DNA of 64,000 nt from Kiritimatiellia bacterium (GTDB lineage: Bacteria; Verrucomicrobiota; Kiritimatiellia; RFP12; UBA1067): NCBI GenBank assembly GCA_050949565.1, contig JBMNFY010000008.1, forward strand, positions 256,001 through 320,000, given 5' to 3'. Below, piece after piece: positions 1 through 64,000 of the stretch. Position numbers and translations under genes: made by a program. Under the pieces are notes generated by a model. The model saw nothing but the letters and a program-made list of their open reading frames with translations, was not told the origin of the DNA and did no database searches. Each line of letters starts with the position of its first letter. The stretch's first letter is position 1.

Positions 1-1901
1 AAGGATATCGGCACGTGTACACCTTTGACCTGCCGGTCTGCGGCAGCTTCTTCACTTCGGCATCGACTTACACCGTGTTCGCCGACACCAACAACCTTCC
101 GCCCTACTCGCGCGTGGCCTATTACCTCGAACTCCAAGCCGGCACCGCGCCGACACAGTGGATCTGGACCGCCATGGATGCCTTCACCGACGACCCCTCA
201 AAGATCGGACTCCCCGGCACCAACTGCTTCTTCCAGACGCGTGTCACGCGTCTGGATGTGCGCTCCAACGTGGGCGGCATCGTCACCGGCACCGATATCG
301 ACACCGGCAACATCGAGTTCTGGCCCAGCAATTACGGAAAAGGAAACTCGATCGGCATTCCGAGCGCCAGCAACTCGACTTACGATTTCGGCGACGGCAG
401 TGCCAACGGCAGCCAGAACGGTCATGGCTCCATGCAGGTCCACAATCACGGCGCAGGTGCCGCCCAGACACTCTTTGCCCTCAGCAATTTCAACAATAAC
501 AACCTGCTCAGCATCGGCATCGGCAACCGACCGACCGGCGACCCCGACTGGACCTTCGCCTACAACGCGGAATCGTACAACCACCGCCGACTCTACGTGT
601 TTGTGCTGTGCGCGGGCAGCACCGCCGACCTGACGCGCCCGACCCTGCTCAACGCCACAGCTTCGCTCACGCTCGACCAGATCGCGCTCGGCTTCAACGA
701 GCCGCTGGCCGACAGTTCAGCCACGCCAACGTTCTTCACCGTTTCACCCGACGTGACGGTGCTCGATGCCTGGCTGAGTCCCAACAAGAGGGATGTGATC
801 CTGCGAACCTCGCCGCTGACCGCCGGCCAGCTCTACTCAGTCTCCGTCACCGGCGTGCGCGACCGCTCCTTCAACGCCAATCCGGTCGCCCCCGGCACCG
901 CCCTCTCGTTCCGCGCACCCGTCCCCTATCCGATCGGCCCGCTCGCCGACATCCCCGAGTATGGCGACTACGAACTTGTCTCCTACCTTCCCGTCAGCAA
1001 CACGGTCAGTTACGTCAACGGCGCGAACTACTTGGTTGACGAGAGTCGTTTCCAGCAGATCCAGCCCTTCGACCGCGTCGCTTATTGCATGAACCTAGTC
1101 GATACAAACGGGGTCCACAAATGGGTCTGGGTCTCCATGGATGCCTACACCAACGACCTGTCGATGATCGGTGTGCCAACCGCCGACCGTGGTGCCCGCC
1201 TGCAACAGTACGTCAGCAACCTCACGGTCTACGCGTCCGCCAATGTCGCCGACATCAGTGTCAGTACCGGCACAGGCATCCTCGCCGGCAACATCGAGTT
1301 CTGGCCGAACAACTACGGGGCGGGCAACGCCCTCAATATCCCGGGCGCAAGCGGCAGTCGCTATGATTGGGGCGACACCATCGACGCCATCACGACGGTC
1401 GGCCACGGCTCCATGCAGGTCCACAATTTCGCTCAAGGCCAGACGATCTTCTCGATGGTCAGCTTCGGCTCGAACAACCGGACGCCCGGCCTCGGTATCG
1501 GCAACAAGCCGAATGCCTCAAACGATCCCGACTGGACCTTCACCTACAACGCGCGCGAGTTCACCACCAAGGACATCTACATCCTTGCCCGTCGCGGTGT
1601 GCCAGCCACCCCGACCGGAACGCGCCCGGGTATCTGGAACCAGCCGCGTTCCCTAAAAATACGTATAGGTGAAGATGCCCTGTTCAGCGTTTTCTCCCCG
1701 AATGCCACGGGCTTCCAATGGCGGCACAATGGCACGGCCATCCCCGGCGCCACAGCCTCTTGGCTGTTACTCAACGATGTGAAAAAAGCCACTGCGGGCA
1801 GTTATGACGTGGTAGTCTACGGCACCGGCTCGCAAGCGATCCTCAGCCAAAGCGCCACATTGACCGTCATCCACGGCGGCACAGTCATGTGGCTCAAGTA
1901 A
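1..1901 (+). CDS. Secreted multidomain protein, 5'-truncated: two copies of a ~200-aa putative carbohydrate-binding domain, a bacterial Ig-like domain, an I-set Ig domain and a C-terminal GGTVMWLK tail
   Basis: The frame is open from the window edge. The duplicated motifs R(V)AYxxxL, WxWxxMDAxTxD, GNIEFWPxNYG, GHGSMQVHN and DPDWTF are ~980 nt apart. QPRSLKIRIGEDALFSV...FQWRHNG...GSYDVVV is I-set-like. Confidence 0.75.
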   Translation, partial: GYRHVYTFDLPVCGSFFTSASTYTVFADTNNLPPYSRVAYYLELQAGTAPTQWIWTAMDAFTDDPSKIGLPGTNCFFQTRVTRLDVRSNVGGIVTGTDIDTGNIEFWPSNYGKGNSIGIPSASNSTYDFGDGSANGSQNGHGSMQVHNHGAGAAQTLFALSNFNNNNLLSIGIGNRPTGDPDWTFAYNAESYNHRRLYVFVLCAGSTADLTRPTLLNATASLTLDQIALGFNEPLADSSATPTFFTVSPDVTVLDAWLSPNKRDVILRTSPLTAGQLYSVSVTGVRDRSFNANPVAPGTALSFRAPVPYPIGPLADIPEYGDYELVSYLPVSNTVSYVNGANYLVDESRFQQIQPFDRVAYCMNLVDTNGVHKWVWVSMDAYTNDLSMIGVPTADRGARLQQYVSNLTVYASANVADISVSTGTGILAGNIEFWPNNYGAGNALNIPGASGSRYDWGDTIDAITTVGHGSMQVHNFAQGQTIFSMVSFGSNNRTPGLGIGNKPNASNDPDWTFTYNAREFTTKDIYILARRGVPATPTGTRPGIWNQPRSLKIRIGEDALFSVFSPNATGFQWRHNGTAIPGATASWLLLNDVKKATAGSYDVVVYGTGSQAILSQSATLTVIHGGTVMWLK

Positions 1902-1954
1902 CGGTTGGCGACGATAAGCGGTACTCCGCGCGATGTCGCTTTAACGCGGGATTA

Positions 1955-2090
1955 GCGGTTAGGAGTTGAGCGTTCTGCGTTCGACGTTCGGCGTTCATGG
2001 GGCGCGGCGTAACCGCTACCGGGCAAGTGACACTTGCCCCTCCCGGTGCTCCGCAAACTTATTACATCTTACCTATTACTTATTACCTCC
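1955..2090. repeat. Intergenic repeat mosaic (GCGTTCN heptamers, REP-A hairpin, TATTACC heptamers)
   Basis: gcgttct gcgttcg acgttcg gcgttca; gggcaagtgacacttgcccctccc; cttattacatcttacctattacttattacct. Confidence 0.8.
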
Positions 2091-3883
2091 ATGCGCGCCA
2101 GGCTGTCAGACAGCCCGCCTTCGCGGTTGCGCAGGCGCCAGACCGCCGCATGCGCCGCCATCAGCGTCTCCTGTTCCGCCGCGAGCGACGCCTGCGTCGT
2201 GGGTGTGTCGATCGTGCCGTCCAGCAGCGCAATCCCACGGTGACACGCGGCACGCAGCAGCCGGATCACGTGACGGACCTCCTGCCCGACGACCGATGTC
2301 CGCTCCGCAGGCAGTCCGCGCTCAATACCGTCAATCGCGCCGAGGACATCCCGCAGCGTTTCTGTCGTGATCCCGGCAGGCAAGGCGCGCCCGCGCGGCT
2401 TGGCAAGCAGCAGGAACAGCTCGCTGGCGTTGCCGCGTAACGCGCCGCACCGCAAGTAGAGATCGCCCAGCCGCAGCAGCGCATCGCCATACCCCTGCGC
2501 ACCGCCGAAACGATCCATCGCCTGCGCGAGATCCAGATCCCGGTTGCGCGCGCCGCCCCACGCCAGCGCCGCGCCATACGTATAGCCGGCGAAGCTCACC
2601 GCCAGCGGCTGCCAGTGACCGCCGTCGCCCCAGTCTGTGATCAGATAGCCGCAGGCACCGTGGCGCAACCCGTTCTCGGCCGCGACCGCGAGATTCGCGC
2701 GCATGTTGGTCATGCGACCGGCCAGACTGTTCCATGACGACGTGCCGGGACACACGTAAAACGACAGCCCCGACGCAGCGAACAGCGCCCCGTGCTCGTC
2801 AAACGGATGATCGGCCTCATACCCCCACTCCAGCGCTAGCGCGTCGCGCGGCACCTCGCGCACCAGCTCAGGATGACGCATGATGATGTCGCCCCAAAAG
2901 GCCATGCGCCGCCCGCGTGCGGTGACTCGCGCGTGAATCTCCTTGAGAAAGTCCAGATACACGCGCCCCTCGCCGTGCTCACGTACTTGCGCCGCCGAAC
3001 GGCCTTCACCGCGCAAGTCGAAGGTCTCGTCGCAGCCGACATTGAACAGCCGTGAGGTGAAGTTCGGCAGCAGTTGGTCATACAGATTCTCAAGCAGGGC
3101 GAGACTGCGCGGGTCGGTCGGACAGAGCGATGTTGGCCGTTCGTGTACGCCGCCCCACGGCAGCGGCGCGCCGCCCTGCGGCAGTTCGGCCAGCGGCGCG
3201 TAACGCGGCAACGCAAGCCAGCGCTCCAGATGCCCGAACGAATTCTGATTCGGCACCAGCTCCACACACCGCTCAATGCAATAGGCATCCAACTCGCGGA
3301 TCTCCTCTGGCGTCATCGGACTCGCGTCGCGCCAGACCTCCTCGTGACCGCGATAGGCGAACGTGTGTTCGGTGTAGAGTTGAAGCTGATTGATCTTGAG
3401 CGTAGCCAGCCGATCCACAAGTTCAAACAGCGTCGCCATCGTCGGCACCTTGTCGCGACTGATGTCGAGCATCACGCCGCGCGCCTCAAAGTCCGGTGCG
3501 TCCTCAATCTCACAAACCGGCAGCGCACCACCCGACAACGCGACAAGCTGTGCCAAGGTCACGGCCGCATAAAAAAGACCCGCGCAATCCTGCGCTTCGG
3601 CTTCAACGCCTGCGGGCGTGACGCATAACCGATAGGACTGCGCCCCGGCCACATGCGGCACCAGATTAAATCGGATGCAGGCACACTCAGCGGGCGGGGA
3701 CGTCTGCGCTCCCGACTCCCGCCAGCCCGACCCCAAGGTGCGCCGGAGCACACGCGACGCAGGACGCGCGACATCCGCCGCCGCATCAACCGAGAACATG
3801 CCCGCCCCATCAACGCGCAATTCCCCCTCACCCAGAACGACCCGCCTTGGACGCGGCACCAATCTTTCTATCTGAACATGCAC
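2069..3883 (-). CDS. Glycoside hydrolase family 20 (beta-N-acetylhexosaminidase-like)
   Basis: IEDAPDFEARGVMLDISRDKVP, PNQNSFGH and catalytic GCDE. The start was moved to GTG 3883 (AGGTG upstream) because the longer ORF runs into the tRNA. Confidence 0.88.
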   Translation of the reverse strand: MHVQIERLVPRPRRVVLGEGELRVDGAGMFSVDAAADVARPASRVLRRTLGSGWRESGAQTSPPAECACIRFNLVPHVAGAQSYRLCVTPAGVEAEAQDCAGLFYAAVTLAQLVALSGGALPVCEIEDAPDFEARGVMLDISRDKVPTMATLFELVDRLATLKINQLQLYTEHTFAYRGHEEVWRDASPMTPEEIRELDAYCIERCVELVPNQNSFGHLERWLALPRYAPLAELPQGGAPLPWGGVHERPTSLCPTDPRSLALLENLYDQLLPNFTSRLFNVGCDETFDLRGEGRSAAQVREHGEGRVYLDFLKEIHARVTARGRRMAFWGDIIMRHPELVREVPRDALALEWGYEADHPFDEHGALFAASGLSFYVCPGTSSWNSLAGRMTNMRANLAVAAENGLRHGACGYLITDWGDGGHWQPLAVSFAGYTYGAALAWGGARNRDLDLAQAMDRFGGAQGYGDALLRLGDLYLRCGALRGNASELFLLLAKPRGRALPAGITTETLRDVLGAIDGIERGLPAERTSVVGQEVRHVIRLLRAACHRGIALLDGTIDTPTTQASLAAEQETLMAAHAAVWRLRNREGGLSDSLARMEVISNR

Positions 3884-3904
3884 GTTATCACCTATTTCTT
3901 CCGC

Positions 3905-3940
3905 GCAGCGGAAGGCGGCTCGTGGGGACACTCGCCCTCC
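3905..3940. repeat. REP-C hairpin copy
   Basis: cagcggaaggcggctcgtggggacactcgccctcc is nearly identical to 61763-61798. Confidence 0.8.
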
Positions 3941-4020
3941 ATTGCTTCGCTCCGACGGCTCTCGCTCTCCACTACCGCCCCCACTCATGTCAATCATGTC
4001 AGAAAAACTCAACCGGGCTA

Positions 4021-4049
4021 TTGACCCGCCACACAGAAATCGATACATT
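4021..4049 (+). promoter_or_regulatory. Sigma70-type promoter of the tRNA pair
   Basis: TTGACC-N17-TACATT, 14 nt upstream of tRNA-Gly. Confidence 0.7.
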
Positions 4050-4063
4050 AGCTTAATACATCT

Positions 4064-4137
4064 GCGGGCGTAGCTCAATGGTAGAGCCCCAGCCTTCCAA
4101 GCTGGTTACGAGGGTTCGATTCCCTTCGCCCGCTCCA
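4064..4137 (+). tRNA. tRNA-Gly (TCC)
   Basis: GCGGGCG acceptor stem, anticodon arm CCAGC-CT-TCC-AA-GCTGG, GTTCGATTC T-loop, encoded CCA. Confidence 0.97.
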
Positions 4138-4142
4138 TCCGT

Positions 4143-4228
4143 GCCAGGGTGGCGAAATGGCATACGCAGCAGACTCAAAATCTGCCGGTGGCGACACCGT
4201 GAGGGTTCGACTCCCTCTCCTGGCACCA
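4143..4228 (+). tRNA. tRNA-Leu (CAA)
   Basis: Anticodon arm GCAGA-CT-CAA-AA-TCTGC, long variable arm GGTGGCGACACC, GTTCGACTC, encoded CCA. Confidence 0.97.
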
Positions 4229-4244
4229 TCTACACTCCACTGCC

Positions 4245-5501
4245 CTATCGCGCACACGCGGCCAACACGACCGCGACGATCGTGGAGGTAAGACCGACCG
4301 CAGCTTCGTAGGGAATCAATTTCAGGCGGTCCTTTACCGACATCCCGACCGCGCCGCCAGTCGCATGGAAGAAACTGCCGTGCGGCAGGGAATCGATGAT
4401 CGTCGCGCCGGCATGGATCATCGCCGCAGAAGCGAGCGCGGGCACCCCGGCTGAAACCAGCGTGCCGGAAAAAGTCTGCGAGGCGATCGTCGCGCCAGCG
4501 GTGGTCGAAGCCGTCGCCCCGGCCATCAAAAAGCCGGAAACCGGCGCGAGCGCCATCGTCGGCAGATGCAGGGCGCCGAGCAACGCGATCATATCTTGGT
4601 TGAGCCCCGAATCCTTGACAATGCCGGCAATGGTACCGGTACCAATCAGGAGAATGGAGACCCCGATCACCTTCGAAAGGCCGAACTCGGAGTTGGCGAC
4701 GGTATCACGCCACTTGCCGGTCACCAGATTACAGACGAGGCCGCCCACAGGCAGTGCGACGAGCGGATCGACCGCAATGCCGCAGAGCGGGCGAAGCGCG
4801 AGCAGAACGACGACGGTCAGGGGACCTATCACCGCTTGCATGAACGAGGGCAGATCTGTTGCGGAAGCCGCGTCGTCTTCGGCAACCTCCGTCGTCACAT
4901 CCCCCGCCCGTCTGGCCATGATCGTCGAAATCAGAATCGTCACCACGAGCGCCGCGATCGCCGGAATGATATTTGCACCCATCAGCGAGGTCAGTTCGAT
5001 TTTGAAGGCATCGGCCGCAGCAATCGTGTTAGGGTTCGGCGAGATGATGTTGCCCGCCTTACCACCGCCGATCATCGCCACAAGAAGCGCACTCACCGGC
5101 AGCTTCGCCTTGCGTCCGACCGCAAGTGCCACCGGCGCGACCGTGATCACCGCAATATCGATGAACACCCCGACGGCGCAGACGATCATCGTCGACAGGG
5201 CGACCGCCGTCAGCGCGAACCGCGCCCCCAGCGCACCGACGATCGCATCCGCGATCTTCGCCGCACTCCCGGTCTTCACCAACGCGCCGACAAGGACACC
5301 GGAGGCGAGAATCCGAAGGACCGACGGCATCATCGCCTTGGTGCCATCGATCATCGCGGCGACAGTATCGGTGAGTCCGCCGCCACCGATCAAACCGCCG
5401 GCGAGCGCCCCGAAGATCAGGGCATAGGCCGGGGTCGCCTTGCGGATGATGAGGAAGATCGCAATCGCAAGCCCGATCAAGGCACCGTAAGTCGTAAACA
5501 T
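4245..5501 (-). CDS. GntP-family (gluconate/glycerate:H+) permease
   Basis: Polytopic membrane protein with GGGKAGNIISPNPNTIA and DSLPHGSFFHATGG motifs; start taken at MFTTYG. Confidence 0.8.
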   Translation of the reverse strand: MFTTYGALIGLAIAIFLIIRKATPAYALIFGALAGGLIGGGGLTDTVAAMIDGTKAMMPSVLRILASGVLVGALVKTGSAAKIADAIVGALGARFALTAVALSTMIVCAVGVFIDIAVITVAPVALAVGRKAKLPVSALLVAMIGGGKAGNIISPNPNTIAAADAFKIELTSLMGANIIPAIAALVVTILISTIMARRAGDVTTEVAEDDAASATDLPSFMQAVIGPLTVVVLLALRPLCGIAVDPLVALPVGGLVCNLVTGKWRDTVANSEFGLSKVIGVSILLIGTGTIAGIVKDSGLNQDMIALLGALHLPTMALAPVSGFLMAGATASTTAGATIASQTFSGTLVSAGVPALASAAMIHAGATIIDSLPHGSFFHATGGAVGMSVKDRLKLIPYEAAVGLTSTIVAVVLAACAR

Positions 5502-5643
5502 AAGGATCTGAAAGGTTAAAGGTCGCGCACACGCCCCAATCGTCTGGGTTCCCGTCCCAGAACCAACGGAGACAATGTACACCGTGCTACGGCAACCCGT
5601 CCAATGGATTTCTCCGCGCCTTCAAAATCCGCAGTCGCGCAAC

Positions 5644-5673
5644 TTGACAGATAGCCGTGCCCCTCTGTAACAT
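5644..5673 (+). promoter_or_regulatory. Sigma70-type promoter of efp
   Basis: TTGACA-N18-TAACAT upstream of an AAGAGG RBS. Confidence 0.55.
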
Positions 5674-5706
5674 GAATCCCTACTTCAAACGCGAAAGAGG
5701 GCGATT

Positions 5707-6276
5707 ATGCTTACCGTATCTGATCTGCGCAAGGGCGCAAAAATCCAGTTGGAAGACGGCCAGCCGTGGCTGGTCACTGAGTTTGACTTCAGCAAGCCCG
5801 GCAAGGGACAGGCGATCTATAACTGCAAGCTGAAGAATATGCTGACCGGCACGACCATGAGCAAAAGTTTCCGCTCGAATGACAGGTTCGAGAAACCGGA
5901 GTTGGTTCAGAAACAGGTGCGCTTCTCATACGAAAACGATGGCCACTATGTGTTTCTGAACGAGAATTACGAAGAGTTGGTGATCGAGGAGGAGGTGCTC
6001 GGACGTAACAAGTATTTCCTGATGGACGACATGCCCGTCGACGCCCTCTTCTTCAACGACAAGGTGATTGACGTCGAACTGCCGAATATGGTCGAGCGCA
6101 CCGTGATTAGCTGCGAGGTCGGCGTCAAAGGCAACACCGCTTCCGGCAAGGTTACCAAGCCCGCCACCGTCGAAGGCGGCTACGAACTGGCCGTCCCGCT
6201 CTTCATCAACGAAGGCGACGTGATCCGTATCGACACGCGGACCGGCGAATACAACGACCGCGCCCGCACGGCGTAA
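5707..6276 (+). CDS. efp: Elongation factor P
   Basis: KPGKGQA loop, KPATVEGG, VPLFINEGDVIRIDTRTGEY; 189 aa. Confidence 0.97.
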   Translation: MLTVSDLRKGAKIQLEDGQPWLVTEFDFSKPGKGQAIYNCKLKNMLTGTTMSKSFRSNDRFEKPELVQKQVRFSYENDGHYVFLNENYEELVIEEEVLGRNKYFLMDDMPVDALFFNDKVIDVELPNMVERTVISCEVGVKGNTASGKVTKPATVEGGYELAVPLFINEGDVIRIDTRTGEYNDRARTA

Positions 6277-6314
6277 CACTGAATGCCTGTAAGCAGACCT
6301 GTTGGAGGAGTCTT

Positions 6315-7646
6315 ATGACCGCTGAGAAAATCGCCGCGCTGGACAGCTTTTCACCTGAAACGCGCGCTGCCGCGCTCAACGCGCTCGCCGCCGGGACCTT
6401 TCCCGAGCCCGGCGCGAACTTCAACATGCACTGCCATTCGTTCTTTTCGTACAACGCCGACGGCTGGTCGCCCTCACGCGTGGCGTACGAATGCCGCGCG
6501 CGCGGCCTGTGCGCTGCGGCACTGTGCGACTTTGACGTGCTCGACGGCCTTGAGGAGTTTCTCGCCGCCGGCCGCCTGCTGGCGCTACGTACCGCCGTCC
6601 ACTTGGAGACCCGCGCCTACGTTCCGGAACTGGCGTCCTGCGATATCAGCTCGCCGGGCGAACCGGGCGTGACCTACATCATGGGCTGCGGCTTCGCCCG
6701 CGAACCGGAAGCCGATACGCCGCAAGCCACAACGCTGGCGGCACTCCGCCAAGGCGCGCAGGAACGCAATCTCGCGCTGATCGCCCGCGTCAACGCCGCG
6801 TTGCCCGCGATTGCGATTGACTACGCGCGCGACGTGCTGCCGCTGACTCCGAAAGGTGTCGCTACCGAGCGCCACATCGTGCGTGCCTACCGTGTCCAAG
6901 CGGAGAAGGCACTTGCCGACGCCGTAGCGCGCGCGGCCTTCTGGGCGCCGCTGCTCGCCTGCAACGAGACCGATTACCCCGCGCTCGAAGCGACACTGCC
7001 GAAACTCGAGGATCGGATCCGCAACGCGCTCGCCAAGCGCGGCGGCATCGGCTACATCCAGCCGGATGAAACGACCTTCCCGCTGGCAGACGACTTTACG
7101 CGCTGGGTGAAGGCGTGCGACGCCATCCCCACCATCGCCTGGCTGGACGGCACCAGCGACGGCGAGGCCGACGCCGACCGGCTGCTGGACCTGATGACCG
7201 CCAAAGGCTGCGCCGCGCTCAACATCATTCCGGACCGCAACTGGAACCTCAAGTCACCTGACGAGGCGGCCACCAAGCAGGCCAAGCTCGCCGAGATTGT
7301 GGCCGGTTGCGTCGCGCGCGACCTGCCGGTCAACATCGGCACCGAGATGAACAAGGGCGGCTTGCCTTTTGTCGATGATCTGGCCGGTCCGGTGCTGAGC
7401 CGCTACGCCTCTGTCTTTGTGCAGGGCATGCAGATCATGGTCGGCCAGAGCGTGCTGGCCCGGTATGCGGATGCGCCTTACCTCGGCGCGCGTGCCGTGG
7501 CGGAGTTCCCGGACCGTGCGCAGCGTAACGCCTTTTATGCGGCGGTCGGAGCCCTACCGGCCTTGACCGACCAAACTGCCGCACGACTGCAAGACGCAGG
7601 CCCCGATAAAGCCTTCAGCCTACTGGCCGACGCCGCACGGAACTAG
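6315..7646 (+). CDS. PHP-domain (metal-dependent phosphoesterase-like) protein
   Basis: N-terminal NMHCHSFFSY (HxHS) motif then ALCDFDVLDG; strong GGAGGAG RBS. Confidence 0.65.
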   Translation: MTAEKIAALDSFSPETRAAALNALAAGTFPEPGANFNMHCHSFFSYNADGWSPSRVAYECRARGLCAAALCDFDVLDGLEEFLAAGRLLALRTAVHLETRAYVPELASCDISSPGEPGVTYIMGCGFAREPEADTPQATTLAALRQGAQERNLALIARVNAALPAIAIDYARDVLPLTPKGVATERHIVRAYRVQAEKALADAVARAAFWAPLLACNETDYPALEATLPKLEDRIRNALAKRGGIGYIQPDETTFPLADDFTRWVKACDAIPTIAWLDGTSDGEADADRLLDLMTAKGCAALNIIPDRNWNLKSPDEAATKQAKLAEIVAGCVARDLPVNIGTEMNKGGLPFVDDLAGPVLSRYASVFVQGMQIMVGQSVLARYADAPYLGARAVAEFPDRAQRNAFYAAVGALPALTDQTAARLQDAGPDKAFSLLADAARN

Positions 7647-10116
7647 CCCATCCCAGAACAATTAGCGCGGCGCATATGCTGATGACCAGAGCGACCGGCT
7701 GCTTGGAAGTACGCAACACAACCTCGTGATCGCCAGCAGGGATGAGTGCGGCGGGCCAGATGCCATCAACGGTGTAGAGCTGCACGGGAGCGCCGTCCAC
7801 CAGAAGTTGCTGGCGGTCGCGAAGCCGCTCATCGAATACCAACAGGCCGGGAGCCTGTGCAGAAACCCGCACACGCGTCGCTAGCACTCCTGGCCGTCCG
7901 CGCGTGGTCAGCACCTCCACCTTCGCCGCACCGCCGGTCTGCCCCTCCACGCGCGGCGCATCAGAAACGGGCAGATCGGAAGTCGCCGCCGTCTCAGCAT
8001 GGCGCGCCACCGGTATGTCTCCCATCCACTCCGTAACAAAATAGGGTGCGACCACCGGCTGCACCACAGCCGCCAAGGTCAAGGTCTGTTCGCCGGGCTG
8101 TTGCACCGAGCGTACGGTCCCGGCCCCCAGTTCAAAATCCAGCAGCGGACGCAACACGCCGGCGCGGATCAGACCCTCGGCATTTTTGCGCGGCACAATC
8201 ACCGCCTGCGCATGCAGCCGCCGCCACAGCTTGAGCGCGTCCTTCTGCAGCGCGGTGAAAAGTTGGCCGTACGCGCCACTCATATCGTCTTGACTGGGCG
8301 CTAAATTGCGGATGCCGTTGAAGGCTAGCGAAGAACTGAACCATTCGTGCCCCGGCACATTCTGTGTGGCGTAGCTAACGACATTCGGCGTGCGATCACC
8401 GGCTTGCGACCTGAGCGCTTTTACCACCGCATTCTCGCGATAGAGTGGCCCCAACTCCATCGGCCGCACATAACGCCGGGCGACAGTCGCCTGATCAAGG
8501 CAGAGCAGTGCGATCAGGCACGCTGCCAGCACCCAAGGGGCGCGATCATCGCGGATGCGGTAGACCACAGCCCACAGGGCACCCGCGACCACCAGCGCCA
8601 GCCCTGCGGCACGGACGGTATTGCGCAGCGTGTAACCGCCTAGCGCATCGGCCACCTGCCCCAGTCCGAGGGCGGTGATGTGCCGAACAATCGCCGGACG
8701 GGCCGTCAGCGCCACCAACACGCCGAGCAGCAACACGCCAGCCATGCCGCACGCCAGCTTGACCAATCTGCGCCGCAACTTATCATCCTGTTCGCCGCGC
8801 AGAAACAGCTCCATGCCGAACCCCGCCAGAAACGCAGTGGCGATTTCTACCAGATGCAGGAACTTTACCGGCGCGCGGATGTAGTCCATATAGGGAAGCG
8901 CATAGAATAGGCGGTAAAGCGGCGTGTAGCGTCCCATCGCCAACAGCAGACAGACCAGCCAGACACCACACCAGAAGGGGACGTCGGAAAATTTAGGATT
9001 TAGGAAGGAGGATTTAGGAGTTGGGAGTTGGGAGTTGGGAGTTTTGTTTTCTGGGGAGGGACGAGCGTCTGCTCGTCCGGGACGGGAGAAAGCCGCGAAG
9101 ATCGCAAAGAGCAGCGGGATGAGACCAAGATAGACGGTATGTTGCCGGTAGTTGGGCATCATGCGGCCCTTTTGGAACAGGCTGTCGTGGGGGCGTCCAA
9201 GGCGCCCCCAGTAGGGATACGGCGGCTGCGCGGAGTCGTTGCCGAAGACACCGGGCACAAGGAACTCCAGAACGTCCTCGGGCGGCAGGCTCCAATTCGT
9301 CGCGAACAGCCAGCGTTCGCGCCGTTCGGCGGCACTTTTTTCGGGCATGTCTGCGGTACTCTCCTCGGACGACGACCGACCGCTTGCCCCGGCGATCTGC
9401 GCATCGCGGTTGGCAATCTGCGTGGTCACCGCCGACCGAACACCGGCAAAACCGGCCAGCACAAGTATGACGAGCGAGATCGCAAAACGCGGCCAGATGG
9501 TGAGGATTTTGGATTTTAGATTTTGGATTTTAGATTTGGAGAACGTCAGCCAGAGCACATAGGCGGCGGCCAGCGCACCGACAAGCAGCAAGACATCGGG
9601 CTGATACGACACGCCCCATGCGAGAACCAGTCCCAGCAAGGCAAACGGAGTCAATCGCCGTGTCGCGAATCCGCTGGCGATCAGGCCAAAGGCCCAGATC
9701 GCGCAAGAGAACATGTGAAAGTACCCGCGATGTCCAGCACTGAAAAGTGTGAAGGTGTAACCGCAGAAGCCGAGCGCCAAACCGCCGAACCATGCAGACA
9801 GCGGGTGCAGGCGTTGCGTGTGCAGATAGTAGACCGCGCCGAGTGTCAGCACCAAGGTGTCAATGATGTAGGTCAGTTCGTGTGCGTAAAGCGGGTGCAG
9901 AATCAACCAGTACAGGTTATGCGGTGAAAAAGTTCCGCCAGCCAACAGATTCTCAATGTGTGGCGTCCGCCACGGCCACGCGAAAAATGGCATCGAGTCC
10001 GGCGCGACCAGCCCGGCGTATTTGGGCAACACCGGAAGAAAGACGATCAACATGCCAATTGCAAAGATGCAAAGGCAATACAACGTGCAACGCCATTTTT
10101 GAACATAATCGGCCAT
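7615..10116 (-). CDS. YfhO-like polytopic membrane protein (GT-C-like) carrying in-frame repeat insertions
   Basis: Many TM segments; WSLPPEDVLEFLVPGVFG, YWGR, YLG, RAPVKF motifs; C-terminal IPAGDHEVVL. Confidence 0.7.
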   Translation of the reverse strand: MADYVQKWRCTLYCLCIFAIGMLIVFLPVLPKYAGLVAPDSMPFFAWPWRTPHIENLLAGGTFSPHNLYWLILHPLYAHELTYIIDTLVLTLGAVYYLHTQRLHPLSAWFGGLALGFCGYTFTLFSAGHRGYFHMFSCAIWAFGLIASGFATRRLTPFALLGLVLAWGVSYQPDVLLLVGALAAAYVLWLTFSKSKIQNLKSKILTIWPRFAISLVILVLAGFAGVRSAVTTQIANRDAQIAGASGRSSSEESTADMPEKSAAERRERWLFATNWSLPPEDVLEFLVPGVFGNDSAQPPYPYWGRLGRPHDSLFQKGRMMPNYRQHTVYLGLIPLLFAIFAAFSRPGRADARPSPENKTPNSQLPTPKSSFLNPKFSDVPFWCGVWLVCLLLAMGRYTPLYRLFYALPYMDYIRAPVKFLHLVEIATAFLAGFGMELFLRGEQDDKLRRRLVKLACGMAGVLLLGVLVALTARPAIVRHITALGLGQVADALGGYTLRNTVRAAGLALVVAGALWAVVYRIRDDRAPWVLAACLIALLCLDQATVARRYVRPMELGPLYRENAVVKALRSQAGDRTPNVVSYATQNVPGHEWFSSSLAFNGIRNLAPSQDDMSGAYGQLFTALQKDALKLWRRLHAQAVIVPRKNAEGLIRAGVLRPLLDFELGAGTVRSVQQPGEQTLTLAAVVQPVVAPYFVTEWMGDIPVARHAETAATSDLPVSDAPRVEGQTGGAAKVEVLTTRGRPGVLATRVRVSAQAPGLLVFDERLRDRQQLLVDGAPVQLYTVDGIWPAALIPAGDHEVVLRTSKQPVALVISICAALIVLGWASSVRRRPVG
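8990..9082. repeat. Heptamer array plus REP-A hairpin inside the YfhO-like CDS
   Basis: ttaggat/ttgggag repeats followed by gggagggacgagcgtctgctcgtcc. Confidence 0.85.
9504..9540. repeat. GGATTTT/AGATTTT heptamer array inside the YfhO-like CDS
   Basis: ggattttggattttagattttggattttagatttgga. Confidence 0.85.
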
Positions 10117-10123
10117 CTTCAAC

Positions 10124-10340
10124 CTTTGGTTTCTGGTTTCAGGGTTTCGGGGGTTCAGGTTTCATCCTAATCTGGATCGTTTGTTGCGACCACGCAGTGG
10201 CTCGCAACGACGAGGGTAAAAGCGGCGGCGTGACCGCCGCCGGACGAGCAGACGCTCGTCCCTCCCGTCTTTTGACTGGGCTCGCAAGGCGCTTCACACG
10301 TCAAAACTCCTAAATCCTAAATCCCAAATCCTAAATTCAA
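10124..10340. repeat. Intergenic repeat mosaic (GGTTTCA octamers, REP-D, GGCGGCGTGACCGCCGCC hairpin, REP-A, AAATCCT heptamers)
   Basis: Each module recurs elsewhere in the window (e.g. 17932, 22435, 18092, 16038). Confidence 0.85.
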
Positions 10341-10378
10341 AATGCGTCTGCCCCACCGTCGCGTCTTTTGCCAGACGA

Positions 10379-11216
10379 TCAATCAATCTCTCCGCTCATA
10401 TCGAGCTCGTCCAGCTCGACTTCGCCAGTGTAGACGAATTTGACCGGTCCGGAGAGCGTAAGGCCAGTACATTTGTTGTGCCGCCAGTCGCCGTCGATGA
10501 TCAAATCACAGCCGGACGGCATTTTGACCTGAGTCGGCAACGTGAAGCCGGCGGTCTCGACCGCCACCACCGCGCAAGCGACCGCGCCGGTACCGCAGGC
10601 ACCGGATTCGGCCTCGACCCCGCGCTCGTAGGTACGCATCGTCATGCGGTTGGGCGCACGGAACGTCACGAAGTCCACGTTGGTGCCGTCCGGCGCAAAT
10701 GCGGGATGGAGGCGCAACGCCCGGCCCAACCCCTGCACATCGACCGTGCTGACATTCGGCACCTGCACCACAAAGTGCGGCACCCCCATTACCAGAAAGT
10801 CGCCGCGTACCGTTTCCTCGCCGACCTTCAGTTCCAATCCATAATTCTTTTTGACGGGTTCCGGCATCCAGACACACGCGCCTTTGTCATTCAACTGCGC
10901 GTCCACCAGCCCGCACATCGTCTCCATGGTCAGCGCAGTGCCGCTGGCACCGATCCGGTTGGCAAAGGCCGCCGCGCAGCGCGCGCCGTTACCGCACATC
11001 TCCACTTCCGTCCCGTCCGGATTCAGAAAGCGCATGCGGAAATCTGCCTTGTCCGAGTGCTGGACCAGAGATGACCCCCTCACACCCGATTCCGGTGCGG
11101 CGGCTGGCCAGCGCAGCCATCAGCAAGTGATCCTCCCACGGCACATGCCCATCGCGGTCGTCTATCAGGACAAAGTCGTTGCCCGCACCGTGCATTTTCG
11201 TAAATTTCAGCTTCAT
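10379..11216 (-). pseudogene. dapF: Diaminopimelate epimerase, interrupted by a +1 frameshift near 11069-11070 (pseudogene or sequence error)
   Basis: The N-terminus MKLKFTKMHGAGNDF...GIGCEGVI is in one frame; LVQH...EMCGNGARC, GVPH and TYERGVEAESGACGTGA are in another. RBS GGAGGAG. Confidence 0.9.
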
Positions 11217-11274
11217 CTTTTTACTCCTCCCTGCCCAAACAACCAACGCGAGCAGTTCCCGCAACCCAACTCAA

Positions 11275-11582
11275 TCTCACACAAAGGCCACGAAGGCCAC
11301 AAAGTTTTCCGTCTTTGTGCGCCACCCAGATGCCGCTCCTCCAACTCTTGTCATCGGGCTTGCGAAGCGCAGGGAGGGGCAAGCGTCTGCTTGCCCGCGG
11401 ACGAGCGACGCTCGTCCCTCCCGATGCTCTGCGAGAAAACCCGAAACCTATTCCTAACCATAAAACACATGAAACTTCATGAAAACCAGAGCCCCTCTTG
11501 ACGTTCTCGGCGCCTTGGCGGTTCCAAAAATCCGAGCAGTGCCAAAACAAACTAATGCACTAATGAACTCATGCACTAACGA
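11275..11582. repeat. Intergenic repeat mosaic (nonamer arrays, inverted REP-A doublet, ACTAATG octamers)
   Basis: cacaaaggccacgaaggccacaaag; gggaggggcaagcgtctgcttgcccgcggacgagcgacgctcgtccctccc; actaatgcactaatgaactcatgcactaa. Confidence 0.85.
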
Positions 11583-13741
11583 ATATCCTGTCCAAAGATG
11601 CGCATCATGCGCGTACGCAGATCGCCCTCCGTCTCCATCGGAATATCGGCTCCGCCCGTCAGCGTCACGAGATCGGACAGAATGTTGAGCGCTTCATCGA
11701 GCACCACATCATCTTCCTTACCCTCTTTCGAGGCGTCCTGTACATCGTCCTGCAACTTACGCATTTCGTTTTCAGCTTTCATGAGCTTGCGGCGAGCGTT
11801 GATCTCCAGCGGAACTTCTTTCCGCTCATTGACCTCCTGCACATGCCGGACCAGCGTGCAGTAGCGCACGTAGCGGGCATTGTCCGCCAAGCGCTTGGCG
11901 GACTGCTCTTTCAACTGCGGCACGAACTTCGAGACATCGGCGACGGGGATGTAAAGCGCCTGTTCAATCTGGGTCCACGGCAACGAACCCGGCAGTTTGT
12001 CTTCGCCGATGTCGAGTCCGTCCAATGTCGAGGGAATCACGATGTCCGCGCCCACGCCCTTACGCTGCGTGGAAGCGCCGTTGATGCGGTAGAAACTCGC
12101 GGTCGTCACCTTCATCGAACCGAACTTCTCCGATCCGAGCGGCATCACAGTCTGCACCGTGCCTTTGCCGTGCGACTGCGTATCGCCCACCAGCACAGCG
12201 CGTCCGTAGTCCTGCAACGCGCCGGCCACGATTTCTGAGGCCGAAGCCGAGGCACGGTTGATCAGCACGAGCATCGGCTTGCGGAAGGCCATCGCCGGAT
12301 CCATGTTGGGCACCGGCAGCACGACGATCTGTCGCGCCTCACGCACCTGCACGACCGGTCCGCTGCGCACAAACAGGCCGGTCAGGCTGACCGCCTCGCG
12401 CAACGAACCGCCGCCGTTATCGCGCAGATCAAGAATCAGCCCCGAAACATTCTCGCTGTTGAACGCGGCCAGCCGCTTGGCCACGTCGACAGTCGCACTG
12501 CGGAAGCCGGGCTGATTCGGGCGCTTGTCCATGGTGCCGTAAAAGGTCGGCAGCTTGACGACGCCCAGCTTGCGCACGGTGCCATCCGGCAACGTCACGC
12601 GCGCCACATGGCCGGTTGCGGCCTGCTCTTCCAACTTGACCTCGTCGCGGATAAGATCGACGATCTTGGTCGAGGTGCCGGAAGGGTCGGAGGCCGGGAT
12701 CACGCTCAACACCACCTTGGTGCCCTTCTCACCGCGGATTTTACGCACCGCTTTATTGAGCGGCAAGTGGACGATGTCCTCGATGGCGCCATCGCCCTGC
12801 CCCACGCCGATAATCTTGTCACCCTTGGTCAGCCGGATGGCGCGTTTATCGCGATCGGCGGGACCGCCCGGGATCACCTCCATGATCATCGCAGTTCCGT
12901 CCTCTGAGCGGAGCTGCGCACCGATACCGCAGAGCGAGAGGTTCATGTCGATGTCGAAATCCTCTTTGCGCATCGGCGACATGTAGTCGGAGTGGGGATC
13001 GTACGCCATCGCCACGGCACTGAGGTAGCGTTGCAAAATCGCCTCTTCATCCATGTCCTGAATGACGATCATGAACTGCTTATAGCGTTTGGCGACATTC
13101 TCCTGCGGCGTCAACACAGGCGGCGTGTTGGTCACCGTGCCGCCTGTCGCGGCATCGGGCGTGTCATTCGTCACGGCAGCAGCGGTGTTGGTTACTGCGG
13201 CGCGATCCAGTTCGCGGCTGATAAGCTGCGCCAGCACTTCGTTTTTGATGCGCTTGCGCCACAACTCATCCTGTTCCTCCTGTGTCGCCGGCCAAGGCGC
13301 GTCCTTACGTTTCCAGGTGTACGTCTCGTCTTCGGTGAACGTAAAACCGGTTTCAAGCAGGTTGGTCACATAGGCATAACGGTCTTCAAGCCGCGCGCGG
13401 AACACGCGGTAGACCTCAAACGGAAACGAGACATCCCCCGCCTTAACGGCATCGTCGATGCGCGTCTGCATGTTTGTGAACGCGGCGATATCGCTCTGTA
13501 AAAAGTAGCTACGGTCGAAATCGAACGCGGTGATCAGATTGGTCCACGCCTTTTGCGAAATCTCGTCGCCCAGCGGATATTGCAACAGGTGCGCAGCCGG
13601 CAACACGCGCGCCACCTTCTGCGCCACATCACCATAATGAGGTTGCGGCACCGGCTGCCCGTTGCCCCTGTCCGCCGCCCATATGGCGATCATCGGCGCG
13701 AGCGCCACCATCAAAAACATCCCTGCTCGCCGATTCATCAT
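11576..13741 (-). CDS. prc: Carboxy-terminal processing (tail-specific) protease, S41A
   Basis: Signal peptide, DPHSDYMSP, PDZ domain GIGAQL, LDLRDNGGGSL, SASASEIVAGALQDYGRA, GKGTVQ. Confidence 0.92.
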   Translation of the reverse strand: MMNRRAGMFLMVALAPMIAIWAADRGNGQPVPQPHYGDVAQKVARVLPAAHLLQYPLGDEISQKAWTNLITAFDFDRSYFLQSDIAAFTNMQTRIDDAVKAGDVSFPFEVYRVFRARLEDRYAYVTNLLETGFTFTEDETYTWKRKDAPWPATQEEQDELWRKRIKNEVLAQLISRELDRAAVTNTAAAVTNDTPDAATGGTVTNTPPVLTPQENVAKRYKQFMIVIQDMDEEAILQRYLSAVAMAYDPHSDYMSPMRKEDFDIDMNLSLCGIGAQLRSEDGTAMIMEVIPGGPADRDKRAIRLTKGDKIIGVGQGDGAIEDIVHLPLNKAVRKIRGEKGTKVVLSVIPASDPSGTSTKIVDLIRDEVKLEEQAATGHVARVTLPDGTVRKLGVVKLPTFYGTMDKRPNQPGFRSATVDVAKRLAAFNSENVSGLILDLRDNGGGSLREAVSLTGLFVRSGPVVQVREARQIVVLPVPNMDPAMAFRKPMLVLINRASASASEIVAGALQDYGRAVLVGDTQSHGKGTVQTVMPLGSEKFGSMKVTTASFYRINGASTQRKGVGADIVIPSTLDGLDIGEDKLPGSLPWTQIEQALYIPVADVSKFVPQLKEQSAKRLADNARYVRYCTLVRHVQEVNERKEVPLEINARRKLMKAENEMRKLQDDVQDASKEGKEDDVVLDEALNILSDLVTLTGGADIPMETEGDLRTRMMRIFGQDIR

Positions 13742-14445
13742 GAGTCTTTCTGCTCCATCACCTTAACGATCCGTTCACATTCATCCGCCGTCAAATGACC
13801 CGCATGCGTCACCAGCAACGAGTGAAGCTCCGACGCATTGCAAACCACCGCATTGTCCACCATCAACTGGTCCGGTTCAAAGGTGTCGCTTGCAAAGCAG
13901 ACCACCGGCGTACAAGGCGGCGCACTCCCCAGCCGCTCGCTCAGGAAGCGTGTCAGCGCCTGGGCTGAGCTACGCGCCTGCCGCAACGGTGGGCGGCTCG
14001 GCTCGACACCGTTCACCCGTAAACCAGAATCCTCATACGTGACACGTCCGGACCAGCACTTGGTCTCGACGGCAAAAAGTCCGTTCGGCCCGACCACCAC
14101 ATGATCGATGGCGCCTGGAGCGCCGCAGTCAAAGTCATGAAAGACATGGTAGCCGCGCGGCAACGCGGCCAGCAGCACTGCCACGCTCTCCTCGCCACGT
14201 GCACCCTTGAAAAACGCATTGACGCCTCGGAGACCGTCGCGCACCGCCCAGACCAGAAACGCCGCCGCCGCCAAAAAACCGGTGCCCGCCACACCCAGCG
14301 TCACCTGCGGCAGCGCCGCCCCCGCAAAGAGACCACACGCGAATAACGCCGCCAACAAGGGCCAGAGCGCGCGCACCACACCCGTCGCGCGCGCCCGCTC
14401 ACCCGGCACACCGTGGATCTCCGCTTTTTGAGTTCCATTCATCAC
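13738..14445 (-). CDS. Membrane-anchored NERD (nuclease-related) domain protein
   Basis: Two N-terminal TM helices; GARGEE...IDHVVVGPNGLFAVETK; ATGA overlap with prc. Confidence 0.85.
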   Translation of the reverse strand: MMNGTQKAEIHGVPGERARATGVVRALWPLLAALFACGLFAGAALPQVTLGVAGTGFLAAAAFLVWAVRDGLRGVNAFFKGARGEESVAVLLAALPRGYHVFHDFDCGAPGAIDHVVVGPNGLFAVETKCWSGRVTYEDSGLRVNGVEPSRPPLRQARSSAQALTRFLSERLGSAPPCTPVVCFASDTFEPDQLMVDNAVVCNASELHSLLVTHAGHLTADECERIVKVMEQKDS

Positions 14446-14530
14446 ACGGCTTCTGATTTTCGCTTATTCCCGCGCCAGATGCAACCCTGATGTTTTCACG
14501 GTGCGGTTCAACTTTGTTGAAAACGCACCT

Positions 14531-14562
14531 GAAGGAGAAGTTAGGATTTAGGATTTAGGAGT
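14531..14562. repeat. Left arm of the inverted heptamer array flanking the IS
   Basis: GAAGGAGAAGTTAGGATTTAGGATTTAGGAGT matches the reverse complement of 16038-16069 at 29/32. Confidence 0.85.
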
Positions 14563-14569
14563 GTTCTTG

Positions 14570-16026
14570 CACGGTCCGTCAAATAGAAAAGACACCGTAG
14601 GTTTTTTTGAGGCGGTGACGATCCGTCAAATACTGGACACCGAGGGGGTCAAGGGACGAGGGGCTGGTCAACGGCGTGAAGGGTGGCCGAGTTCCGCGCC
14701 CTGTCCCGCCGGTATTCCGGCGGGACAGGGCGCGGAACCCGGGGTGGTCATCCCTTGCGCTTCGCGTTTGGCGAGCTTGTTCTGCTTGCGCAGGATCAGC
14801 GCGTATCGGCGGCGGATGTCCTCAAGGAGGCGGATCGGATTGGTCTTTTCGCGGAGCGCGGTAAGACGCCGGATCACGGCGGGGTCCGCGTATCCCGACG
14901 CAATCACCCTGTCGAGGGGCGTGGCGGGCTTGTCGTAACGCTTGGAGAAGCCGTGCGAGTCCGGCCTTTTGGTTTTGGAGATGAGCCGCTTGCAGGGGCG
15001 GAAGAGGTTGTTGTACAGCGATATCTTCGCGCACAGGACGTCCATGTCCTTCTTGAGCTCGATGCGGTCGATGCGCTCGTAGCCGAAATACTCGCGGACG
15101 ACGGAGGCGTTCTTCTGCTCCACGCGGGCGTTGTCGTTCTTGTTCCCGGGGCGGGAACGGGTGAAGGCGAGGGGGCGGGGGCGGTCCCGCGCGTAGCCGA
15201 GCACGTGGGCGTTGAGGAACTCCAGCCCGCTGTCCGAGTGCATGGCCGTGAGCGGGAACGGGAACGCGGCCTCGGCGTCGGCGAGGCCTTCCTTGGTCGC
15301 GGCCGCGCCGCGGTTCCAGACGCAGCGCAGCTCCGTCCACTGCGTCAGGCGGTCCGTGAGCGTGAGGATCCAGAAGAAGTTGCCGCTCATGTCGCCCCCG
15401 CAGAGCGCGACCGTGTCGACCTGCGTGTCGCCGGGGGCGGCGGGCGGCAGCGCCTCGCCCGGGACGCAGGGGACGCTCGACGCCAGCGCGTTCGCCCCGC
15501 TGCGGCGGTTGCGGCGGCGCGGGGCCTCGCGCGGGTGCTTGCGGAGGATGCGCTCCATCGTCGACGCGCTCATGCGCAGAACCTGCGCCGCGGCCGCCTC
15601 GTCGACATGCTCGAGCTCGCGCAGCGCGGCCATCTGGCGGCCCGTCACGGTCACAAGGTACTGGGGCGTCATGCGTCCCGAGGCGCGCCAGAGACGCAGG
15701 AACAGGGCTTCCGCCCCGGGCGTGTACGTCTTCCCGCGCCCGGCGTGATCGCGGTACTTCCGGTTGCCGGTCAGCAGCCGGATGGCGTATTTGCGCTCGG
15801 CCCCCGTGACCTGGCAGAAGTCGTCGATCGCGGCACTCTTGGCCTTCTTGCTCTTCAGTTTTGAATAGGCGCGACGCTTCGCGCCGACGTATTCCATCGT
15901 GGCTTTCCGTGACATCTCGTTTCTCATGCGAGCCGATTCTAGCACGGTGTCCAGTATTTGACGGATGCGCTTGATTTCCGGACACCGCGATTTTGGCTAC
16001 GGTGTCCATGACTATGACATACCGCG
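14570..16026 (-). mobile_element. Complete 1457-bp insertion sequence (DDE/rve transposase; ISNCY, possibly ISLbi1-like)
   Basis: 5-bp direct repeat TCTTG at 14565-14569 and 16027-16031. Imperfect ~30-bp terminal IRs C(A/G)CGGT..GTCA...GACACCGTAG. Perfect inner 22-bp IR ATCCGTCAAATACTGGACACCG at 14621-14642 and 15945-15966. The family assignment is from memory. Confidence 0.9.
14668..15927 (-). CDS. DDE-type integrase/transposase
   Basis: N-terminal HTH (IDDFCQVTGAERKYAIRLL); VDTVALCG, HSDSGLEF, RSRPGNKNDNARVEQKN catalytic core. Confidence 0.92.
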   Translation of the reverse strand: MRNEMSRKATMEYVGAKRRAYSKLKSKKAKSAAIDDFCQVTGAERKYAIRLLTGNRKYRDHAGRGKTYTPGAEALFLRLWRASGRMTPQYLVTVTGRQMAALRELEHVDEAAAAQVLRMSASTMERILRKHPREAPRRRNRRSGANALASSVPCVPGEALPPAAPGDTQVDTVALCGGDMSGNFFWILTLTDRLTQWTELRCVWNRGAAATKEGLADAEAAFPFPLTAMHSDSGLEFLNAHVLGYARDRPRPLAFTRSRPGNKNDNARVEQKNASVVREYFGYERIDRIELKKDMDVLCAKISLYNNLFRPCKRLISKTKRPDSHGFSKRYDKPATPLDRVIASGYADPAVIRRLTALREKTNPIRLLEDIRRRYALILRKQNKLAKREAQGMTTPGSAPCPAGIPAGQGAELGHPSRR

Positions 16027-16037
16027 TCTTGTCCTCA

Positions 16038-16069
16038 ACTCCTAAATCCTAATTCCTAAATCCTCCTTC
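16038..16069. repeat. Right arm of the inverted heptamer array flanking the IS
   Basis: ACTCCTAAATCCTAATTCCTAAATCCTCCTTC. Confidence 0.85.
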
Positions 16070-16111
16070 TTTTGGTAAAGTAACACCCGTTTTTTTTCGA
16101 GGATAAAGATT

Positions 16112-17902
16112 ATGCACCCTTACCGTACGCACACTTGCAACCAACTCCGGGCTTCCGACGCGGGCACCACCGCCAAACTCTCTGGCTGGATCTTCCGCGT
16201 CCGCGACCACGGCGGCATCCTGTTCATCGACCTTCGCGACCACTATGGCATCACTCAGGTCGTGATTCATCCCAGCCGCTCCTTTTTCGAAACGCTGAGC
16301 CGGGCTAGACTTGAGACCATCATCACGGTCACCGGTGAAGTCACGCCGCGCGATGCCTCGACCATCAACCCGGATATCCCGACCGGCGAGGTCGAGCTCG
16401 TGGCGAACGACTGTATCGTGGAGTCGGCTGCAGAGGCGACCCCGCTCTATCTGCCGGGCGATGAGGACGGCCCAGAGGACCTGCGCCTCAAATACCGCTT
16501 CTTGGACCTGCGCCGCCAGCGCATCCACACCAACATCTTGCTGCGGTCGCAGATCATCTCTTTCCTACGGAAAGCGATGGAAGCGCACGGTTTCAATGAG
16601 TACCAGACCCCGATCCTGACATGTAGCTCGCCCGAAGGCGCGCGCGATTATCTGGTGCCGAGCCGCATACACCACGGCAAGTTCTATGCGTTGCCGCAGG
16701 CCCCGCAGCTCTTCAAGCAGTTGCTGATGGTCGCGGGCTTTGACCGTTATTTCCAGATCGCGCCGTGTTTCCGCGACGAAGATGCGCGCGCCGACCGTTC
16801 GCCGGGCGAGTTTTATCAGCTCGATATCGAGATGTCGTTCGTCACACAGGATGATGTTTTTGCCGTTGTCGAGGATGTGCTTTACAAGACCTTCACACAC
16901 TTCTCGCAAAAGGCGGTGGACACCACGCCGTGGATACGCATCCCCTACCGCGAGGCGATGCTCAAATACGGCAGCGACAAGCCGGATCTGCGTATCCCGA
17001 TCGAGATGTTCGACTGCTCGGAACTTTTCAAGGGCTCGGGCTTTAACGCCTTTGCCGGAGCAGTTAAGGCGGGCGCGGCCGTGCGCGCGATTCCGGTCAA
17101 GGGCATCAAGGACAAACCGCGCAGCTTTTTCGACAAGCTGGTGGAATACGCCAAAACGCTGGGATCAAAGGGGCTCGCCTACCTGATCTGGGACGGCGAT
17201 GCGGTCAAGGGGCCGATCCAAAAGTTCCTGACGCCGGACGAGTTGGCTGAACTGGCGCGGATGGGCGGCATGCAGGATGGTGACGTGCTCTTCTTCCTGT
17301 GCGACGAGCCGGACAAGGCGGCCAGGATGGGTGGCGACATCCGCAACAAGCTCGGACACGATCTCGATCTGATCGAGAAAGATGTCTTCCGTTTTTGCTG
17401 GATCGTGGACTTCCCGATGTTCGAAAAAGACCCCGAAACTGGCGAGATCGGCTTCTCGCACAATCCGTTCTCCATGCCGCAGGGCGGCATGGATGCCCTG
17501 CTGAACAAGCATCCGCTTGAGATTCTCGCCTTCCAGTACGACGTGGTCTGCAACGGCATCGAACTCTCCAGCGGCGCCATCCGTAACCACCAGCCCGAGA
17601 TCATGTACAAGGCGTTTGAGATCGCGGGTTACGACCCGTCGGTGGTGGAGGAAAAATTCTCCTGCCTGCTCAATGCCTTCAAGTACGGCGCACCGCCGCA
17701 CGGCGGCATCGCACCGGGCGTCGACCGCATGGTCATGTTGTTGGCCGACGAAGACAACATCCGCGAGGTGATCGCCTTCCCGATGAATCAGAAGGCGCAA
17801 GACCTGATGATGAACGCGCCTTCAGAGGTCACCGAGAAGCAACTGCGCGAGCTGCACATCAAAGTGCGCGGACACAATGTGGCGCAGCCTGGTTTAACCT
17901 AA
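16112..17902 (+). CDS. aspS: Aspartate--tRNA ligase
   Basis: YRTHTC, RDHGG (His, non-discriminating type), [38 protein letters not shown]. Confidence 0.97.
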
Positions 17903-18175
17903 AAGAGCAAGTTGAACTTTCAACGCTCTTGGGTTTCAGACTTCAAGGTTTCATGGTTTCATCCAAATCGGGATCGGGATCGCTATCGGGATCGATTGTT
18001 TAACCACAGAGGACACAGAGATCACAGAGGTTTTGAGGGAGCCAACTCTGGCTTTATCCGCAACGCGGACGGAAGCCGGTGTTCACAAAGTGGCGGCGTG
18101 ACCGCCGCTCGGACAAGCAGACGCTTGCCCCTCCCGTCCCTACTTGAACGTTGAGCGTTGAACGTTGAGCGTTTG
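17896..18175. repeat. Intergenic repeat mosaic between aspS and the R-M gene
   Basis: AAGAGC-GTTGAA hairpin, GGTTTCA octamers, ATCGGG hexamers, CACAGAG nonamers, REP-A, ACGTTGA/GCGTTGA heptamers; 17942-18007 is identical to rc 29332-29397. Confidence 0.9.
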
Positions 18176-18224
18176 TCCTAAAGGAGAATTTAGGGGGGCC
18201 TAAGCGAAAGAATCGATGGAGGGA

Positions 18225-18253
18225 TGGACACAACCGAGCCGGTCTTATATTAT
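18225..18253 (+). promoter_or_regulatory. Putative promoter of the R-M gene
   Basis: TGGACA-N17-TATTAT. Confidence 0.4.
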
Positions 18254-18357
18254 TCTCAACGTGACAGCGCGGTGTGATCGGGTCGTCTGTGAAGAGCGAA
18301 AAAGGTGTTCGTCGCCCCATGAACTTTCCGAAAACCCGCCACGCTCAAGTTTTTGTT

Positions 18358-21300
18358 ATGGCGACACTTTCTGACATCCGTGTGCATGAAGTCGAGTTCT
18401 GCGCCGATATCAAATCTGCGGCTGACGCTCTCTTTGCCGCGCATCCCGAATGGCCGTTCTCGCACGCCAAAATTGAACAGCGTGGCGTGGGCAATAATAA
18501 ACGCAACGACCTGCGCATCTTCCGCAAAGGTCATAAAGCCCCGCTGCTTTCCGGTGAAGTCAAGATGCCGGGAACCCCTGAAGGCCGTTCGCCCTATAAT
18601 CCGGCCCTTATGAACGATGCGGCATCAAAGGCGGATAACGCCGGCAGTGCCTACTTCTTCACTTGGAACGTCAACCAGTTCGTGCTGTTTGACCGCAGCA
18701 AGTTCAATCTTCCGATCATCGAACGCCGATGCCATGACTGGGACCTCGGTCTCCAACTGCGGCGTTCCGCCGATTGCAGCCGTCCCGAAGTGATGTCTGC
18801 CATCACGACCCGTTTCTTGCCGGAACTCTTTGCATTGCTGGCCCGCATCGTCACGGAGGACTTCACCGAATGGGGCATGCCCCCGGATGAGCTTTTCATC
18901 CGCTCCCTCGAAAGTCATCTTGCCTGGCCCATCATGGGCACCAGCGATTATCTGGAAGCCACATGCCGTACCGACAAAGCCTTTTCCGCAAAGCTCCAGG
19001 CGTGGATGGCCGGCGACATGTCGTGGACCTTCGACCCGGACAATCCCGACAACTGGCGGCAGACTCTCGACCGTGCCGCCAGCACGCTCTGCTATGTTTT
19101 CTGCAACCGCGCTATATTCTACGAAGCCATCCGCGCGCGTTACCCAGACAACCTTGCGCCGCTCACCATGCCGACCGGCAAACGCGGCCACGAAGGTATC
19201 TACGAGTGGTTCCGCATCCAGTTTCTTCACGCCGTCAACGAGAGCGGCGATTACGAGCCCATCTTTTATCCTGATGTTGCCGACAAAGTCGGTTCGCTCG
19301 TTTTCGCAGACCCCATGGCCCGCCAGGGCTGGCGTGGCGTTTTCGAGAACTTGGCCCACTACAATTTCCGGGACATCCCTTACGACATTATCGGCGGTAT
19401 CTTCCAGCGGCTTATTGCTCCCGAGGAACGCCAGAAATTCGGACAGTTTTTCACCGGTGAAGACATCGTCGATATCATCAACTCTTTCTGCATCCACCGT
19501 GCCGCCGACAAGGTTCTCGATCCCGCATGCGGTTCTGGCAGCTTTCTAATTCGTGCCTACCATCGCAAGGCTTGGTTGAGCGCACGACGACACGCGCGTC
19601 AGCGGAATGCGGATTCTCACCTGACACATCAGGAGCTACTGGCTGACATCTACGGTTGCGACATCGCCCTCTTCGCGGCTCATCTGGCCACGCTCAACCT
19701 TGCCGCCCGCCAGATCAACGACGAGGAGAACTACCCCTACATCGCCCGCAGCAACTTCTTTGAAGTCATTGAAAACCGCGACGCCTTCTACCGCGTTCCC
19801 GCCGGCCTGCGCAATCCAGACGGCACACGGGATTACAAGGACGTTCCGCTCCCCAACATGGACGCCATCATCGGCAATCCTCCCTATATCCGTCAGGAAG
19901 CCATCGCGAAGCGTGCGGGACTCAAGCGCCGCCGAGACGAAACGAAAGCCGCCTTCGAATCCCGCGCCAAAAATACCAAGGAACATTTCCAGGAACTTGT
20001 TGCCAGACTTTGGCCCGGTCTCAAAATGAGCGGGCGCAGTGACCTTCATTGCTACTTCTGGCCGGTCGCCGCCTCTCTGCTCAATGATGGCGGCTACTTT
20101 GGCTTCCTGACCTCGTCGAGCTGGCTGGACGTTGAATACGGGTTCGCCCTCCAGCGCTGGTGCCTGCAAAATTTCAAGGTCGTTGCCATCATGGAAAGTC
20201 TGGACGAGCCTTGGTTCCCCGATGCACGCGTCAAAACCGCCATCACGATCCTTCAGCGCACCGACGACCCCGCCGCCCGCGATAGCAACCTCGTCCGTTT
20301 TGTACGTTTCTCAAAACCGGTTACTGAAGTGCTTGGCGAACGGAACAGCACCGACGAATCGGCCCGCCAGTCCGCCGCTGACCGCCTGCGCAAACTCATC
20401 CTTGGCACCGCCGGCCCGAAGCAGAACGAGCCCCTTGCCGTCCACACCACCGCTCAGCTTCGCATCATCACCCTGCGCCAGTCCGACCTTTGGCAGGAAG
20501 GTGTCCGCGCTTGGGACATCCTTAAGAAAGGGACGGACGCTACGGAGTCGCCATTAGAAGAAGACGAAACGACGGAAGAAACACTTGAAGAGGAAGCCGA
20601 AGAGACCGCCTCAACTGACGACACATTTACGAGGGTCTTGCAAAACCCCTTGCCTACAGGTGTGGCACGGGCATCTTGCCCGTGTTTCATGGGCGGGACG
20701 CCCATGCCACAAGGGGGGTTGCAAGCGCCTCTTACGCTCGGCGCTGCCGCGCCCGACTATGCCGCCGGAAAATGGGGCCGTTTTCTGCGCGCCCCCGACA
20801 TCTACTTCAAGCTGATCCACGACTACAGGGACCGCTTTGTCCGTCTCGGCGAGATTGCTGATGTTCGCTTTGGTATCAAAAGCGGCTGTGACGCCTTTTT
20901 CATGCCGCGTGACGTGACCGACGAGATTCTCGCACGTGTTGAGAAGGGCGTCCTTTGGAACGACATCGGTCTGATAACCCATTGTAGCCGTCGCGATGTC
21001 GAAAACGGTAAGGTCCGCATCATTTGTGCCGGCGACAAAACCATCCATCCCATTGAAGCGGAGTTCATCCGTCCCGAAGTCCACAGTCTCATGGAAGTCG
21101 ACCGGCCGATCGTCCGCACCGCCGACTGTAAGCGCGTGGTTCTCTGGGTCAATCAGGAACTTAAGGACATCGCCGATACCTACGCCGCCAAATACATCCG
21201 CTGGGGCGCCAAGCAAACCTTTACCTCGAAGAAATCCAAACCCGTCAAAGTTCCAGAGCGTTCAACATGTGCCGCGCGGGAGCGTTGGTATGATATTACG

Positions 21301-22359
21301 ACGGATAAAATCGGAATCGCGTTCTGGCCCAAAACGCAACAGTACCGGCACATGGCTCCAACAAATCCGGAAGGAATAGTCTGTAATTGCAACTTGTACA
21401 CAGTGGTGCCGACATTTGAAGATGCAACTGCCTGTACTGCCCTGAATGCAGTCCTGAACTGCACCATAGTTGCGCTATTGAAATGCTTTTATGGCAGATA
21501 TGCTGGAACTGAGGGTGCCCTGAAAACCGAGGTTGTGGACGCTCTTATGCTTGAGATTCCTGATCCACGTTCTGCATCTGAACACGTAACAGCAAGGATG
21601 ACTAACGCTTTGCGTCAAATGGGAACACGCCCTGTCACACATCTGGTTCAGGAGTCGATGCTTCAGTGCCATGACGAAACTCACATGCGCGAAATTCTTG
21701 AGCGCCCGGTCGAGTTGTCAAACGAACTCCGCCAGCCAGACCGCCGTGCCTTGGACGATGCGGTATTCGAAATGATTGAGGTCGAGGATCCCAAGGAACG
21801 CGCACACCTTATTGACGAACTGTACGAGCAGACAGCCAGTTATTACCGGCAACAGCGTACGCTTGAAATACAGGGCATGCGCAATCGCTCCAAAGCCGGC
21901 CGCAAGCAAATGTCTCCACGCGACCTTGCAGCCAGCGTCTGGGACTCCCTCAAGCCCGAAGAGCGCGGCGAGCCGGTCATGGAATGGATTAAGAGCCGTT
22001 GGCCCGGCGGCATTGAAGTCAGCATTCCCGACGGCAAACCCACGGCCCGCGGCAGTGACGACATGTTCAGTCCGGCCTCCGTCAACTTCAAGCAGGGCGC
22101 GAAGGCGATTGAAATGGACTATGCCAGTCCCGAACATGCCGCCCTTGTTGTCGCTCTCGCCGAACTCGAAATCCGTGGTTCCGTTACGCTTCCGGACACT
22201 GCTGCGGCGTGCCAGGAGTGTCGCGAACAGCTTGCCGCCCGTCTTGAAGGTGCCCGCGCCCGTTTTACCGAACTCGCCGCCTCCCGCACCGGTCAAGAAT
22301 CCATGCGGGAGCAAGTTGTCTTCATCTTGCTCCAATGGCTCATCCACGGCAATGCGTGA
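18358..22359 (+). CDS. Fused restriction-modification enzyme (Type IIG/IIL-like: PD-(D/E)xK nuclease + N6-adenine MTase + TRD)
   Basis: RNDL...GEVK nuclease-like motif; GQFFT, VLDPACGSGSFL (motif I), IIGNPPY (motif IV), SSSWLDVEYG. The start is uncertain (18319 or 18358). Confidence 0.85.
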   Translation: MATLSDIRVHEVEFCADIKSAADALFAAHPEWPFSHAKIEQRGVGNNKRNDLRIFRKGHKAPLLSGEVKMPGTPEGRSPYNPALMNDAASKADNAGSAYFFTWNVNQFVLFDRSKFNLPIIERRCHDWDLGLQLRRSADCSRPEVMSAITTRFLPELFALLARIVTEDFTEWGMPPDELFIRSLESHLAWPIMGTSDYLEATCRTDKAFSAKLQAWMAGDMSWTFDPDNPDNWRQTLDRAASTLCYVFCNRAIFYEAIRARYPDNLAPLTMPTGKRGHEGIYEWFRIQFLHAVNESGDYEPIFYPDVADKVGSLVFADPMARQGWRGVFENLAHYNFRDIPYDIIGGIFQRLIAPEERQKFGQFFTGEDIVDIINSFCIHRAADKVLDPACGSGSFLIRAYHRKAWLSARRHARQRNADSHLTHQELLADIYGCDIALFAAHLATLNLAARQINDEENYPYIARSNFFEVIENRDAFYRVPAGLRNPDGTRDYKDVPLPNMDAIIGNPPYIRQEAIAKRAGLKRRRDETKAAFESRAKNTKEHFQELVARLWPGLKMSGRSDLHCYFWPVAASLLNDGGYFGFLTSSSWLDVEYGFALQRWCLQNFKVVAIMESLDEPWFPDARVKTAITILQRTDDPAARDSNLVRFVRFSKPVTEVLGERNSTDESARQSAADRLRKLILGTAGPKQNEPLAVHTTAQLRIITLRQSDLWQEGVRAWDILKKGTDATESPLEEDETTEETLEEEAEETASTDDTFTRVLQNPLPTGVARASCPCFMGGTPMPQGGLQAPLTLGAAAPDYAAGKWGRFLRAPDIYFKLIHDYRDRFVRLGEIADVRFGIKSGCDAFFMPRDVTDEILARVEKGVLWNDIGLITHCSRRDVENGKVRIICAGDKTIHPIEAEFIRPEVHSLMEVDRPIVRTADCKRVVLWVNQELKDIADTYAAKYIRWGAKQTFTSKKSKPVKVPERSTCAARERWYDITTDKIGIAFWPKTQQYRHMAPTNPEGIVCNCNLYTVVPTFEDATACTALNAVLNCTIVALLKCFYGRYAGTEGALKTEVVDALMLEIPDPRSASEHVTARMTNALRQMGTRPVTHLVQESMLQCHDETHMREILERPVELSNELRQPDRRALDDAVFEMIEVEDPKERAHLIDELYEQTASYYRQQRTLEIQGMRNRSKAGRKQMSPRDLAASVWDSLKPEERGEPVMEWIKSRWPGGIEVSIPDGKPTARGSDDMFSPASVNFKQGAKAIEMDYASPEHAALVVALAELEIRGSVTLPDTAAACQECREQLAARLEGARARFTELAASRTGQESMREQVVFILLQWLIHGNA
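20631..20731 (+). mobile_element. 101-bp MITE (TIRs enclosing a REP-B doublet) inserted in frame in the R-M gene
   Basis: TIRs GAGGGTCTTGCAAAACCCCT / AGGGGGGTTGCAAGCGCCTC. TTAC is duplicated at 20627-30 and 20732-35; 101+4=105 nt. Confidence 0.88.
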
Positions 22360-23170
22360 CTGAGGGACAGGTATTTGGAATTTGGGATTTGTGATTTAGG
22401 TGCCGCAAGTCGCAAGTCGCGGGTCAACCTCTCTTGTTGCGACCACGCAGTGGCTCGCAACCGTGAGAATAAAAGCGCTGCTCGGGCTTTTGGAACCGCC
22501 AAGACGCCATGGACGCCAAGGTTTTTTGGGCATGGCTCGGGATTATTTAACGCAGAGGCGCAGAGGCGCAGAGATTTTTTATTGCTCGGGTTTTTAATCA
22601 CGAAACACACGGAATACGCGGAAAGGCACGGCACTGTTTTCTGCTTTCGTGTGGTTCGTGCGTGACTAAGGGACAGGTATTTAGACCGCCGAAAAGTGCA
22701 AGCCAGACACCAGACTTGCGCCGCGCGACGTGGCACGGGCATCTTGCCCGTGTGGCGGCGTAACCGCCGCCCGGACAAGCGACGCTTGTCCCTCCCGTCC
22801 TTACTTGAGCGTTAAAAGTTGAGCGTTGGGCGTTGGACGTTTTTAACTCTGAACTCTGAACGTCGAACTCTGAACTCTGAAGGTGAAAACTCCTTGTCTG
22901 TTGCGTGACTAAGGGACAGGTATTTAGACCGCCGAAAAGTGCAAGCCAGACACCAGACTTGCGCCGCGCGACGTGGCACGGGCATCTTGCCCGTGTGGCG
23001 GCGTATCCGCCGCCCGGACAAGCGACGCTTGTCCCTCCCAGCGCTCCGCAGACCCGACCATGGGCTGGAGGGCGAGCGTCCCCGCGAGCCGCCCTCCGTG
23101 CTGCGCGCGGGGGGAAAGCGGTGCCGCGACCGGCCTATTGCCTGCTGCCCATGCCTATTACCTATTACTT
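22353..23170. repeat. Large repeat mosaic with three tandem units, each starting TGCGTGACT(G/A)AGGGACAGGTATTT
   Basis: Anchors at 22353, 22659 and 22902. 138-bp direct repeat 22659-22796 / 22902-23039 with 1 mismatch. More than 12 module types. Confidence 0.9.
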
Positions 23171-23218
23171 CCCTGTGGCACTAGGAGGTGTTTAGATGAC
23201 CCAGAGAACAGTTTGTTC

Positions 23219-23247
23219 TTGAACCCCCCGGCCAAGACGTGCAGAAT
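23219..23247 (+). promoter_or_regulatory. Putative promoter of ackA-pta
   Basis: TTGAAC-N17-CAGAAT. Confidence 0.4.
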
Positions 23248-23340
23248 GGTGCGGCATGTTTCAGCGTGCCTTGTCAGTGTGCCGCTGACCGTTTGATTCA
23301 TCCCGATTATCACTGAATGGAGAGAAAAAAAGGACTTATC

Positions 23341-24576
23341 ATGTCAGCAAAGAAATTCGACAAGATTCTTGTTATAAACTCCGGCAGTTCCTCACTCAAG
23401 TTCACCCTGTTCAACGTGTCTTCAAAAACCGTCCTCGCCAAGGGTCTGGTCGAGCGCGTCGGCACGCCCAACGCCAACTTGGTGTACCAGCGTAACAACG
23501 AGCCCAAGACGGAGCGGGGCATCGCGGCGGAAAACCATGGCAAGGCGCTGGCGATGGCCTGTAAGATGCTTGCCGATCCTGAGACGGGTGTCATAAAGTC
23601 ACTGAAGGAGGTCAACGCGATCGGCCACCGCGTGGTCCACGGCGCCGAGGAGTTCTCAGACTCGGTGCTGATCACCGAAGATGTCAAAACCGGCATCAAA
23701 CGCTGCGCGGACCTCGCCCCGTTACATAATCCGGCCAATCTGGACGGCGTGGTGGCCTGTGAAACGGTTTTCCCGAACACACCGAACGTGGCGGTCTTCG
23801 ATACAGCGTTCCACCAGAGCATGCCGCGGCACGCCTACATGTACGCCATCCCGCAAAAGTTCTACGATGAGTACCGCATCCGCAAGTACGGCTTTCACGG
23901 CACGTCGCACAAGTTCGTGATGCTGGCGGCGGCGGAGTTCCTCAAGAAGCCTGTCGAAGAACTGAAACTGATCACCTGCCACCTCGGTAACGGTTCATCG
24001 ATCGCCGCGATCAAGGGCGGCAAGGTGCTCGACACCTCGATGGGCATGACGCCGCTGGCCGGCCTGATCATGGGTACGCGCTGCGGGGACATCGACCCTG
24101 CGATCATCTTCTTCTTGGCGCGTAAGGGAATCTCGGCCGACGAGATCGACAACGCGCTCAACAAGCGCAGCGGCCTGATGGGCATCAACGGTATTGAAAG
24201 TGGCGACATGCGCGACACCGTGAACGCCGCCACACAAGGCAAAGCCGCAGCGGAGAACGCTCTGCACATGTTCGGGCACCGTACCGCCTTTTACATCGGC
24301 GGTTACTACACATTGATGGGAGGTGCCGATGCGATCATCTTCACGGGCGGCATCGGTGAAAACAGCGCACCTGCGCGTCAGATGATCGTTTCGCGTCTGG
24401 AGGCAATCGGCTGCAAACTAGACGACGCCAAGAACAAGGCGACCGCTGGTAAAACCGGCGTCATTACCACCGATGCATCGAAGCTGCCGGCCATCGTGAT
24501 CCCGACCGACGAAGAGTTGATGATCGCGCGTGAGACCCTCCGCGTCCTTTCAGAAACCACAAAAAGCACAAAGTAG
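23341..24576 (+). CDS. ackA: Acetate kinase
   Basis: [59 protein letters not shown]. Confidence 0.97.
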
Positions 24577-24590
24577 AGGTAAACGTTTCC

Positions 24591-25604
24591 ATGAGCATTC
24601 TTGATTCCATGATTCCCCGCGCCCAAGCGGCAAACAAAACCATCGTGCTGCCCGAGGGCCAAGATCCACGCGTCATCACGGCTGCTGTTAAAGCGGCTCA
24701 GACCGGCATCTGCACGCCGATCGTGCTGGGCACGCCCGCCGAAATCGCAGCCGCTGAAGCACAGGCCGGCGTCACGCTGGCTGCATCTGGCGTGCGCGCA
24801 GTCGACTACACGAACACCGACCTGCTGCCGCGCCTGGCCACCGCTCTCTACGAAAAGCGCAAAGCCAAGGGCATGACCGCCGAGGAAGCCGAAGCCATCG
24901 TGAAGGGCAAGCGCCTCTATTTCGGTAGCATGATGGTGGCGCTGGATCTGGCGCAGGGGATGGTGGCCGGTTCGATTGCTTCGACCGGCGACATGCTGCG
25001 CAGCGCCTTCCACTGTGTCGGCACCGCCGCAGGCATCAAACTCGCCTCCTCAACATTCATCATGGACCTTAAGACACCGACCGCGTCCGGCGATACCACG
25101 TTACTTTTCGCGGACTGTGCCGTGATCCCCTGCCCGACGGCCGAGGAGCTGGTTGATATCGCACATGCCACCGCCATCTCCTACCGTAAACTGATTGGAC
25201 GCCAGCCGCGTCTGGCCTTCCTCAGCTTCTCCTCCAAGGGCAGCGCCAAGCATGAGCTGGTGGACAAGGTGCGGACCGCAGCGGAGTTGACCCGTCAGCG
25301 CTTTGAGACGCAGGGCGTGGATGCCATCGTTGACGGAGAGGTCCAGGCCGACACCGCGCTCGTGCCCGCAGTGGCAGCCGCCAAGAACAAGGGCGGCGCG
25401 CTTCAGGGCGATGCCAACGTGCTGATCTTCCCCGACCTTCAGGCCGGAAACATCAGCTACAAGCTGGTGGAGCGGCTGGCCGGCGCAACCGCGCTGGGTC
25501 CCGTGCTCCAAGGCTTGGCCAAGCCGATCAACGACCTCTCGCGTGGTTGCAGCGCCGATGACATTTTCGGCACGCTCTGCATCACCGCGCTTCAGAGTGC
25601 CTAA
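24591..25604 (+). CDS. pta: Phosphate acetyltransferase
   Basis: [52 protein letters not shown]. Confidence 0.95.
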
Positions 25605-28600
25605 CGCCCACCCCTGAATCGACCCGTCCGCTTCGCCATGTACATCATGGTTCCACGCTCGGTCTTCAAGTGATCGTTATCCTGTGTCCTGAAATCGGCT
25701 GTGGCACGGCGACGCGAAGCTAATTCCCGTACGCTGATCTGCCACAGACCGCGCCGATCATTCGGGGCCAGATCAAGCGTGAGTGTGAGTTGTCCATGCT
25801 CGGTACCGTAGTATCCGCTCCCCTCAGCCTGCGCGCCAGCCGGATCGAGGATGTCGACACGCAACGGTACCACGGCATCGATCGGCTCCTCTTCCTGATC
25901 CACCACGGAAATCGTGCAGGACAGACGGCCACCAAGGTGCGCTTCCTGCGCAACGTTGACACGCACCGCATTGATGGCGCGCTCTGTGACCATCAGCACG
26001 CAACCGTCACAAGGACCGAATGTGTGCGCGACGGTCAGCCGCCCATCCCGCACATGCGCGTCCAAAGCGCACCCTTCCACCAGATCGTACACATGGCCCG
26101 AGGAGCGCGCCAGCGATAGCACAGCCGTTGCCGGAACGCCGTTCTCCATCACCAGGCCATACTGCCCGACGTAATCTCCAAACTCGCGCCGATCGTTGAC
26201 GGCAAAGAGATAATCGGTGGAGCCGTACGAACGGCAACGGGGCACCACATCTGGCGTTGAGGCATCGCAATAGCGCTGGTAACGTGTGTCGAGTGCCGCA
26301 CGCAACTCGGCGGATTTGGCGATCAAAGCGGCGCGATCCTCATCCGCCTGGACCGTCCGCGTATAACTCGCGAGCGTGATGTCAGCCTGGATGGCCGGGC
26401 AGAGACGTTCATCCCCCACCACCACCCCGCCCCGCGCCTGAAACGCCTGGACCGTAGCCGCCACGCCAGCCGTCAGTACATCGCAGTCCATCATGACCAG
26501 CACACTGTATCTGTCCAGTCCATTCGTTTTCACCGTTTCATCGTAGATGATCTCGGGCTGGAGATGCGCCCACAACAACATCTGATAGGCGTCGCCGGAC
26601 CACCCTTCGCCCCAGCCGTAGGTTCCGCGCTGCGCGAACATCTGCGATGCGAAGCTCTCCAGAAACGCGACATCACTGGGTCGGTCAGGAACTTGCAGCA
26701 AGGTGGGCCCCAGCGGCTCCACGACCTCTTTGATCAGGCGGCGCAACTCATGCTGGGTCTGCGGATGGGTGTAGCGATAGGCGCTCTCACCGCTCTGAGG
26801 CACCAGCGATTCCCATCCGTGATACATGATGCCGCGCACCGGCCGGGCCAGTTTTGTCCAGAACGTCTCGCGCAGGTGCATGGGCGCAATGGTCAGGAAA
26901 GCCGCGTCGGGATCAGTGTCCATCCACGGCGGGGCGGGTACATTTCCGCCCTCGCCCCCCTCCGTGAGCGGTGCCGTCTGCGAGCGGTACCAGATGATCT
27001 GGGTCATCTTCATGACCTGCTGTGGCTGAGCAGCGCCGCGCGCCATGGCAAACAGCTCGTCGGTCGCCACGCCGATGCGGATCGGGTCGGGATAAGAGTA
27101 GGTCCATTGCGACAGGACATCCACGTTCCCGCCGCTTCCGTAGACGCTCGCCACACGCACTGCCGGATCGTGGAATGTCCAAAGCCCTTCCCGCCCGGTC
27201 GACCGGAGCCCCCGGTGCAATTCGGAGTTCATGCGATTCCAACCGTCGCCCTCCTTCCAATACCAAGAGAGAAAGCGCAAGAGCTGATGGTCATCAGGGA
27301 TCACCCTGTTCGATGGAAAGTCATCCAGTTCGGCATAATCCACACCGTACTTGCTCGGTGCGTTCGTCGGGTAATCCGCGCCGGTCGCGCCTTGACACGC
27401 CGCGCGGTCATGCGCGTGCCAGCAGACGTCCGCTTCGTCACGCACCTCGGTATGTAGCAAAGCCGCCTGCCAGGCCGGGAAAGCGCTGTAGGCCTGCGCC
27501 ACCGATGCGCCTACATTAAAAGCGAACGCCTGCATCTCTGGAAACGCCGCGCAGAGCGCCGGTCTTTGGTCGTCGCTGGCACCCTCACGATTCACACGCC
27601 GGAACTCCGGCTTCTCGACAGCCGCCCAGTGGCCGGGTGAAAGCGTCGCGATGATGCCGACATCACGTGCCAGCGCGGTATCCAGCAGCCGCTTAGCCTC
27701 TGCAAGGTACACAGGTTCCTCGGGCGCGACCGGCTGCCCCGCTTCATAGATGCGCGCATAATCCGCACTTAACCCCAAGCAGTGCGTGAACCCGATTTCC
27801 GTCAGGCGCGGCAATTCGTGCAGAAAAATATAGTCCCACAGCACCACCGGCATGCGCGGCGGACGGCGCGGCACCAGCGTGAACGGCACACTCTCCTCGC
27901 TTACATAGGATGCCGTCCCATCCTCCAAAGAGGCCGCGATACGTAACCGCATCATATAGTTGCCGGGACGCAGCGTCGTATCGACAGGCACCTCGTTCGT
28001 CCGACTCCCGCCCGATGCGAGTTCCGGTATCTGGTAGCGAGCGGTCTCACGTCCCTCGACCGTGCAGAGCAAAGAGACATCGTGCGCGGTCTGCTGACGC
28101 TGGGCATTGGTCAGTATGAAACGCAAGGACGACGCCTCTTCCATGCGCACAAACACGCTCCGGTCGGAGATCAAGGACACTGTTATCGGACGGAACTCCA
28201 GCGCACCTTGACACAGCCGCACCTGCGTCAGGTATCCCGGAAAGCCAAAATAGTAGCTGCCGAGACGGTCACCGATAGAGAGATGATGGTCGCCCGGCGC
28301 GATATACCCGCGTCCCGTCCGGGTGACCGTGCCCTGCGCCGTGCCGTCCCTGAAAAACCGCACGGTCCCGGCGCCGTCGTAGGTGACCGCGAGATGCGTC
28401 CAGATGTTCGTCGCGAACACCGAGGGCTGCGAAACATACTCTTCCGAACCATCGCCGAAACCGAGCCGCAGATAGGCACATCGTTGATCATTTTCGTTGG
28501 CGGCTCCCAGCGTCCATTGGTAATCCGTGTGCGCCACATATTTTTTGTCGATCAGGAACGCTACGGGACAATCGACAAATTCAGGCTTCGGTTTGATCCA

Positions 28601-28930
28601 CATCTCCAGTGTAAACGCGCCCCGGGGCGAAAGCGAGGGGTGATTGGTCACGATGGCCGCGTGGCATTCGTCTTCCACCGGCCAGCCGCAGAACGATTCC
28701 AGACAGGAGCCCCAGCGGTCGTCCGGCACCAGCACGGCCCCGTGCAGTACCGCATCGCGTCCCTTGCCCGACGCATCCTTCAGGTCTGCGAAGGCCCACA
28801 GGCCCACCACTTTCTCGCCGGTCGCGTCCGCGCCCGTGTAGGGTGCCATCCAATTTTCACATGGCTGTCCTGCGTACAAGATCCACGCCGACATCACCAG
28901 CGCACAAGCCAATCCGACACTGGTTTCCAT
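25601..28930 (-). CDS. Secreted LamG-domain protein with a putative GH42-like TIM barrel and trimerisation domain
   Basis: Signal peptide; LamG ([19 protein letters not shown]); HTEVR; [12 protein letters not shown]...[11 protein letters not shown] trimerisation-like region. Confidence 0.6.
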
Positions 28931-28973
28931 ATATCCCTCCTGTCAATCAATCACGTCCGCTACGCCGACGCAC

Positions 28974-29003
28974 ATTATGCGAAAGGGTACGGACGCCTGT
29001 CAA
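28974..29003 (-). promoter_or_regulatory. Sigma70-type promoter of the LamG/GH gene
   Basis: TTGACA-N18-CATAAT on the minus strand; RBS AGGAGG. Confidence 0.55.
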
Positions 29004-29024
29004 TTGGGCTCTGTCTTCCCATAG

Positions 29025-29148
29025 ATTCTGCAGGAAGGTCTGGACGAGGCCATCTTTCGTGTGATCGCTCAGGAAGGTGCCAAGCGGATAGACAAGGACA
29101 CGCTTGTAGTTGTCGATCCGACCGACATTCGCAAGCTGTACGTCCGTA
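29025..29148 (+). pseudogene. Short transposase relic (IS4-superfamily DDE-like)
   Basis: Reads LQEGLDEAIFRVIAQEGAKRIDKDTLVVVDPTDIRKLY, resembling the first catalytic-Asp region of IS4-like transposases (recognised from memory); no start codon. Confidence 0.5.
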
Positions 29149-29154
29149 ATGAAC

Positions 29155-29440
29155 TAAACCTAAAAAGAGCAGTTGAGCATGCAGATTTTGAGAAAAGCCC
29201 CGTAAACATTGGCTTCCGTTGAGATCCGCGCCGCACCTATTTGGTGCAGAACGCCATTTCTGATTGGAACCACGGAACACACTAAACACACGGAAACAGA
29301 GCCATGCCTTTCCGTGTGTTCGGTGTGTTCCGTGGTTAAACAATCGATCCCGATAGCGATCCCGATCCCGATTTGGATGAAACCATGAAACCTTGAAACC
29401 AGAAACCAAGGAGAGTTGAAGGTTCAACTGCTCTTTTTAA
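29155..29440. repeat. Repeat mosaic bounded by a perfect 16-bp inverted repeat
   Basis: TAAAAAGAGCAGTTGA at 29161-29176 and its rc at 29424-29439; internal inverted CACGGAACA nonamer arrays, hexamers and octamers. Confidence 0.85.
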
Positions 29441-29463
29441 GCCGTCGCGCCGGCGCGGAGGCT

Positions 29464-29492
29464 TTGACACACCGACACGTTTGTGAGAAAAT
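29464..29492 (+). promoter_or_regulatory. Sigma70-type promoter of tkt
   Basis: TTGACA-N17-GAAAAT with TG extension. Confidence 0.55.
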
Positions 29493-29538
29493 GACGCCTC
29501 TTTATTCCTAGGAACCGCTTACGAGGGAGCTTGATTTT

Positions 29539-31542
29539 ATGAAATTGACGAATGAGTTGCTGGCGCTGACGGCCAATACGATCCGTTGCCTGTCCATCGA
29601 TGGCGTACAGGCTGCAAAATCGGGGCATCCGGGCGCACCGATGGGCCTAGCGGACATCGCTACTGTGTTGTGGCTCAAATATCTGAAGCACTCTTCGGCC
29701 GACTCCAAATGGCCTGACCGCGACCGCTTCGTGCTCTCCGGCGGCCATGGTTCGATGCTGCTGTACAGCCTCCTGCACCTTGCCGGCTATGATCTGCCGA
29801 TGGATGAACTGATGCGTTTCCGTCAGGTGGGCAGCCTCACGCCGGGGCATCCGGAATACGGACACACCGAGGGCGTGGAGACGACAACCGGACCGCTGGG
29901 CCAGGGCCTCGCCACAGCGATCGGCATGGCAATCGCGGAGCGCATGGCGGCGGCGCGCTTCAATGTCGCCGACAGCGATCCGGTGGTGGATCACCGCACT
30001 TGGGTGTTCTGCGGCGACGGCGACTTGGAAGAGGGCATCAGCCATGAGGCCTGCTCGCTCGCCGGGCACTTGAAACTCGACAAGCTGGTACTGTTTTATG
30101 ACAGCAACAATATCACCATCGAGGGCCGCACCGACCTCGCGCTCAGCGACGATGCCAAGAAGCGTTTCCAGGCCTATAACTGGCATGTGCTGGAGATCGA
30201 CGGCCATGACTTTGACCAGATCGACCGCGCGATCCGCAAGGCGCTCAGGCTGACCGGCAAGCCGGTGGTGATTATCTGCAACACGCTGATCGGCAAGGGC
30301 AGCCCCAACAAGCAGGACTCGGCTGCGGCGCATGGTGCGCCGCTCGGCGAAGAAGAGGTTAAGCTCACCAAGGCCGCGCTCGGCTTCGATCCCGAAAAAT
30401 CGTTCTATGTGCCGGAAGAAGTCACAACGCTGTTTAAGGAGCGCGCCGCGAAAACCAAGCGCATGATGGGCAAGTGGAAGCGCGTGTTCAAGGAGTGGAC
30501 CAAAGCCAATCCCGAACTGGCGGCGAAGTGGAAGGCGATGCACGAGGATCTGATTCCCATCGACATTGAGAACGCATTACCGGTCTTCGATCCCGCCAAG
30601 CCGGTGGCAACGCGCAGCGCGTCCGGCATCGTGCTCAACGCGCTGGCCAAGGTGTTGCCGCAGTTGGTCGGTGGCTCGGCCGATCTGGCGCCCAGCAACA
30701 TGACCTGGCTCAAGGATTTCGAGGCGATCGCGCCGGGTAACTTCGCGGGCCGCAATTTCCATTTCGGCGTCCGCGAAATCGCGATGGCCGCGATCATGAA
30801 CGGCATCCAGTTGCATGGCGGATTCCGCATCTTTGGCGGGACGTTCTTCGTGTTCAGCGATTACTGCCGTCCGTCGATGCGTCTCGCGGCATTGATGGGG
30901 CTGCCGGTGATCTATGTCTACACCCATGACAGCTTCTATGTGGGCGAGGACGGCCCGACGCACGAGCCGGTTGAACAGCTTGCGGCGCTGCGTTGCATGC
31001 CGAATGTCACGGTGATTCGTCCGGCTGATCCGACCGAAACCGCCGCCGCCTGGGTGGCCGCTCTGCGCAATAAGAAGGGGCCGACCGCCCTGTTGCTGAC
31101 ACGCCAAAACATGAAGGTGATTGACCGCACCAAGTTCCCGTCCGCCGCAAATGTCGAGAAAGGTGCGTATACCCTGTGGCAGAACGGCGTGGGAACCCCC
31201 GACCTGACCATCATCGCGACCGGCTCCGAGGTCGAACTGGCGCTGGATGCGGCGAAGCAGCTCGAAGGTAAAAACGTGCGCGTTGTAAGTATGCCGTCAT
31301 GGGAGCTGTTTGAGAAGCAGAACCAGACCTACCGTGACCGGATCATCGCCCCCGACTGCAAACGCCGTCTGGTGGTCGAGGCCGGCTGCTCGTTTGGCTG
31401 GGAACGTTACGCAGGAACCAAGTACGAGATGGTGACGCTTGACACCTTCGGCGCTTCGGGACCTTACAAGGAACTGGCCAAACAATTCGGCTTCACGGTC
31501 GAAAATGTCGTCGAAAAGGCGCGCGCGCTGCTGGCGCGTTGA
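29539..31542 (+). CDS. tkt: Transketolase
   Basis: SGHPGAPMG, RDRFVLSGGHGS, TTGPLGQG, GDGDLEEG, GEDGPTHEPVEQL. Confidence 0.97.
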   Translation: MKLTNELLALTANTIRCLSIDGVQAAKSGHPGAPMGLADIATVLWLKYLKHSSADSKWPDRDRFVLSGGHGSMLLYSLLHLAGYDLPMDELMRFRQVGSLTPGHPEYGHTEGVETTTGPLGQGLATAIGMAIAERMAAARFNVADSDPVVDHRTWVFCGDGDLEEGISHEACSLAGHLKLDKLVLFYDSNNITIEGRTDLALSDDAKKRFQAYNWHVLEIDGHDFDQIDRAIRKALRLTGKPVVIICNTLIGKGSPNKQDSAAAHGAPLGEEEVKLTKAALGFDPEKSFYVPEEVTTLFKERAAKTKRMMGKWKRVFKEWTKANPELAAKWKAMHEDLIPIDIENALPVFDPAKPVATRSASGIVLNALAKVLPQLVGGSADLAPSNMTWLKDFEAIAPGNFAGRNFHFGVREIAMAAIMNGIQLHGGFRIFGGTFFVFSDYCRPSMRLAALMGLPVIYVYTHDSFYVGEDGPTHEPVEQLAALRCMPNVTVIRPADPTETAAAWVAALRNKKGPTALLLTRQNMKVIDRTKFPSAANVEKGAYTLWQNGVGTPDLTIIATGSEVELALDAAKQLEGKNVRVVSMPSWELFEKQNQTYRDRIIAPDCKRRLVVEAGCSFGWERYAGTKYEMVTLDTFGASGPYKELAKQFGFTVENVVEKARALLAR

Positions 31543-31562
31543 TCGGACGAAGATTCGGCCCC

Positions 31563-33767
31563 ATGAATGAGCCGCCTGTAAAAACAAAAGGATACGCCTT
31601 TGGCACTTTCAAAGGCGTCTTCACGCCAAGCATCCTCACGATCCTCGGCGTGATCATGTACCTGCGTTTAGGGTGGGTGCTCGGCAATGTCGGACTCGCC
31701 CTGACGCTGGTCATCGTGACCGTCTCCAGTTCGGTCACGTTTCTCACCGGTCTCTCGGTGTCGGCGCTCGCCACCAACATGCACGTCAAGGGCGGCGGCG
31801 CGTATTATATGATTTCGCGCTCGCTCGGCGTCGAGGCCGGCGGCGCGATCGGCATCCCGCTCTTTCTGGCGCAGGCGATCAGCATCTCCTTCTACACCGC
31901 CGGTTTCGCCGAAGCGGTAGTCGCCTTGCTGCCGATGCTGGACGTCAAGATCGTGGGCCTGGTGACGCTCGCGATCCTCGGCCTGATCACCGTCTTCTCG
32001 GCCGACATCGCGCTGCGCACGCAGTTTATCGTCATAGCCTTGATCGCGCTCTCGCTGGTCTCTTTCTTCCTCGGCGGGCCACCGGATCCGGCCACCCTGA
32101 ACCCGCCGGACGTGATACCCGAAACGCTCGGCTTCTGGCCGGTACTGGCGGTCTTCTTCCCGGCCGTCACCGGTATCCTCTCGGGCGTGAGCATGTCCGG
32201 CGACCTCAAGAATCCGAGCCGCTCGCTGCCGCTTGGCACGATCTTGGCCGTATTGACCAGCTATGCGATCTACTTGGCGATCCCGATTTTTTTAAATACC
32301 GTCGTGCCGGACCGCGGCGTGTTGCTGACCGACTTTATGATCGTGCAAAAGGTCGCGCGCTGGGAATCGCTGATCATGCTCGGCGTCTGGGCGGCCACGC
32401 TCTCCAGCGCGGTCGGCTGCCTGCTCGCGGCGCCGCGCACGCTGCAAGCCTTGGCGTATGACGGCGTTGTGCCGAGATTTCTGGGGCGCGGCTACGGCGA
32501 GGGCAACGACCCGCGCATCGCGACGCTGCTCGCGCTGGCGATCGGCGCCGTCGGCATCCTGCTGGGCGACATCAACATGATCGCGCCGGTCCTGACCATG
32601 TTCCACCTCACGGCGTACGGGCTGCTCAACCTCTCCGCCGGGCTTGAGGAACTGGTGAGCAGCCCCTCGTGGCGGCCGCGCTTCCGTGTGCCTGCGGTGC
32701 TCTCGCTGATCGGCTTTGTCCTGTGTCTCCAAATGATGCTGATGATCAGCGCCGGCTGGACGCTGGTCGCGATCGCCTTTGTCGCCGCCGTCTACTGGGT
32801 GATGAAGCGCCGCGCGATGCGCGCGCGCTGGGGCGATATGCGGGTCGGGCTGTTGATGTTCGGCGCACGCGTTTTGATGCGGCGTCTGGCGCGGCATACC
32901 GGCGGCGAACGCAACTGGCGGCCGAACCTGCTGGTCTTGGCGGGTGCACCCACACGCCGCTGGCACTTGATTGAGATGGCCTACGCCATTTCGCGCAACC
33001 GCAGCTTGGTGACGGTCGCCTCGGTCATTCCCGAAAACACATGGACCGCCGACCGCGCTGAGAACCTGCGCCTGTCGATCTGCGGCTATCTGGAAAAGCA
33101 CGGGGTGGAAGCGCAGGTTCGCATCCAGCCCGGCGAGGACCACTGGTCGGGTATCCGCGAACTGGTACGCGCCTACGGCTACGGGCCGATCACGCCCAAC
33201 ACGGTGTTGATCGGCGTCTCGGACAAGCCGGAAAACCTGTTACCCTTTGCGCGGCTGGTGCAGCTAATCGCGCACACCCGCCGCAACCTGATCATCGTGC
33301 GAGAAACGGACGATGAAAGCGACGCAGACGCCGAGCCGTGCATCGACATCTGGTGGCGCGGTCTCGCGCCCAACGTCGCCTTCATGCTGGCACTTGCCTG
33401 CATGGTCAGGCGCAGTTCCGATTGGTCTGGCGCCCGGCTGCGCCTGTGCCGCATCGTCGAGAAAGAAGAGGCGCGTGACGAGGCGCAACGCACGCTTAGC
33501 GCCTTCCTCGCCCAAGCACGCGTGGACGCTGAGGTCGCGGTGCTGACACAGGACGGACGCCCCGCATTCGAGCGAATCAGAGAGGCCTCGCGCGACTCAT
33601 CCCTCGTTTTCCTCGGCGTACGTAAACCCGACGAGACTGAATCTGACGAAGCCTACGCGACGTATACCCGCGCGTTCCTCGAAGGCACCTCCGGTCTGCC
33701 GCTGACCGTCTTTGCCATGGCCGCCGAAACCGTCAACTTCCAAGGCATCTTCCAGTCTGGGGCCTGA
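31563..33767 (+). CDS. Cation-chloride cotransporter (SLC12-like) / amino acid permease
   Basis: FGTFKGVFTPSILTILGVIMYLR, GGGAYYMISRSLG, FFPAVTGILSG, NWRPNLLV, IDIWW. Confidence 0.88.
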   Translation: MNEPPVKTKGYAFGTFKGVFTPSILTILGVIMYLRLGWVLGNVGLALTLVIVTVSSSVTFLTGLSVSALATNMHVKGGGAYYMISRSLGVEAGGAIGIPLFLAQAISISFYTAGFAEAVVALLPMLDVKIVGLVTLAILGLITVFSADIALRTQFIVIALIALSLVSFFLGGPPDPATLNPPDVIPETLGFWPVLAVFFPAVTGILSGVSMSGDLKNPSRSLPLGTILAVLTSYAIYLAIPIFLNTVVPDRGVLLTDFMIVQKVARWESLIMLGVWAATLSSAVGCLLAAPRTLQALAYDGVVPRFLGRGYGEGNDPRIATLLALAIGAVGILLGDINMIAPVLTMFHLTAYGLLNLSAGLEELVSSPSWRPRFRVPAVLSLIGFVLCLQMMLMISAGWTLVAIAFVAAVYWVMKRRAMRARWGDMRVGLLMFGARVLMRRLARHTGGERNWRPNLLVLAGAPTRRWHLIEMAYAISRNRSLVTVASVIPENTWTADRAENLRLSICGYLEKHGVEAQVRIQPGEDHWSGIRELVRAYGYGPITPNTVLIGVSDKPENLLPFARLVQLIAHTRRNLIIVRETDDESDADAEPCIDIWWRGLAPNVAFMLALACMVRRSSDWSGARLRLCRIVEKEEARDEAQRTLSAFLAQARVDAEVAVLTQDGRPAFERIREASRDSSLVFLGVRKPDETESDEAYATYTRAFLEGTSGLPLTVFAMAAETVNFQGIFQSGA

Positions 33768-33791
33768 CCGTCTCCCAAAAAAGGAAACCGC

Positions 33792-36700
33792 ATGCACGCA
33801 CGAATAAGCCACCGAAACGTTTTCGCATTTTTCCTGTCGCTCTGGGCCTGTGCCGTACCGTGTGCGCGGACTGCGGAAGCTGTTACAACGGGCAACAAGC
33901 CAGTCTTCGCGCTCGACCAGCAAGACCCGCGTCTGACGGCCGGACAGCCCATCGAAGTCGCCGACCGTCCAGAACTGCGCCTACACCCAGGACTGGAGAT
34001 CACATGCCGCTTCCGGCTCGACAAGCTCAGGAACGGCACCCAGAACTTAGCCTCGAAAGATGGCGAGTTCCTGCTGCGCGTGGACGAATCAAAGAACGAG
34101 AGCGGACACCTCTCTTTCTTCGTCCAGATCGAAGGCAAATGGGAACATCGGCTGCGCGGACCGGTGGTCGAAACGAACATCTGGTATGACGTGCGCGCGG
34201 TATGGACAGGACACACGATGAGCCTAACCGTCAACGGCGAGAACTTTAGTCAGTCGCGTATGGGCCGCATCAGGCCCGGATCGAAACCGCTGTTGGTCGG
34301 ACCGGTCACCGGTACGCTCGCGCATCTCGAGGTATTCAACCCGGCCTTGGAACGGACCGCGCTTTTGACGGCCCTGTCCACAGAGACGGCGGCTCCGACC
34401 AAGTCCCGCTCTGGCTTCTTCCGCTCGATAAAGGATGCGTTCACCTCCGCCCCCTCCCCCAGTGCTGAGCACCCTGATATCCCGGTTGTGTTGGGCGGAC
34501 CTGCAGCATGGACCGGCTGGCAACCGCTCAACGGCGCTGCATGTCGGCAGGAAAAGGACGCACTCATCGCCGACTTCCCCAACACGACGGCTATGTTGGC
34601 AAGCCCGGCACTGTCGATCGATGTCGCCCCCTATCCTTTCCTCTGTTTCGATATCGACACCGACGGTCGCGGCGCGACAGGTACCCTCGATTTCATCACC
34701 GATTCCGGTACCGGATCGATCAGCTTCCAACCGCAGTCGAGCGGTCGGCCCACGATCCTCTCCGGTACGATGTCCGATGCCTGGACAGGGACGCTGCGCC
34801 GTCTGGCCGTGAGTTTCTGCGGCGCGACCGGACCAGTGCGAGTCCGCAATGTGACCCTGGCGAGCCGGCCCGTCGGCAAACCTGTCTTTTACATCCGCTC
34901 GCTCGCCGCAGGCCGCGCCAAGCTGCGCCCCGACCGCGAAGAGAGCGTAGTGGCCGGTATTCAAAACGTCGGTGGTGAAGCTGAAGCGATCATCGCGCGT
35001 CTAGAAGTACCCAAAGGGATCACCGCCATCGACGGCACCAAGCGGTGCATCGAGTGGCTGGGCATGGATGATTTCGACATGGTGACTTGGCGCATCCGGG
35101 CCGCGCGTCCCGGCACCTACACCGTGCGCTTGACCGTCTCCGCCAAGGGCGCGGAGACCAGTGTGCAGGATCTCGCGCTGACGGTCGAGCCGTGCCCCGA
35201 CCTGCCCCGCACCGGCTACGTGCCAGTGCCGCAACCGGCCAAGACCGACTACATCAACCTCATGCACTACTGCGCGCTCTGGAAGGAGGGCACGCACTGG
35301 GGCTGGAAACGGATCGAACCTTGGCCGGAAAAGCGTCCGGCTATTGGCTGGTATGACGAGGGCACGCCTGAAGTAGCCGACTGGCACATCAAGATGGCCG
35401 TGGAACACGGCATCACCGGCTTCATCTACTGTTGGTACCGCGCCGACTACGAGCCGACCATCAGCCAGCGTCTCGGTCACGCGATTCACGAGGGTCTTTT
35501 CAACGCCAAGTACCGCGACGCCTTCACCTTCACCATCATGTGGGAAAACGGCTGCGCCAAGGGCGTGAAGGACGAAGCCGACCTGCTTGACAACGTGTTG
35601 CCGTTCTGGATCAAGACCTACTTCACCCATCCTTCGTACCTCAAGATCGAGAACCAGCCGGTCCTTTTCGTATGGCAACCGCGCGTCCTGCTCGCCAACT
35701 TGGGCGGTCCTGAAAAAACGAAAGTGGCGCTCGACAAAATGCGCGAGCAGTGCCGCCAGGCCGGCTTCAGCGGCCTGCGCGTGATCGCCTGCATGAGTGC
35801 GGCCAACGCCAAGCTCGGCGCGGATATCGCCGCCAGCGGTTGGGACGCGGTCACGGGTTACGGCCTGTCGCCCGCCGGCGTCAAGACGGTCGGCGAAGAC
35901 CCGGCGGGACTCGCCTACCGCGACCACGCCGATGTGCTCAGCCGCTACCGGCAAACGTGGATCGACCGTGACGCCAGCACCGGCGACGTGCCGGACATTC
36001 CGAACGTGGTCATGGGCTGGGACGAGCGGCCGTGGGGGCGCGTCAGGCGCGGCAGCGGCAGCTACATCAAAGACCCCAAGGCCGAGAATTTCGAGGCGGC
36101 CTGCCGCGATGCCAAAGCACTCGTCGACGCCAAACCGGCCGGACGTTGGGACAGCAAGATCGTGGTCTTCGACAACTGGACTGAATTCGGCGAGGGTCAC
36201 TACGTCGAGCCGACCACCGGCACAGGCTTCACTTTCGTCAATGCCATCAAACGCGTCTTCTGCAGCGCATGGGCACCGGAAGCCGTGACCGACATCATCC
36301 CCGAAGACGTGGAACTGCCGCCGCCGCAGAAGCGCTATGAGGCGGTCCGCGCCGGCTTCGGCGACCGCATGCCGTGGCAATCGCTCCGTATCACCGGCGA
36401 CCTGCTGGCCAACTGGACCTTTGAGACCACAACCCGCGATGGGCTTCTGGCGGACGTCTCGCCGAATGGCTGCCACCTCGCCTGCGATGGCGTCACGCTG
36501 GAAGAAGGGCGTGACAGCCAGGTGCTGCGCTGCGGCAAGGGCGGCGCGACCGCAGCAATCCCCGCGCCCTTTTTCAGTCCCGGCGGCGTGACCGTCGCCC
36601 TCTGGTGCAAGCCCTCCGAGAAAGGACAAAGCGACCGCTGGATGCTGAACACCGTAAGCGGCAGCACGGACGGCTACCGTCTCGGGCTTGGCGGTGGCCG

Positions 36701-37004
36701 CGCGACTTGGCAGGTGCCGCGCGAGCCGTGGAGCCACTCGTTGACCAGTCCGGAGGCGCTGCCCGTCGATGCGTGGTCGCACGTAGCGGGCACCTTCGAC
36801 AACACCACCATGCGCCTCTACGTGAATGGCAAGGAGGTTGGCACGCTGGAGCGGCGCGGCTTCATCAACCCCGGCAACAGCATCACGGTCGGTGCGCACA
36901 GTGTCGATCTGGATCGCGCGCGCTTCCGCGGTTGTCTTGATGACGTGCGCCTCTACCGGCGCGTGCTGACGGCCGACGAAATCGCGAAGTTGGCGAAAGA
37001 GTAA
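33792..37004 (+). CDS. Secreted LamG + GH99-like glycoside hydrolase + LamG protein
   Basis: PAIGWYDE...MAVEHGITGFIYCWY, MWEN, DNWTEFGEGHYVEP; terminal LamG domains. Confidence 0.75.
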   Translation: MHARISHRNVFAFFLSLWACAVPCARTAEAVTTGNKPVFALDQQDPRLTAGQPIEVADRPELRLHPGLEITCRFRLDKLRNGTQNLASKDGEFLLRVDESKNESGHLSFFVQIEGKWEHRLRGPVVETNIWYDVRAVWTGHTMSLTVNGENFSQSRMGRIRPGSKPLLVGPVTGTLAHLEVFNPALERTALLTALSTETAAPTKSRSGFFRSIKDAFTSAPSPSAEHPDIPVVLGGPAAWTGWQPLNGAACRQEKDALIADFPNTTAMLASPALSIDVAPYPFLCFDIDTDGRGATGTLDFITDSGTGSISFQPQSSGRPTILSGTMSDAWTGTLRRLAVSFCGATGPVRVRNVTLASRPVGKPVFYIRSLAAGRAKLRPDREESVVAGIQNVGGEAEAIIARLEVPKGITAIDGTKRCIEWLGMDDFDMVTWRIRAARPGTYTVRLTVSAKGAETSVQDLALTVEPCPDLPRTGYVPVPQPAKTDYINLMHYCALWKEGTHWGWKRIEPWPEKRPAIGWYDEGTPEVADWHIKMAVEHGITGFIYCWYRADYEPTISQRLGHAIHEGLFNAKYRDAFTFTIMWENGCAKGVKDEADLLDNVLPFWIKTYFTHPSYLKIENQPVLFVWQPRVLLANLGGPEKTKVALDKMREQCRQAGFSGLRVIACMSAANAKLGADIAASGWDAVTGYGLSPAGVKTVGEDPAGLAYRDHADVLSRYRQTWIDRDASTGDVPDIPNVVMGWDERPWGRVRRGSGSYIKDPKAENFEAACRDAKALVDAKPAGRWDSKIVVFDNWTEFGEGHYVEPTTGTGFTFVNAIKRVFCSAWAPEAVTDIIPEDVELPPPQKRYEAVRAGFGDRMPWQSLRITGDLLANWTFETTTRDGLLADVSPNGCHLACDGVTLEEGRDSQVLRCGKGGATAAIPAPFFSPGGVTVALWCKPSEKGQSDRWMLNTVSGSTDGYRLGLGGGRATWQVPREPWSHSLTSPEALPVDAWSHVAGTFDNTTMRLYVNGKEVGTLERRGFINPGNSITVGAHSVDLDRARFRGCLDDVRLYRRVLTADEIAKLAKE

Positions 37005-37105
37005 AAAAGAGAGTGCCACCTAAACGCGGAAATGGTGTATAGTTCTGCGTGTAAAAGACGGGAAGCGCATGGTGTCGTTTCCCATGAAAACCTATCGGCA
37101 GGGAG

Positions 37106-38500
37106 ATGACTATGGCAGATCGTTCGGCAAAGTCCGGTGCCCCCGTGGTGTCGCGGGAGTTTTTGTTTCCGTTCGTGTTAACCACCTCGCTTTTCGCCCT
37201 CTGGGGTTTTGTGAACGACATCACCAATCCGATGGTCGCCGCCTTCAAAGCCGTCTTCGTCGAGATCAGCAACACGCAAAGCTCGCTGGTGCAGCTTGCC
37301 TTCTACGGCGGCTACGCCACGATGGCGATCCCCGCCGCGCTCTTCATCCGCAAGTACTCCTATAAGTCAGGCATCCTTCTCGGTCTGGCGCTCTACTCGC
37401 TCGGCGCGTTGCTCTTCTTGCCCGCCGCCTATACCGAGAACTTCTTTTGGTTCCCGTTCTCGCTCTACATCCTGACGTTCGGACTGGCCTTCTTGGAAAC
37501 CACCGCCAACCCGTACATCCTCTCGATGGGCGACCCCTCGACGGCTACGCGACGCCTGAATCTGGCGCAGGCCTTCAATCCGATGGGCTCGCTTCTCGGC
37601 ATGCTGGTCGCCAGCAAACTGGTGCTGCGCAACCTGCAAGCCAAAGATTTTTTCGCTGATATCACCGCGAAGCTGAGTGCTCAAGGCGTCCCCGAAAACG
37701 GTATGGCCGAAGCCATCAAAACGTACCTCGCTGAACCCGCCAATCAGGCCGCCTACGCCGCGATGAAAACCCATGACATCACCGTCATCCGCGACCCCTA
37801 CGTGATTCTGGGACTCGTGGTGGCCGTCTTCTTCTTTATCTTCCTGTTCTGCAAGCTCCCGGACCAGCGCGCCGCCGAGCAGATTCATCCCATCGAAACG
37901 GCCAAGCGTCTGTTCCGCAACCGCAATTGGGTCGGTGGCGTGATCGCCCAGACCTTCTATGTCGCGGCCCAGATCACTTGCTGGACCTATATCATCCAGT
38001 ACGCCGACAGAAACTGCGGCTTCAGCTTTGAACGCGCTCAGGACTGGAACATCGTCGCCATGATCATCTTTCTCAGCAGCCGCTTCATCTGTACCTTCCT
38101 CATGAAGTACATGAACGCCAGCCTGCTGCTCACTCTCTTGGCCATTGGGGGTATAGTGCTGACCACACTGACCATCCTGCTACAGAATGTGGCCGGTCTG
38201 GCCTGTCTGGTCGGTATCTCGGCCTGCATGTCGCTGATGTTCCCCACCATCTACGGTATCGCGCTGGACGGACTCGGCGAGGATGCCAAACTCGGATCCG
38301 CTGGCCTCATCTTCGCGATTGTCGGCGGAGCGCTGATGCCCATGGGCGCGGGCTGGTTCATCGACCAAGGCTCCTTCGATCTCGGCTTCATCACGCTGAC
38401 CGGCGAAAGCGCCGTGTTCGTGCTGCCGCTGAGCAGCTTCGTCGTGATCGCCATTTTCGGCTGGCGCACCTTCCGTTCCCTCAGGCGCAAACCCGCTTAA
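37106..38500 (+). CDS. fucP: L-fucose:H+ symporter family MFS permease
   Basis: LFALWGF, LVQLAFYGGY, FLETTANPY, RRLNLAQAFNPMG, MSLMFPTIY. Confidence 0.88.
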   Translation: MTMADRSAKSGAPVVSREFLFPFVLTTSLFALWGFVNDITNPMVAAFKAVFVEISNTQSSLVQLAFYGGYATMAIPAALFIRKYSYKSGILLGLALYSLGALLFLPAAYTENFFWFPFSLYILTFGLAFLETTANPYILSMGDPSTATRRLNLAQAFNPMGSLLGMLVASKLVLRNLQAKDFFADITAKLSAQGVPENGMAEAIKTYLAEPANQAAYAAMKTHDITVIRDPYVILGLVVAVFFFIFLFCKLPDQRAAEQIHPIETAKRLFRNRNWVGGVIAQTFYVAAQITCWTYIIQYADRNCGFSFERAQDWNIVAMIIFLSSRFICTFLMKYMNASLLLTLLAIGGIVLTTLTILLQNVAGLACLVGISACMSLMFPTIYGIALDGLGEDAKLGSAGLIFAIVGGALMPMGAGWFIDQGSFDLGFITLTGESAVFVLPLSSFVVIAIFGWRTFRSLRRKPA

Positions 38501-38515
38501 TCCGTGCCCACAGCC

Positions 38516-39892
38516 ATGCCCTCTAAAAAACCTGTCTCTCGCCGCAAAAAAACGCAGCCCGTCAAAACCTTCGTGCTCGACACCAACGTGCTGCTCCACT
38601 CACCGGTAGCCCTCGCCGTGTTTGACGACAACCATGTGGTCTTACCGATGGCCGTGCTCGAAGAATTGGACAAGTTCAAGACCCAGAGCTCCGAACTCGG
38701 ACGCAACGCGCGCGAGTCGATCCGCAAGCTGGACGCATTGTGCCAGAACGGCAAGCTCGCCGAGGGCGTCAAACTCCCCGGCGGCGGCACGCTACGCGTG
38801 CTGGCGACCCCCGAGATCGAAAAAGCCGGCCTGGAGGAGCACACCCCGGACAACGCCCTGATCCGGCTCGCCTACTGGTTGGGACGGCAGGGCGAACGCG
38901 TCATCATCGTCTCAATGGATATCAATGTCCGCGTCAAGGCCAACGCCGTCGGACTCGACGCCGAGGACTTCGAGCACGAAAAGGTCAACTTCGACGAGCT
39001 TTACAGCGGTTATCTGGAGACCACCGCGCCGCTCTCGGTCATCAAGCGGCTCTACGACGGACAGGTGCTCGCCTCTGCCCCAGACAAGTACCACCCCAAC
39101 ATGTTCCTGCACCTGACCGCTACCGGCAAGAGCGACCTCAAAGTCATCGCGCGTGTCTTCCCGGACGGCACACTGTCCGAGATCAACATCGCGATCGACA
39201 CCGTGTATGGTATCCAGTCGCGCAACATCGAGCAACGCATGGCGCTCGAACTGCTGATGGATCCCGCCGTCAGCATCGTCACGCTCGTCGGACAGGCCGG
39301 CACCGGCAAAACGCTGCTGGCGCTGGCGGCCGGTCTGCACCTCGTGCAGCGTGAACGCCTCTACGACCGCATCCTCGTCTCGCGCCCGATCGTGCCGCTC
39401 GGCAAAGACATCGGCTACCTGCCCGGCGACAAGGAGGAGAAGCTCTCGCACTGGATGGAGCCGATCTTCGACAACCTCGAATACCTGCTGCGCAAGACGC
39501 AGCCCGACCAGCCGCCGGCCGGCGCCAAGAAGCGGCCACGCCTGCTGACGCCCCAGGAGCGCATCACCCAACTGCTCGACAGCGACACGTTGGAACTGGA
39601 AGCGCTCACCTATATCCGCGGACGCTCCATCTCCAGGCAGTACATGATTGTCGACGAGGCGCAGAACCTCACGCCGCACGAGGTCAAGACCGTGGTCAGC
39701 CGCGCGGGCGAGGGCACGAAGGTCATCCTGACCGGCGACCCCTATCAGATCGACAACCCCTACCTCGACGCATCCAGCAACGGCCTGACCTACGCGGCCG
39801 AACGTCTGAAGGAGTTGCCGCTCCACGGCCATGTAACGTTGCGTCAGAGCGAACGCAGCCAACTGGCAGCGGCCGCCGCCAAATATCTCTAA
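38516..39892 (+). CDS. PIN-PhoH fusion protein (PhoH2/YlaK type)
   Basis: FVLDTNVLLH PIN domain; GQAGTGKT Walker A; YIRGRS, VDEAQNLT, LTGDPYQID. Confidence 0.92.
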   Translation: MPSKKPVSRRKKTQPVKTFVLDTNVLLHSPVALAVFDDNHVVLPMAVLEELDKFKTQSSELGRNARESIRKLDALCQNGKLAEGVKLPGGGTLRVLATPEIEKAGLEEHTPDNALIRLAYWLGRQGERVIIVSMDINVRVKANAVGLDAEDFEHEKVNFDELYSGYLETTAPLSVIKRLYDGQVLASAPDKYHPNMFLHLTATGKSDLKVIARVFPDGTLSEINIAIDTVYGIQSRNIEQRMALELLMDPAVSIVTLVGQAGTGKTLLALAAGLHLVQRERLYDRILVSRPIVPLGKDIGYLPGDKEEKLSHWMEPIFDNLEYLLRKTQPDQPPAGAKKRPRLLTPQERITQLLDSDTLELEALTYIRGRSISRQYMIVDEAQNLTPHEVKTVVSRAGEGTKVILTGDPYQIDNPYLDASSNGLTYAAERLKELPLHGHVTLRQSERSQLAAAAAKYL

Positions 39893-39903
39893 CCCGCACA
39901 CCC

Positions 39904-40401
39904 ATGACTATACCCGCAATTCCTGGCAACACGTTCTATCAGAAATGGGCGGTTTTCGTCGCCACCGGCTTCGGCCTCGGCCTGATCACACCGGTCGCCC
40001 CCGGCACAGTCGGGTCGCTGCCCGGCGTGCTGCTCGCCCTGTGGGTGTCGCAGCAGCAGCTCGCCCTGCAAATCCTCGTGTGCGTCGGCATGACGCTGCT
40101 GGCGGTGCCGGTGTGCGATGTCGCCGAGCGCGTACTGGGCAAGAAAGATGACGGCCGCATCTGCGCGGACGAATGGATGCTCTTCCCGATCTGCACGATC
40201 GGCCTGCCGCTCTTGCAGCACCTCTGGCTGGTACCGCTCTGCTTCGTGGTGGCGCGCGTCTGCGACATCATCAAGCCGCCGCCAGCCCGCCAGCTTCAGG
40301 CGATCCCCGGCGGCCTCGGCATCGTGATCGACGACCTGTTCGCATCACTCTACGCGCTCGCCATCAACCACGCGCTATTCCGCGGCATCCTCGCCTTGTA
40401 A
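39904..40401 (+). CDS. pgpA: Phosphatidylglycerophosphatase A
   Basis: ATGFGLG..PVAPGTVGSL, DDGRICADE, DIIKPPP, GGLGIVIDDL. Confidence 0.92.
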   Translation: MTIPAIPGNTFYQKWAVFVATGFGLGLITPVAPGTVGSLPGVLLALWVSQQQLALQILVCVGMTLLAVPVCDVAERVLGKKDDGRICADEWMLFPICTIGLPLLQHLWLVPLCFVVARVCDIIKPPPARQLQAIPGGLGIVIDDLFASLYALAINHALFRGILAL

Positions 40402-40403
40402 TC

Positions 40404-40545
40404 GCTTATTGCGACCACTCAGTGGTCGCAATAAGTCCCGCGACCCGCGACTTGCGACTTGCAGCCAGCCCTGCCCTAAAAAAGCCCCCTGCGTCTCTGT
40501 GAGAGGAAACCAGAGCAGCGCAAATCTCAAATCACAAATCCTTAG
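40404..40545. repeat. Repeat mosaic between convergent genes (REP-D palindrome, GCGACTT and AAATCTC heptamers)
   Basis: ttattgcgaccactcagtggtcgcaataa; cgcgacccgcgacttgcgacttgc; caaatctcaaatcacaaatcct. Confidence 0.85.
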
Positions 40546-41234
40546 TGCCCCTCGTGTGAGGAACAACTTGTATTCTCTGGCTCCGGCTCCGGTTCGCGTA
40601 CCCGGTGGCCGAAACGCTTCGGTGCCAGCATGCCCCCCGAGACGATCATCTTGACGCCGTCTTCCACCGGGATGTCAGTAAAGCAGACGTCCTCCTCGGG
40701 AAACAGGATCAGAAAACCGGAGGTCGGATTCGGCGTCGTGGCCACAAAAACCGCATAGAGCTTCCGCTCGTTGGGATCGATGATGGTCCCCGTCACGAAA
40801 CCGATGGTATAGGTGCCGCGTCGCGGGTACTCCACCACCACCACCGCTTCGAACGTCGTCTTGCTGCCCACGGAGAAGGCGTCCACCACCTGCTTGGAGG
40901 CGGAGTAAATGGTTTTCACAATCGGCAGGCGCAACAGCACGCCCTCGCCGAACTGGATCAGGCGACGCCCGATAAAGTGCGTGGTCACCACCCCGACTAC
41001 ATACAGGCCCGCCACCGTCACCACCAACGCGATCAAGGCCAAGACCGTCTCGCTTACCTCGCCCAGCCAAGGGCGCAGCAACGGCCGGGCAAAGGCGGTC
41101 AGCCAGTTGAACAGCAGACGCAGGATGAATACAGTGATCACGAGCGGGATCAACACCAGCAAACCCGACACCAGCCGGTTGCGGATGTGAATCCCGACAC
41201 GTCCCGAGACCGATTGTTTAGCAGGATTTTTCAT
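40542..41234 (-). CDS. DUF502 family membrane protein
   Basis: [52 protein letters not shown]. Confidence 0.9.
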
Positions 41235-41964
41235 TTTGAGCGGCTGCATAGTTTGCGGAGGCAAAGGACCAGTTCATCAATTTGTCCAGCACGGCCTTCA
41301 CATAATCCGCGCGGCGGTTCTGCCAGTCCAGATAGTAGGCGTGCTCCCATACGTCGATGGTCAGCAGTGGCGTGGTACCTTTCTGCGTAAATGGCGTCTC
41401 GGCGTTCGGCGTCTTGACCACGCTGACCGCGCCTTGCTTCGCCACAAGCCAAGCCCAACCGCTGCCGAACTGGGTCAGCGCCGCATCGGACAGCGCCTTT
41501 TTACAGGCATCCAATGAGCCGAAGGCCGCATTGATCGCCGCAGCCAGTTCTGCCGACGGTGCGCCGCCGCTGCCGGCCGGCGCCAGCGACTTCCAGTAAA
41601 AGGTGTGGTTCCAGACCTGCGCCGCATTGTTGAAGATCGCCGTGTGCTCCGCACTTCCGGCCGTCGCACAGACCACCGCCTCCAACGACTGCCCCGCGAA
41701 GGGCGAATCCGGCAACAGCTTGTTGAGGGTGTTCACATACCCCTGATGGTGCTTGCCATAGTGGAAGCTCAACGTCTGCGCCGAGATCTGCGGTGCCAGC
41801 GCGTCCTGACCATACGGCAACGGCGGCAGTGCAATCGGCGCACCAGCCGCCGCACGGCAAGCACCCTTGGGTGCAGTCGCGCAACCCGCCGCCGCGCCCG
41901 CAGCCGCCACCATGAAGGTCCGGCGCGACACCGTGCATAAACGTGAGAGATTCGCTTGATTCAT
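41218..41964 (-). CDS. sodB: Fe-type superoxide dismutase with a Tat (lipoprotein) signal
   Basis: [39 protein letters not shown]; N-terminal SRRTFM...AAGC. Confidence 0.93.
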
Positions 41965-41992
41965 GATCTCATCCTTTCTTTCCAGCTTGTTA

Positions 41993-42093
41993 AGGGCCTT
42001 GCCCCCCCCGCTCGTGGCATGGGCGTCCCGCCCATGAAACACGGGCAAGATGCCCGTGCCACACCTGCGAGCAAGGGGTTTGCAAGAGCCCCT
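41993..42093 (-). mobile_element. 101-bp MITE copy
   Basis: Same TIR + REP-B doublet as 20631-20731, inverted; GTTA duplicated at 41989-92 and 42094-97. Confidence 0.85.
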
Positions 42094-42109
42094 GTTATCT
42101 GTCTGCGTG

Positions 42110-42907
42110 TTAAAAAACGGCCGACACCGAGAGGCCGCCCCACAGAATATCCTCATCCCAATACGGCGTCGCGTCACGCGCGTCACTATCGACCAGCGAC
42201 ATCCACGCGACACGACCACCGACCGACACCGAATCGGTCAGCGCGAAATCCGCATAGACCGCCGCATTGAAATCCATCAGCCCCGCGTCGTCGGTTCCGA
42301 CATACGTCATGTAGTCATCATCGCCTGCGCCCAGCGACATCTCCGCGCCCAGCGTGAGTTGATCGGTAAGCGCGACCTCCTTGTTGAGGCCAACGCTCAG
42401 GTAAAAGCCGTCATAGTTCCCGTAGTCGTATGCCAAGTTGGCGAACGGCGTGACCCAATCACTGTTGTAAGCCGCATACAGGTAAACCTCACGCGTACTG
42501 GGTCGATAGTCCGGACCGTTCGCACGCGGAAAGGTGTACCAGACATGCCCGATCTCCAACGCGACATCCCCCGCGTCGATCTTGTAAAAGAGCTGGTAGT
42601 CAATCTCATTCAATCCGCCGCCGGCCACCTGGCCATTGCGGTCGGTCAGGTCGAAATTGCTCCAGAACCCGGCACCGAACGTGCCGTACTCCGCTGCGGC
42701 GTAGGTCAGCTTGGCCGCAGGCTGAAAGACCGGGCGATCATTGTACACGCCTCCGCGCCAGACATAGGCCGAGAACAGATCCGCCGCAGCGTCCATCCCC
42801 CATCCGGCTTCCGCACACTCCCCTTGCGCGACAACCGGTGCCTCCTGTGCCACCAGGCCCGTTGCCACCGCCATCGCCACTACCATCATCCATGTCTTCA
42901 TCAACAT
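42110..42907 (-). CDS. Outer-membrane beta-barrel protein (TIGR02001/MipA-like)
   Basis: Signal peptide, [21 protein letters not shown], terminal Phe (SVSAVF). Confidence 0.7.
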
Positions 42908-43099
42908 CTCTTGTCCCCCCACCTGCCGGATCTCAATCGCCTTCCGTCCGCAAGGTTCCACCGACCGCATGATCGTATCAGACCTGACCCCCAAACGGCA
43001 ACCCGCGATTGGTGAGAAAATGTAATCGGTTAGCCCGCCGCCCGCGCTTCGCACGGGAATGTAAATGAGGATAAATTTGATCGTGTAAGTTATAGACAA

Positions 43100-43260
43100 G
43101 GAGTATTCGACTTCAGAGTTCAGCGTTCGACGTTCAGCGTTCTGAGTTAAAAACGTTTAACGCTCAACGCTCAACTTTTAACGCTCAAGTTATAGGCAAG
43201 TGACAGGGATGTGCGAAGATCATGCGTTTCTGGTGAAAAGGAAAGCAGAGAGTCGGGAGC
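43100..43260. repeat. Repeat mosaic: ~90-bp double-heptamer block plus 62-bp unique block
   Basis: 43101-43190 matches 61583-61680 and rc 22803-22893; 43199-43260 matches rc 61908-61970. Confidence 0.88.
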
Positions 43261-43439
43261 AAACCACGCACTAAACTCGCATGCCCCCTCGTCGCCACCC
43301 GATTACTCCCGCTTGACTTGAAACGACGATTCGTATGAAAAGCTGGCGGTTTGATGTTGCTCAAGCCCGCGACATCCGAGAAATCGAGAGTGCGGTTGTC
43401 AGCAGTCGGGGGCAACTATGTAAAACCGGAGTGAAAAGA

Positions 43440-45710
43440 ATGACGATGAATCACAGATTGTATTTGGCGCTCGGGGCGATTGTGGCATTTTCCGTGTGCG
43501 CTGAGGACATGCCGAAGACGCCTTTCGACGGGACGACGCCCGTCACGGTCGAGACGAAGACGTTCAGGCTCGTCATCAATCCGGATGCCACCGCCAAGTC
43601 GCTGATCGTGAAGGCGACGGGCGAGGAGATGCTTGAGCCGCGCGAGGGGCTTCCGGTCTTCGCGTCGACGCAGATCCGGCCCTTCAACAACGAGATCCGC
43701 CTCGTGCAGCAGGCGAAGCGCACGACATACCCGGCGAACCGGGTCAGGCGCGAAGGTGATCTCATTTTCATCGGCTTCGAGACGGCACCCTATCAGGTCG
43801 CCGTGCGCGTGACCGAGACGGAGGCCGGGTATGCGACGTTCAGGCCCGAGCGGCTCATATCAAACACGACGGATGAGCACCAGTACTATCACTGGAACCT
43901 GGACGTGCCGCCGATCGATTCGTTCCGGCTCCTGCAGTTGCCGGTGAAGGACCGCGCGAACTTCGGCGATTGGCTGAACGTGATGTGGGACGACCATGCC
44001 TTCGTCGGTGTCATCGGCGGCACGCCGTACATGGATGTGGACAACGAGAAGCGCTGGGGCTTCCGCAAGCTGACCGTCGAGTCGCTCAAAGACTTCGGCA
44101 TCACGAACGGCGTCGCCGTCCTCGCCGTCGAATCGCAGAGGGAGCGCTTCCTGGACCAGATCGACGCCGTGGAGCGCGATCTCGGCCTGCCGCGCGGTGT
44201 GCAAAGCCGCCGCGACAGCCGCCTCAATGCGTCGCTCTACTGGACGCATGGCGATTTCAAGCCCGAGAACGTCGACGCGCTCCTCTCCTATCTGAAGAAA
44301 GGCGGCTTCCGCATGTTGCTCGTCTACTATTCCGGCATCGTCAAAGCCAAGGGCTGGCATGAGTTGCCGGACTACAGGTGGGACAACGGCTGGGACGAGG
44401 CGAAGCTCACGGCCGCCCTGAAGCGCTTCCACGACGAGGGTATTTCGGTCGGCCTGCACACGTTGCAGACGTTCATCGGTATCACGAGTTCCTACGTGAC
44501 GCCCGAGGCCGACCACCGGCTGGCACTCGTCAAACACTTCACGCTCGCGAGGCCGCTGCCGCTCTCGGAAGAGCCATGCGAAGTCTTCGTCGAGGAGAAC
44601 CCCGTCGCCGCGCCGATGCATCCGAAGTGCCGCGTCCTCAAGTTCGGCACCGAGGTGCTCTCGTACGAGGGCTACACCACGACGCGGCCCTACAAGTTTA
44701 CCGGCGTGAAGCGCCGGCACTTCGGCACCCACGCGAAGGCCCATCCGCTCGGCGAGATCGGCGGCGTGCTGGGCATCAGCGAGGCTGGGGCCGTTTCGAG
44801 TTACGTCAACCAGGACTCCTCATGGCAGGATGAAATCGCCGAAAAGATCGCTGCCATCTACAGGTGCGGGCTCGACTTCCTCTACTTCGACGGTTCGGAG
44901 AACGCGAACACGCCCTGTACGGTCAACATCTCGCTTTCGCAGTATCGCTGCGTGAATGCGTGTACGGCGCAGTCGGGCAAGGCGCCGCTCTTCACCCAAG
45001 GGTGTGCCAAGAGCCACTTCGGCTGGCATTTCCAGAGCGGCGCGAATGCCTTCGACGTGTTCGGGCCGGAGATCTTCAAGCAGAAGATCATCGAGTACCC
45101 GTATGCCGCGGCGCAGCGACTGGCAAAGGACTTTACACGCGTCGACTTCGGATGGTGGGGGTTCTGGCCTGCACAGCTCGACGGGCCGCCTCCTGCGCAG
45201 GAGGGCCTTTTCCGATCCGGAAGACGCACTGTGGGCACGCAACCGGATATCTGGGAATATGGAACGAGCAAAGCCGCAGCTTTCGATTGTCCGGCCACGA
45301 TGCAGTTTTCGCTCAGCACCTTGCAGAAACATCGGCGAACGGATGATATTCTCGAGACGATACGCCGGTGGGAGGATGTGCGCGCACGCAAATGGCTGAC
45401 GCCCGAGCAGAAGGAGCTTCTCAAAGATCCGGCGCGTGAGTTCCACCTCGTGGACGATGGCAAAGGCGGCTACGATCTTGTGGAATGGAAACAGCTTGAC
45501 GTGGCGGGCGACAAATGGACGCCCGTGCGCGCGTTCCTCTACGAACGGCACGGCAAGCGGGTCGTCGCCTACTGGCATATCGCAGACAAGGCCCGGCTCG
45601 TCCTGCCCAACGGTTTGCCGACACTTGAGGCCGAAAACATGAAGACGTTGGAATCGGATCTGTCCGAAGCAGAAATCGTCCGTGCGTTCGCTGCGGCAAA
45701 GATCGAATGA
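43440..45710 (+). CDS. Secreted hypothetical protein, probable TIM-barrel glycoside hydrolase
   Basis: Signal peptide; GFRMLLVY...RFHDEGISVGLH...GLDFLYFDGSE pattern resembling clan GH-D-like enzymes. Confidence 0.5.
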   Translation: MTMNHRLYLALGAIVAFSVCAEDMPKTPFDGTTPVTVETKTFRLVINPDATAKSLIVKATGEEMLEPREGLPVFASTQIRPFNNEIRLVQQAKRTTYPANRVRREGDLIFIGFETAPYQVAVRVTETEAGYATFRPERLISNTTDEHQYYHWNLDVPPIDSFRLLQLPVKDRANFGDWLNVMWDDHAFVGVIGGTPYMDVDNEKRWGFRKLTVESLKDFGITNGVAVLAVESQRERFLDQIDAVERDLGLPRGVQSRRDSRLNASLYWTHGDFKPENVDALLSYLKKGGFRMLLVYYSGIVKAKGWHELPDYRWDNGWDEAKLTAALKRFHDEGISVGLHTLQTFIGITSSYVTPEADHRLALVKHFTLARPLPLSEEPCEVFVEENPVAAPMHPKCRVLKFGTEVLSYEGYTTTRPYKFTGVKRRHFGTHAKAHPLGEIGGVLGISEAGAVSSYVNQDSSWQDEIAEKIAAIYRCGLDFLYFDGSENANTPCTVNISLSQYRCVNACTAQSGKAPLFTQGCAKSHFGWHFQSGANAFDVFGPEIFKQKIIEYPYAAAQRLAKDFTRVDFGWWGFWPAQLDGPPPAQEGLFRSGRRTVGTQPDIWEYGTSKAAAFDCPATMQFSLSTLQKHRRTDDILETIRRWEDVRARKWLTPEQKELLKDPAREFHLVDDGKGGYDLVEWKQLDVAGDKWTPVRAFLYERHGKRVVAYWHIADKARLVLPNGLPTLEAENMKTLESDLSEAEIVRAFAAAKIE

Positions 45711-45856
45711 CTGTTTTTTATCGTTCTTGCCATCTATCTTTTTCTTTTTGTTGATTGTTGAAGCTTGGAGAACCAGACGAAGGCGGTGATTTTTTGTATT
45801 GCGAGAGCTTTGTCTGGGAGAAGTGGGGATGTAAAAGGTTTATTCAGAATAGGCTT

Positions 45857-45957
45857 GAGGTTCTTGCGAAACCCTTTGCTTGCAGGCGTGGCACGGGCAT
45901 CTTGCCCGTGTTTCATGGGCGGGACGCCCATGCCACGAGGGGTTTTGCAGAACCCCT
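45857..45957 (+). mobile_element. 101-bp MITE copy
   Basis: GAGGTTCTTGCGAAACCCTT...AGGGGTTTTGCAGAACCCCT enclosing the identical REP-B doublet; no clear TSD. Confidence 0.85.
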
Positions 45958-45989
45958 GACGAAACATTTGAAAGGCTGCCGATGAAAAA

Positions 45990-46331
45990 ATGAAACGTTT
46001 GCGCATTCTTCACTGGCTCCCGCTTTGGGGTTGCTTGCTTCGCCTTGCAGGTTGTCGAGGAGACGTTTTAAAAACCGCTTCAAAATTGACCCCCGACTTT
46101 TCAACGAATGAAGTGTATGCCCTCTTTTCTGACTATGAAGTTATGTCGATAAAGACCGGGGGTGTTGCGCACATCAGCAGGGACGCGGTAATGTTCCGTA
46201 GCCATGTTCCGGTCGCCTTAAGAATCACATTTGCCCCCCGCAGACGTTGGTTTCACACGTTTGAAAGTTGTAAAATCTACTTTGACGCAGATGGCAAGGC
46301 CCTCGGATATTACTACGAACGACCTGACTAG
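45990..46331 (+). CDS. Small hypothetical lipoprotein
   Basis: MKR-hydrophobic-LAGC lipobox; C-terminal IYFDADGK; AT-richer than its neighbours. Confidence 0.55.
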   Translation: MKRLRILHWLPLWGCLLRLAGCRGDVLKTASKLTPDFSTNEVYALFSDYEVMSIKTGGVAHISRDAVMFRSHVPVALRITFAPRRRWFHTFESCKIYFDADGKALGYYYERPD

Positions 46332-46359
46332 TGCTGTGTTGCGATTAAAAAACCAAAAT

Positions 46360-46425
46360 CGGAAACGCTCAACGTTCAACGTTCAACGCCCAAGTTATAC
46401 GGCTCGCGGAGACGCTCGCCCGAGC
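46360..46425. repeat. AACGTTC heptamers plus REP-C variant
   Basis: aacgctcaacgttcaacgttcaacgcccaagttata; ggctcgcggagacgctcgccc. Confidence 0.8.
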
Positions 46426-46491
46426 TTCGTGTCTTCGCACGAAAAAGCAGAGCGCTGCTTTACACGGCTTTTTAGAATGCCGTCACCGGCC

Positions 46492-46520
46492 TTGACATCC
46501 TTCGTACGGTCATAGATAAT
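46492..46520 (+). promoter_or_regulatory. Sigma70-type promoter
   Basis: TTGACA-N17-GATAAT, then a GGAGG RBS. Confidence 0.65.
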
Positions 46521-46553
46521 ATCGCCACATCCGAAAGAGAAACGGAGGCTAAC

Positions 46554-46964
46554 ATGAAAAGCAAGTCCAAAAAAACAGTGAAAACTGAGGTGTCGGCCAA
46601 GCCACAGGCAAAGCCGTTGGCAAAATCGGCACCGAAAAAGACGCCCGCCAAATGTGCGGCCAAGGCGCCCGCCAAGTGCGCGGCAAAGAAGGCGGCCCCG
46701 AAAAACCAGCGTGTTGTGTTCTGCGTGCGCGCAGAACCGGGCAGCAAGGTTTTCCTGGCCGGAAGTTTCAACAACTGGAATCCAACCGCAAAGAAAATGG
46801 TCGACAAGAAAGCCGACGGCACCTTTGTGGTCGCGCTCCAACTCCCCCCCGGCGAGTATCAATACAAGTTTGTGATCGACGGGACATGGTGTGCAGATCC
46901 TGAGTGTCCGGACTGGGTTCAAAACGACCATGGTACGCTGAACAGTGTGAAGCGCGTCGACTAA
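46554..46964 (+). CDS. Glycogen-binding (CBM48/AMPK-beta-like) protein with a Lys/Ala/Pro-rich N-terminus
   Basis: VFLAGSFNNW, LPPGEYQYKFVIDGTW, NDHGTLNSV; AKCAAKAPAKCAAKKAAPK tail. Confidence 0.88.
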   Translation: MKSKSKKTVKTEVSAKPQAKPLAKSAPKKTPAKCAAKAPAKCAAKKAAPKNQRVVFCVRAEPGSKVFLAGSFNNWNPTAKKMVDKKADGTFVVALQLPPGEYQYKFVIDGTWCADPECPDWVQNDHGTLNSVKRVD

Positions 46965-47004
46965 TTGCCGCGCACGACACCTGATCGGTGTAAAAGGATC
47001 AGTC

Positions 47005-48033
47005 ATGCCGGGAAAACGACCGCGCTTAGCAGTAACAATCGGTGATGCTGCGGGGGTCGGCCCGGAACTGGTCTTACGGCTGGCATCTGACTCCGATATT
47101 GCGGAGCAGTGCCAGCTTTTTATTTACGGCAACCATGAAATCTTGCAACGGGTCGCCGCATCGGCCGGACTGACCCTATCGCGTTCGTTGCAGATATGTT
47201 CTGGCCCCACACGGGCGGCGGACGCGCACAACACGGGGAAGCACATTTTATACGACTTCCCCTTTGACGAGGCCGCGACCATCACGCCGGGCCGCGTGCA
47301 TGCGGCGTGCGGACGCCACGCGCACGCGTGGATCTGTGAAGCGGTCCGCGACATCCAGACCGGCCGTGCGGACGTCTTGGTCACCGCCCCCATCAACAAA
47401 GCCGCACTGCACGCGGCGGGCATTCAGGTGCCGGGCCACACTGAACTGCTCGCCAGCCTGACCAACGGCGCGACGCCGTGCATGGCCTTCCATTCCGACC
47501 GCGTGTTCGTCTCGCTGGCGACCATCCATGAAGCACTTCGCGATGTGCCCGGCCTGCTCACAATACCGGGTCTGCTCCATACGATCCGCCTCACCTGCGA
47601 CGCCTGCGCGCGCTTCAAGGGTGGACAGCCCCGCATCGCCGTCTTGGCGCTGAATCCACACGCGGGAGAGGGCTGCCTGTTCGGCAATGAAGAACACGAG
47701 GTCATCGCGCCGGCAATCGCCGCAGCGCGCGCCGAGGGACTCGCGGTGTCGGGTCCGCTCGTGCCGGACACCGCTTTCACTTGGCTGGCCGCCGGTCAGC
47801 CGTCCCCCTACGACGGTTACGTGGCCATGTACCACGACCAAGGTTTGATCCCCTTCAAAATGGCGGCCTTCGATACCGGCGTCAACGTCACGCTGGGACT
47901 GCCCCTGATCCGAACCTCGCCTGACCACGGTACGGCATTCGACATTGCCTGGCAAGGCAAAGCCGCCCCCACGAGTTTCGCCTGCGCGATCCGGTTGGCC
48001 GCGCGCATGGTCAACTCGGGAGACAAACAATAG
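47005..48033 (+). CDS. pdxA: 4-hydroxythreonine-4-phosphate dehydrogenase
   Basis: GDAAGVGPE, TAPINK, GHTELLA, LNPHAGE, MYHDQG, IRTSPDHGTAFDIA. Confidence 0.95.
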   Translation: MPGKRPRLAVTIGDAAGVGPELVLRLASDSDIAEQCQLFIYGNHEILQRVAASAGLTLSRSLQICSGPTRAADAHNTGKHILYDFPFDEAATITPGRVHAACGRHAHAWICEAVRDIQTGRADVLVTAPINKAALHAAGIQVPGHTELLASLTNGATPCMAFHSDRVFVSLATIHEALRDVPGLLTIPGLLHTIRLTCDACARFKGGQPRIAVLALNPHAGEGCLFGNEEHEVIAPAIAAARAEGLAVSGPLVPDTAFTWLAAGQPSPYDGYVAMYHDQGLIPFKMAAFDTGVNVTLGLPLIRTSPDHGTAFDIAWQGKAAPTSFACAIRLAARMVNSGDKQ

Positions 48034-48035
48034 AT

Positions 48036-48251
48036 ATGCGCAGGCTTGGGGTCATTGTTTTTTCGATCTTGTCGCTTGTGATTCTTCTTTATGCGTTTCT
48101 GGCCATTGTTGAGTATGTAACTGGCTCTTCTGACGGAACACCGGCCGTAGGCTTCGGTCTCCCTCTCATGGTGATACCCTTCGCGACTTTAGTAGGGATG
48201 CCGCTTGTGTTTGTTCTGTTTTGTTTGGCACTGCGCTCGCGAAAAAAATAG
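48036..48251 (+). CDS. Small two-TM hypothetical protein
   Basis: Two hydrophobic stretches and a basic C-terminus; AT-richer; 2 nt after the pdxA stop. Confidence 0.5.
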   Translation: MRRLGVIVFSILSLVILLYAFLAIVEYVTGSSDGTPAVGFGLPLMVIPFATLVGMPLVFVLFCLALRSRKK

Positions 48252-48339
48252 AAAAGGTACGGCGAGACGCCGCAGACCGCCCTATTGCCGTCCAAGTCCA
48301 TCCATCAGGCTCACACCGTGTTGAAAGAGTGAGAGCAAG

Positions 48340-48610
48340 GACGGGCAAATGAACTTGAAAGTTGAGCGTTGAACGTTGAGCGTTCATCGGGAATCCGGCG
48401 CGGTCAGTGCGCGGAGTCACAGCCCCGAAGAGGCGGCCTTACCCTTGCGAAGCGCCGACGGACGAGCGCCCCCACGAGCCGCACTTAGTCGCAACACGTC
48501 GTCGTTTACACCTAGTCCAAACACTTTGTCGCTAGCGCAATCGACTAGGTGTAGCGACTAAGCGTAACCGACTAAGTGTGTGGGACTGAGTGTGGGGGAC
48601 TAAGCGTTCT
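48340..48610. repeat. Repeat mosaic including an inverted 13-14-mer array (CACTTAGTCG x4 / CGACTAAGTG x5)
   Basis: Units at 48482, 48495, 48509, 48522 and inverted units at 48542, 48555, 48569, 48583, 48597; GCGTTGA heptamers at 48355. Confidence 0.85.
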
Positions 48611-48627
48611 CGCGCGTTGCGCGGAAG

Positions 48628-49632
48628 TCACACGGGCAGAAACTCTGCGGTGACGAATCCGCCGGCGGCATTGGCGGCCGTGACGATCTGCGGGATGCCG
48701 TTCACGCAGTCGAGCGAGGGCCTGTGGATATGGCCTGCGAACACGCCGAGCAGATTCGGCGCCGCGAACACATCGCGCCTGAAAGACAGCGTGGTCGGCG
48801 TATGTCCGGCTTCGGGCCACTTCATGCGTCGCTCGATCTGCCAATTCTTGTCGCGTGACGCATTCCAGTCGGGATGGCCGCATCCGAACCCAATACCGCG
48901 ACCAGGCGCATAAAGCGGAATGTGCATGAAAAGCGCCAACGGCATACCGCTGGCCACCTGCTCGCGGAAGAAAGCAGCCTGCTCCGGCAGAATCTCATAG
49001 GTCGAGTCGTCAATCACCACGGCGCGCACGCCGCCCACATCTACCGCCGCCATCAGCGGATGACGTCCCTGATACAAGGGCGCGAGGCGTTGCGCCGTCC
49101 ACGTCGCGCGCAGGTCATGGCTCGTGCCCTCCATGCCTTCGTAATGCCAGTCGTGGTTTCCCGCGATGTAGAGGTAAGGCACGCCGGATGCCTGCAAGCG
49201 CGCATGCGCCCACTCGACAGCGGCTTCAGAGGGAAAGCTCAGGATGTCGCCCACCAGCACCAGCAATGCCACGCGCTCTTCGCGGGCACGCGACAGTGCC
49301 TCCTCGAAACACGCCTGCGGTGTCGTCGACGCACCGGTCGCCACATGCTTCGTCGTATTGTAGGCTTTCGCCATCCGTCCGCTGTAGGACTGATACGGTT
49401 CACCGCGCGCATCATCCAGAAAGAGATGCGTATCGCCGATCACCATGATCTTCAGCGGCGCACGCACCGCCGGGCTGAAGATCCGCAGACGTTCCGCATC
49501 AAGTGCGAACCCGCCCCGCAGACAGCGCGCGGGCGGCTGAGAAGAGGCTGCGGACGCGCCTTCACTGCGGACAACGGCCGCCGTTCCGGCGACCGCCGCC
49601 ATTTGCAAAAACCGTCTACGCGCAACAGACAC
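48628..49632 (-). CDS. Tat-exported calcineurin-like metallophosphoesterase
   Basis: ARRRFL Tat motif; GDTH, VGDI, AGNHD, FMH, AGHIH. Confidence 0.88.
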   Translation of the reverse strand: MSVARRRFLQMAAVAGTAAVVRSEGASAASSQPPARCLRGGFALDAERLRIFSPAVRAPLKIMVIGDTHLFLDDARGEPYQSYSGRMAKAYNTTKHVATGASTTPQACFEEALSRAREERVALLVLVGDILSFPSEAAVEWAHARLQASGVPYLYIAGNHDWHYEGMEGTSHDLRATWTAQRLAPLYQGRHPLMAAVDVGGVRAVVIDDSTYEILPEQAAFFREQVASGMPLALFMHIPLYAPGRGIGFGCGHPDWNASRDKNWQIERRMKWPEAGHTPTTLSFRRDVFAAPNLLGVFAGHIHRPSLDCVNGIPQIVTAANAAGGFVTAEFLPV

Positions 49633-49637
49633 AAAGC

Positions 49638-49710
49638 CCCTCCTAAATCCTAACTCCTAAATCCTACTTACTAACTCCGGCGCAGCCGGTTAGAGGCGTA
49701 GCCGGTTAGA
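49638..49710. repeat. TTAGGAT/TTAGGAG heptamers plus a 16-bp tandem duplication
   Basis: ctcctaaatcctaactcctaaatccta; ggcg(c/t)agccggttaga x2 at 49679 and 49695. Confidence 0.8.
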
Positions 49711-50719
49711 CCTCGACGCACCAGCCGTGGGTGTCCGGCAGCCGGCCGTACTGGATGCCCTGCACCGTATCGTACAGCTTTTGCAGCACCGGCCCGCAAC
49801 CGTCCGGATCGCCGGTCGTGATCACCGTGTCACCGCGCGTGATCTCGCAGATCGGTGTGACGACCACCGCCGTGCCGCACGCCGCGACCTCGGCAAACTC
49901 CTTGACCTCGTCGAACGGCACCGGGCGCACCTCGACCTTCATGCCCAGATCAGCCGCAATCTGCTTGAGCGTGTCGTTGGTGACACTGGGCAACACCGAA
50001 TGCGAATCGGGCGTAACGTATGTGCCGTCCTTGGTGATGCCGATAAAATTGGAGGTCGCGAATTCTTCGATGAACGTGCGGGTCTTGGCGTCCAGATAGA
50101 GTTCCACAGGATACCCCGCGCGCTTGGCCTCCTCATGCGCGTACAGGCTGGCCGCGTAGTTGCCACCGATCTTGATATCGCCCGTGCCGTGCGGTGCCGC
50201 GCGATCGTACTCGTCCACCACCAGCGCACGCACCGGCTTGAGCCCACCTTTGTAGTAGGGTCCCACCGGCATGACCATCACCAGAAACGTGTATTCGTTG
50301 GCCGGCGCCACGCCGATCTGCGGTCCGGTACCGAGCAGCAGCGGACGGATGTACATCGAGCCGCCCGTGCCATACGGCGGCATGAAATCCTCGTTGGCCT
50401 TGACCGCGCGCTTGACCGCGTCAACAAACATATCCACAGGCACCGGTGCCATGCAAGTACGGCGCGCCGATCCGATCAGCCGCTCGCCATTGGCGTGCGG
50501 ACGGAAGATACGCACCTTGCCGTCTTTGCAGCGAAACGCTTTGAGGCCCTCGAACGCCTCTTGGCCGTAGTGCAGGCAGGAGGCCGCGATGTGCATTTTC
50601 AGATACGGCTCCTTCACCAGTTCGCCCTCGCTCCACACGCCGTCGCGCCACACATAACGGATGTGGCAATGCGTATCCATGTAGCTAAAACCCAAACTCG
50701 CCCAATCGATGTTCTGCAT
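49706..50719 (-). CDS. ilvE: Branched-chain amino acid aminotransferase
   Basis: LHYGQEAFEGLKA, YIRP, KIGGNYAAS, LPSVT, ACGTAVVVTPI. Confidence 0.95.
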   Translation of the reverse strand: MQNIDWASLGFSYMDTHCHIRYVWRDGVWSEGELVKEPYLKMHIAASCLHYGQEAFEGLKAFRCKDGKVRIFRPHANGERLIGSARRTCMAPVPVDMFVDAVKRAVKANEDFMPPYGTGGSMYIRPLLLGTGPQIGVAPANEYTFLVMVMPVGPYYKGGLKPVRALVVDEYDRAAPHGTGDIKIGGNYAASLYAHEEAKRAGYPVELYLDAKTRTFIEEFATSNFIGITKDGTYVTPDSHSVLPSVTNDTLKQIAADLGMKVEVRPVPFDEVKEFAEVAACGTAVVVTPICEITRGDTVITTGDPDGCGPVLQKLYDTVQGIQYGRLPDTHGWCVEV

Positions 50720-50867
50720 GTCTCTGCGTCCTTGTATTCTGCCCGCGCCTTCCGCAAGCTGTTTTTGAGCCATTCATTTTACCTGATCCGCCGCCGGTTG
50801 CAAGCCTACCAATCGATAATGCGGTGCTTGGCAAGACATTCACCGCATGAGCCGGAAATTCTTAACA

Positions 50868-51058
50868 GGGGAGGCTCTTGCAAAACCCCTAGTGGCATGG
50901 GCGTCTCGCCCATGAAACACGGGCAAGATGCCCGTGCCACATTACGTTAAAACCTAAACCATGAACTACACAAAATCAGTGCTGTGCCTTTTCGTGTATT
51001 CCGTATGTTTCGTAGTAAACAAACCTCGCCCCTGCCCCCCAAAAAACCTTAGCGCCTC
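50868..51058. repeat. Partial MITE (one TIR + REP-B doublet) plus nonamer modules
   Basis: gaggctcttgcaaaacccct followed by gtggcatgggcgtctcgcccatgaaacacgggcaagatgcccgtgccac; 50978-51020 resembles rc 22595-22637. Confidence 0.8.
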
Positions 51059-51089
51059 ATTACTTCCCACCGCCCTGCCCAGTTGTCCG

Positions 51090-51626
51090 CTATTCACTTC
51101 CGGGAGGGAGCGGGACTGTGTTGACCATCAGGCGCACTTGCCGCACACGATTCGCGCCGACGAACGCTTTGACCGCCTTTTCGATCTGCGGCAGATGTGT
51201 GCGACGGAGTTCGAACAGTTTGATCGAGGAGGTCACGTAAACGAAGAGGATGCCGTTCTCCCACTTGCCGGGACGCGCCACGCGCGCCACTTCGGGTGGC
51301 ACCAGCGTGGGCCACGCACGATTTAAATCATCCAGCCAGGGCGTCTCATTGATCTTTAGTTGCTTGAGTACCTGCTCGATCATCGCTGCAAACGGTGTGG
51401 GTTCTATGCGCGTCTCGGGTGGGTCGGCATCGATCGGCAGCCCGGGTATCGCGCGCCGGAATAGTTCGCCCACCCGGCGGTTACGTTCTTTGTCGCGCGA
51501 CGTAAGCGTACGACGCGCCCCCTTCGGCCGCACCATGAAGTCGGCCTCGTCCGGGGCACTGTCGAACATCCCAGGTTCATCCCCACTTTCGTCGGGCTCT
51601 TTAAACGGAGGTTTGCCTTGTCGCAT
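51090..51626 (-). CDS. dciA: DUF721/DciA family protein (replicative helicase loader)
   Basis: LNRAWPTLVPPEVARVARPGKWENGILFVYVTSS...FEL; start uncertain. Confidence 0.7.
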   Translation of the reverse strand: MRQGKPPFKEPDESGDEPGMFDSAPDEADFMVRPKGARRTLTSRDKERNRRVGELFRRAIPGLPIDADPPETRIEPTPFAAMIEQVLKQLKINETPWLDDLNRAWPTLVPPEVARVARPGKWENGILFVYVTSSIKLFELRRTHLPQIEKAVKAFVGANRVRQVRLMVNTVPLPPGSE

Positions 51627-51668
51627 GCAGAAAGTATATCATACCGTTTTGAAAAAGGAGATTCGCAG

Positions 51669-52865
51669 ATGAAAAAAGGTAACATGCTGATCGCCCAGAG
51701 TGGTGGTCCCTCGATGGTCATCAACCAAAGCTTGGTCGGCGCGGTACTTGCAGCCCGGGACGGCGGCTCCGTCGGAAAGATTTTCGGAGCGCTACACGGT
51801 ATCCAAGGTATCCTTGACGAGCGTTTTATCAACCTGCGCAAAGAGAGCCGTGCCACGCTGGAGGCGGTAGCCCAAACCCCTGGGTCAGCGTTGGGATCGG
51901 TGCGACGCAAACCGACGCCCGAGGATTGCCAGGCCATTTTCAAAGTCTTGCGTAAACTCGATGTCCGCTACTTCTTCTACATTGGCGGTAATGATTCAGC
52001 CGAGACCGTACACATCATCAACGAGGAGGCGGTAAAAGCAGAGTACGGCATCAGTTGCTTCCACATTCCCAAGACCATCGATAACGATCTCCGCGAAAAT
52101 GACCACACGCCAGGCTATGGCAGTGCCGCGCGCTTCGTGGCCTGCGCGGTGAAGGGCGACGATCTGGACAACCGTGCGCTGGGCGGTGTGAAGATCGATG
52201 TCATCATGGGCAGGCACGCGGGATTCCTGACGGCTGCGTCAGCTTTGGCGCGTACGGAGAAGGATGACGGCCCGCATTTGATCTATCTGCCGGAACGCGC
52301 GTTCAGCATGGATCGTTTTGTCAAAGACGTGAAGGCTATGATGAAGCGTCACGGGCGTTGCGTGGTTGCCGTCTCCGAAGGCATCACCGACCGGGCCGGC
52401 ACGCCGATCATCGCGGCCTACACGCAGGAGGTCGATTCGCACGGCAACGTGCAACTCAGCGGCACCGGCGCGTTGGGCGATCTGTTGGCCAAGGTGCTCA
52501 AGGAACAGGCGGGGATCAAGCGGGTGCGCGCCGACACGTTCGGTTACCTGCAGCGTTCCTTCCCCGGCATCGCCTCGGAGACAGACTCGCAGGAAGCGCG
52601 CCAGGTCGGGATCGCCGCCGTCAAGGCTGCGGTCGAAGACCAGATCGCCAGCGGCTCGATCGCCATCAAACGCCGCAAAACGAAGGCATACAAAGTGGAC
52701 TTCGTGGTCGTCCCGTTGCGCAGCGTGGCACGCGAAACACGCCACATGCCGACGGCCTTCATCAATAAAGCAGGCAACGATGTCACACAGGCGTTCGTGG
52801 ACTACGCGCGGCCGCTGGTCGGCCCGTTGCCTGTCTGCACGCGCTTCGCGCAACTTCGCGCGTAA
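51669..52865 (+). CDS. pfp: Phosphofructokinase, PPi-dependent type
   Basis: AQSGGP, IGGNDS (Asp) and PKTIDND (Lys) PPi-type signature, MGRHAG. Confidence 0.88.
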   Translation: MKKGNMLIAQSGGPSMVINQSLVGAVLAARDGGSVGKIFGALHGIQGILDERFINLRKESRATLEAVAQTPGSALGSVRRKPTPEDCQAIFKVLRKLDVRYFFYIGGNDSAETVHIINEEAVKAEYGISCFHIPKTIDNDLRENDHTPGYGSAARFVACAVKGDDLDNRALGGVKIDVIMGRHAGFLTAASALARTEKDDGPHLIYLPERAFSMDRFVKDVKAMMKRHGRCVVAVSEGITDRAGTPIIAAYTQEVDSHGNVQLSGTGALGDLLAKVLKEQAGIKRVRADTFGYLQRSFPGIASETDSQEARQVGIAAVKAAVEDQIASGSIAIKRRKTKAYKVDFVVVPLRSVARETRHMPTAFINKAGNDVTQAFVDYARPLVGPLPVCTRFAQLRA

Positions 52866-52882
52866 CCCGGAGGGAAAGCCGC

Positions 52883-53347
52883 ATGGACGTGATCGATAAC
52901 TTATCGCTCGATCCCGCGACGGGAGATGAAACCCTGTCGCGCACGGAATTGCAGATCGAGCAAGAGAAGCTCAAGCTCGAGCGCGAGCGTATTCTGCTCG
53001 AGCGCGAGCGTTTGGAAGCTGTTCGCGAACGTGTGCAGGCGCAGAAGGGCCTGCACACCGATCAGAATGGACGACTCGCCGTGAAGCTTTCGACGCTGGT
53101 TCTGGTTTCGATCATCTGCACGCTGGTCGGTGGCATCTTGGGCGCGTTCTCCACCTCGACGCATCTGGACCGGCGCAACACCGCGCGCCTGCAAGAGGTG
53201 ATGCAGACTTTGGCCGCCACCTCACCCACCACCATCGATGTGACCACCAACACCACTGAAACCACCGCCTCGGAAATGCCGCCTTGGCTGAAGGCCATGA
53301 AGCCCAAGGGGGCGCACTCCGGCATTTCGCTGGTCGTGATCCAATGA
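52883..53347 (+). CDS. Hypothetical single-TM protein with an N-terminal coiled coil
   Basis: ELQIEQEKLKLERERILLERERL, one TM helix, Thr-rich linker, ends SGISLVVIQ. Confidence 0.7.
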   Translation: MDVIDNLSLDPATGDETLSRTELQIEQEKLKLERERILLERERLEAVRERVQAQKGLHTDQNGRLAVKLSTLVLVSIICTLVGGILGAFSTSTHLDRRNTARLQEVMQTLAATSPTTIDVTTNTTETTASEMPPWLKAMKPKGAHSGISLVVIQ

Positions 53348-53362
53348 GAAATGGGAGGGGCA

Positions 53363-54718
53363 ATGTCTTTTTTCAAAGCCTATGACATGCGCGGCGAGTT
53401 CGAACGGGACTTTGATCTCGACACTGTCTATCGTATCGGACGCTGGTTGCCGCATGTGCTGGACGCACGGCGCTGGCTGATCGGACGCGATGCGCGCCTC
53501 TCGTCGCCCGCCGTGCGCGACGCGCTGTGCCGCGGTTTGACCGAAGCCGGCTGCACAGTGGATGACATGGGACTAGCTACCACGCCGATGGTCTACTTTT
53601 TCACCGCACGTGAGGGTTACGACGCCTCGGTGCAGATCACGGCCTCGCACAATCCGGCCTCGCACAACGGTATGAAGGTTTCGCGCGCCGGTGCCCGGCC
53701 CGTGGGCTACACGAGCGGTCTCGCCGAGGTGGAGGCGAAGGTCGCGTCCGGCGCACTCCCGCCGACTGCGGCGCAACCGGGTGCCCGGCACGAAGTTGAC
53801 TACTGCGATGCTTTTATCGAATGGATGTCGGCTTTCCGCGCCGACCTGAGCGGTCTGCGCTATGCGGTCGACTGCTCTGACGGTGTCGTGGGGTTGTTCA
53901 TCCACGATCTGTTGGGTGACGGCCCGATCTATCTCAACGACGTGCCCGACGGCACCTTCCCCCACCACTCGCCGAATCCGCTGGAGGCGGCGAGTCGTGA
54001 ACAGCTCGCCCAAGTGGTGCGCGCGCAACAGCTTGATGTCGGTGTGATCTTTGATGGCGACGCCGACCGCGTGATGTTCGTGGACGAGACCGGTGCCTTT
54101 GTGCAGCCGGACTATCTGATCCCGATCATCGCGCGTACATTCCTTAAGCGAGAACCCGGCGCGACCGTCATCCATGATGTGCGAACCTCGCGCGGCGCGA
54201 TCGAAGCGCTGAAGGCCGACGGCGCGCGCACTGTGATGGGCAAGGTCGGACACGCCTTCGCCAAGGTGCTGTTGCGCGAAACCGGCGCGGTGTGCGGTGG
54301 CGAGTTGGCCGGCCACTACTACTTCCGTGACTTTTTCTGTTGCGATTCCGGCGAGTTGGCCGCCCTGCTGGTGCTGGCGGCTCTGGCCGACGCCAAACGC
54401 CGGGGCGTAAGCTTCAGCGCCCTCATGGCACCGATCTGCCGTTACGCCAATTCCGGCGAGTTGAACTACCGTATCGCCGATAAAGACCGGGCGATCGAAG
54501 CCGTACTCGCGGCCGCTGACGCTTGGAGCGGCGGCGCTGCCCGGTGCGACATCGACGGTGTGCGCCTTGATGACGCCGACGGCTGGTTCAGCGTGCGCAA
54601 ATCAAATACCGAACCCTACCTGCGCCTGATTGTCGAGACGCGGGACGCCGAGCTTTTGCGTGAGCGGCTGGATGTGCTGGAGGCGGCCCTAGCACCCTTT
54701 GTGGACAAAAATATGTGA
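53363..54718 (+). CDS. Phosphomannomutase/phosphoglucomutase
   Basis: FKAYDMRG, ITASHNP, FDGDADR, GELAGHYYF, RKSNTEPYLRL. Confidence 0.93.
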   Translation: MSFFKAYDMRGEFERDFDLDTVYRIGRWLPHVLDARRWLIGRDARLSSPAVRDALCRGLTEAGCTVDDMGLATTPMVYFFTAREGYDASVQITASHNPASHNGMKVSRAGARPVGYTSGLAEVEAKVASGALPPTAAQPGARHEVDYCDAFIEWMSAFRADLSGLRYAVDCSDGVVGLFIHDLLGDGPIYLNDVPDGTFPHHSPNPLEAASREQLAQVVRAQQLDVGVIFDGDADRVMFVDETGAFVQPDYLIPIIARTFLKREPGATVIHDVRTSRGAIEALKADGARTVMGKVGHAFAKVLLRETGAVCGGELAGHYYFRDFFCCDSGELAALLVLAALADAKRRGVSFSALMAPICRYANSGELNYRIADKDRAIEAVLAAADAWSGGAARCDIDGVRLDDADGWFSVRKSNTEPYLRLIVETRDAELLRERLDVLEAALAPFVDKNM

Positions 54719-54724
54719 GGAACG

Positions 54725-55453
54725 ATGCTGGATGTTGCCCATATCTCTTTCGCTTACGGCACACGCCCGATCCTGAAGGACATCACGTTTGACGTGGCGC
54801 CCGGCGAAATCGTCGCGCTGACCGGTCCCAATGGCGCGGGCAAGACGACGCTCCTGAAAGTCTTGGCATGCCTCCTGATGCAGGACGCTGGCACTGTGCA
54901 CCTGCATGGGGTCGATACGTTGCAGCGGCCCATCAAATATCGCCGTACCATCGGTTACCTGTCTGCGCATAACCCGCTCTACAATGACATGACTGTGGAG
55001 GAGTATCTGACCTACCGCGTGCGCTTGAAGGGCGAACGCGCTATGCGCGTGCGACGGCGCATCAACGAGGCTCTGTCTGCGAGTGGCCTTACCGACGTAC
55101 GCGATACACGTATTGGCCTGCTTTCCCACGGGTATCGCAAGCGCGTTGGTCTGGCGGATGCCCTGAGCACATTTCCCAAGCTGTTACTGCTGGATGATCT
55201 CTTGGCCGGACTTGACCGCCCCCAGCGTGCGGCATGTGGCGCGGCGCTGTCGGCCGCTTCGTTGCGCGCGGCGGTGATTGCGACAGGCCATGAACTCGAT
55301 GAAATGCTGAACTGGTGTACACGCGTGATCGTGCTGAACCGCGGCCGTATTGCAGCCATGTTCCGCACCAGTGATTTTGACCGAGCCGAATTGATTGAGC
55401 AGGTTGACAAGCTCCTGGCTGACCCGGACGACGCACAGGAGGTCTCAGCATGA
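54725..55453 (+). CDS. ABC transporter ATPase, GldA-like, with an atypical Walker B
   Basis: GPNGAGKTT, LSHGYRKRVGLA, LLLLDDLLAGLD. Confidence 0.85.
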   Translation: MLDVAHISFAYGTRPILKDITFDVAPGEIVALTGPNGAGKTTLLKVLACLLMQDAGTVHLHGVDTLQRPIKYRRTIGYLSAHNPLYNDMTVEEYLTYRVRLKGERAMRVRRRINEALSASGLTDVRDTRIGLLSHGYRKRVGLADALSTFPKLLLLDDLLAGLDRPQRAACGAALSAASLRAAVIATGHELDEMLNWCTRVIVLNRGRIAAMFRTSDFDRAELIEQVDKLLADPDDAQEVSA

Positions 55454-56193
55454 AGGCAATCCGAGTGATCTGGCTACGTGAGGTCCGCGCCTTCCGGGGA
55501 GCTTTTTCCTGCGGTGTGCCGATGGTAGCGTTTCTGGTGGTCTATGGCTGGACGTTTGTCATGATGCTGCGCAACAACGAAGGCAGCGTGTTGCAGATCC
55601 AGAGTGTCTGGGGACTGTCGGTCGCGCCTTGGCTGCCAATCCTGTGTGCCGTGCTCACCATGCGCCTTTTCGCCGAAGAGCGTGCGACCGGCATGATCGA
55701 CCTGTTGATGTCCGCGCCAATCCGAGAGCGTGACCTCGTCCTCGGCAAGTTCTTCTCCGCCATGACGGCCGTCGTCGTGACGTTGGGCTTGTCGCTGCTA
55801 GTTCCAGCGCTGCTCTTGCCGGCGTTAGCCGGGCCTCAGCTTGCGCGGCCCAGCGCCGCAGCGATCGCCGCGACCAGCCTGATCCTGTTGTTACAAGCCT
55901 CGACCTGGTGCGCAGCGGGCACGATGATCTCAGTGCTTTTCCGTAATCAGGCGGCAGCCGCCGTCAGTTCGCTGGTCGTGTGCAGCGCCCTGCCGATTGC
56001 CGTGTATGCGGCGATTCTCGCCTGGTTGCCCGGCGTGCGCACCTCCGTGGCGTGGATGCCGCTGCTGATGCATGTGCATGATTTTTCGACCGGGCTTTTT
56101 ACGACATCCGTTATTATGCTGTATGTCGCAACGGCCCTCTTCTTCCTGTTCGCCTGTTCCAAACTGCTGGCGCTGTTGCGTCTGCGGGGATGA
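55450..56193 (+). CDS. ABC-2 permease, GldF-like
   Basis: LTMRLFAEERATGMIDLLMSAP...VLGKF; six TM helices. Confidence 0.88.
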   Translation: MKAIRVIWLREVRAFRGAFSCGVPMVAFLVVYGWTFVMMLRNNEGSVLQIQSVWGLSVAPWLPILCAVLTMRLFAEERATGMIDLLMSAPIRERDLVLGKFFSAMTAVVVTLGLSLLVPALLLPALAGPQLARPSAAAIAATSLILLLQASTWCAAGTMISVLFRNQAAAAVSSLVVCSALPIAVYAAILAWLPGVRTSVAWMPLLMHVHDFSTGLFTTSVIMLYVATALFFLFACSKLLALLRLRG

Positions 56194-56197
56194 TGCC

Positions 56198-57700
56198 GTG
56201 AAAAAAGAACCCACTCCCGATAAGACACCGAAATCAGGACGACGCGCCTTGCAGAATTCCACGTTGCTGGCCATTGTGCTGGGCGGCGTACTCTGCGTTT
56301 TGGTCGTAGCACTGGGCTACTACACAGCGTTGACGTGGGAGGTCAATGTCGGCAAGGTCACGCAAGTTTCGGCGCGTACGCGCGACATTTTGGCCGACAC
56401 GCAAGGGTCGATCCGCATCACCTGTTTCATGGATCGCCGACACCCGATGTTCAGACCGGTCTCGCGCCTGTTGCGCGGTTTGCGGCAAGCCTCGCGCAGC
56501 GTGGCCGGTGCCGACATCGTGATCCAGTACGTTGATCCCCGCTGGGATCTGGCACGGGCGGGACAGCTCGCGGCGCAGAAGGTGCCGGAAAATGCCTTAC
56601 TGCTGGAACGCCAGCGTCGCCGGTTGGTCGTGACACTTGACGAGATGATCGCACAGCGTTCCCTGTTGCGCACGCGCGAAGAACTCAACGCGCGTAACCA
56701 CCGTGAACTGGGTGTGTTCCGTGGTGAAAGTGTATGCGCGGCAGCGATCGCACGCTTAGCTCTGCCTTTCGAAAGGGCAATTGTCTACTGGATACAAGGG
56801 CATGGCGAGGTGCGCTTTGATGATTACGATGAGCTGCATGGTTTTTCGGACATTGCCCGTGAACTGAATCGCGGCGGCTTTGACCTTAAGCCTCTCACGT
56901 TGCCTGGACTCAACCGCATTCCCGATGATTGCCACGTCTTAGTCATCGCCGGTGCGCGCTATGCGCTGAATGCGGAGGAGATCGCGCTGCTTGACGGTTT
57001 CCTGCAGAATGGTGGACGGCTGCTCTATCTGGCTGCCCCTCATGTCACAACTGGCATAGAAGACGTGCTGGCCAAATGGGGCGTCAAGTTGCTGCCGCTT
57101 TTTGCTGTCGGTCCGCAGACGCTCTCCGGTCAGGAGGTCGTGCTTTCGAACTTCGCCGACCACGTCATTACGCGCGAACTCAAGAACGCCTCCCTGGTCT
57201 TCAATAACGCCCGTTGCATCCAAACGCTGAACGAAACCTCTGCACCGACCGGCGCGGATCGGCCCAAGGTCACCCTGCTCGCCTCGACCGATGCCGACGG
57301 GTGGGGTGAAAGCCACCCCCATGTCTTCCCGCGTCAATTCGATCCGCAAACCGAGCTGCCGGGACCGGTAGCAGTGGCAGCCGTCTCCGAACGCGGCGGC
57401 AGTGTCGCCAAGGATGTGGCGTTCCGTCCGACACGCCTGTGCGTGATCGGCGAGACCGATTTTGTCATGAACGGCATGCTGGCCTCGCGCGCCAGCGCTA
57501 ACCGTGATTTTTTTGTGAACGCCATGGCTTGGCTGGCCGGCATCGACATGGGGTCGGCCCCCTCGCTAGGCGGCGATGCCACACTGGTGACCGGCTTTAC
57601 GCGACGCGAGTGGGTTCTCTTTATGGTGGGTGCCGCAGGCGTCATACCACTCTGTGTCTTCCTTGTGTTCTGTCTGACGTCTAGGCGGTCGAGGCGGTAG
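56198..57700 (+). CDS. GldG-like ABC auxiliary protein
   Basis: VDP, IQGHGE, IPDDCHVLVIAG, NRDFFVNAMAWL; TM helices at both ends. Confidence 0.85.
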   Translation: MKKEPTPDKTPKSGRRALQNSTLLAIVLGGVLCVLVVALGYYTALTWEVNVGKVTQVSARTRDILADTQGSIRITCFMDRRHPMFRPVSRLLRGLRQASRSVAGADIVIQYVDPRWDLARAGQLAAQKVPENALLLERQRRRLVVTLDEMIAQRSLLRTREELNARNHRELGVFRGESVCAAAIARLALPFERAIVYWIQGHGEVRFDDYDELHGFSDIARELNRGGFDLKPLTLPGLNRIPDDCHVLVIAGARYALNAEEIALLDGFLQNGGRLLYLAAPHVTTGIEDVLAKWGVKLLPLFAVGPQTLSGQEVVLSNFADHVITRELKNASLVFNNARCIQTLNETSAPTGADRPKVTLLASTDADGWGESHPHVFPRQFDPQTELPGPVAVAAVSERGGSVAKDVAFRPTRLCVIGETDFVMNGMLASRASANRDFFVNAMAWLAGIDMGSAPSLGGDATLVTGFTRREWVLFMVGAAGVIPLCVFLVFCLTSRRSRR

Positions 57701-57709
57701 AAAGCGGAT

Positions 57710-59554
57710 ATGGGTAACCGACGAACCATTCTTTTTTTATTGGCAGCCATCGCGGCTTGCGCGTTGCTGCTATGGGGGCTGCATGTAAGGCGGCAAACCT
57801 TCGGCACAGAGGAAAGTGTCCGTTCGCGTGTGGTCGATGAGGCTTTGGGTCGTGTGACGCGTCTGACCATCGACCGCGGCGAAGCACGGATGAGCGTCGA
57901 GTTGGTGGACGGACGCTGGCACATGACCGCACCCTTTCCTGCGCAGATTGAGCAAGGCACCGTGGCGCAACTGCTCGATGCGTTTGAATCGGCGCGGGTC
58001 AAGGATGCCATTGCGTTTCAGGAACTCCGCAAGCGCGAACTTTCTATGCGTGATTTCGGTCTGGTGCCGCCCCGCGTCCATGTGACGCTGGAAGGTATGC
58101 AGCGCAGTGAATCATTCCTGTTAGGCGCCCTCACCCCACTCGGCAACGAACTCTACCTGCGCGTTGAGGGCTCCGACCAAGTTTTGGTCGTGCCGGCCGC
58201 ACTGCTCGATGCGATCCCGCATACCGCCGACGATCTCCGTTCGCGCAAATTGCTGAGCGGCGTCCGCAGCGCAGTCCGCGCGCTCGAAGTGCGTGCGCCC
58301 GGCCGCCCCTTCATCACGCTGTCAAAAGAGACGGGCACCTGGCGACTGGTTCAACCGACGGAGGCAGCGGCGGATGATGAACGGATCGACACGCTTCTCG
58401 ACACGCTTTACGGAGCAAGGCTCACACATTTTGTCTGGCCCACAGTCTCAAACATCCTGGATGTCACCGTAACCGATTCCGCGCTTAAAACACGGATGGG
58501 GCTTTACGGATTGGGGCCTGATTCCGGAATCCAAATCAATGTGCAGGAGAACGGTGATACGACGCCCGAAAAAATCACCCTGGGGCACACGCTCGACGGT
58601 GCCGCATCGCTCTGCTATGTGCTCTTGCCGGGTGGCGGGGCAATCGGCGCAGTCTCAAACACCGTGGCCGATGCCTTCAAGTTGTCCGTCGCAAACTTGC
58701 GCGATCCGCGCCCCTTCTTCGGGTCTGCCGCAGGCGTGCGGCGCTTGCAGGTTCAACTGGGCGATGCGCTATTTGTATTGACCCAAACCAATGGTCTTTG
58801 GCGGTTTGAGGCACCGGTCTCAGACAAGGCGGATCAGCCTGCTGTACGTGATACGGTCGAACGGTTATTGCGGTTGAGGGCCGACGCCATCTTCGAGAAT
58901 GGGGACGACACCCGAACCGCGACGCATGAACGCTCCCTGCCGATCAGTCACGTCGAACTGACTGCAGAGCAAGGCGCGTGGCGTTTTATGGTTGCCCCCG
59001 GCAATCTGGAAGGCACCGCTTTTGATCTGGTCTTCACAAACGCGCCGACGGTCTACCGGATCGCATCCAGTAATCTGCCGCCGGCTCTTGTCAATATGGC
59101 CGGTTTGTTCAGCCTGCGCGACAAGAATGTGTTGAACCTGCCACGCGCCAGCGTACGGCGGATTACGGTCATACATGAAGGGACGCCCGCCACAGTCGTG
59201 GAGCGCGAAAACAGCGAGACGCTGTGGCATCTGGGCGAAGGAACAGCCGGACGCATCGTCGACGAGCGGTTGCACGCGCTGCTTGTCTGCGTCGAAAACC
59301 TGCGAGCCGATCGCATTGAAGGCGTGGGCCTAGAGCCTGAACGTCTCGCCGCTTGCGGTCTTCGCGAGCCTTGGCTGGAGATCAGCATCGACGTTGACGC
59401 GCGGGATGCTGTGCGCAAAACGCTCCGGATCGGGCGCGAGGCCGGTTTCGGCAAACGCTATGCGGCCGTACGCGGACTAGACGTATTGTTCGTACTTGAT
59501 CGGCCATCGCTGGATATTTTGACCGCCCGTATCGTGGAGCCACTCACGCCATGA
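57710..59554 (+). CDS. DUF4340 repeat protein
   Basis: N-terminal anchor; repeated WxxxxP...GLxxP units and LRSR/LRDP/LRDK motifs; follows gldG. Confidence 0.8.
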   Translation: MGNRRTILFLLAAIAACALLLWGLHVRRQTFGTEESVRSRVVDEALGRVTRLTIDRGEARMSVELVDGRWHMTAPFPAQIEQGTVAQLLDAFESARVKDAIAFQELRKRELSMRDFGLVPPRVHVTLEGMQRSESFLLGALTPLGNELYLRVEGSDQVLVVPAALLDAIPHTADDLRSRKLLSGVRSAVRALEVRAPGRPFITLSKETGTWRLVQPTEAAADDERIDTLLDTLYGARLTHFVWPTVSNILDVTVTDSALKTRMGLYGLGPDSGIQINVQENGDTTPEKITLGHTLDGAASLCYVLLPGGGAIGAVSNTVADAFKLSVANLRDPRPFFGSAAGVRRLQVQLGDALFVLTQTNGLWRFEAPVSDKADQPAVRDTVERLLRLRADAIFENGDDTRTATHERSLPISHVELTAEQGAWRFMVAPGNLEGTAFDLVFTNAPTVYRIASSNLPPALVNMAGLFSLRDKNVLNLPRASVRRITVIHEGTPATVVERENSETLWHLGEGTAGRIVDERLHALLVCVENLRADRIEGVGLEPERLAACGLREPWLEISIDVDARDAVRKTLRIGREAGFGKRYAAVRGLDVLFVLDRPSLDILTARIVEPLTP

Positions 59555-60258
59555 GCGGCGCGCGTCTGCACACGCCAGCGCCCCAAGCCCCGTTGATCGA
59601 ACTGCGCGGGCTGAGCAAAACGTACGAAGCCGGTGGCACGCAGATTTTCGCGTTGCGCCCCACTGATCTCATCGTGAAGCACGGTGCGTTTTTGACCGTG
59701 ATGGGACCGTCTGGCTCGGGAAAGTCGACCCTGCTCAATCTCTTCGGTCTGCTGATGCGTCCCACCTCCGGCACCTACCTGCTTGAAGGCCGCGCGGTGT
59801 CGGGACTGAATGACGACGCCACATCGGCGGTTCGCTGCAAAATGATCGGCATGGTGTTTCAGTCGTTCAACCTGTTGTCGCACCTGACGATCCTTGAGAA
59901 CGTCTGTGTACCGATGCAGTATGCGGGTGTTCCGCGCGCGACCATGCGCCAGCGGGCCAAGGCGCTGCTGGACCGTTTCGGACTGGAAGGCCGTTACGGC
60001 TCGCGCCCCACCCAGCTCTCGGGCGGCCAATGCCAGCGCGTCGCCATCGCGCGCGCGCTCGCCAACGACCCGCCGGTCATCCTTGCCGACGAACCCACCG
60101 GCAATCTTGACGAAAAGACCGGCCTGGAGGTACTGAGCATTTTTCAGGAGTTGCACCGCAGCGGCAAGACCATCATCATGGTGACGCACAACCCGGCCTA
60201 CCGTACCTATGCTACGCAAGCTGTCACGATCCATGACGGGAGGGCCAGCGAAGCATGA
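59551..60258 (+). CDS. ABC transporter ATPase (LolD/MacB type)
   Basis: [45 protein letters not shown]. Confidence 0.93.
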
Positions 60259-61529
60259 ACCTGCTGGAAATGGCCCGGACTGTCTATGCGAGTCTGACGC
60301 GGCATCTGGTACGATCGCTGTTGGCCACACTCGGCATTGTGCTGGGTATCGCCGCAGTCGTGGCTATGTTGGCCATCGGTGAGGGCGGACGACGCGAAGC
60401 CCTGCATCAGATCGAATCGCAGGGTGTCGACAACATCATCCTGCGTTCGGTGAAGCCGGCTGAAGGCAACGTGACGCAGACGACCCGTTCGTACACCCAG
60501 CGCTACGGCATCACGCAGCGCGATGTCGAGCACATCGCCGCCGTTTTCGAAAATGTGCGCCTGCTCGTGCCAGTCATGGAAGTGCGGCGGGAAATCTTTC
60601 TGGGACAGGCATCCACCGACATCAAAGCCATCGCGACCACGCCAGACTTTCTGGAGGTGACGCGCTGTCGGCTGGTGGACAGACGCAGCCGCTTTTTGGC
60701 GCCGACCGACGGCAAAATCCTTGACCCGATCTGCGTGGTCGGCGTCAAGGCCGCGCGTCGACTCTTCGGCCACCGCGATCCCATCGGCCAAACCATTGCC
60801 ATCGGCAACGCCTCCTTCCGCGTGGTGGGATTGATGGAGAGTCCGGGGGGCGGTCGCATCGGCGGGCAACTCGAACTCAACAACATCGTCTGCATGCCGT
60901 TGGAGACGGCCACGTCTCTCTGGGGCGGCATCACTGTCCGGATGGGGCGCGGCATGGCGGAGCGGGTGGATTACGATTACCTCTATCTCGCGGCAAAAAA
61001 CGTCAATGCGATTCCCAGCACAGCCGGCCGACTGCGCACCTACCTGCGCGAGACACATGCGCAAGTCGACTACGAGGTGCAAGTCCCTTACGAGCTACTG
61101 CAAAGCGCGCAGCGCACGCAACGCATCTTCACCGTGGTGATGACATCAATCGCCGCGATCTCCCTGCTGGTAGGCGGTATCGGCATCATGAATATCATGC
61201 TCGCCAACATCTTCGAGCGGACGCGCGAGATCGGTGTGCGGCGTGCGCTGGGCGCACGCAAGCGCGACATCCTCTGGCAGTTCCTCGCCGAGTCGGTGCT
61301 GCTGACCTCCATCGGCGGCGGGCTCGGTGCCGGACTGGGTATTGCGACCGCCGCTGCCGCCGAATGGATTTCACGCATGGGCGGCGAAACCGGTCTCAAG
61401 GCCGTGGTGACCTCCGAATCGCTGATTGTCGCGCTGGCGGTCTCCGTCATCACGGGAATCACCTTCGGGACGCACCCGGCATGGAAGGCCGCGCAGCTCG
61501 ATCCTCTCACCGCGCTGCGGCACGAGTAG
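60255..61529 (+). CDS. MacB/FtsX-family ABC permease
   Basis: RSLLATLGIVLG, ISLLVGGIGIMNIML, ERTREIGVRRALGA, PAWKAAQLDP. Confidence 0.93.
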   Translation: MNLLEMARTVYASLTRHLVRSLLATLGIVLGIAAVVAMLAIGEGGRREALHQIESQGVDNIILRSVKPAEGNVTQTTRSYTQRYGITQRDVEHIAAVFENVRLLVPVMEVRREIFLGQASTDIKAIATTPDFLEVTRCRLVDRRSRFLAPTDGKILDPICVVGVKAARRLFGHRDPIGQTIAIGNASFRVVGLMESPGGGRIGGQLELNNIVCMPLETATSLWGGITVRMGRGMAERVDYDYLYLAAKNVNAIPSTAGRLRTYLRETHAQVDYEVQVPYELLQSAQRTQRIFTVVMTSIAAISLLVGGIGIMNIMLANIFERTREIGVRRALGARKRDILWQFLAESVLLTSIGGGLGAGLGIATAAAAEWISRMGGETGLKAVVTSESLIVALAVSVITGITFGTHPAWKAAQLDPLTALRHE

Positions 61530-62118
61530 GCTAAGGATGCGCCAGCATCCTTAGCCAAGGAGGATTTAGGAGTTAGGATTTAGGAGTTTTCGACTTCAGA
61601 GTTCAGAGTTCAGAGTTCGACGTTCAGCGTTCAGAGTTAAAAAACTTTTAACGCCCAACGCCCAACTTTCAACGCTCAAATGGGCGGCGCATGCGCCGCC
61701 GGGCAAGCAGACGCTTGCCCCTCCCGGCGCTCCGCAATGAAACCTGAAACCATCCTTCCGTACAGCGGAAGGCGACTCGTGGGGACACTCGCCCTCCCAA
61801 TCAGGTCAGTCGGGTCAATCAGGTCAAAAATGAAACCATGGAACACGGGCAAGATGCCCGTGCCACACCCTTTTGCAAGGCACATTGTTGCGGGCGAGGA
61901 CGCCCGCGCTCCCGACTCTTTGCTCCCCTTTTCACCAGAAACGCATGATCCTTCGCACATCCCTATCACTACCGATTACGGCTGGATTGAACATTGAACG
62001 TTGAGCGTTTTTGCCTATACTACACGAAGTTTTTTGGAGCACTGCTCGGGTGTTTCACGCGAAGGCGCAAAGACGCGAAGGCTGGAGGGCGAGAGTCCCG
62101 CGAGCCGCCTTCCGCTAT
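61529..62118. repeat. Large repeat mosaic (at least 12 modules) upstream of the accessory Calx-beta gene
   Basis: 12-bp-stem palindrome 61529-61556, TTAGGAG, GAGTTCA and AACGCCC heptamers, REP-A, two REP-C, REP-B, TCAGGTCAA and CGCGAAG nonamers, and a 63-bp block shared with 43199-43260. Confidence 0.9.
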
Positions 62119-62164
62119 AGAGCAAAAGAGAACGGAACCGACACAACTCGAAGGAGCACGTGAA

Positions 62165-63508
62165 ATGAAAGCCAATGCGACGTATTTCATCCGGATTTTT
62201 TTCATGGCCATCGCAGGGACGGTGTTCGCGTTGCAGGCGGATGCCGCGCCCGACGTCTGGAGCCTGGAGGTCGTGAACAAATGGGCGCAGGCGCAGAGGA
62301 CTAGCGTCGGCAAAATCATCCGTGCCGTGCAGGGATGGAACGGCCGCCTGTATTCGGGTTTTGGCGACTACAATGCCAACACCGGGCCGATAACGCTAGC
62401 GGGATACGATCCCGTGACGAAAACATTTGACGAACCATTCGTCTTCACGACGGAGGCCGTGTACTATTTCACGCCGATTTTTGGACGCCTCTATGTGCCT
62501 CCGATCGATCCCAGCACGCATTCCGGCGTGGCCGTTCTTGATTACTCCAAAGGCTGGCAGTTCAAGAGCGTATATATGGAACACTGTTATGGCATTACAA
62601 CATTTAACGGCAAGGATTTGTGGATCGTGGGCTCTGGCGGCGACCATCTCTCGCATGCAAAACGCTCTGTTGACGACGGCAACACGTGGACGCTCGGATA
62701 TCAGGAAGTGTACCTCGACGACGACTACAGCCGCTTCTATTTTGTCGGCACGGTTGGCGGGAAAATGTATTTACAGAGCAGCTCGTCCGGCGCATGCAGT
62801 TCGTATGACGGCACGACATGGACAACGAACAGCTACGGCATCGGGCAGTACGGCAGCAAAACTTCCAGTTTTGCGGGGGTCATGGTTTTGAAGATCAATA
62901 ACTACCTCCATTCCTTCAATGGCACTGGTGCTCCCACGGCGGTGTCGCAAAACTACGTATGTGATTACGTGATTTCCGATGGGGCACTGTATACGCTGGG
63001 GTACGATAGAACGGTGATGCGCACAACCAACTTGCAGAATTGGACGACGTTGAGCACGAACGCTCCGTCGGATGCACATAGCATCGGCGTTCTGGGGCGC
63101 AAACTTTACGTCGGCACGAGAGTGGGCACGATGTGGACCTACAGCGAACCGCTCGACGCTAAACCGCCCGTATGGGTGGTTCCCGACGTGGACCGGACGA
63201 CCGAGGGCTCATCGTTCCCAGGCGTGTTCCGCATCAAGCGCGGCGGCGACCTCTCGCAACCGCTGACGGTGACCTACACGTTCTCAGGCGACGCAGAAAA
63301 CGGAGTGGATTTTGTGCAGCGTCCGCTCTCCGCCACAATCCCCGCCGGCGAGGCCTCCGTGACCGTCGAAATCTTGTCGTTGCGCGACGGGCTCGTCGAG
63401 GGGGACGAGCATGTGAACCTCGTCCTTGACGAAGGCACCGCCGCGTTCGCGGCCGAGTGCCCGCGCGACGCGCGCGTCATGATCGGCAACCAAGGGACAG
63501 GTATTTAG
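62165..63508 (+). CDS. Secreted beta-propeller-like protein with a C-terminal Calx-beta domain
   Basis: Signal peptide after GAAGGAG RBS; Asp-box SVDDGNTW; LTVTYTFSGDAENGVDF...TIPAGEAS...DGLVEGDE. Confidence 0.75.
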   Translation: MKANATYFIRIFFMAIAGTVFALQADAAPDVWSLEVVNKWAQAQRTSVGKIIRAVQGWNGRLYSGFGDYNANTGPITLAGYDPVTKTFDEPFVFTTEAVYYFTPIFGRLYVPPIDPSTHSGVAVLDYSKGWQFKSVYMEHCYGITTFNGKDLWIVGSGGDHLSHAKRSVDDGNTWTLGYQEVYLDDDYSRFYFVGTVGGKMYLQSSSSGACSSYDGTTWTTNSYGIGQYGSKTSSFAGVMVLKINNYLHSFNGTGAPTAVSQNYVCDYVISDGALYTLGYDRTVMRTTNLQNWTTLSTNAPSDAHSIGVLGRKLYVGTRVGTMWTYSEPLDAKPPVWVVPDVDRTTEGSSFPGVFRIKRGGDLSQPLTVTYTFSGDAENGVDFVQRPLSATIPAGEASVTVEILSLRDGLVEGDEHVNLVLDEGTAAFAAECPRDARVMIGNQGTGI

Positions 63509-63662
63509 ACGATTCACGTGTATCGGGCTCAAGCCCTACAACAAGGGGCGGGTGGCACCGTATTTCAAGGGGCTGAAGAAACTTGGATCTTAAGGATTTG
63601 GGATTTGAGATTTGCGCTCAACGCCGAAGCATGAAACCTTGAAACCAGTAACCTGAAACCAA
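63492..63662. repeat. Repeat mosaic starting with AAGGGACAGGTATTTAGAC
   Basis: 19-bp identity to 22668-22686; GGATTTG heptamers; TGAAACC octamers. Confidence 0.8.
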
Positions 63663-63692
63663 ACCTTATCTCACCGACCAGTGAGACAAGGG
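63655..63692 (-). terminator. Putative intrinsic terminator after ftsW/rodA
   Basis: Stem CCTTGTCTCAC / GTGAGATAAGG followed by TTTGGTTTC on the minus strand. Confidence 0.45.
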
Positions 63693-63694
63693 TG

Positions 63695-64000
63695 CTACAG
63701 CTTAATCGTCGCGTTCTTGACGACCTGCGTGTGCATGCGTTCGTCAGACACATCGACGTGCCGCCCGATGTTCACCAGAGTTCCCACAGCCAACATCGCG
63801 GTGATCAGGTTTGTGCCCCCGTAACTCATGAACGGCAATGCTAGTCCTTTGGTGGGCAGGCAACCGGTTACGACGCCGATGTTGAAGCCCGCCTGAAAGA
63901 CGAGCAGCACCGTCATGCCGAAAGCCAGCATGCGTCCGAGCCGGTCGGGGGCGCGCTGACTGATGCGGATGCCGCACACGAGAATGAGCACGAAGGCCAA
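63695..64000 (-). CDS. ftsW: FtsW/RodA (SEDS) peptidoglycan polymerase, 3' end only
   Basis: QAGFNIGVVTGCLPTKGLALPFMSYGGTN (PTKG is FtsW-like); truncated by the window edge. Confidence 0.85.
   Translation of the reverse strand: MAFVLILVCGIRISQRAPDRLGRMLAFGMTVLLVFQAGFNIGVVTGCLPTKGLALPFMSYGGTNLITAMLAVGTLVNIGRHVDVSDERMHTQVVKNATIKL

Follow-up and report, generated by a model that had tools for sequence, protein, structure and literature searches.

Intergenic repeat islands in a Kiritimatiellia genome: probable accumulations of several independent small element families

We analyzed a window of 64,000 nucleotides (C8:256001-320000) from the PVC-group genome of an uncultured digester bacterium (Kiritimatiellia), the assembly of which is 92% complete. 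Between the genes of the window, 3641 of the 6287 intergenic bases (58%) have at least 5 other copies in the genome, versus 3.3% of the coding bases, intergenic bases being defined by our own gene map, which, like our module library, is a crude construction. Such multi-copy DNA was present in 20 of the 22 gaps of at least 60 nt, in agreement with a preliminary description in which most long intergenic regions were chains of repeat parts. The features are as follows, with the strand where one was assigned.

1970..2088: island between convergent genes; (GCGTTCG)n heptamer array 1970-1996, degenerate GC hairpin and REP-A variant 2021-2044 with GGTGCTCCGCAA tail, (TATTACC)n array 2060-2088
3898..4001: REP-C 3917-3940 and CTTCCGCGCAGCGGAAG hairpin, then CATGTCAAT word pair
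8988..9078: heptamer arrays TTAGGAT / GGAGTTG, then minus-strand REP-A 9054-9078; forms, as the left arm, an inverted pair with 10224-10343
9504..9537: (GGATTTT)n heptamer array within the 9100-10122 open-frame region, putatively coding or intergenic; alignments of relatives break at 9536/9537
10124..10343: octamer (GGTTTCAG)n, REP-D 10184-10207, GC hairpin and REP-A 10224-10266, (TCCTAAA)n 10303-10343
11271..11583: nonamer array (CACAAAGGC), head-to-head REP-A doublet 11372-11422 (REPIN-like), CATGAAAC word block, octamer/16-mer array (ACTAATGC)
14541..14562, plus strand: left arm (TTAGGAT)n of a heptamer-array hairpin
14572..16026, minus strand: IS of 1455 bp in the heptamer-hairpin loop, target-site duplication (TSD) TCTTG
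16033..16066, plus strand: right arm (TCCTAAA)n, inverse of 14541-14562
17903..18173: hairpin like the joined TIRs of the 283-nt MITE, then octamer/hexamer/nonamer composite 17942-18030 (found again, inverted, at 29310-29408), GC hairpin and REP-A 18092-18135, (TTGAACG)n array
20631..20731, plus strand: 101-nt TIR-MITE with REP-B/b doublet, TSD TTAC
22360..23171: largest island; Z motif, heptamers, (CGCAAGT)n, REP-D 22437-22460, octamer (CGCAGAGG)n, a 138-nt block (Z, half REP-B, GC hairpin, REP-A) twice (22659-22796, 22902-23039) with heptamer hairpin 22800-22885 between the copies, then REP-C 23067-23090 and (CCTATTA) array
29159..29441: 283-nt TIR-MITE, TIR CCTAAAAAGAGCAGTTGA, with near-perfect nonamer-array hairpin and hexamer and octamer arrays
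40404..40540: REP-D 40409-40431, (CCCGCGA / GCGACTT) heptamers, (CAAATCA)n array
41993..42092, minus strand: second full ~100-nt REP-B MITE, TGTTA at both ends
43106..43289: heptamer hairpin (TTCAGNG)n-GTTAAAAAC-(AACGCTC)n, then a ~100-nt module with 30-46 genome copies
45857..45956, plus strand: third REP-B MITE copy, degenerate TIRs
46364..46393, plus strand: (AACGCTC)n heptamer array, from TRF
48355..48625: (GTTGAGC)n heptamer array and 14-mer (GACTAAGTGT..) arrays
49639..49678: (TCCTAAA)n array, read from the sequence; AGGAGG, its end on the minus strand, precedes the start codon of gene 48628-49632 by 6 nt
50870..51050: truncated REP-B MITE (one TIR and b/B doublet, 50870-50941), CACGGAA-type word block
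61557..61993: island, 93% multi-copy; (AGGAGTT / AGGATTT)n, heptamer hairpin 61595-61682, GC hairpin and REP-A 61683-61725, REP-C 61774-61797, nonamer (CAATCAGGT)n, REP-B half 61844-61866, two further multi-copy modules, (TTGAACG)n
63594..63660: (GGATTTG)n and (TGAAACC)n arrays

The repeats and nearly all motif counts of the preliminary description were reproduced. With its own search pattern, REP-A occurs nine times in the window (8 exact copies and 1 at up to 2 mismatches), REP-B seven times, all exact, and REP-D three times, as counted before, and TRF recovered every named heptamer family; these and the octamer, hexamer and nonamer arrays all lie where they had been placed. REP-C, put at about six, occurs only three times at up to 2 mismatches, 2 of these copies being exact. 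The modules are also over-represented genome-wide, as that description supposed, and are restricted to intergenic DNA. At up to 2 mismatches the genome holds 363 copies of REP-A, 269 of REP-B, 163 of REP-C and 173 of REP-D, and the REP-A core has 277 exact copies versus 0 for the pattern read backwards. TRF rows of periods 7, 8 and 9 on contig C17 numbered 392, 321 and 559, versus 54, 75 and 72 in a third-order Markov shuffle.

REP/REPIN-type GC hairpins form one separate class of island parts. Four families are found beside RAYT-like Y1 transposase genes at other genome locations: REP-B/b doublets on C10, REP-D on C20, T on C8 and C4, and Z on C17 flank such genes. The Y1 proteins score 32.6-57.7 bits against the NCBIfam RAYT cut-off of 80, two of them also under the Pfam cut-off. 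REP-A forms 104 head-to-head, REPIN-like doublets, which take in 208 of its 390 genome copies; the doublet at 11372-11422 is predicted to fold at -38.7 kcal/mol (z -4.15). The GGCGGCG..CGCCGCC hairpin, said to stand usually before REP-A, does so at 5 of 9 copies in the window but at only 70 of 390 genome-wide. As had been stated, the window is free of Y1_Tnp, TIGR02436 and TIGR04256 (0 matches within C8:256001-320000). The genome search for RAYT, four-helix-bundle (4HB) and GxxExxY genes, with a test of their flanks, connected four REP families and the word arrays with such genes, but found no cognate gene for REP-A (390 copies) or REP-C (163 copies) in the 92% complete assembly; ORFs with REP-A copies on either side proved to be ordinary genes or to lack a family match.

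A second class consists of IS-derived TIR-MITEs with TSDs. The ~100-nt REP-B MITE is the left end of an IS5/IS1182-family IS of 1.65 kb, which has the same TIRs in 11 copies and an ORF that matches Pfam DDE_Tnp_1 above the cut-off and the IS1182/IS5 models below theirs. An exact 4-bp TSD was found in 29 of 50 MITE copies. The copy at 20631..20731 is predicted to fold at -67.5 kcal/mol (z -8.0), and together with its TSD (105 nt) it is in frame and stop-free within an Eco57I/MmeI-like methylase ORF (18274-22359). Opposite the copy at 41993..42092, the related genomes G005, G003 and G001 have an empty site with a single TGTTA, and G002 keeps the copy. Half of REP-B is common to this MITE and a separate composite (Z, B, hairpin, REP-A). 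The 283-nt MITE has 29 near-full genome copies, with an exact 5-bp TSD in 12 of 26 two-TIR copies (chance expectation 0.025); no parent IS was found for it. Its inner nonamer-array hairpin (copy 29159..29441) folds at z -9.6. Several of the supposed modules are parts of longer elements, an example being the octamer, hexamer and nonamer arrays within this MITE.

Tandem arrays of 6-9-nt words, often paired as imperfect hairpins, make up the third class. At 15 of 15 4HB/GxxExxY genes of the genome (9 of 9 TIGR02436 and 6 of 6 TIGR04256), inverted flank matches exceed the 95th percentile of 150 control ORFs, and these matches consist of tandem words. The abundant window words AACTCCT/AAATCCT (~210 arrays), AACGCAG/AACGTTC (~120), ACGCAGAG (~225) and CACGGAACA (~116) each also flank one such gene. 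The genes all lie outside the window, and the window arrays are gene-less arms; the heptamer hairpin 43106..43289 folds at z -3.0. No transposition hallmark (TSD, exact-boundary empty site) was obtained for the word arrays themselves.

The fourth class is an active IS. The window IS has 8 full-length genome copies and one shorter, 96% identical, and its ORF gives a weak IS481/IS3-like DDE match. Of the nine copies listed, only two are in hairpin loops, namely the one in the window and another whose hairpin is REP-D-like; two more adjoin repeat modules and the others are in unrelated DNA. Nested insertions were seen with the window IS in the loop of its heptamer-array hairpin, with an IS5/IS1182-like IS within a TCCTAAA tract, and with MITE copies within heptamer tracts.

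The modules had been described as shuffled, in a different order at each locus, but their adjacency is strongly non-random. Only 465 distinct bigrams were found among 1905, versus 1229 +/- 15 in 200 shuffles, and the ten commonest account for 33%, versus 5.6% when shuffled. Many spacings are near-invariant (interquartile range near 0), such as the B-b gap of 3 (n=179) and the A-/A+ gap of 20 (n=104).

We then compared the islands with those of relatives, which are fragmentary MAGs, 56-89% complete, with contigs that often end inside repeats. The islands proved to differ between same-genus genomes by clean empty sites, module swaps and array-length changes, as the preliminary description had anticipated. 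At the site of 1970..2088, G005 is repeat-free, G004 and G002 have an array of CATGAAAC type, and G001 and G003 have REP-A only. The block 3898..4001 is absent from the orthologous site in G002 (7-nt gap versus 104 nt in the window), and 40404..40540 is absent in G001, G003 and G005 (gaps of 20-34 nt versus about 190-204 nt). In G002 the array at 8988..9078 is 42 nt longer and has other units, and the REP-D, hairpin and REP-A of 10124..10343 are replaced by another module between conserved flanks. At the site of 11271..11583, G002 and G004 bear a different nonamer array in the same scaffold (53-nt gap versus 309 nt). The heptamer arms around the window IS are kept in G004 with a different filling of ~240 nt; G005 has neither arms nor IS. 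Also missing from G005 is the 17.9-23.2 kb stretch, aspS and ackA being 30 nt apart there. In place of the island 61557..61993, gene 61994-63508 and the next island together, G003 has 126 nt and G002 has 366 nt. The REP-B MITE 45857..45956 is also found in G004 (contig C317, 99% identity). In a same-genus comparison, a GxxExxY gene replaces an aldolase gene between conserved CATGAAAC arms. Across genera, REP-A and TCCTAAA arrays are distributed independently: G009 combines 25 REP-A cores with 0 TCCTAAA-type matches, and in G020 the figures are 0 for REP-A and 111 for TCCTAAA-type matches.

BIMEs are the REP mosaics of enterobacteria and pseudomonads. Classical BIMEs are not known to hold MITEs or tandem word arrays, whereas the hairpins here are interleaved with both. 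Cyanobacterial STRR offer a further comparison for intergenic heptamer repeats. Compared with REP/REPIN and RAYT systems, as excerpts of two papers present them (PMC3116915, PMC3337134), the hairpins share GC-rich extragenic palindromes in hundreds of copies, intergenic clusters, head-to-head doublets and Y1 genes with their own REP family at the flanks; they differ in that one PVC-group genome has several REP families and several RAYT-like genes, in that the Y1 proteins, which score under the family cut-off, are distant, and in that the most abundant family, REP-A, is without a gene found. The MITEs resemble IS-derived TIR-MITEs, in the excerpted account (PMC4596501), in their TIRs, 4- or 5-bp TSDs, lack of coding capacity, tens to ~100 copies, same-ended parent IS and empty sites in relatives. 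That account includes a tandem-repeat-bearing example, a Porphyromonas MITE with a minisatellite; the MITEs here differ in that the ~100-nt one is built on a REPIN-like doublet, the hairpins of which also flank a RAYT-like gene, and in that the one of 283 nt contains word-array hairpins belonging to the GxxExxY-linked class. In the ORF-bearing 23S rRNA IVS of Coxiella burnetii (S23p; PMC4990558, excerpt), as here, a small four-helix-bundle-family gene lies in the loop of an inverted-flank stem, but our cassettes lie between protein genes, their arms are tandem 6-9-nt words, and the window has arms without genes. The intergenic TAACTGA heptamer direct repeats of Beggiatoaceae, Cyanobacteria and Bacteroidetes (PMC4679880, excerpt) share 2-6-copy arrays, hundreds per genome, an intergenic position and a patchy phylogenetic distribution; here there are many word families rather than one, the periods span 6-9 nt, inverted pairing is frequent, and the vocabulary is shared with the arms of 4HB/GxxExxY genes.

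How are these islands to be understood? The preliminary description favored one system, which would be an integrated combinatorial machinery that deliberately recombines modules as mutual landing pads and homology handles. The co-occurrence of modules in the same islands, the shared REP-B half, the insertions inside other repeats and the cassette replaced between conserved arms are consistent with it. However, the families differ in hallmarks (4-bp TSD, 5-bp TSD, no TSD or TIR) and in cognate genes (DDE transposase, RAYT-like Y1, 4HB/GxxExxY). Their cross-genus distributions also differ, partly shown by the families present singly in G009 and G020, adjacency is restricted rather than combinatorial, and the nine listed IS copies lie in hairpin loops (2), against modules (2) or in unrelated DNA (the rest). 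We consider a single machinery very improbable. What holds of the earlier interpretation is a community of non-autonomous elements, non-coding, multi-copy, lineage-restricted chains that are gained and lost between same-genus genomes. Landing pads and handles hold in part: insertions do land inside other repeats, and the GxxExxY-for-aldolase swap hints at handles, but the landing preference could be passive, junk DNA alone tolerating insertions.

It is also rather unlikely that the modules are mainly selected cis-acting elements, with mobility secondary, serving for example as mRNA 3'-end stabilisers, RNase III or protein-binding sites, or translation signals (the AGGAG-containing heptamers). 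Their orientation relative to flanking genes is biased (REP-C 17 same/93 anti, AACGCTC 39/5, AACGCAG 29/3), which could mean function and not junk, but the tandem copies in these counts are not independent of one another, and replication direction is a confounder. The predicted hairpins are strong (z -3 to -9.6), although one heptamer hairpin folds better on the non-transcribed strand. The TCCTAAA array that ends in AGGAGG ahead of a start codon fits a cis role, as do the intergenic heptamers before Beggiatoaceae start codons, proposed as regulator sites in the excerpted report (PMC4679880). Nonetheless, neither terminator-like sites (21 vs 17.5 +/- 4.9) nor promoter-like sites (8 vs 4.3 +/- 2.3) are enriched, and the same housekeeping genes in same-genus genomes adjoin other modules or none. 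An assembly artefact, that is, chimeric joins of repeats, would fit the short-read contigs from three public DNA runs (3 studies), which stop at each island, so that read-level proof of the junctions was not obtained, and the related MAG contigs, which often end at islands too. We regard it as extremely unlikely, because independent assemblies of relatives show the same arms and modules at orthologous places (arms in G004; islands in G002 and G004), contig C289 of G002 runs through the 42.0- and 43.1-kb islands at 98% identity, the elements bear matching TSDs, and unique stretches are identical in the public runs.

Taken together, the islands are probably accumulations of several independent small non-coding element families, not one system. 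The mosaics may have arisen by nested transposition into a few insertion-tolerant places and by copying of already assembled composites, and such copying of whole composites would explain the fixed spacings; local duplication, array slippage and recombination at shared modules may have added to them. Each class would be driven in trans by its own gene, the REP hairpins by Y1 transposases, the MITEs by DDE transposases and the word arrays perhaps by 4HB/GxxExxY proteins. The small repeats of this genome come from three or more unrelated sorts of mobile or selfish DNA, which crowd together and nest at shared permissive sites.

The intergenic islands of this stretch are best read as a real, very repeat-rich mosaic of several co-resident families, in which most of the parts belong to known kinds and tandem arrays of 6-9-nt words are the unusual part. 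The window corresponds to C8:256001-320000 of the source genome (4.66 Mb in 21 contigs, 60% G+C), whose nearest relatives by aspS are uncultured MAGs of the PVC group, filed under Verrucomicrobia, Lentisphaerae and Kiritimatiellae; at least 93% of the words sampled from an 8.5-kb stretch were found in 14 public runs, which stem from 13 bioreactor, digester and wastewater studies. The gene content of the window is ordinary, with housekeeping and carbohydrate genes, and a search of the window with Rfam at the gathering threshold returned two tRNAs only. Across the genome, 15-mers present at least six times cover 5.3% of the sequence. By our own gene map, which consists of crude calls with repeats set as barriers, 3641 of the 6287 intergenic bases of the window (58%) had at least five other copies, as did 3.3% of the coding bases, and multi-copy DNA was present in 20 of the 22 intergenic regions of at least 60 nt. 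Two further families outside the window, with about 80 copies each and units of 23 and 29 nt, resemble CRISPR repeats.

The preliminary description had reported nine copies of REP-A, seven of REP-B and three of REP-D, and its own patterns recovered nine (eight of them exact), seven and three, respectively; about six REP-C copies had been claimed and only three were found. All of the heptamer, octamer, hexamer and nonamer arrays that it named were recovered by TRF. The GGCGGCG hairpin said usually to precede REP-A does so at five of nine copies in the window, but genome-wide the figure is just 70 of 390. The expected genome-wide over-representation of the modules was borne out, with 163-363 copies per REP family at no more than two mismatches; the ranges of genome counts were 363-390 for REP-A, 269-279 for REP-B and 103-173 for REP-D, and REP-C had 163 copies. 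The 16-nt core of REP-A matched the genome 277 times, whereas the same pattern reversed did not match at all. On contig C17, TRF found 392, 321 and 559 arrays of period 7, 8 and 9, compared with 54, 75 and 72 in a third-order Markov shuffle, and the dominant words were AAATCCT (123), AACTCCT (74), ACGCAGAG (145) and AACACACGG (71).

REP and REPIN elements with their RAYT genes, and MITEs, are known kinds of repeat. The REP families of this genome are short, GC-rich, extragenic, many-copy imperfect palindromes, and they form the inverted doublets typical of REPINs (104 head-to-head REP-A pairs and 179 pairs of REP-B with its partner hairpin b). The REP-A doublets are predicted to fold as a single structure. 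Two Y1 transposase-like genes are flanked by REP-B/b or by REP-D:

Y1 transposase-like genes and the hairpins that flank them
C10:220516-221001, Y1 transposase-like gene, flanked by REP-B/b doublets
C20:21986-22858, Y1 transposase-like gene, flanked by REP-D

Other Y1-like genes are flanked by hairpin families T and Z, of which Z occurs in the window and T does not. The RAYT model NF047646 was the best NCBIfam match for all four Y1 proteins tested, at 32.6-57.7 bits, which is below its cut-off of 80, and five of the seven genomic places exceeded the cut-off of the Pfam model Y1_Tnp. No cognate gene was found for REP-A or REP-C in this assembly, which is 92% complete; the ORFs between their copies were ordinary genes or matched no family. 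As had been stated, the window itself contains no match to Y1_Tnp, to the four-helix-bundle (4HB) model TIGR02436 or to the GxxExxY model TIGR04256.

REP-B also makes up the core of a roughly 100-nt element with terminal inverted repeats (TIRs) GAGG[GC]TCTTGCAAAACCCC. An exact 4-bp target-site duplication (TSD) was present in 29 of the 50 copies having both TIRs, where about 0.2 would be expected by chance. Eleven elements of about 1.65 kb end in these TIRs as well; their ORF matches DDE_Tnp_1 with IS1182 and IS5 as the best models, and their left end holds the TIR, a b/B doublet and an inner copy of the TIR. The MITE of about 100 nt is this left-end stretch of the insertion sequence (IS). In the same-genus MAGs G001, G003 and G005 the site of the copy at 41993-42092 is cleanly empty and holds one TGTTA only. 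Another copy, at 20631-20731 (101 nt), makes up together with its 4-bp duplication 35 stop-free codons within the ORF at 18274-22359, an Eco57I/MmeI-like methylase, and resembles the in-frame insertions of palindromic elements that are known from Rickettsia. The window also holds a second, longer MITE:

Second MITE of the window
29159-29441, MITE of 283 nt with TIR CCTAAAAAGAGCAGTTGA, 29 near-full copies

An exact, AT-rich 5-bp TSD was found in 12 of its 26 two-TIR copies (0.025 expected by chance), and many of these copies are placed in heptamer tracts. Its contents are the composite of octamer, hexamer and nonamer that had been described as separate modules, and its inner nonamer hairpin also occurs alone about 120 times. 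No element of 0.5-3 kb with its TIRs, and no parent IS, was found in the genome. The ends of this MITE resemble a bidirectional terminator (A-run, stem, T-run), and a hairpin at 17903-17940, directly after the aspS stop codon, looks like its two TIRs joined. A further IS of 1455 bp is present in eight full-length copies and one shorter copy, 96% identical, and its transposase is a weak IS481/IS3-like match.

The modules had been described as shuffled from locus to locus, which they are not. We annotated 66 frequent module families genome-wide, which gave 1251 islands and 1905 adjacencies, and found 465 oriented adjacency types compared with 1229 ± 15 under random reassignment; the ten commonest types made up 33% of the adjacencies, against 5.6% when shuffled. 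The spacing within several pairs was invariant: 3 nt between B and b (n = 179), 20 nt between head-to-head REP-A copies (n = 104), 48 nt from REP-A to REP-C (n = 60) and 4 nt from the octamer array to the hexamer array (n = 40). Much of the apparent modularity thus comes from longer composites that were copied whole. Nonetheless, 465 adjacency types are still real diversity, and single parts, such as one REP-B hairpin, were found in more than one composite. By definition, a BIME consists of REPs in alternating orientation, connected through a few defined linker motifs. Some module pairs here are similar in their fixed spacing and alternating orientation, but the islands differ from that definition in that they also contain MITEs and tandem arrays.

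The word arrays often pair as hairpins in which each unit has one mismatch. The fold z-scores of heptamer hairpins, taking either strand, lay between -2.4 and -4.2, and that of the nonamer hairpin reached -9.6. In the window, inverted word arms lie around the IS (14541/16033) and around 9.0-10.3 kb, and short-loop word hairpins lie at 22800, 43106 and 61595. Elsewhere in the genome, all nine TIGR02436 genes and all six TIGR04256 genes had flanks whose inverted matches exceeded the 95th percentile of 150 control ORFs, and in these 15 genes the matches are tandem words. Every abundant word family of the window is found beside one of them:

Word families flanking 4HB and GxxExxY genes
C17:395446, 4HB gene, flanked by AACTCCT/AAATCCT and AACGTTC words
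C8:62233, 4HB gene, flanked by AACGCAG words
C15:17355, GxxExxY gene, flanked by ACGCAGAG words
C17:1382786, GxxExxY gene, flanked by CACGGAACA words
C17:565156, GxxExxY gene, flanked by CATGAAAC words, the fifth abundant family

An IVS-type cassette, with a gene inside the element, was not found in the window, which has neither a 4HB nor a GxxExxY gene and holds only gene-less arrays from word families that flank such genes elsewhere. For CATGAAAC, TRF found no array in the window, and one single block is visible at 11462-11486. A (GGATTTT)n array at 9504-9537 lies in the middle of an open frame without a family match (9100-10122), which may be two genes or contain the array in frame; the alignments of relatives break there.

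Two loci outside the window bear on how the genes and the words are related. At locus L154 (C17:563000-567500 of the source genome, 2124-2510 within it), the GxxExxY gene replaces an HpaI/GarL-type aldolase gene of G004, G002 and G005. The same CATGAAAC arms flank the aldolase gene of G004, the GxxExxY ORF ends in the surviving last codons of the aldolase gene, and the upstream arm has grown to five units of 45 nt. At one operon junction, the source genome has a 4HB cassette (L152, C17:393000-402000, 6040-6660 within it), whereas G001 has a truncated GxxExxY cassette (L155) of 84 aa, with arms unlike those of the source genome and an N-terminus read from its array. Based on the swap between the CATGAAAC arms and on the different cassettes at one orthologous junction, it is possible, if rather doubtful, that the word arrays are non-autonomous satellites of 4HB and GxxExxY cassettes, with the proteins acting on their own words and orphan arms serving as recombination handles for gene swapping. 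The accessible parts of the literature on GxxExxY, heptanucleotide repeats and S23p/IVS yielded no description linking word arrays to GxxExxY or 4HB genes. ORF-bearing IVS elements with inverted flanks are described in 23S rRNA (PMC4990558) and intergenic heptamer repeats in other phyla (PMC4679880).

The islands are not invariant within the genus: the same-genus genomes, all of them incomplete MAGs, differ at many orthologous sites. In the gap between a NERD gene and aspS, G005 has about 100 nt free of arrays, G004 shares the inverted (TTAGGAT)n arms of the source genome around a different filling of about 240 nt, and the source genome has the 1455-bp IS in the loop, with the TSD TCTTG. The distance from aspS to ackA is 30 nt in G005 and 5.3 kb in the source genome, where it is made up of two islands and a restriction-modification-type gene; the whole of 17903-23210 is absent in G005. 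At 1902-2089 the source genome has REP-A and two heptamer arrays, G001 and G003 have REP-A only, G002 and G004 have a CATGAAAC array, and G005 has nothing. REP-C at 3898-4001 is absent in G002, and the island at 40402-40541 is absent in G001, G003 and G005. Replacements were also seen: the scaffold at 11.2-11.5 kb bears a different nonamer array in G002 and G004, and in G002 the heptamer array at 8990-9045 has other units and an extra 42 nt, and the REP-D, hairpin and REP-A at 10.18-10.27 kb give way to another module. Finally, in place of 61530-63694, which holds a gene at 61994-63508 (weak Calx-beta match) and both of its islands, G003 has 126 nt and G002 has 366 nt. The loci around aspS in more distant relatives are almost without these repeats.

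Contigs of three DNA runs covered the unique stretches without differences, but stopped at every island. The many apparent joints in public-run contigs, with sides measuring 20-45 nt, in all likelihood stem from other repeat copies, so that they are uninformative on variants or spanning reads. In three metagenome runs the contigs of 17.98-22.43 kb reached about half to three quarters of the depth of the aspS and ackA contigs on either side, which hints weakly at presence/absence polymorphism. The architecture of the islands is supported by the independent assemblies of the relatives.

The suggestion that all of these repeats form one system did not hold, as the families differ in hallmarks, partner genes and distribution. 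The REP-A core was present in all six genomes of the genus and, in other genera, 25 times in G009, 14 times in G016 and 10 times in G018, and was absent from G020. TCCTAAA-type arrays, whose pattern reads the same backwards so that a reversed control is void for their counts, were also present in all six genomes of the genus, numbered 111 in G020 and none in G009, and were found in none of the 16 genomes of other families that were searched. Most sister genera have neither, and this patchy distribution suggests transfer or repeated loss. An SD/anti-SD role of the TCCTAAA-type arrays was set aside because their orientation relative to start codons is mixed.

The elements had further been proposed to use each other as landing pads, and insertions within other repeats are indeed documented: the IS of the window is located in the loop of an array hairpin and another copy in the loop of a REP-D-like hairpin, one IS5/IS1182-like element lies inside a TCCTAAA tract, and one MITE lies inside a T repeat. 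Five of the listed copies of the window IS are located elsewhere, the MITE of about 100 nt has no clear target preference, and active targeting explains the insertions no better than passive accumulation at harmless sites, which accounts for them equally well. A cis-acting role of the modules is retained as an alternative that does not exclude the reading as several families. Some families are strongly oriented with respect to neighbouring genes, but scans with consensus terminators and promoters gave no enrichment, and orthologous sites do without the modules.

Reading the islands as a mosaic of several families assigns to each abundant repeat class a candidate driver gene from its own genome, and turns the modular picture into testable pairs: a Y1 gene and a REP family, an IS and a MITE, a 4HB or GxxExxY gene and a word family. 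The last of these, if true, would add a third pair of master and satellite to RAYT/REP and IS/MITE, and the link between word arrays and small genes is relevant to two very large gene families that lack an explanation. Accessory genes turn over at the islands, as with the restriction-modification-type gene and the Calx-beta gene, and the breaks that the islands cause in short-read assemblies are of consequence for the quality of MAGs. Taken together, these data indicate that small selfish DNA of three unrelated kinds, nested in one another, can make up about 5% of a compact bacterial genome, and they provide a worked example for the PVC group, in which such repeats are little studied.
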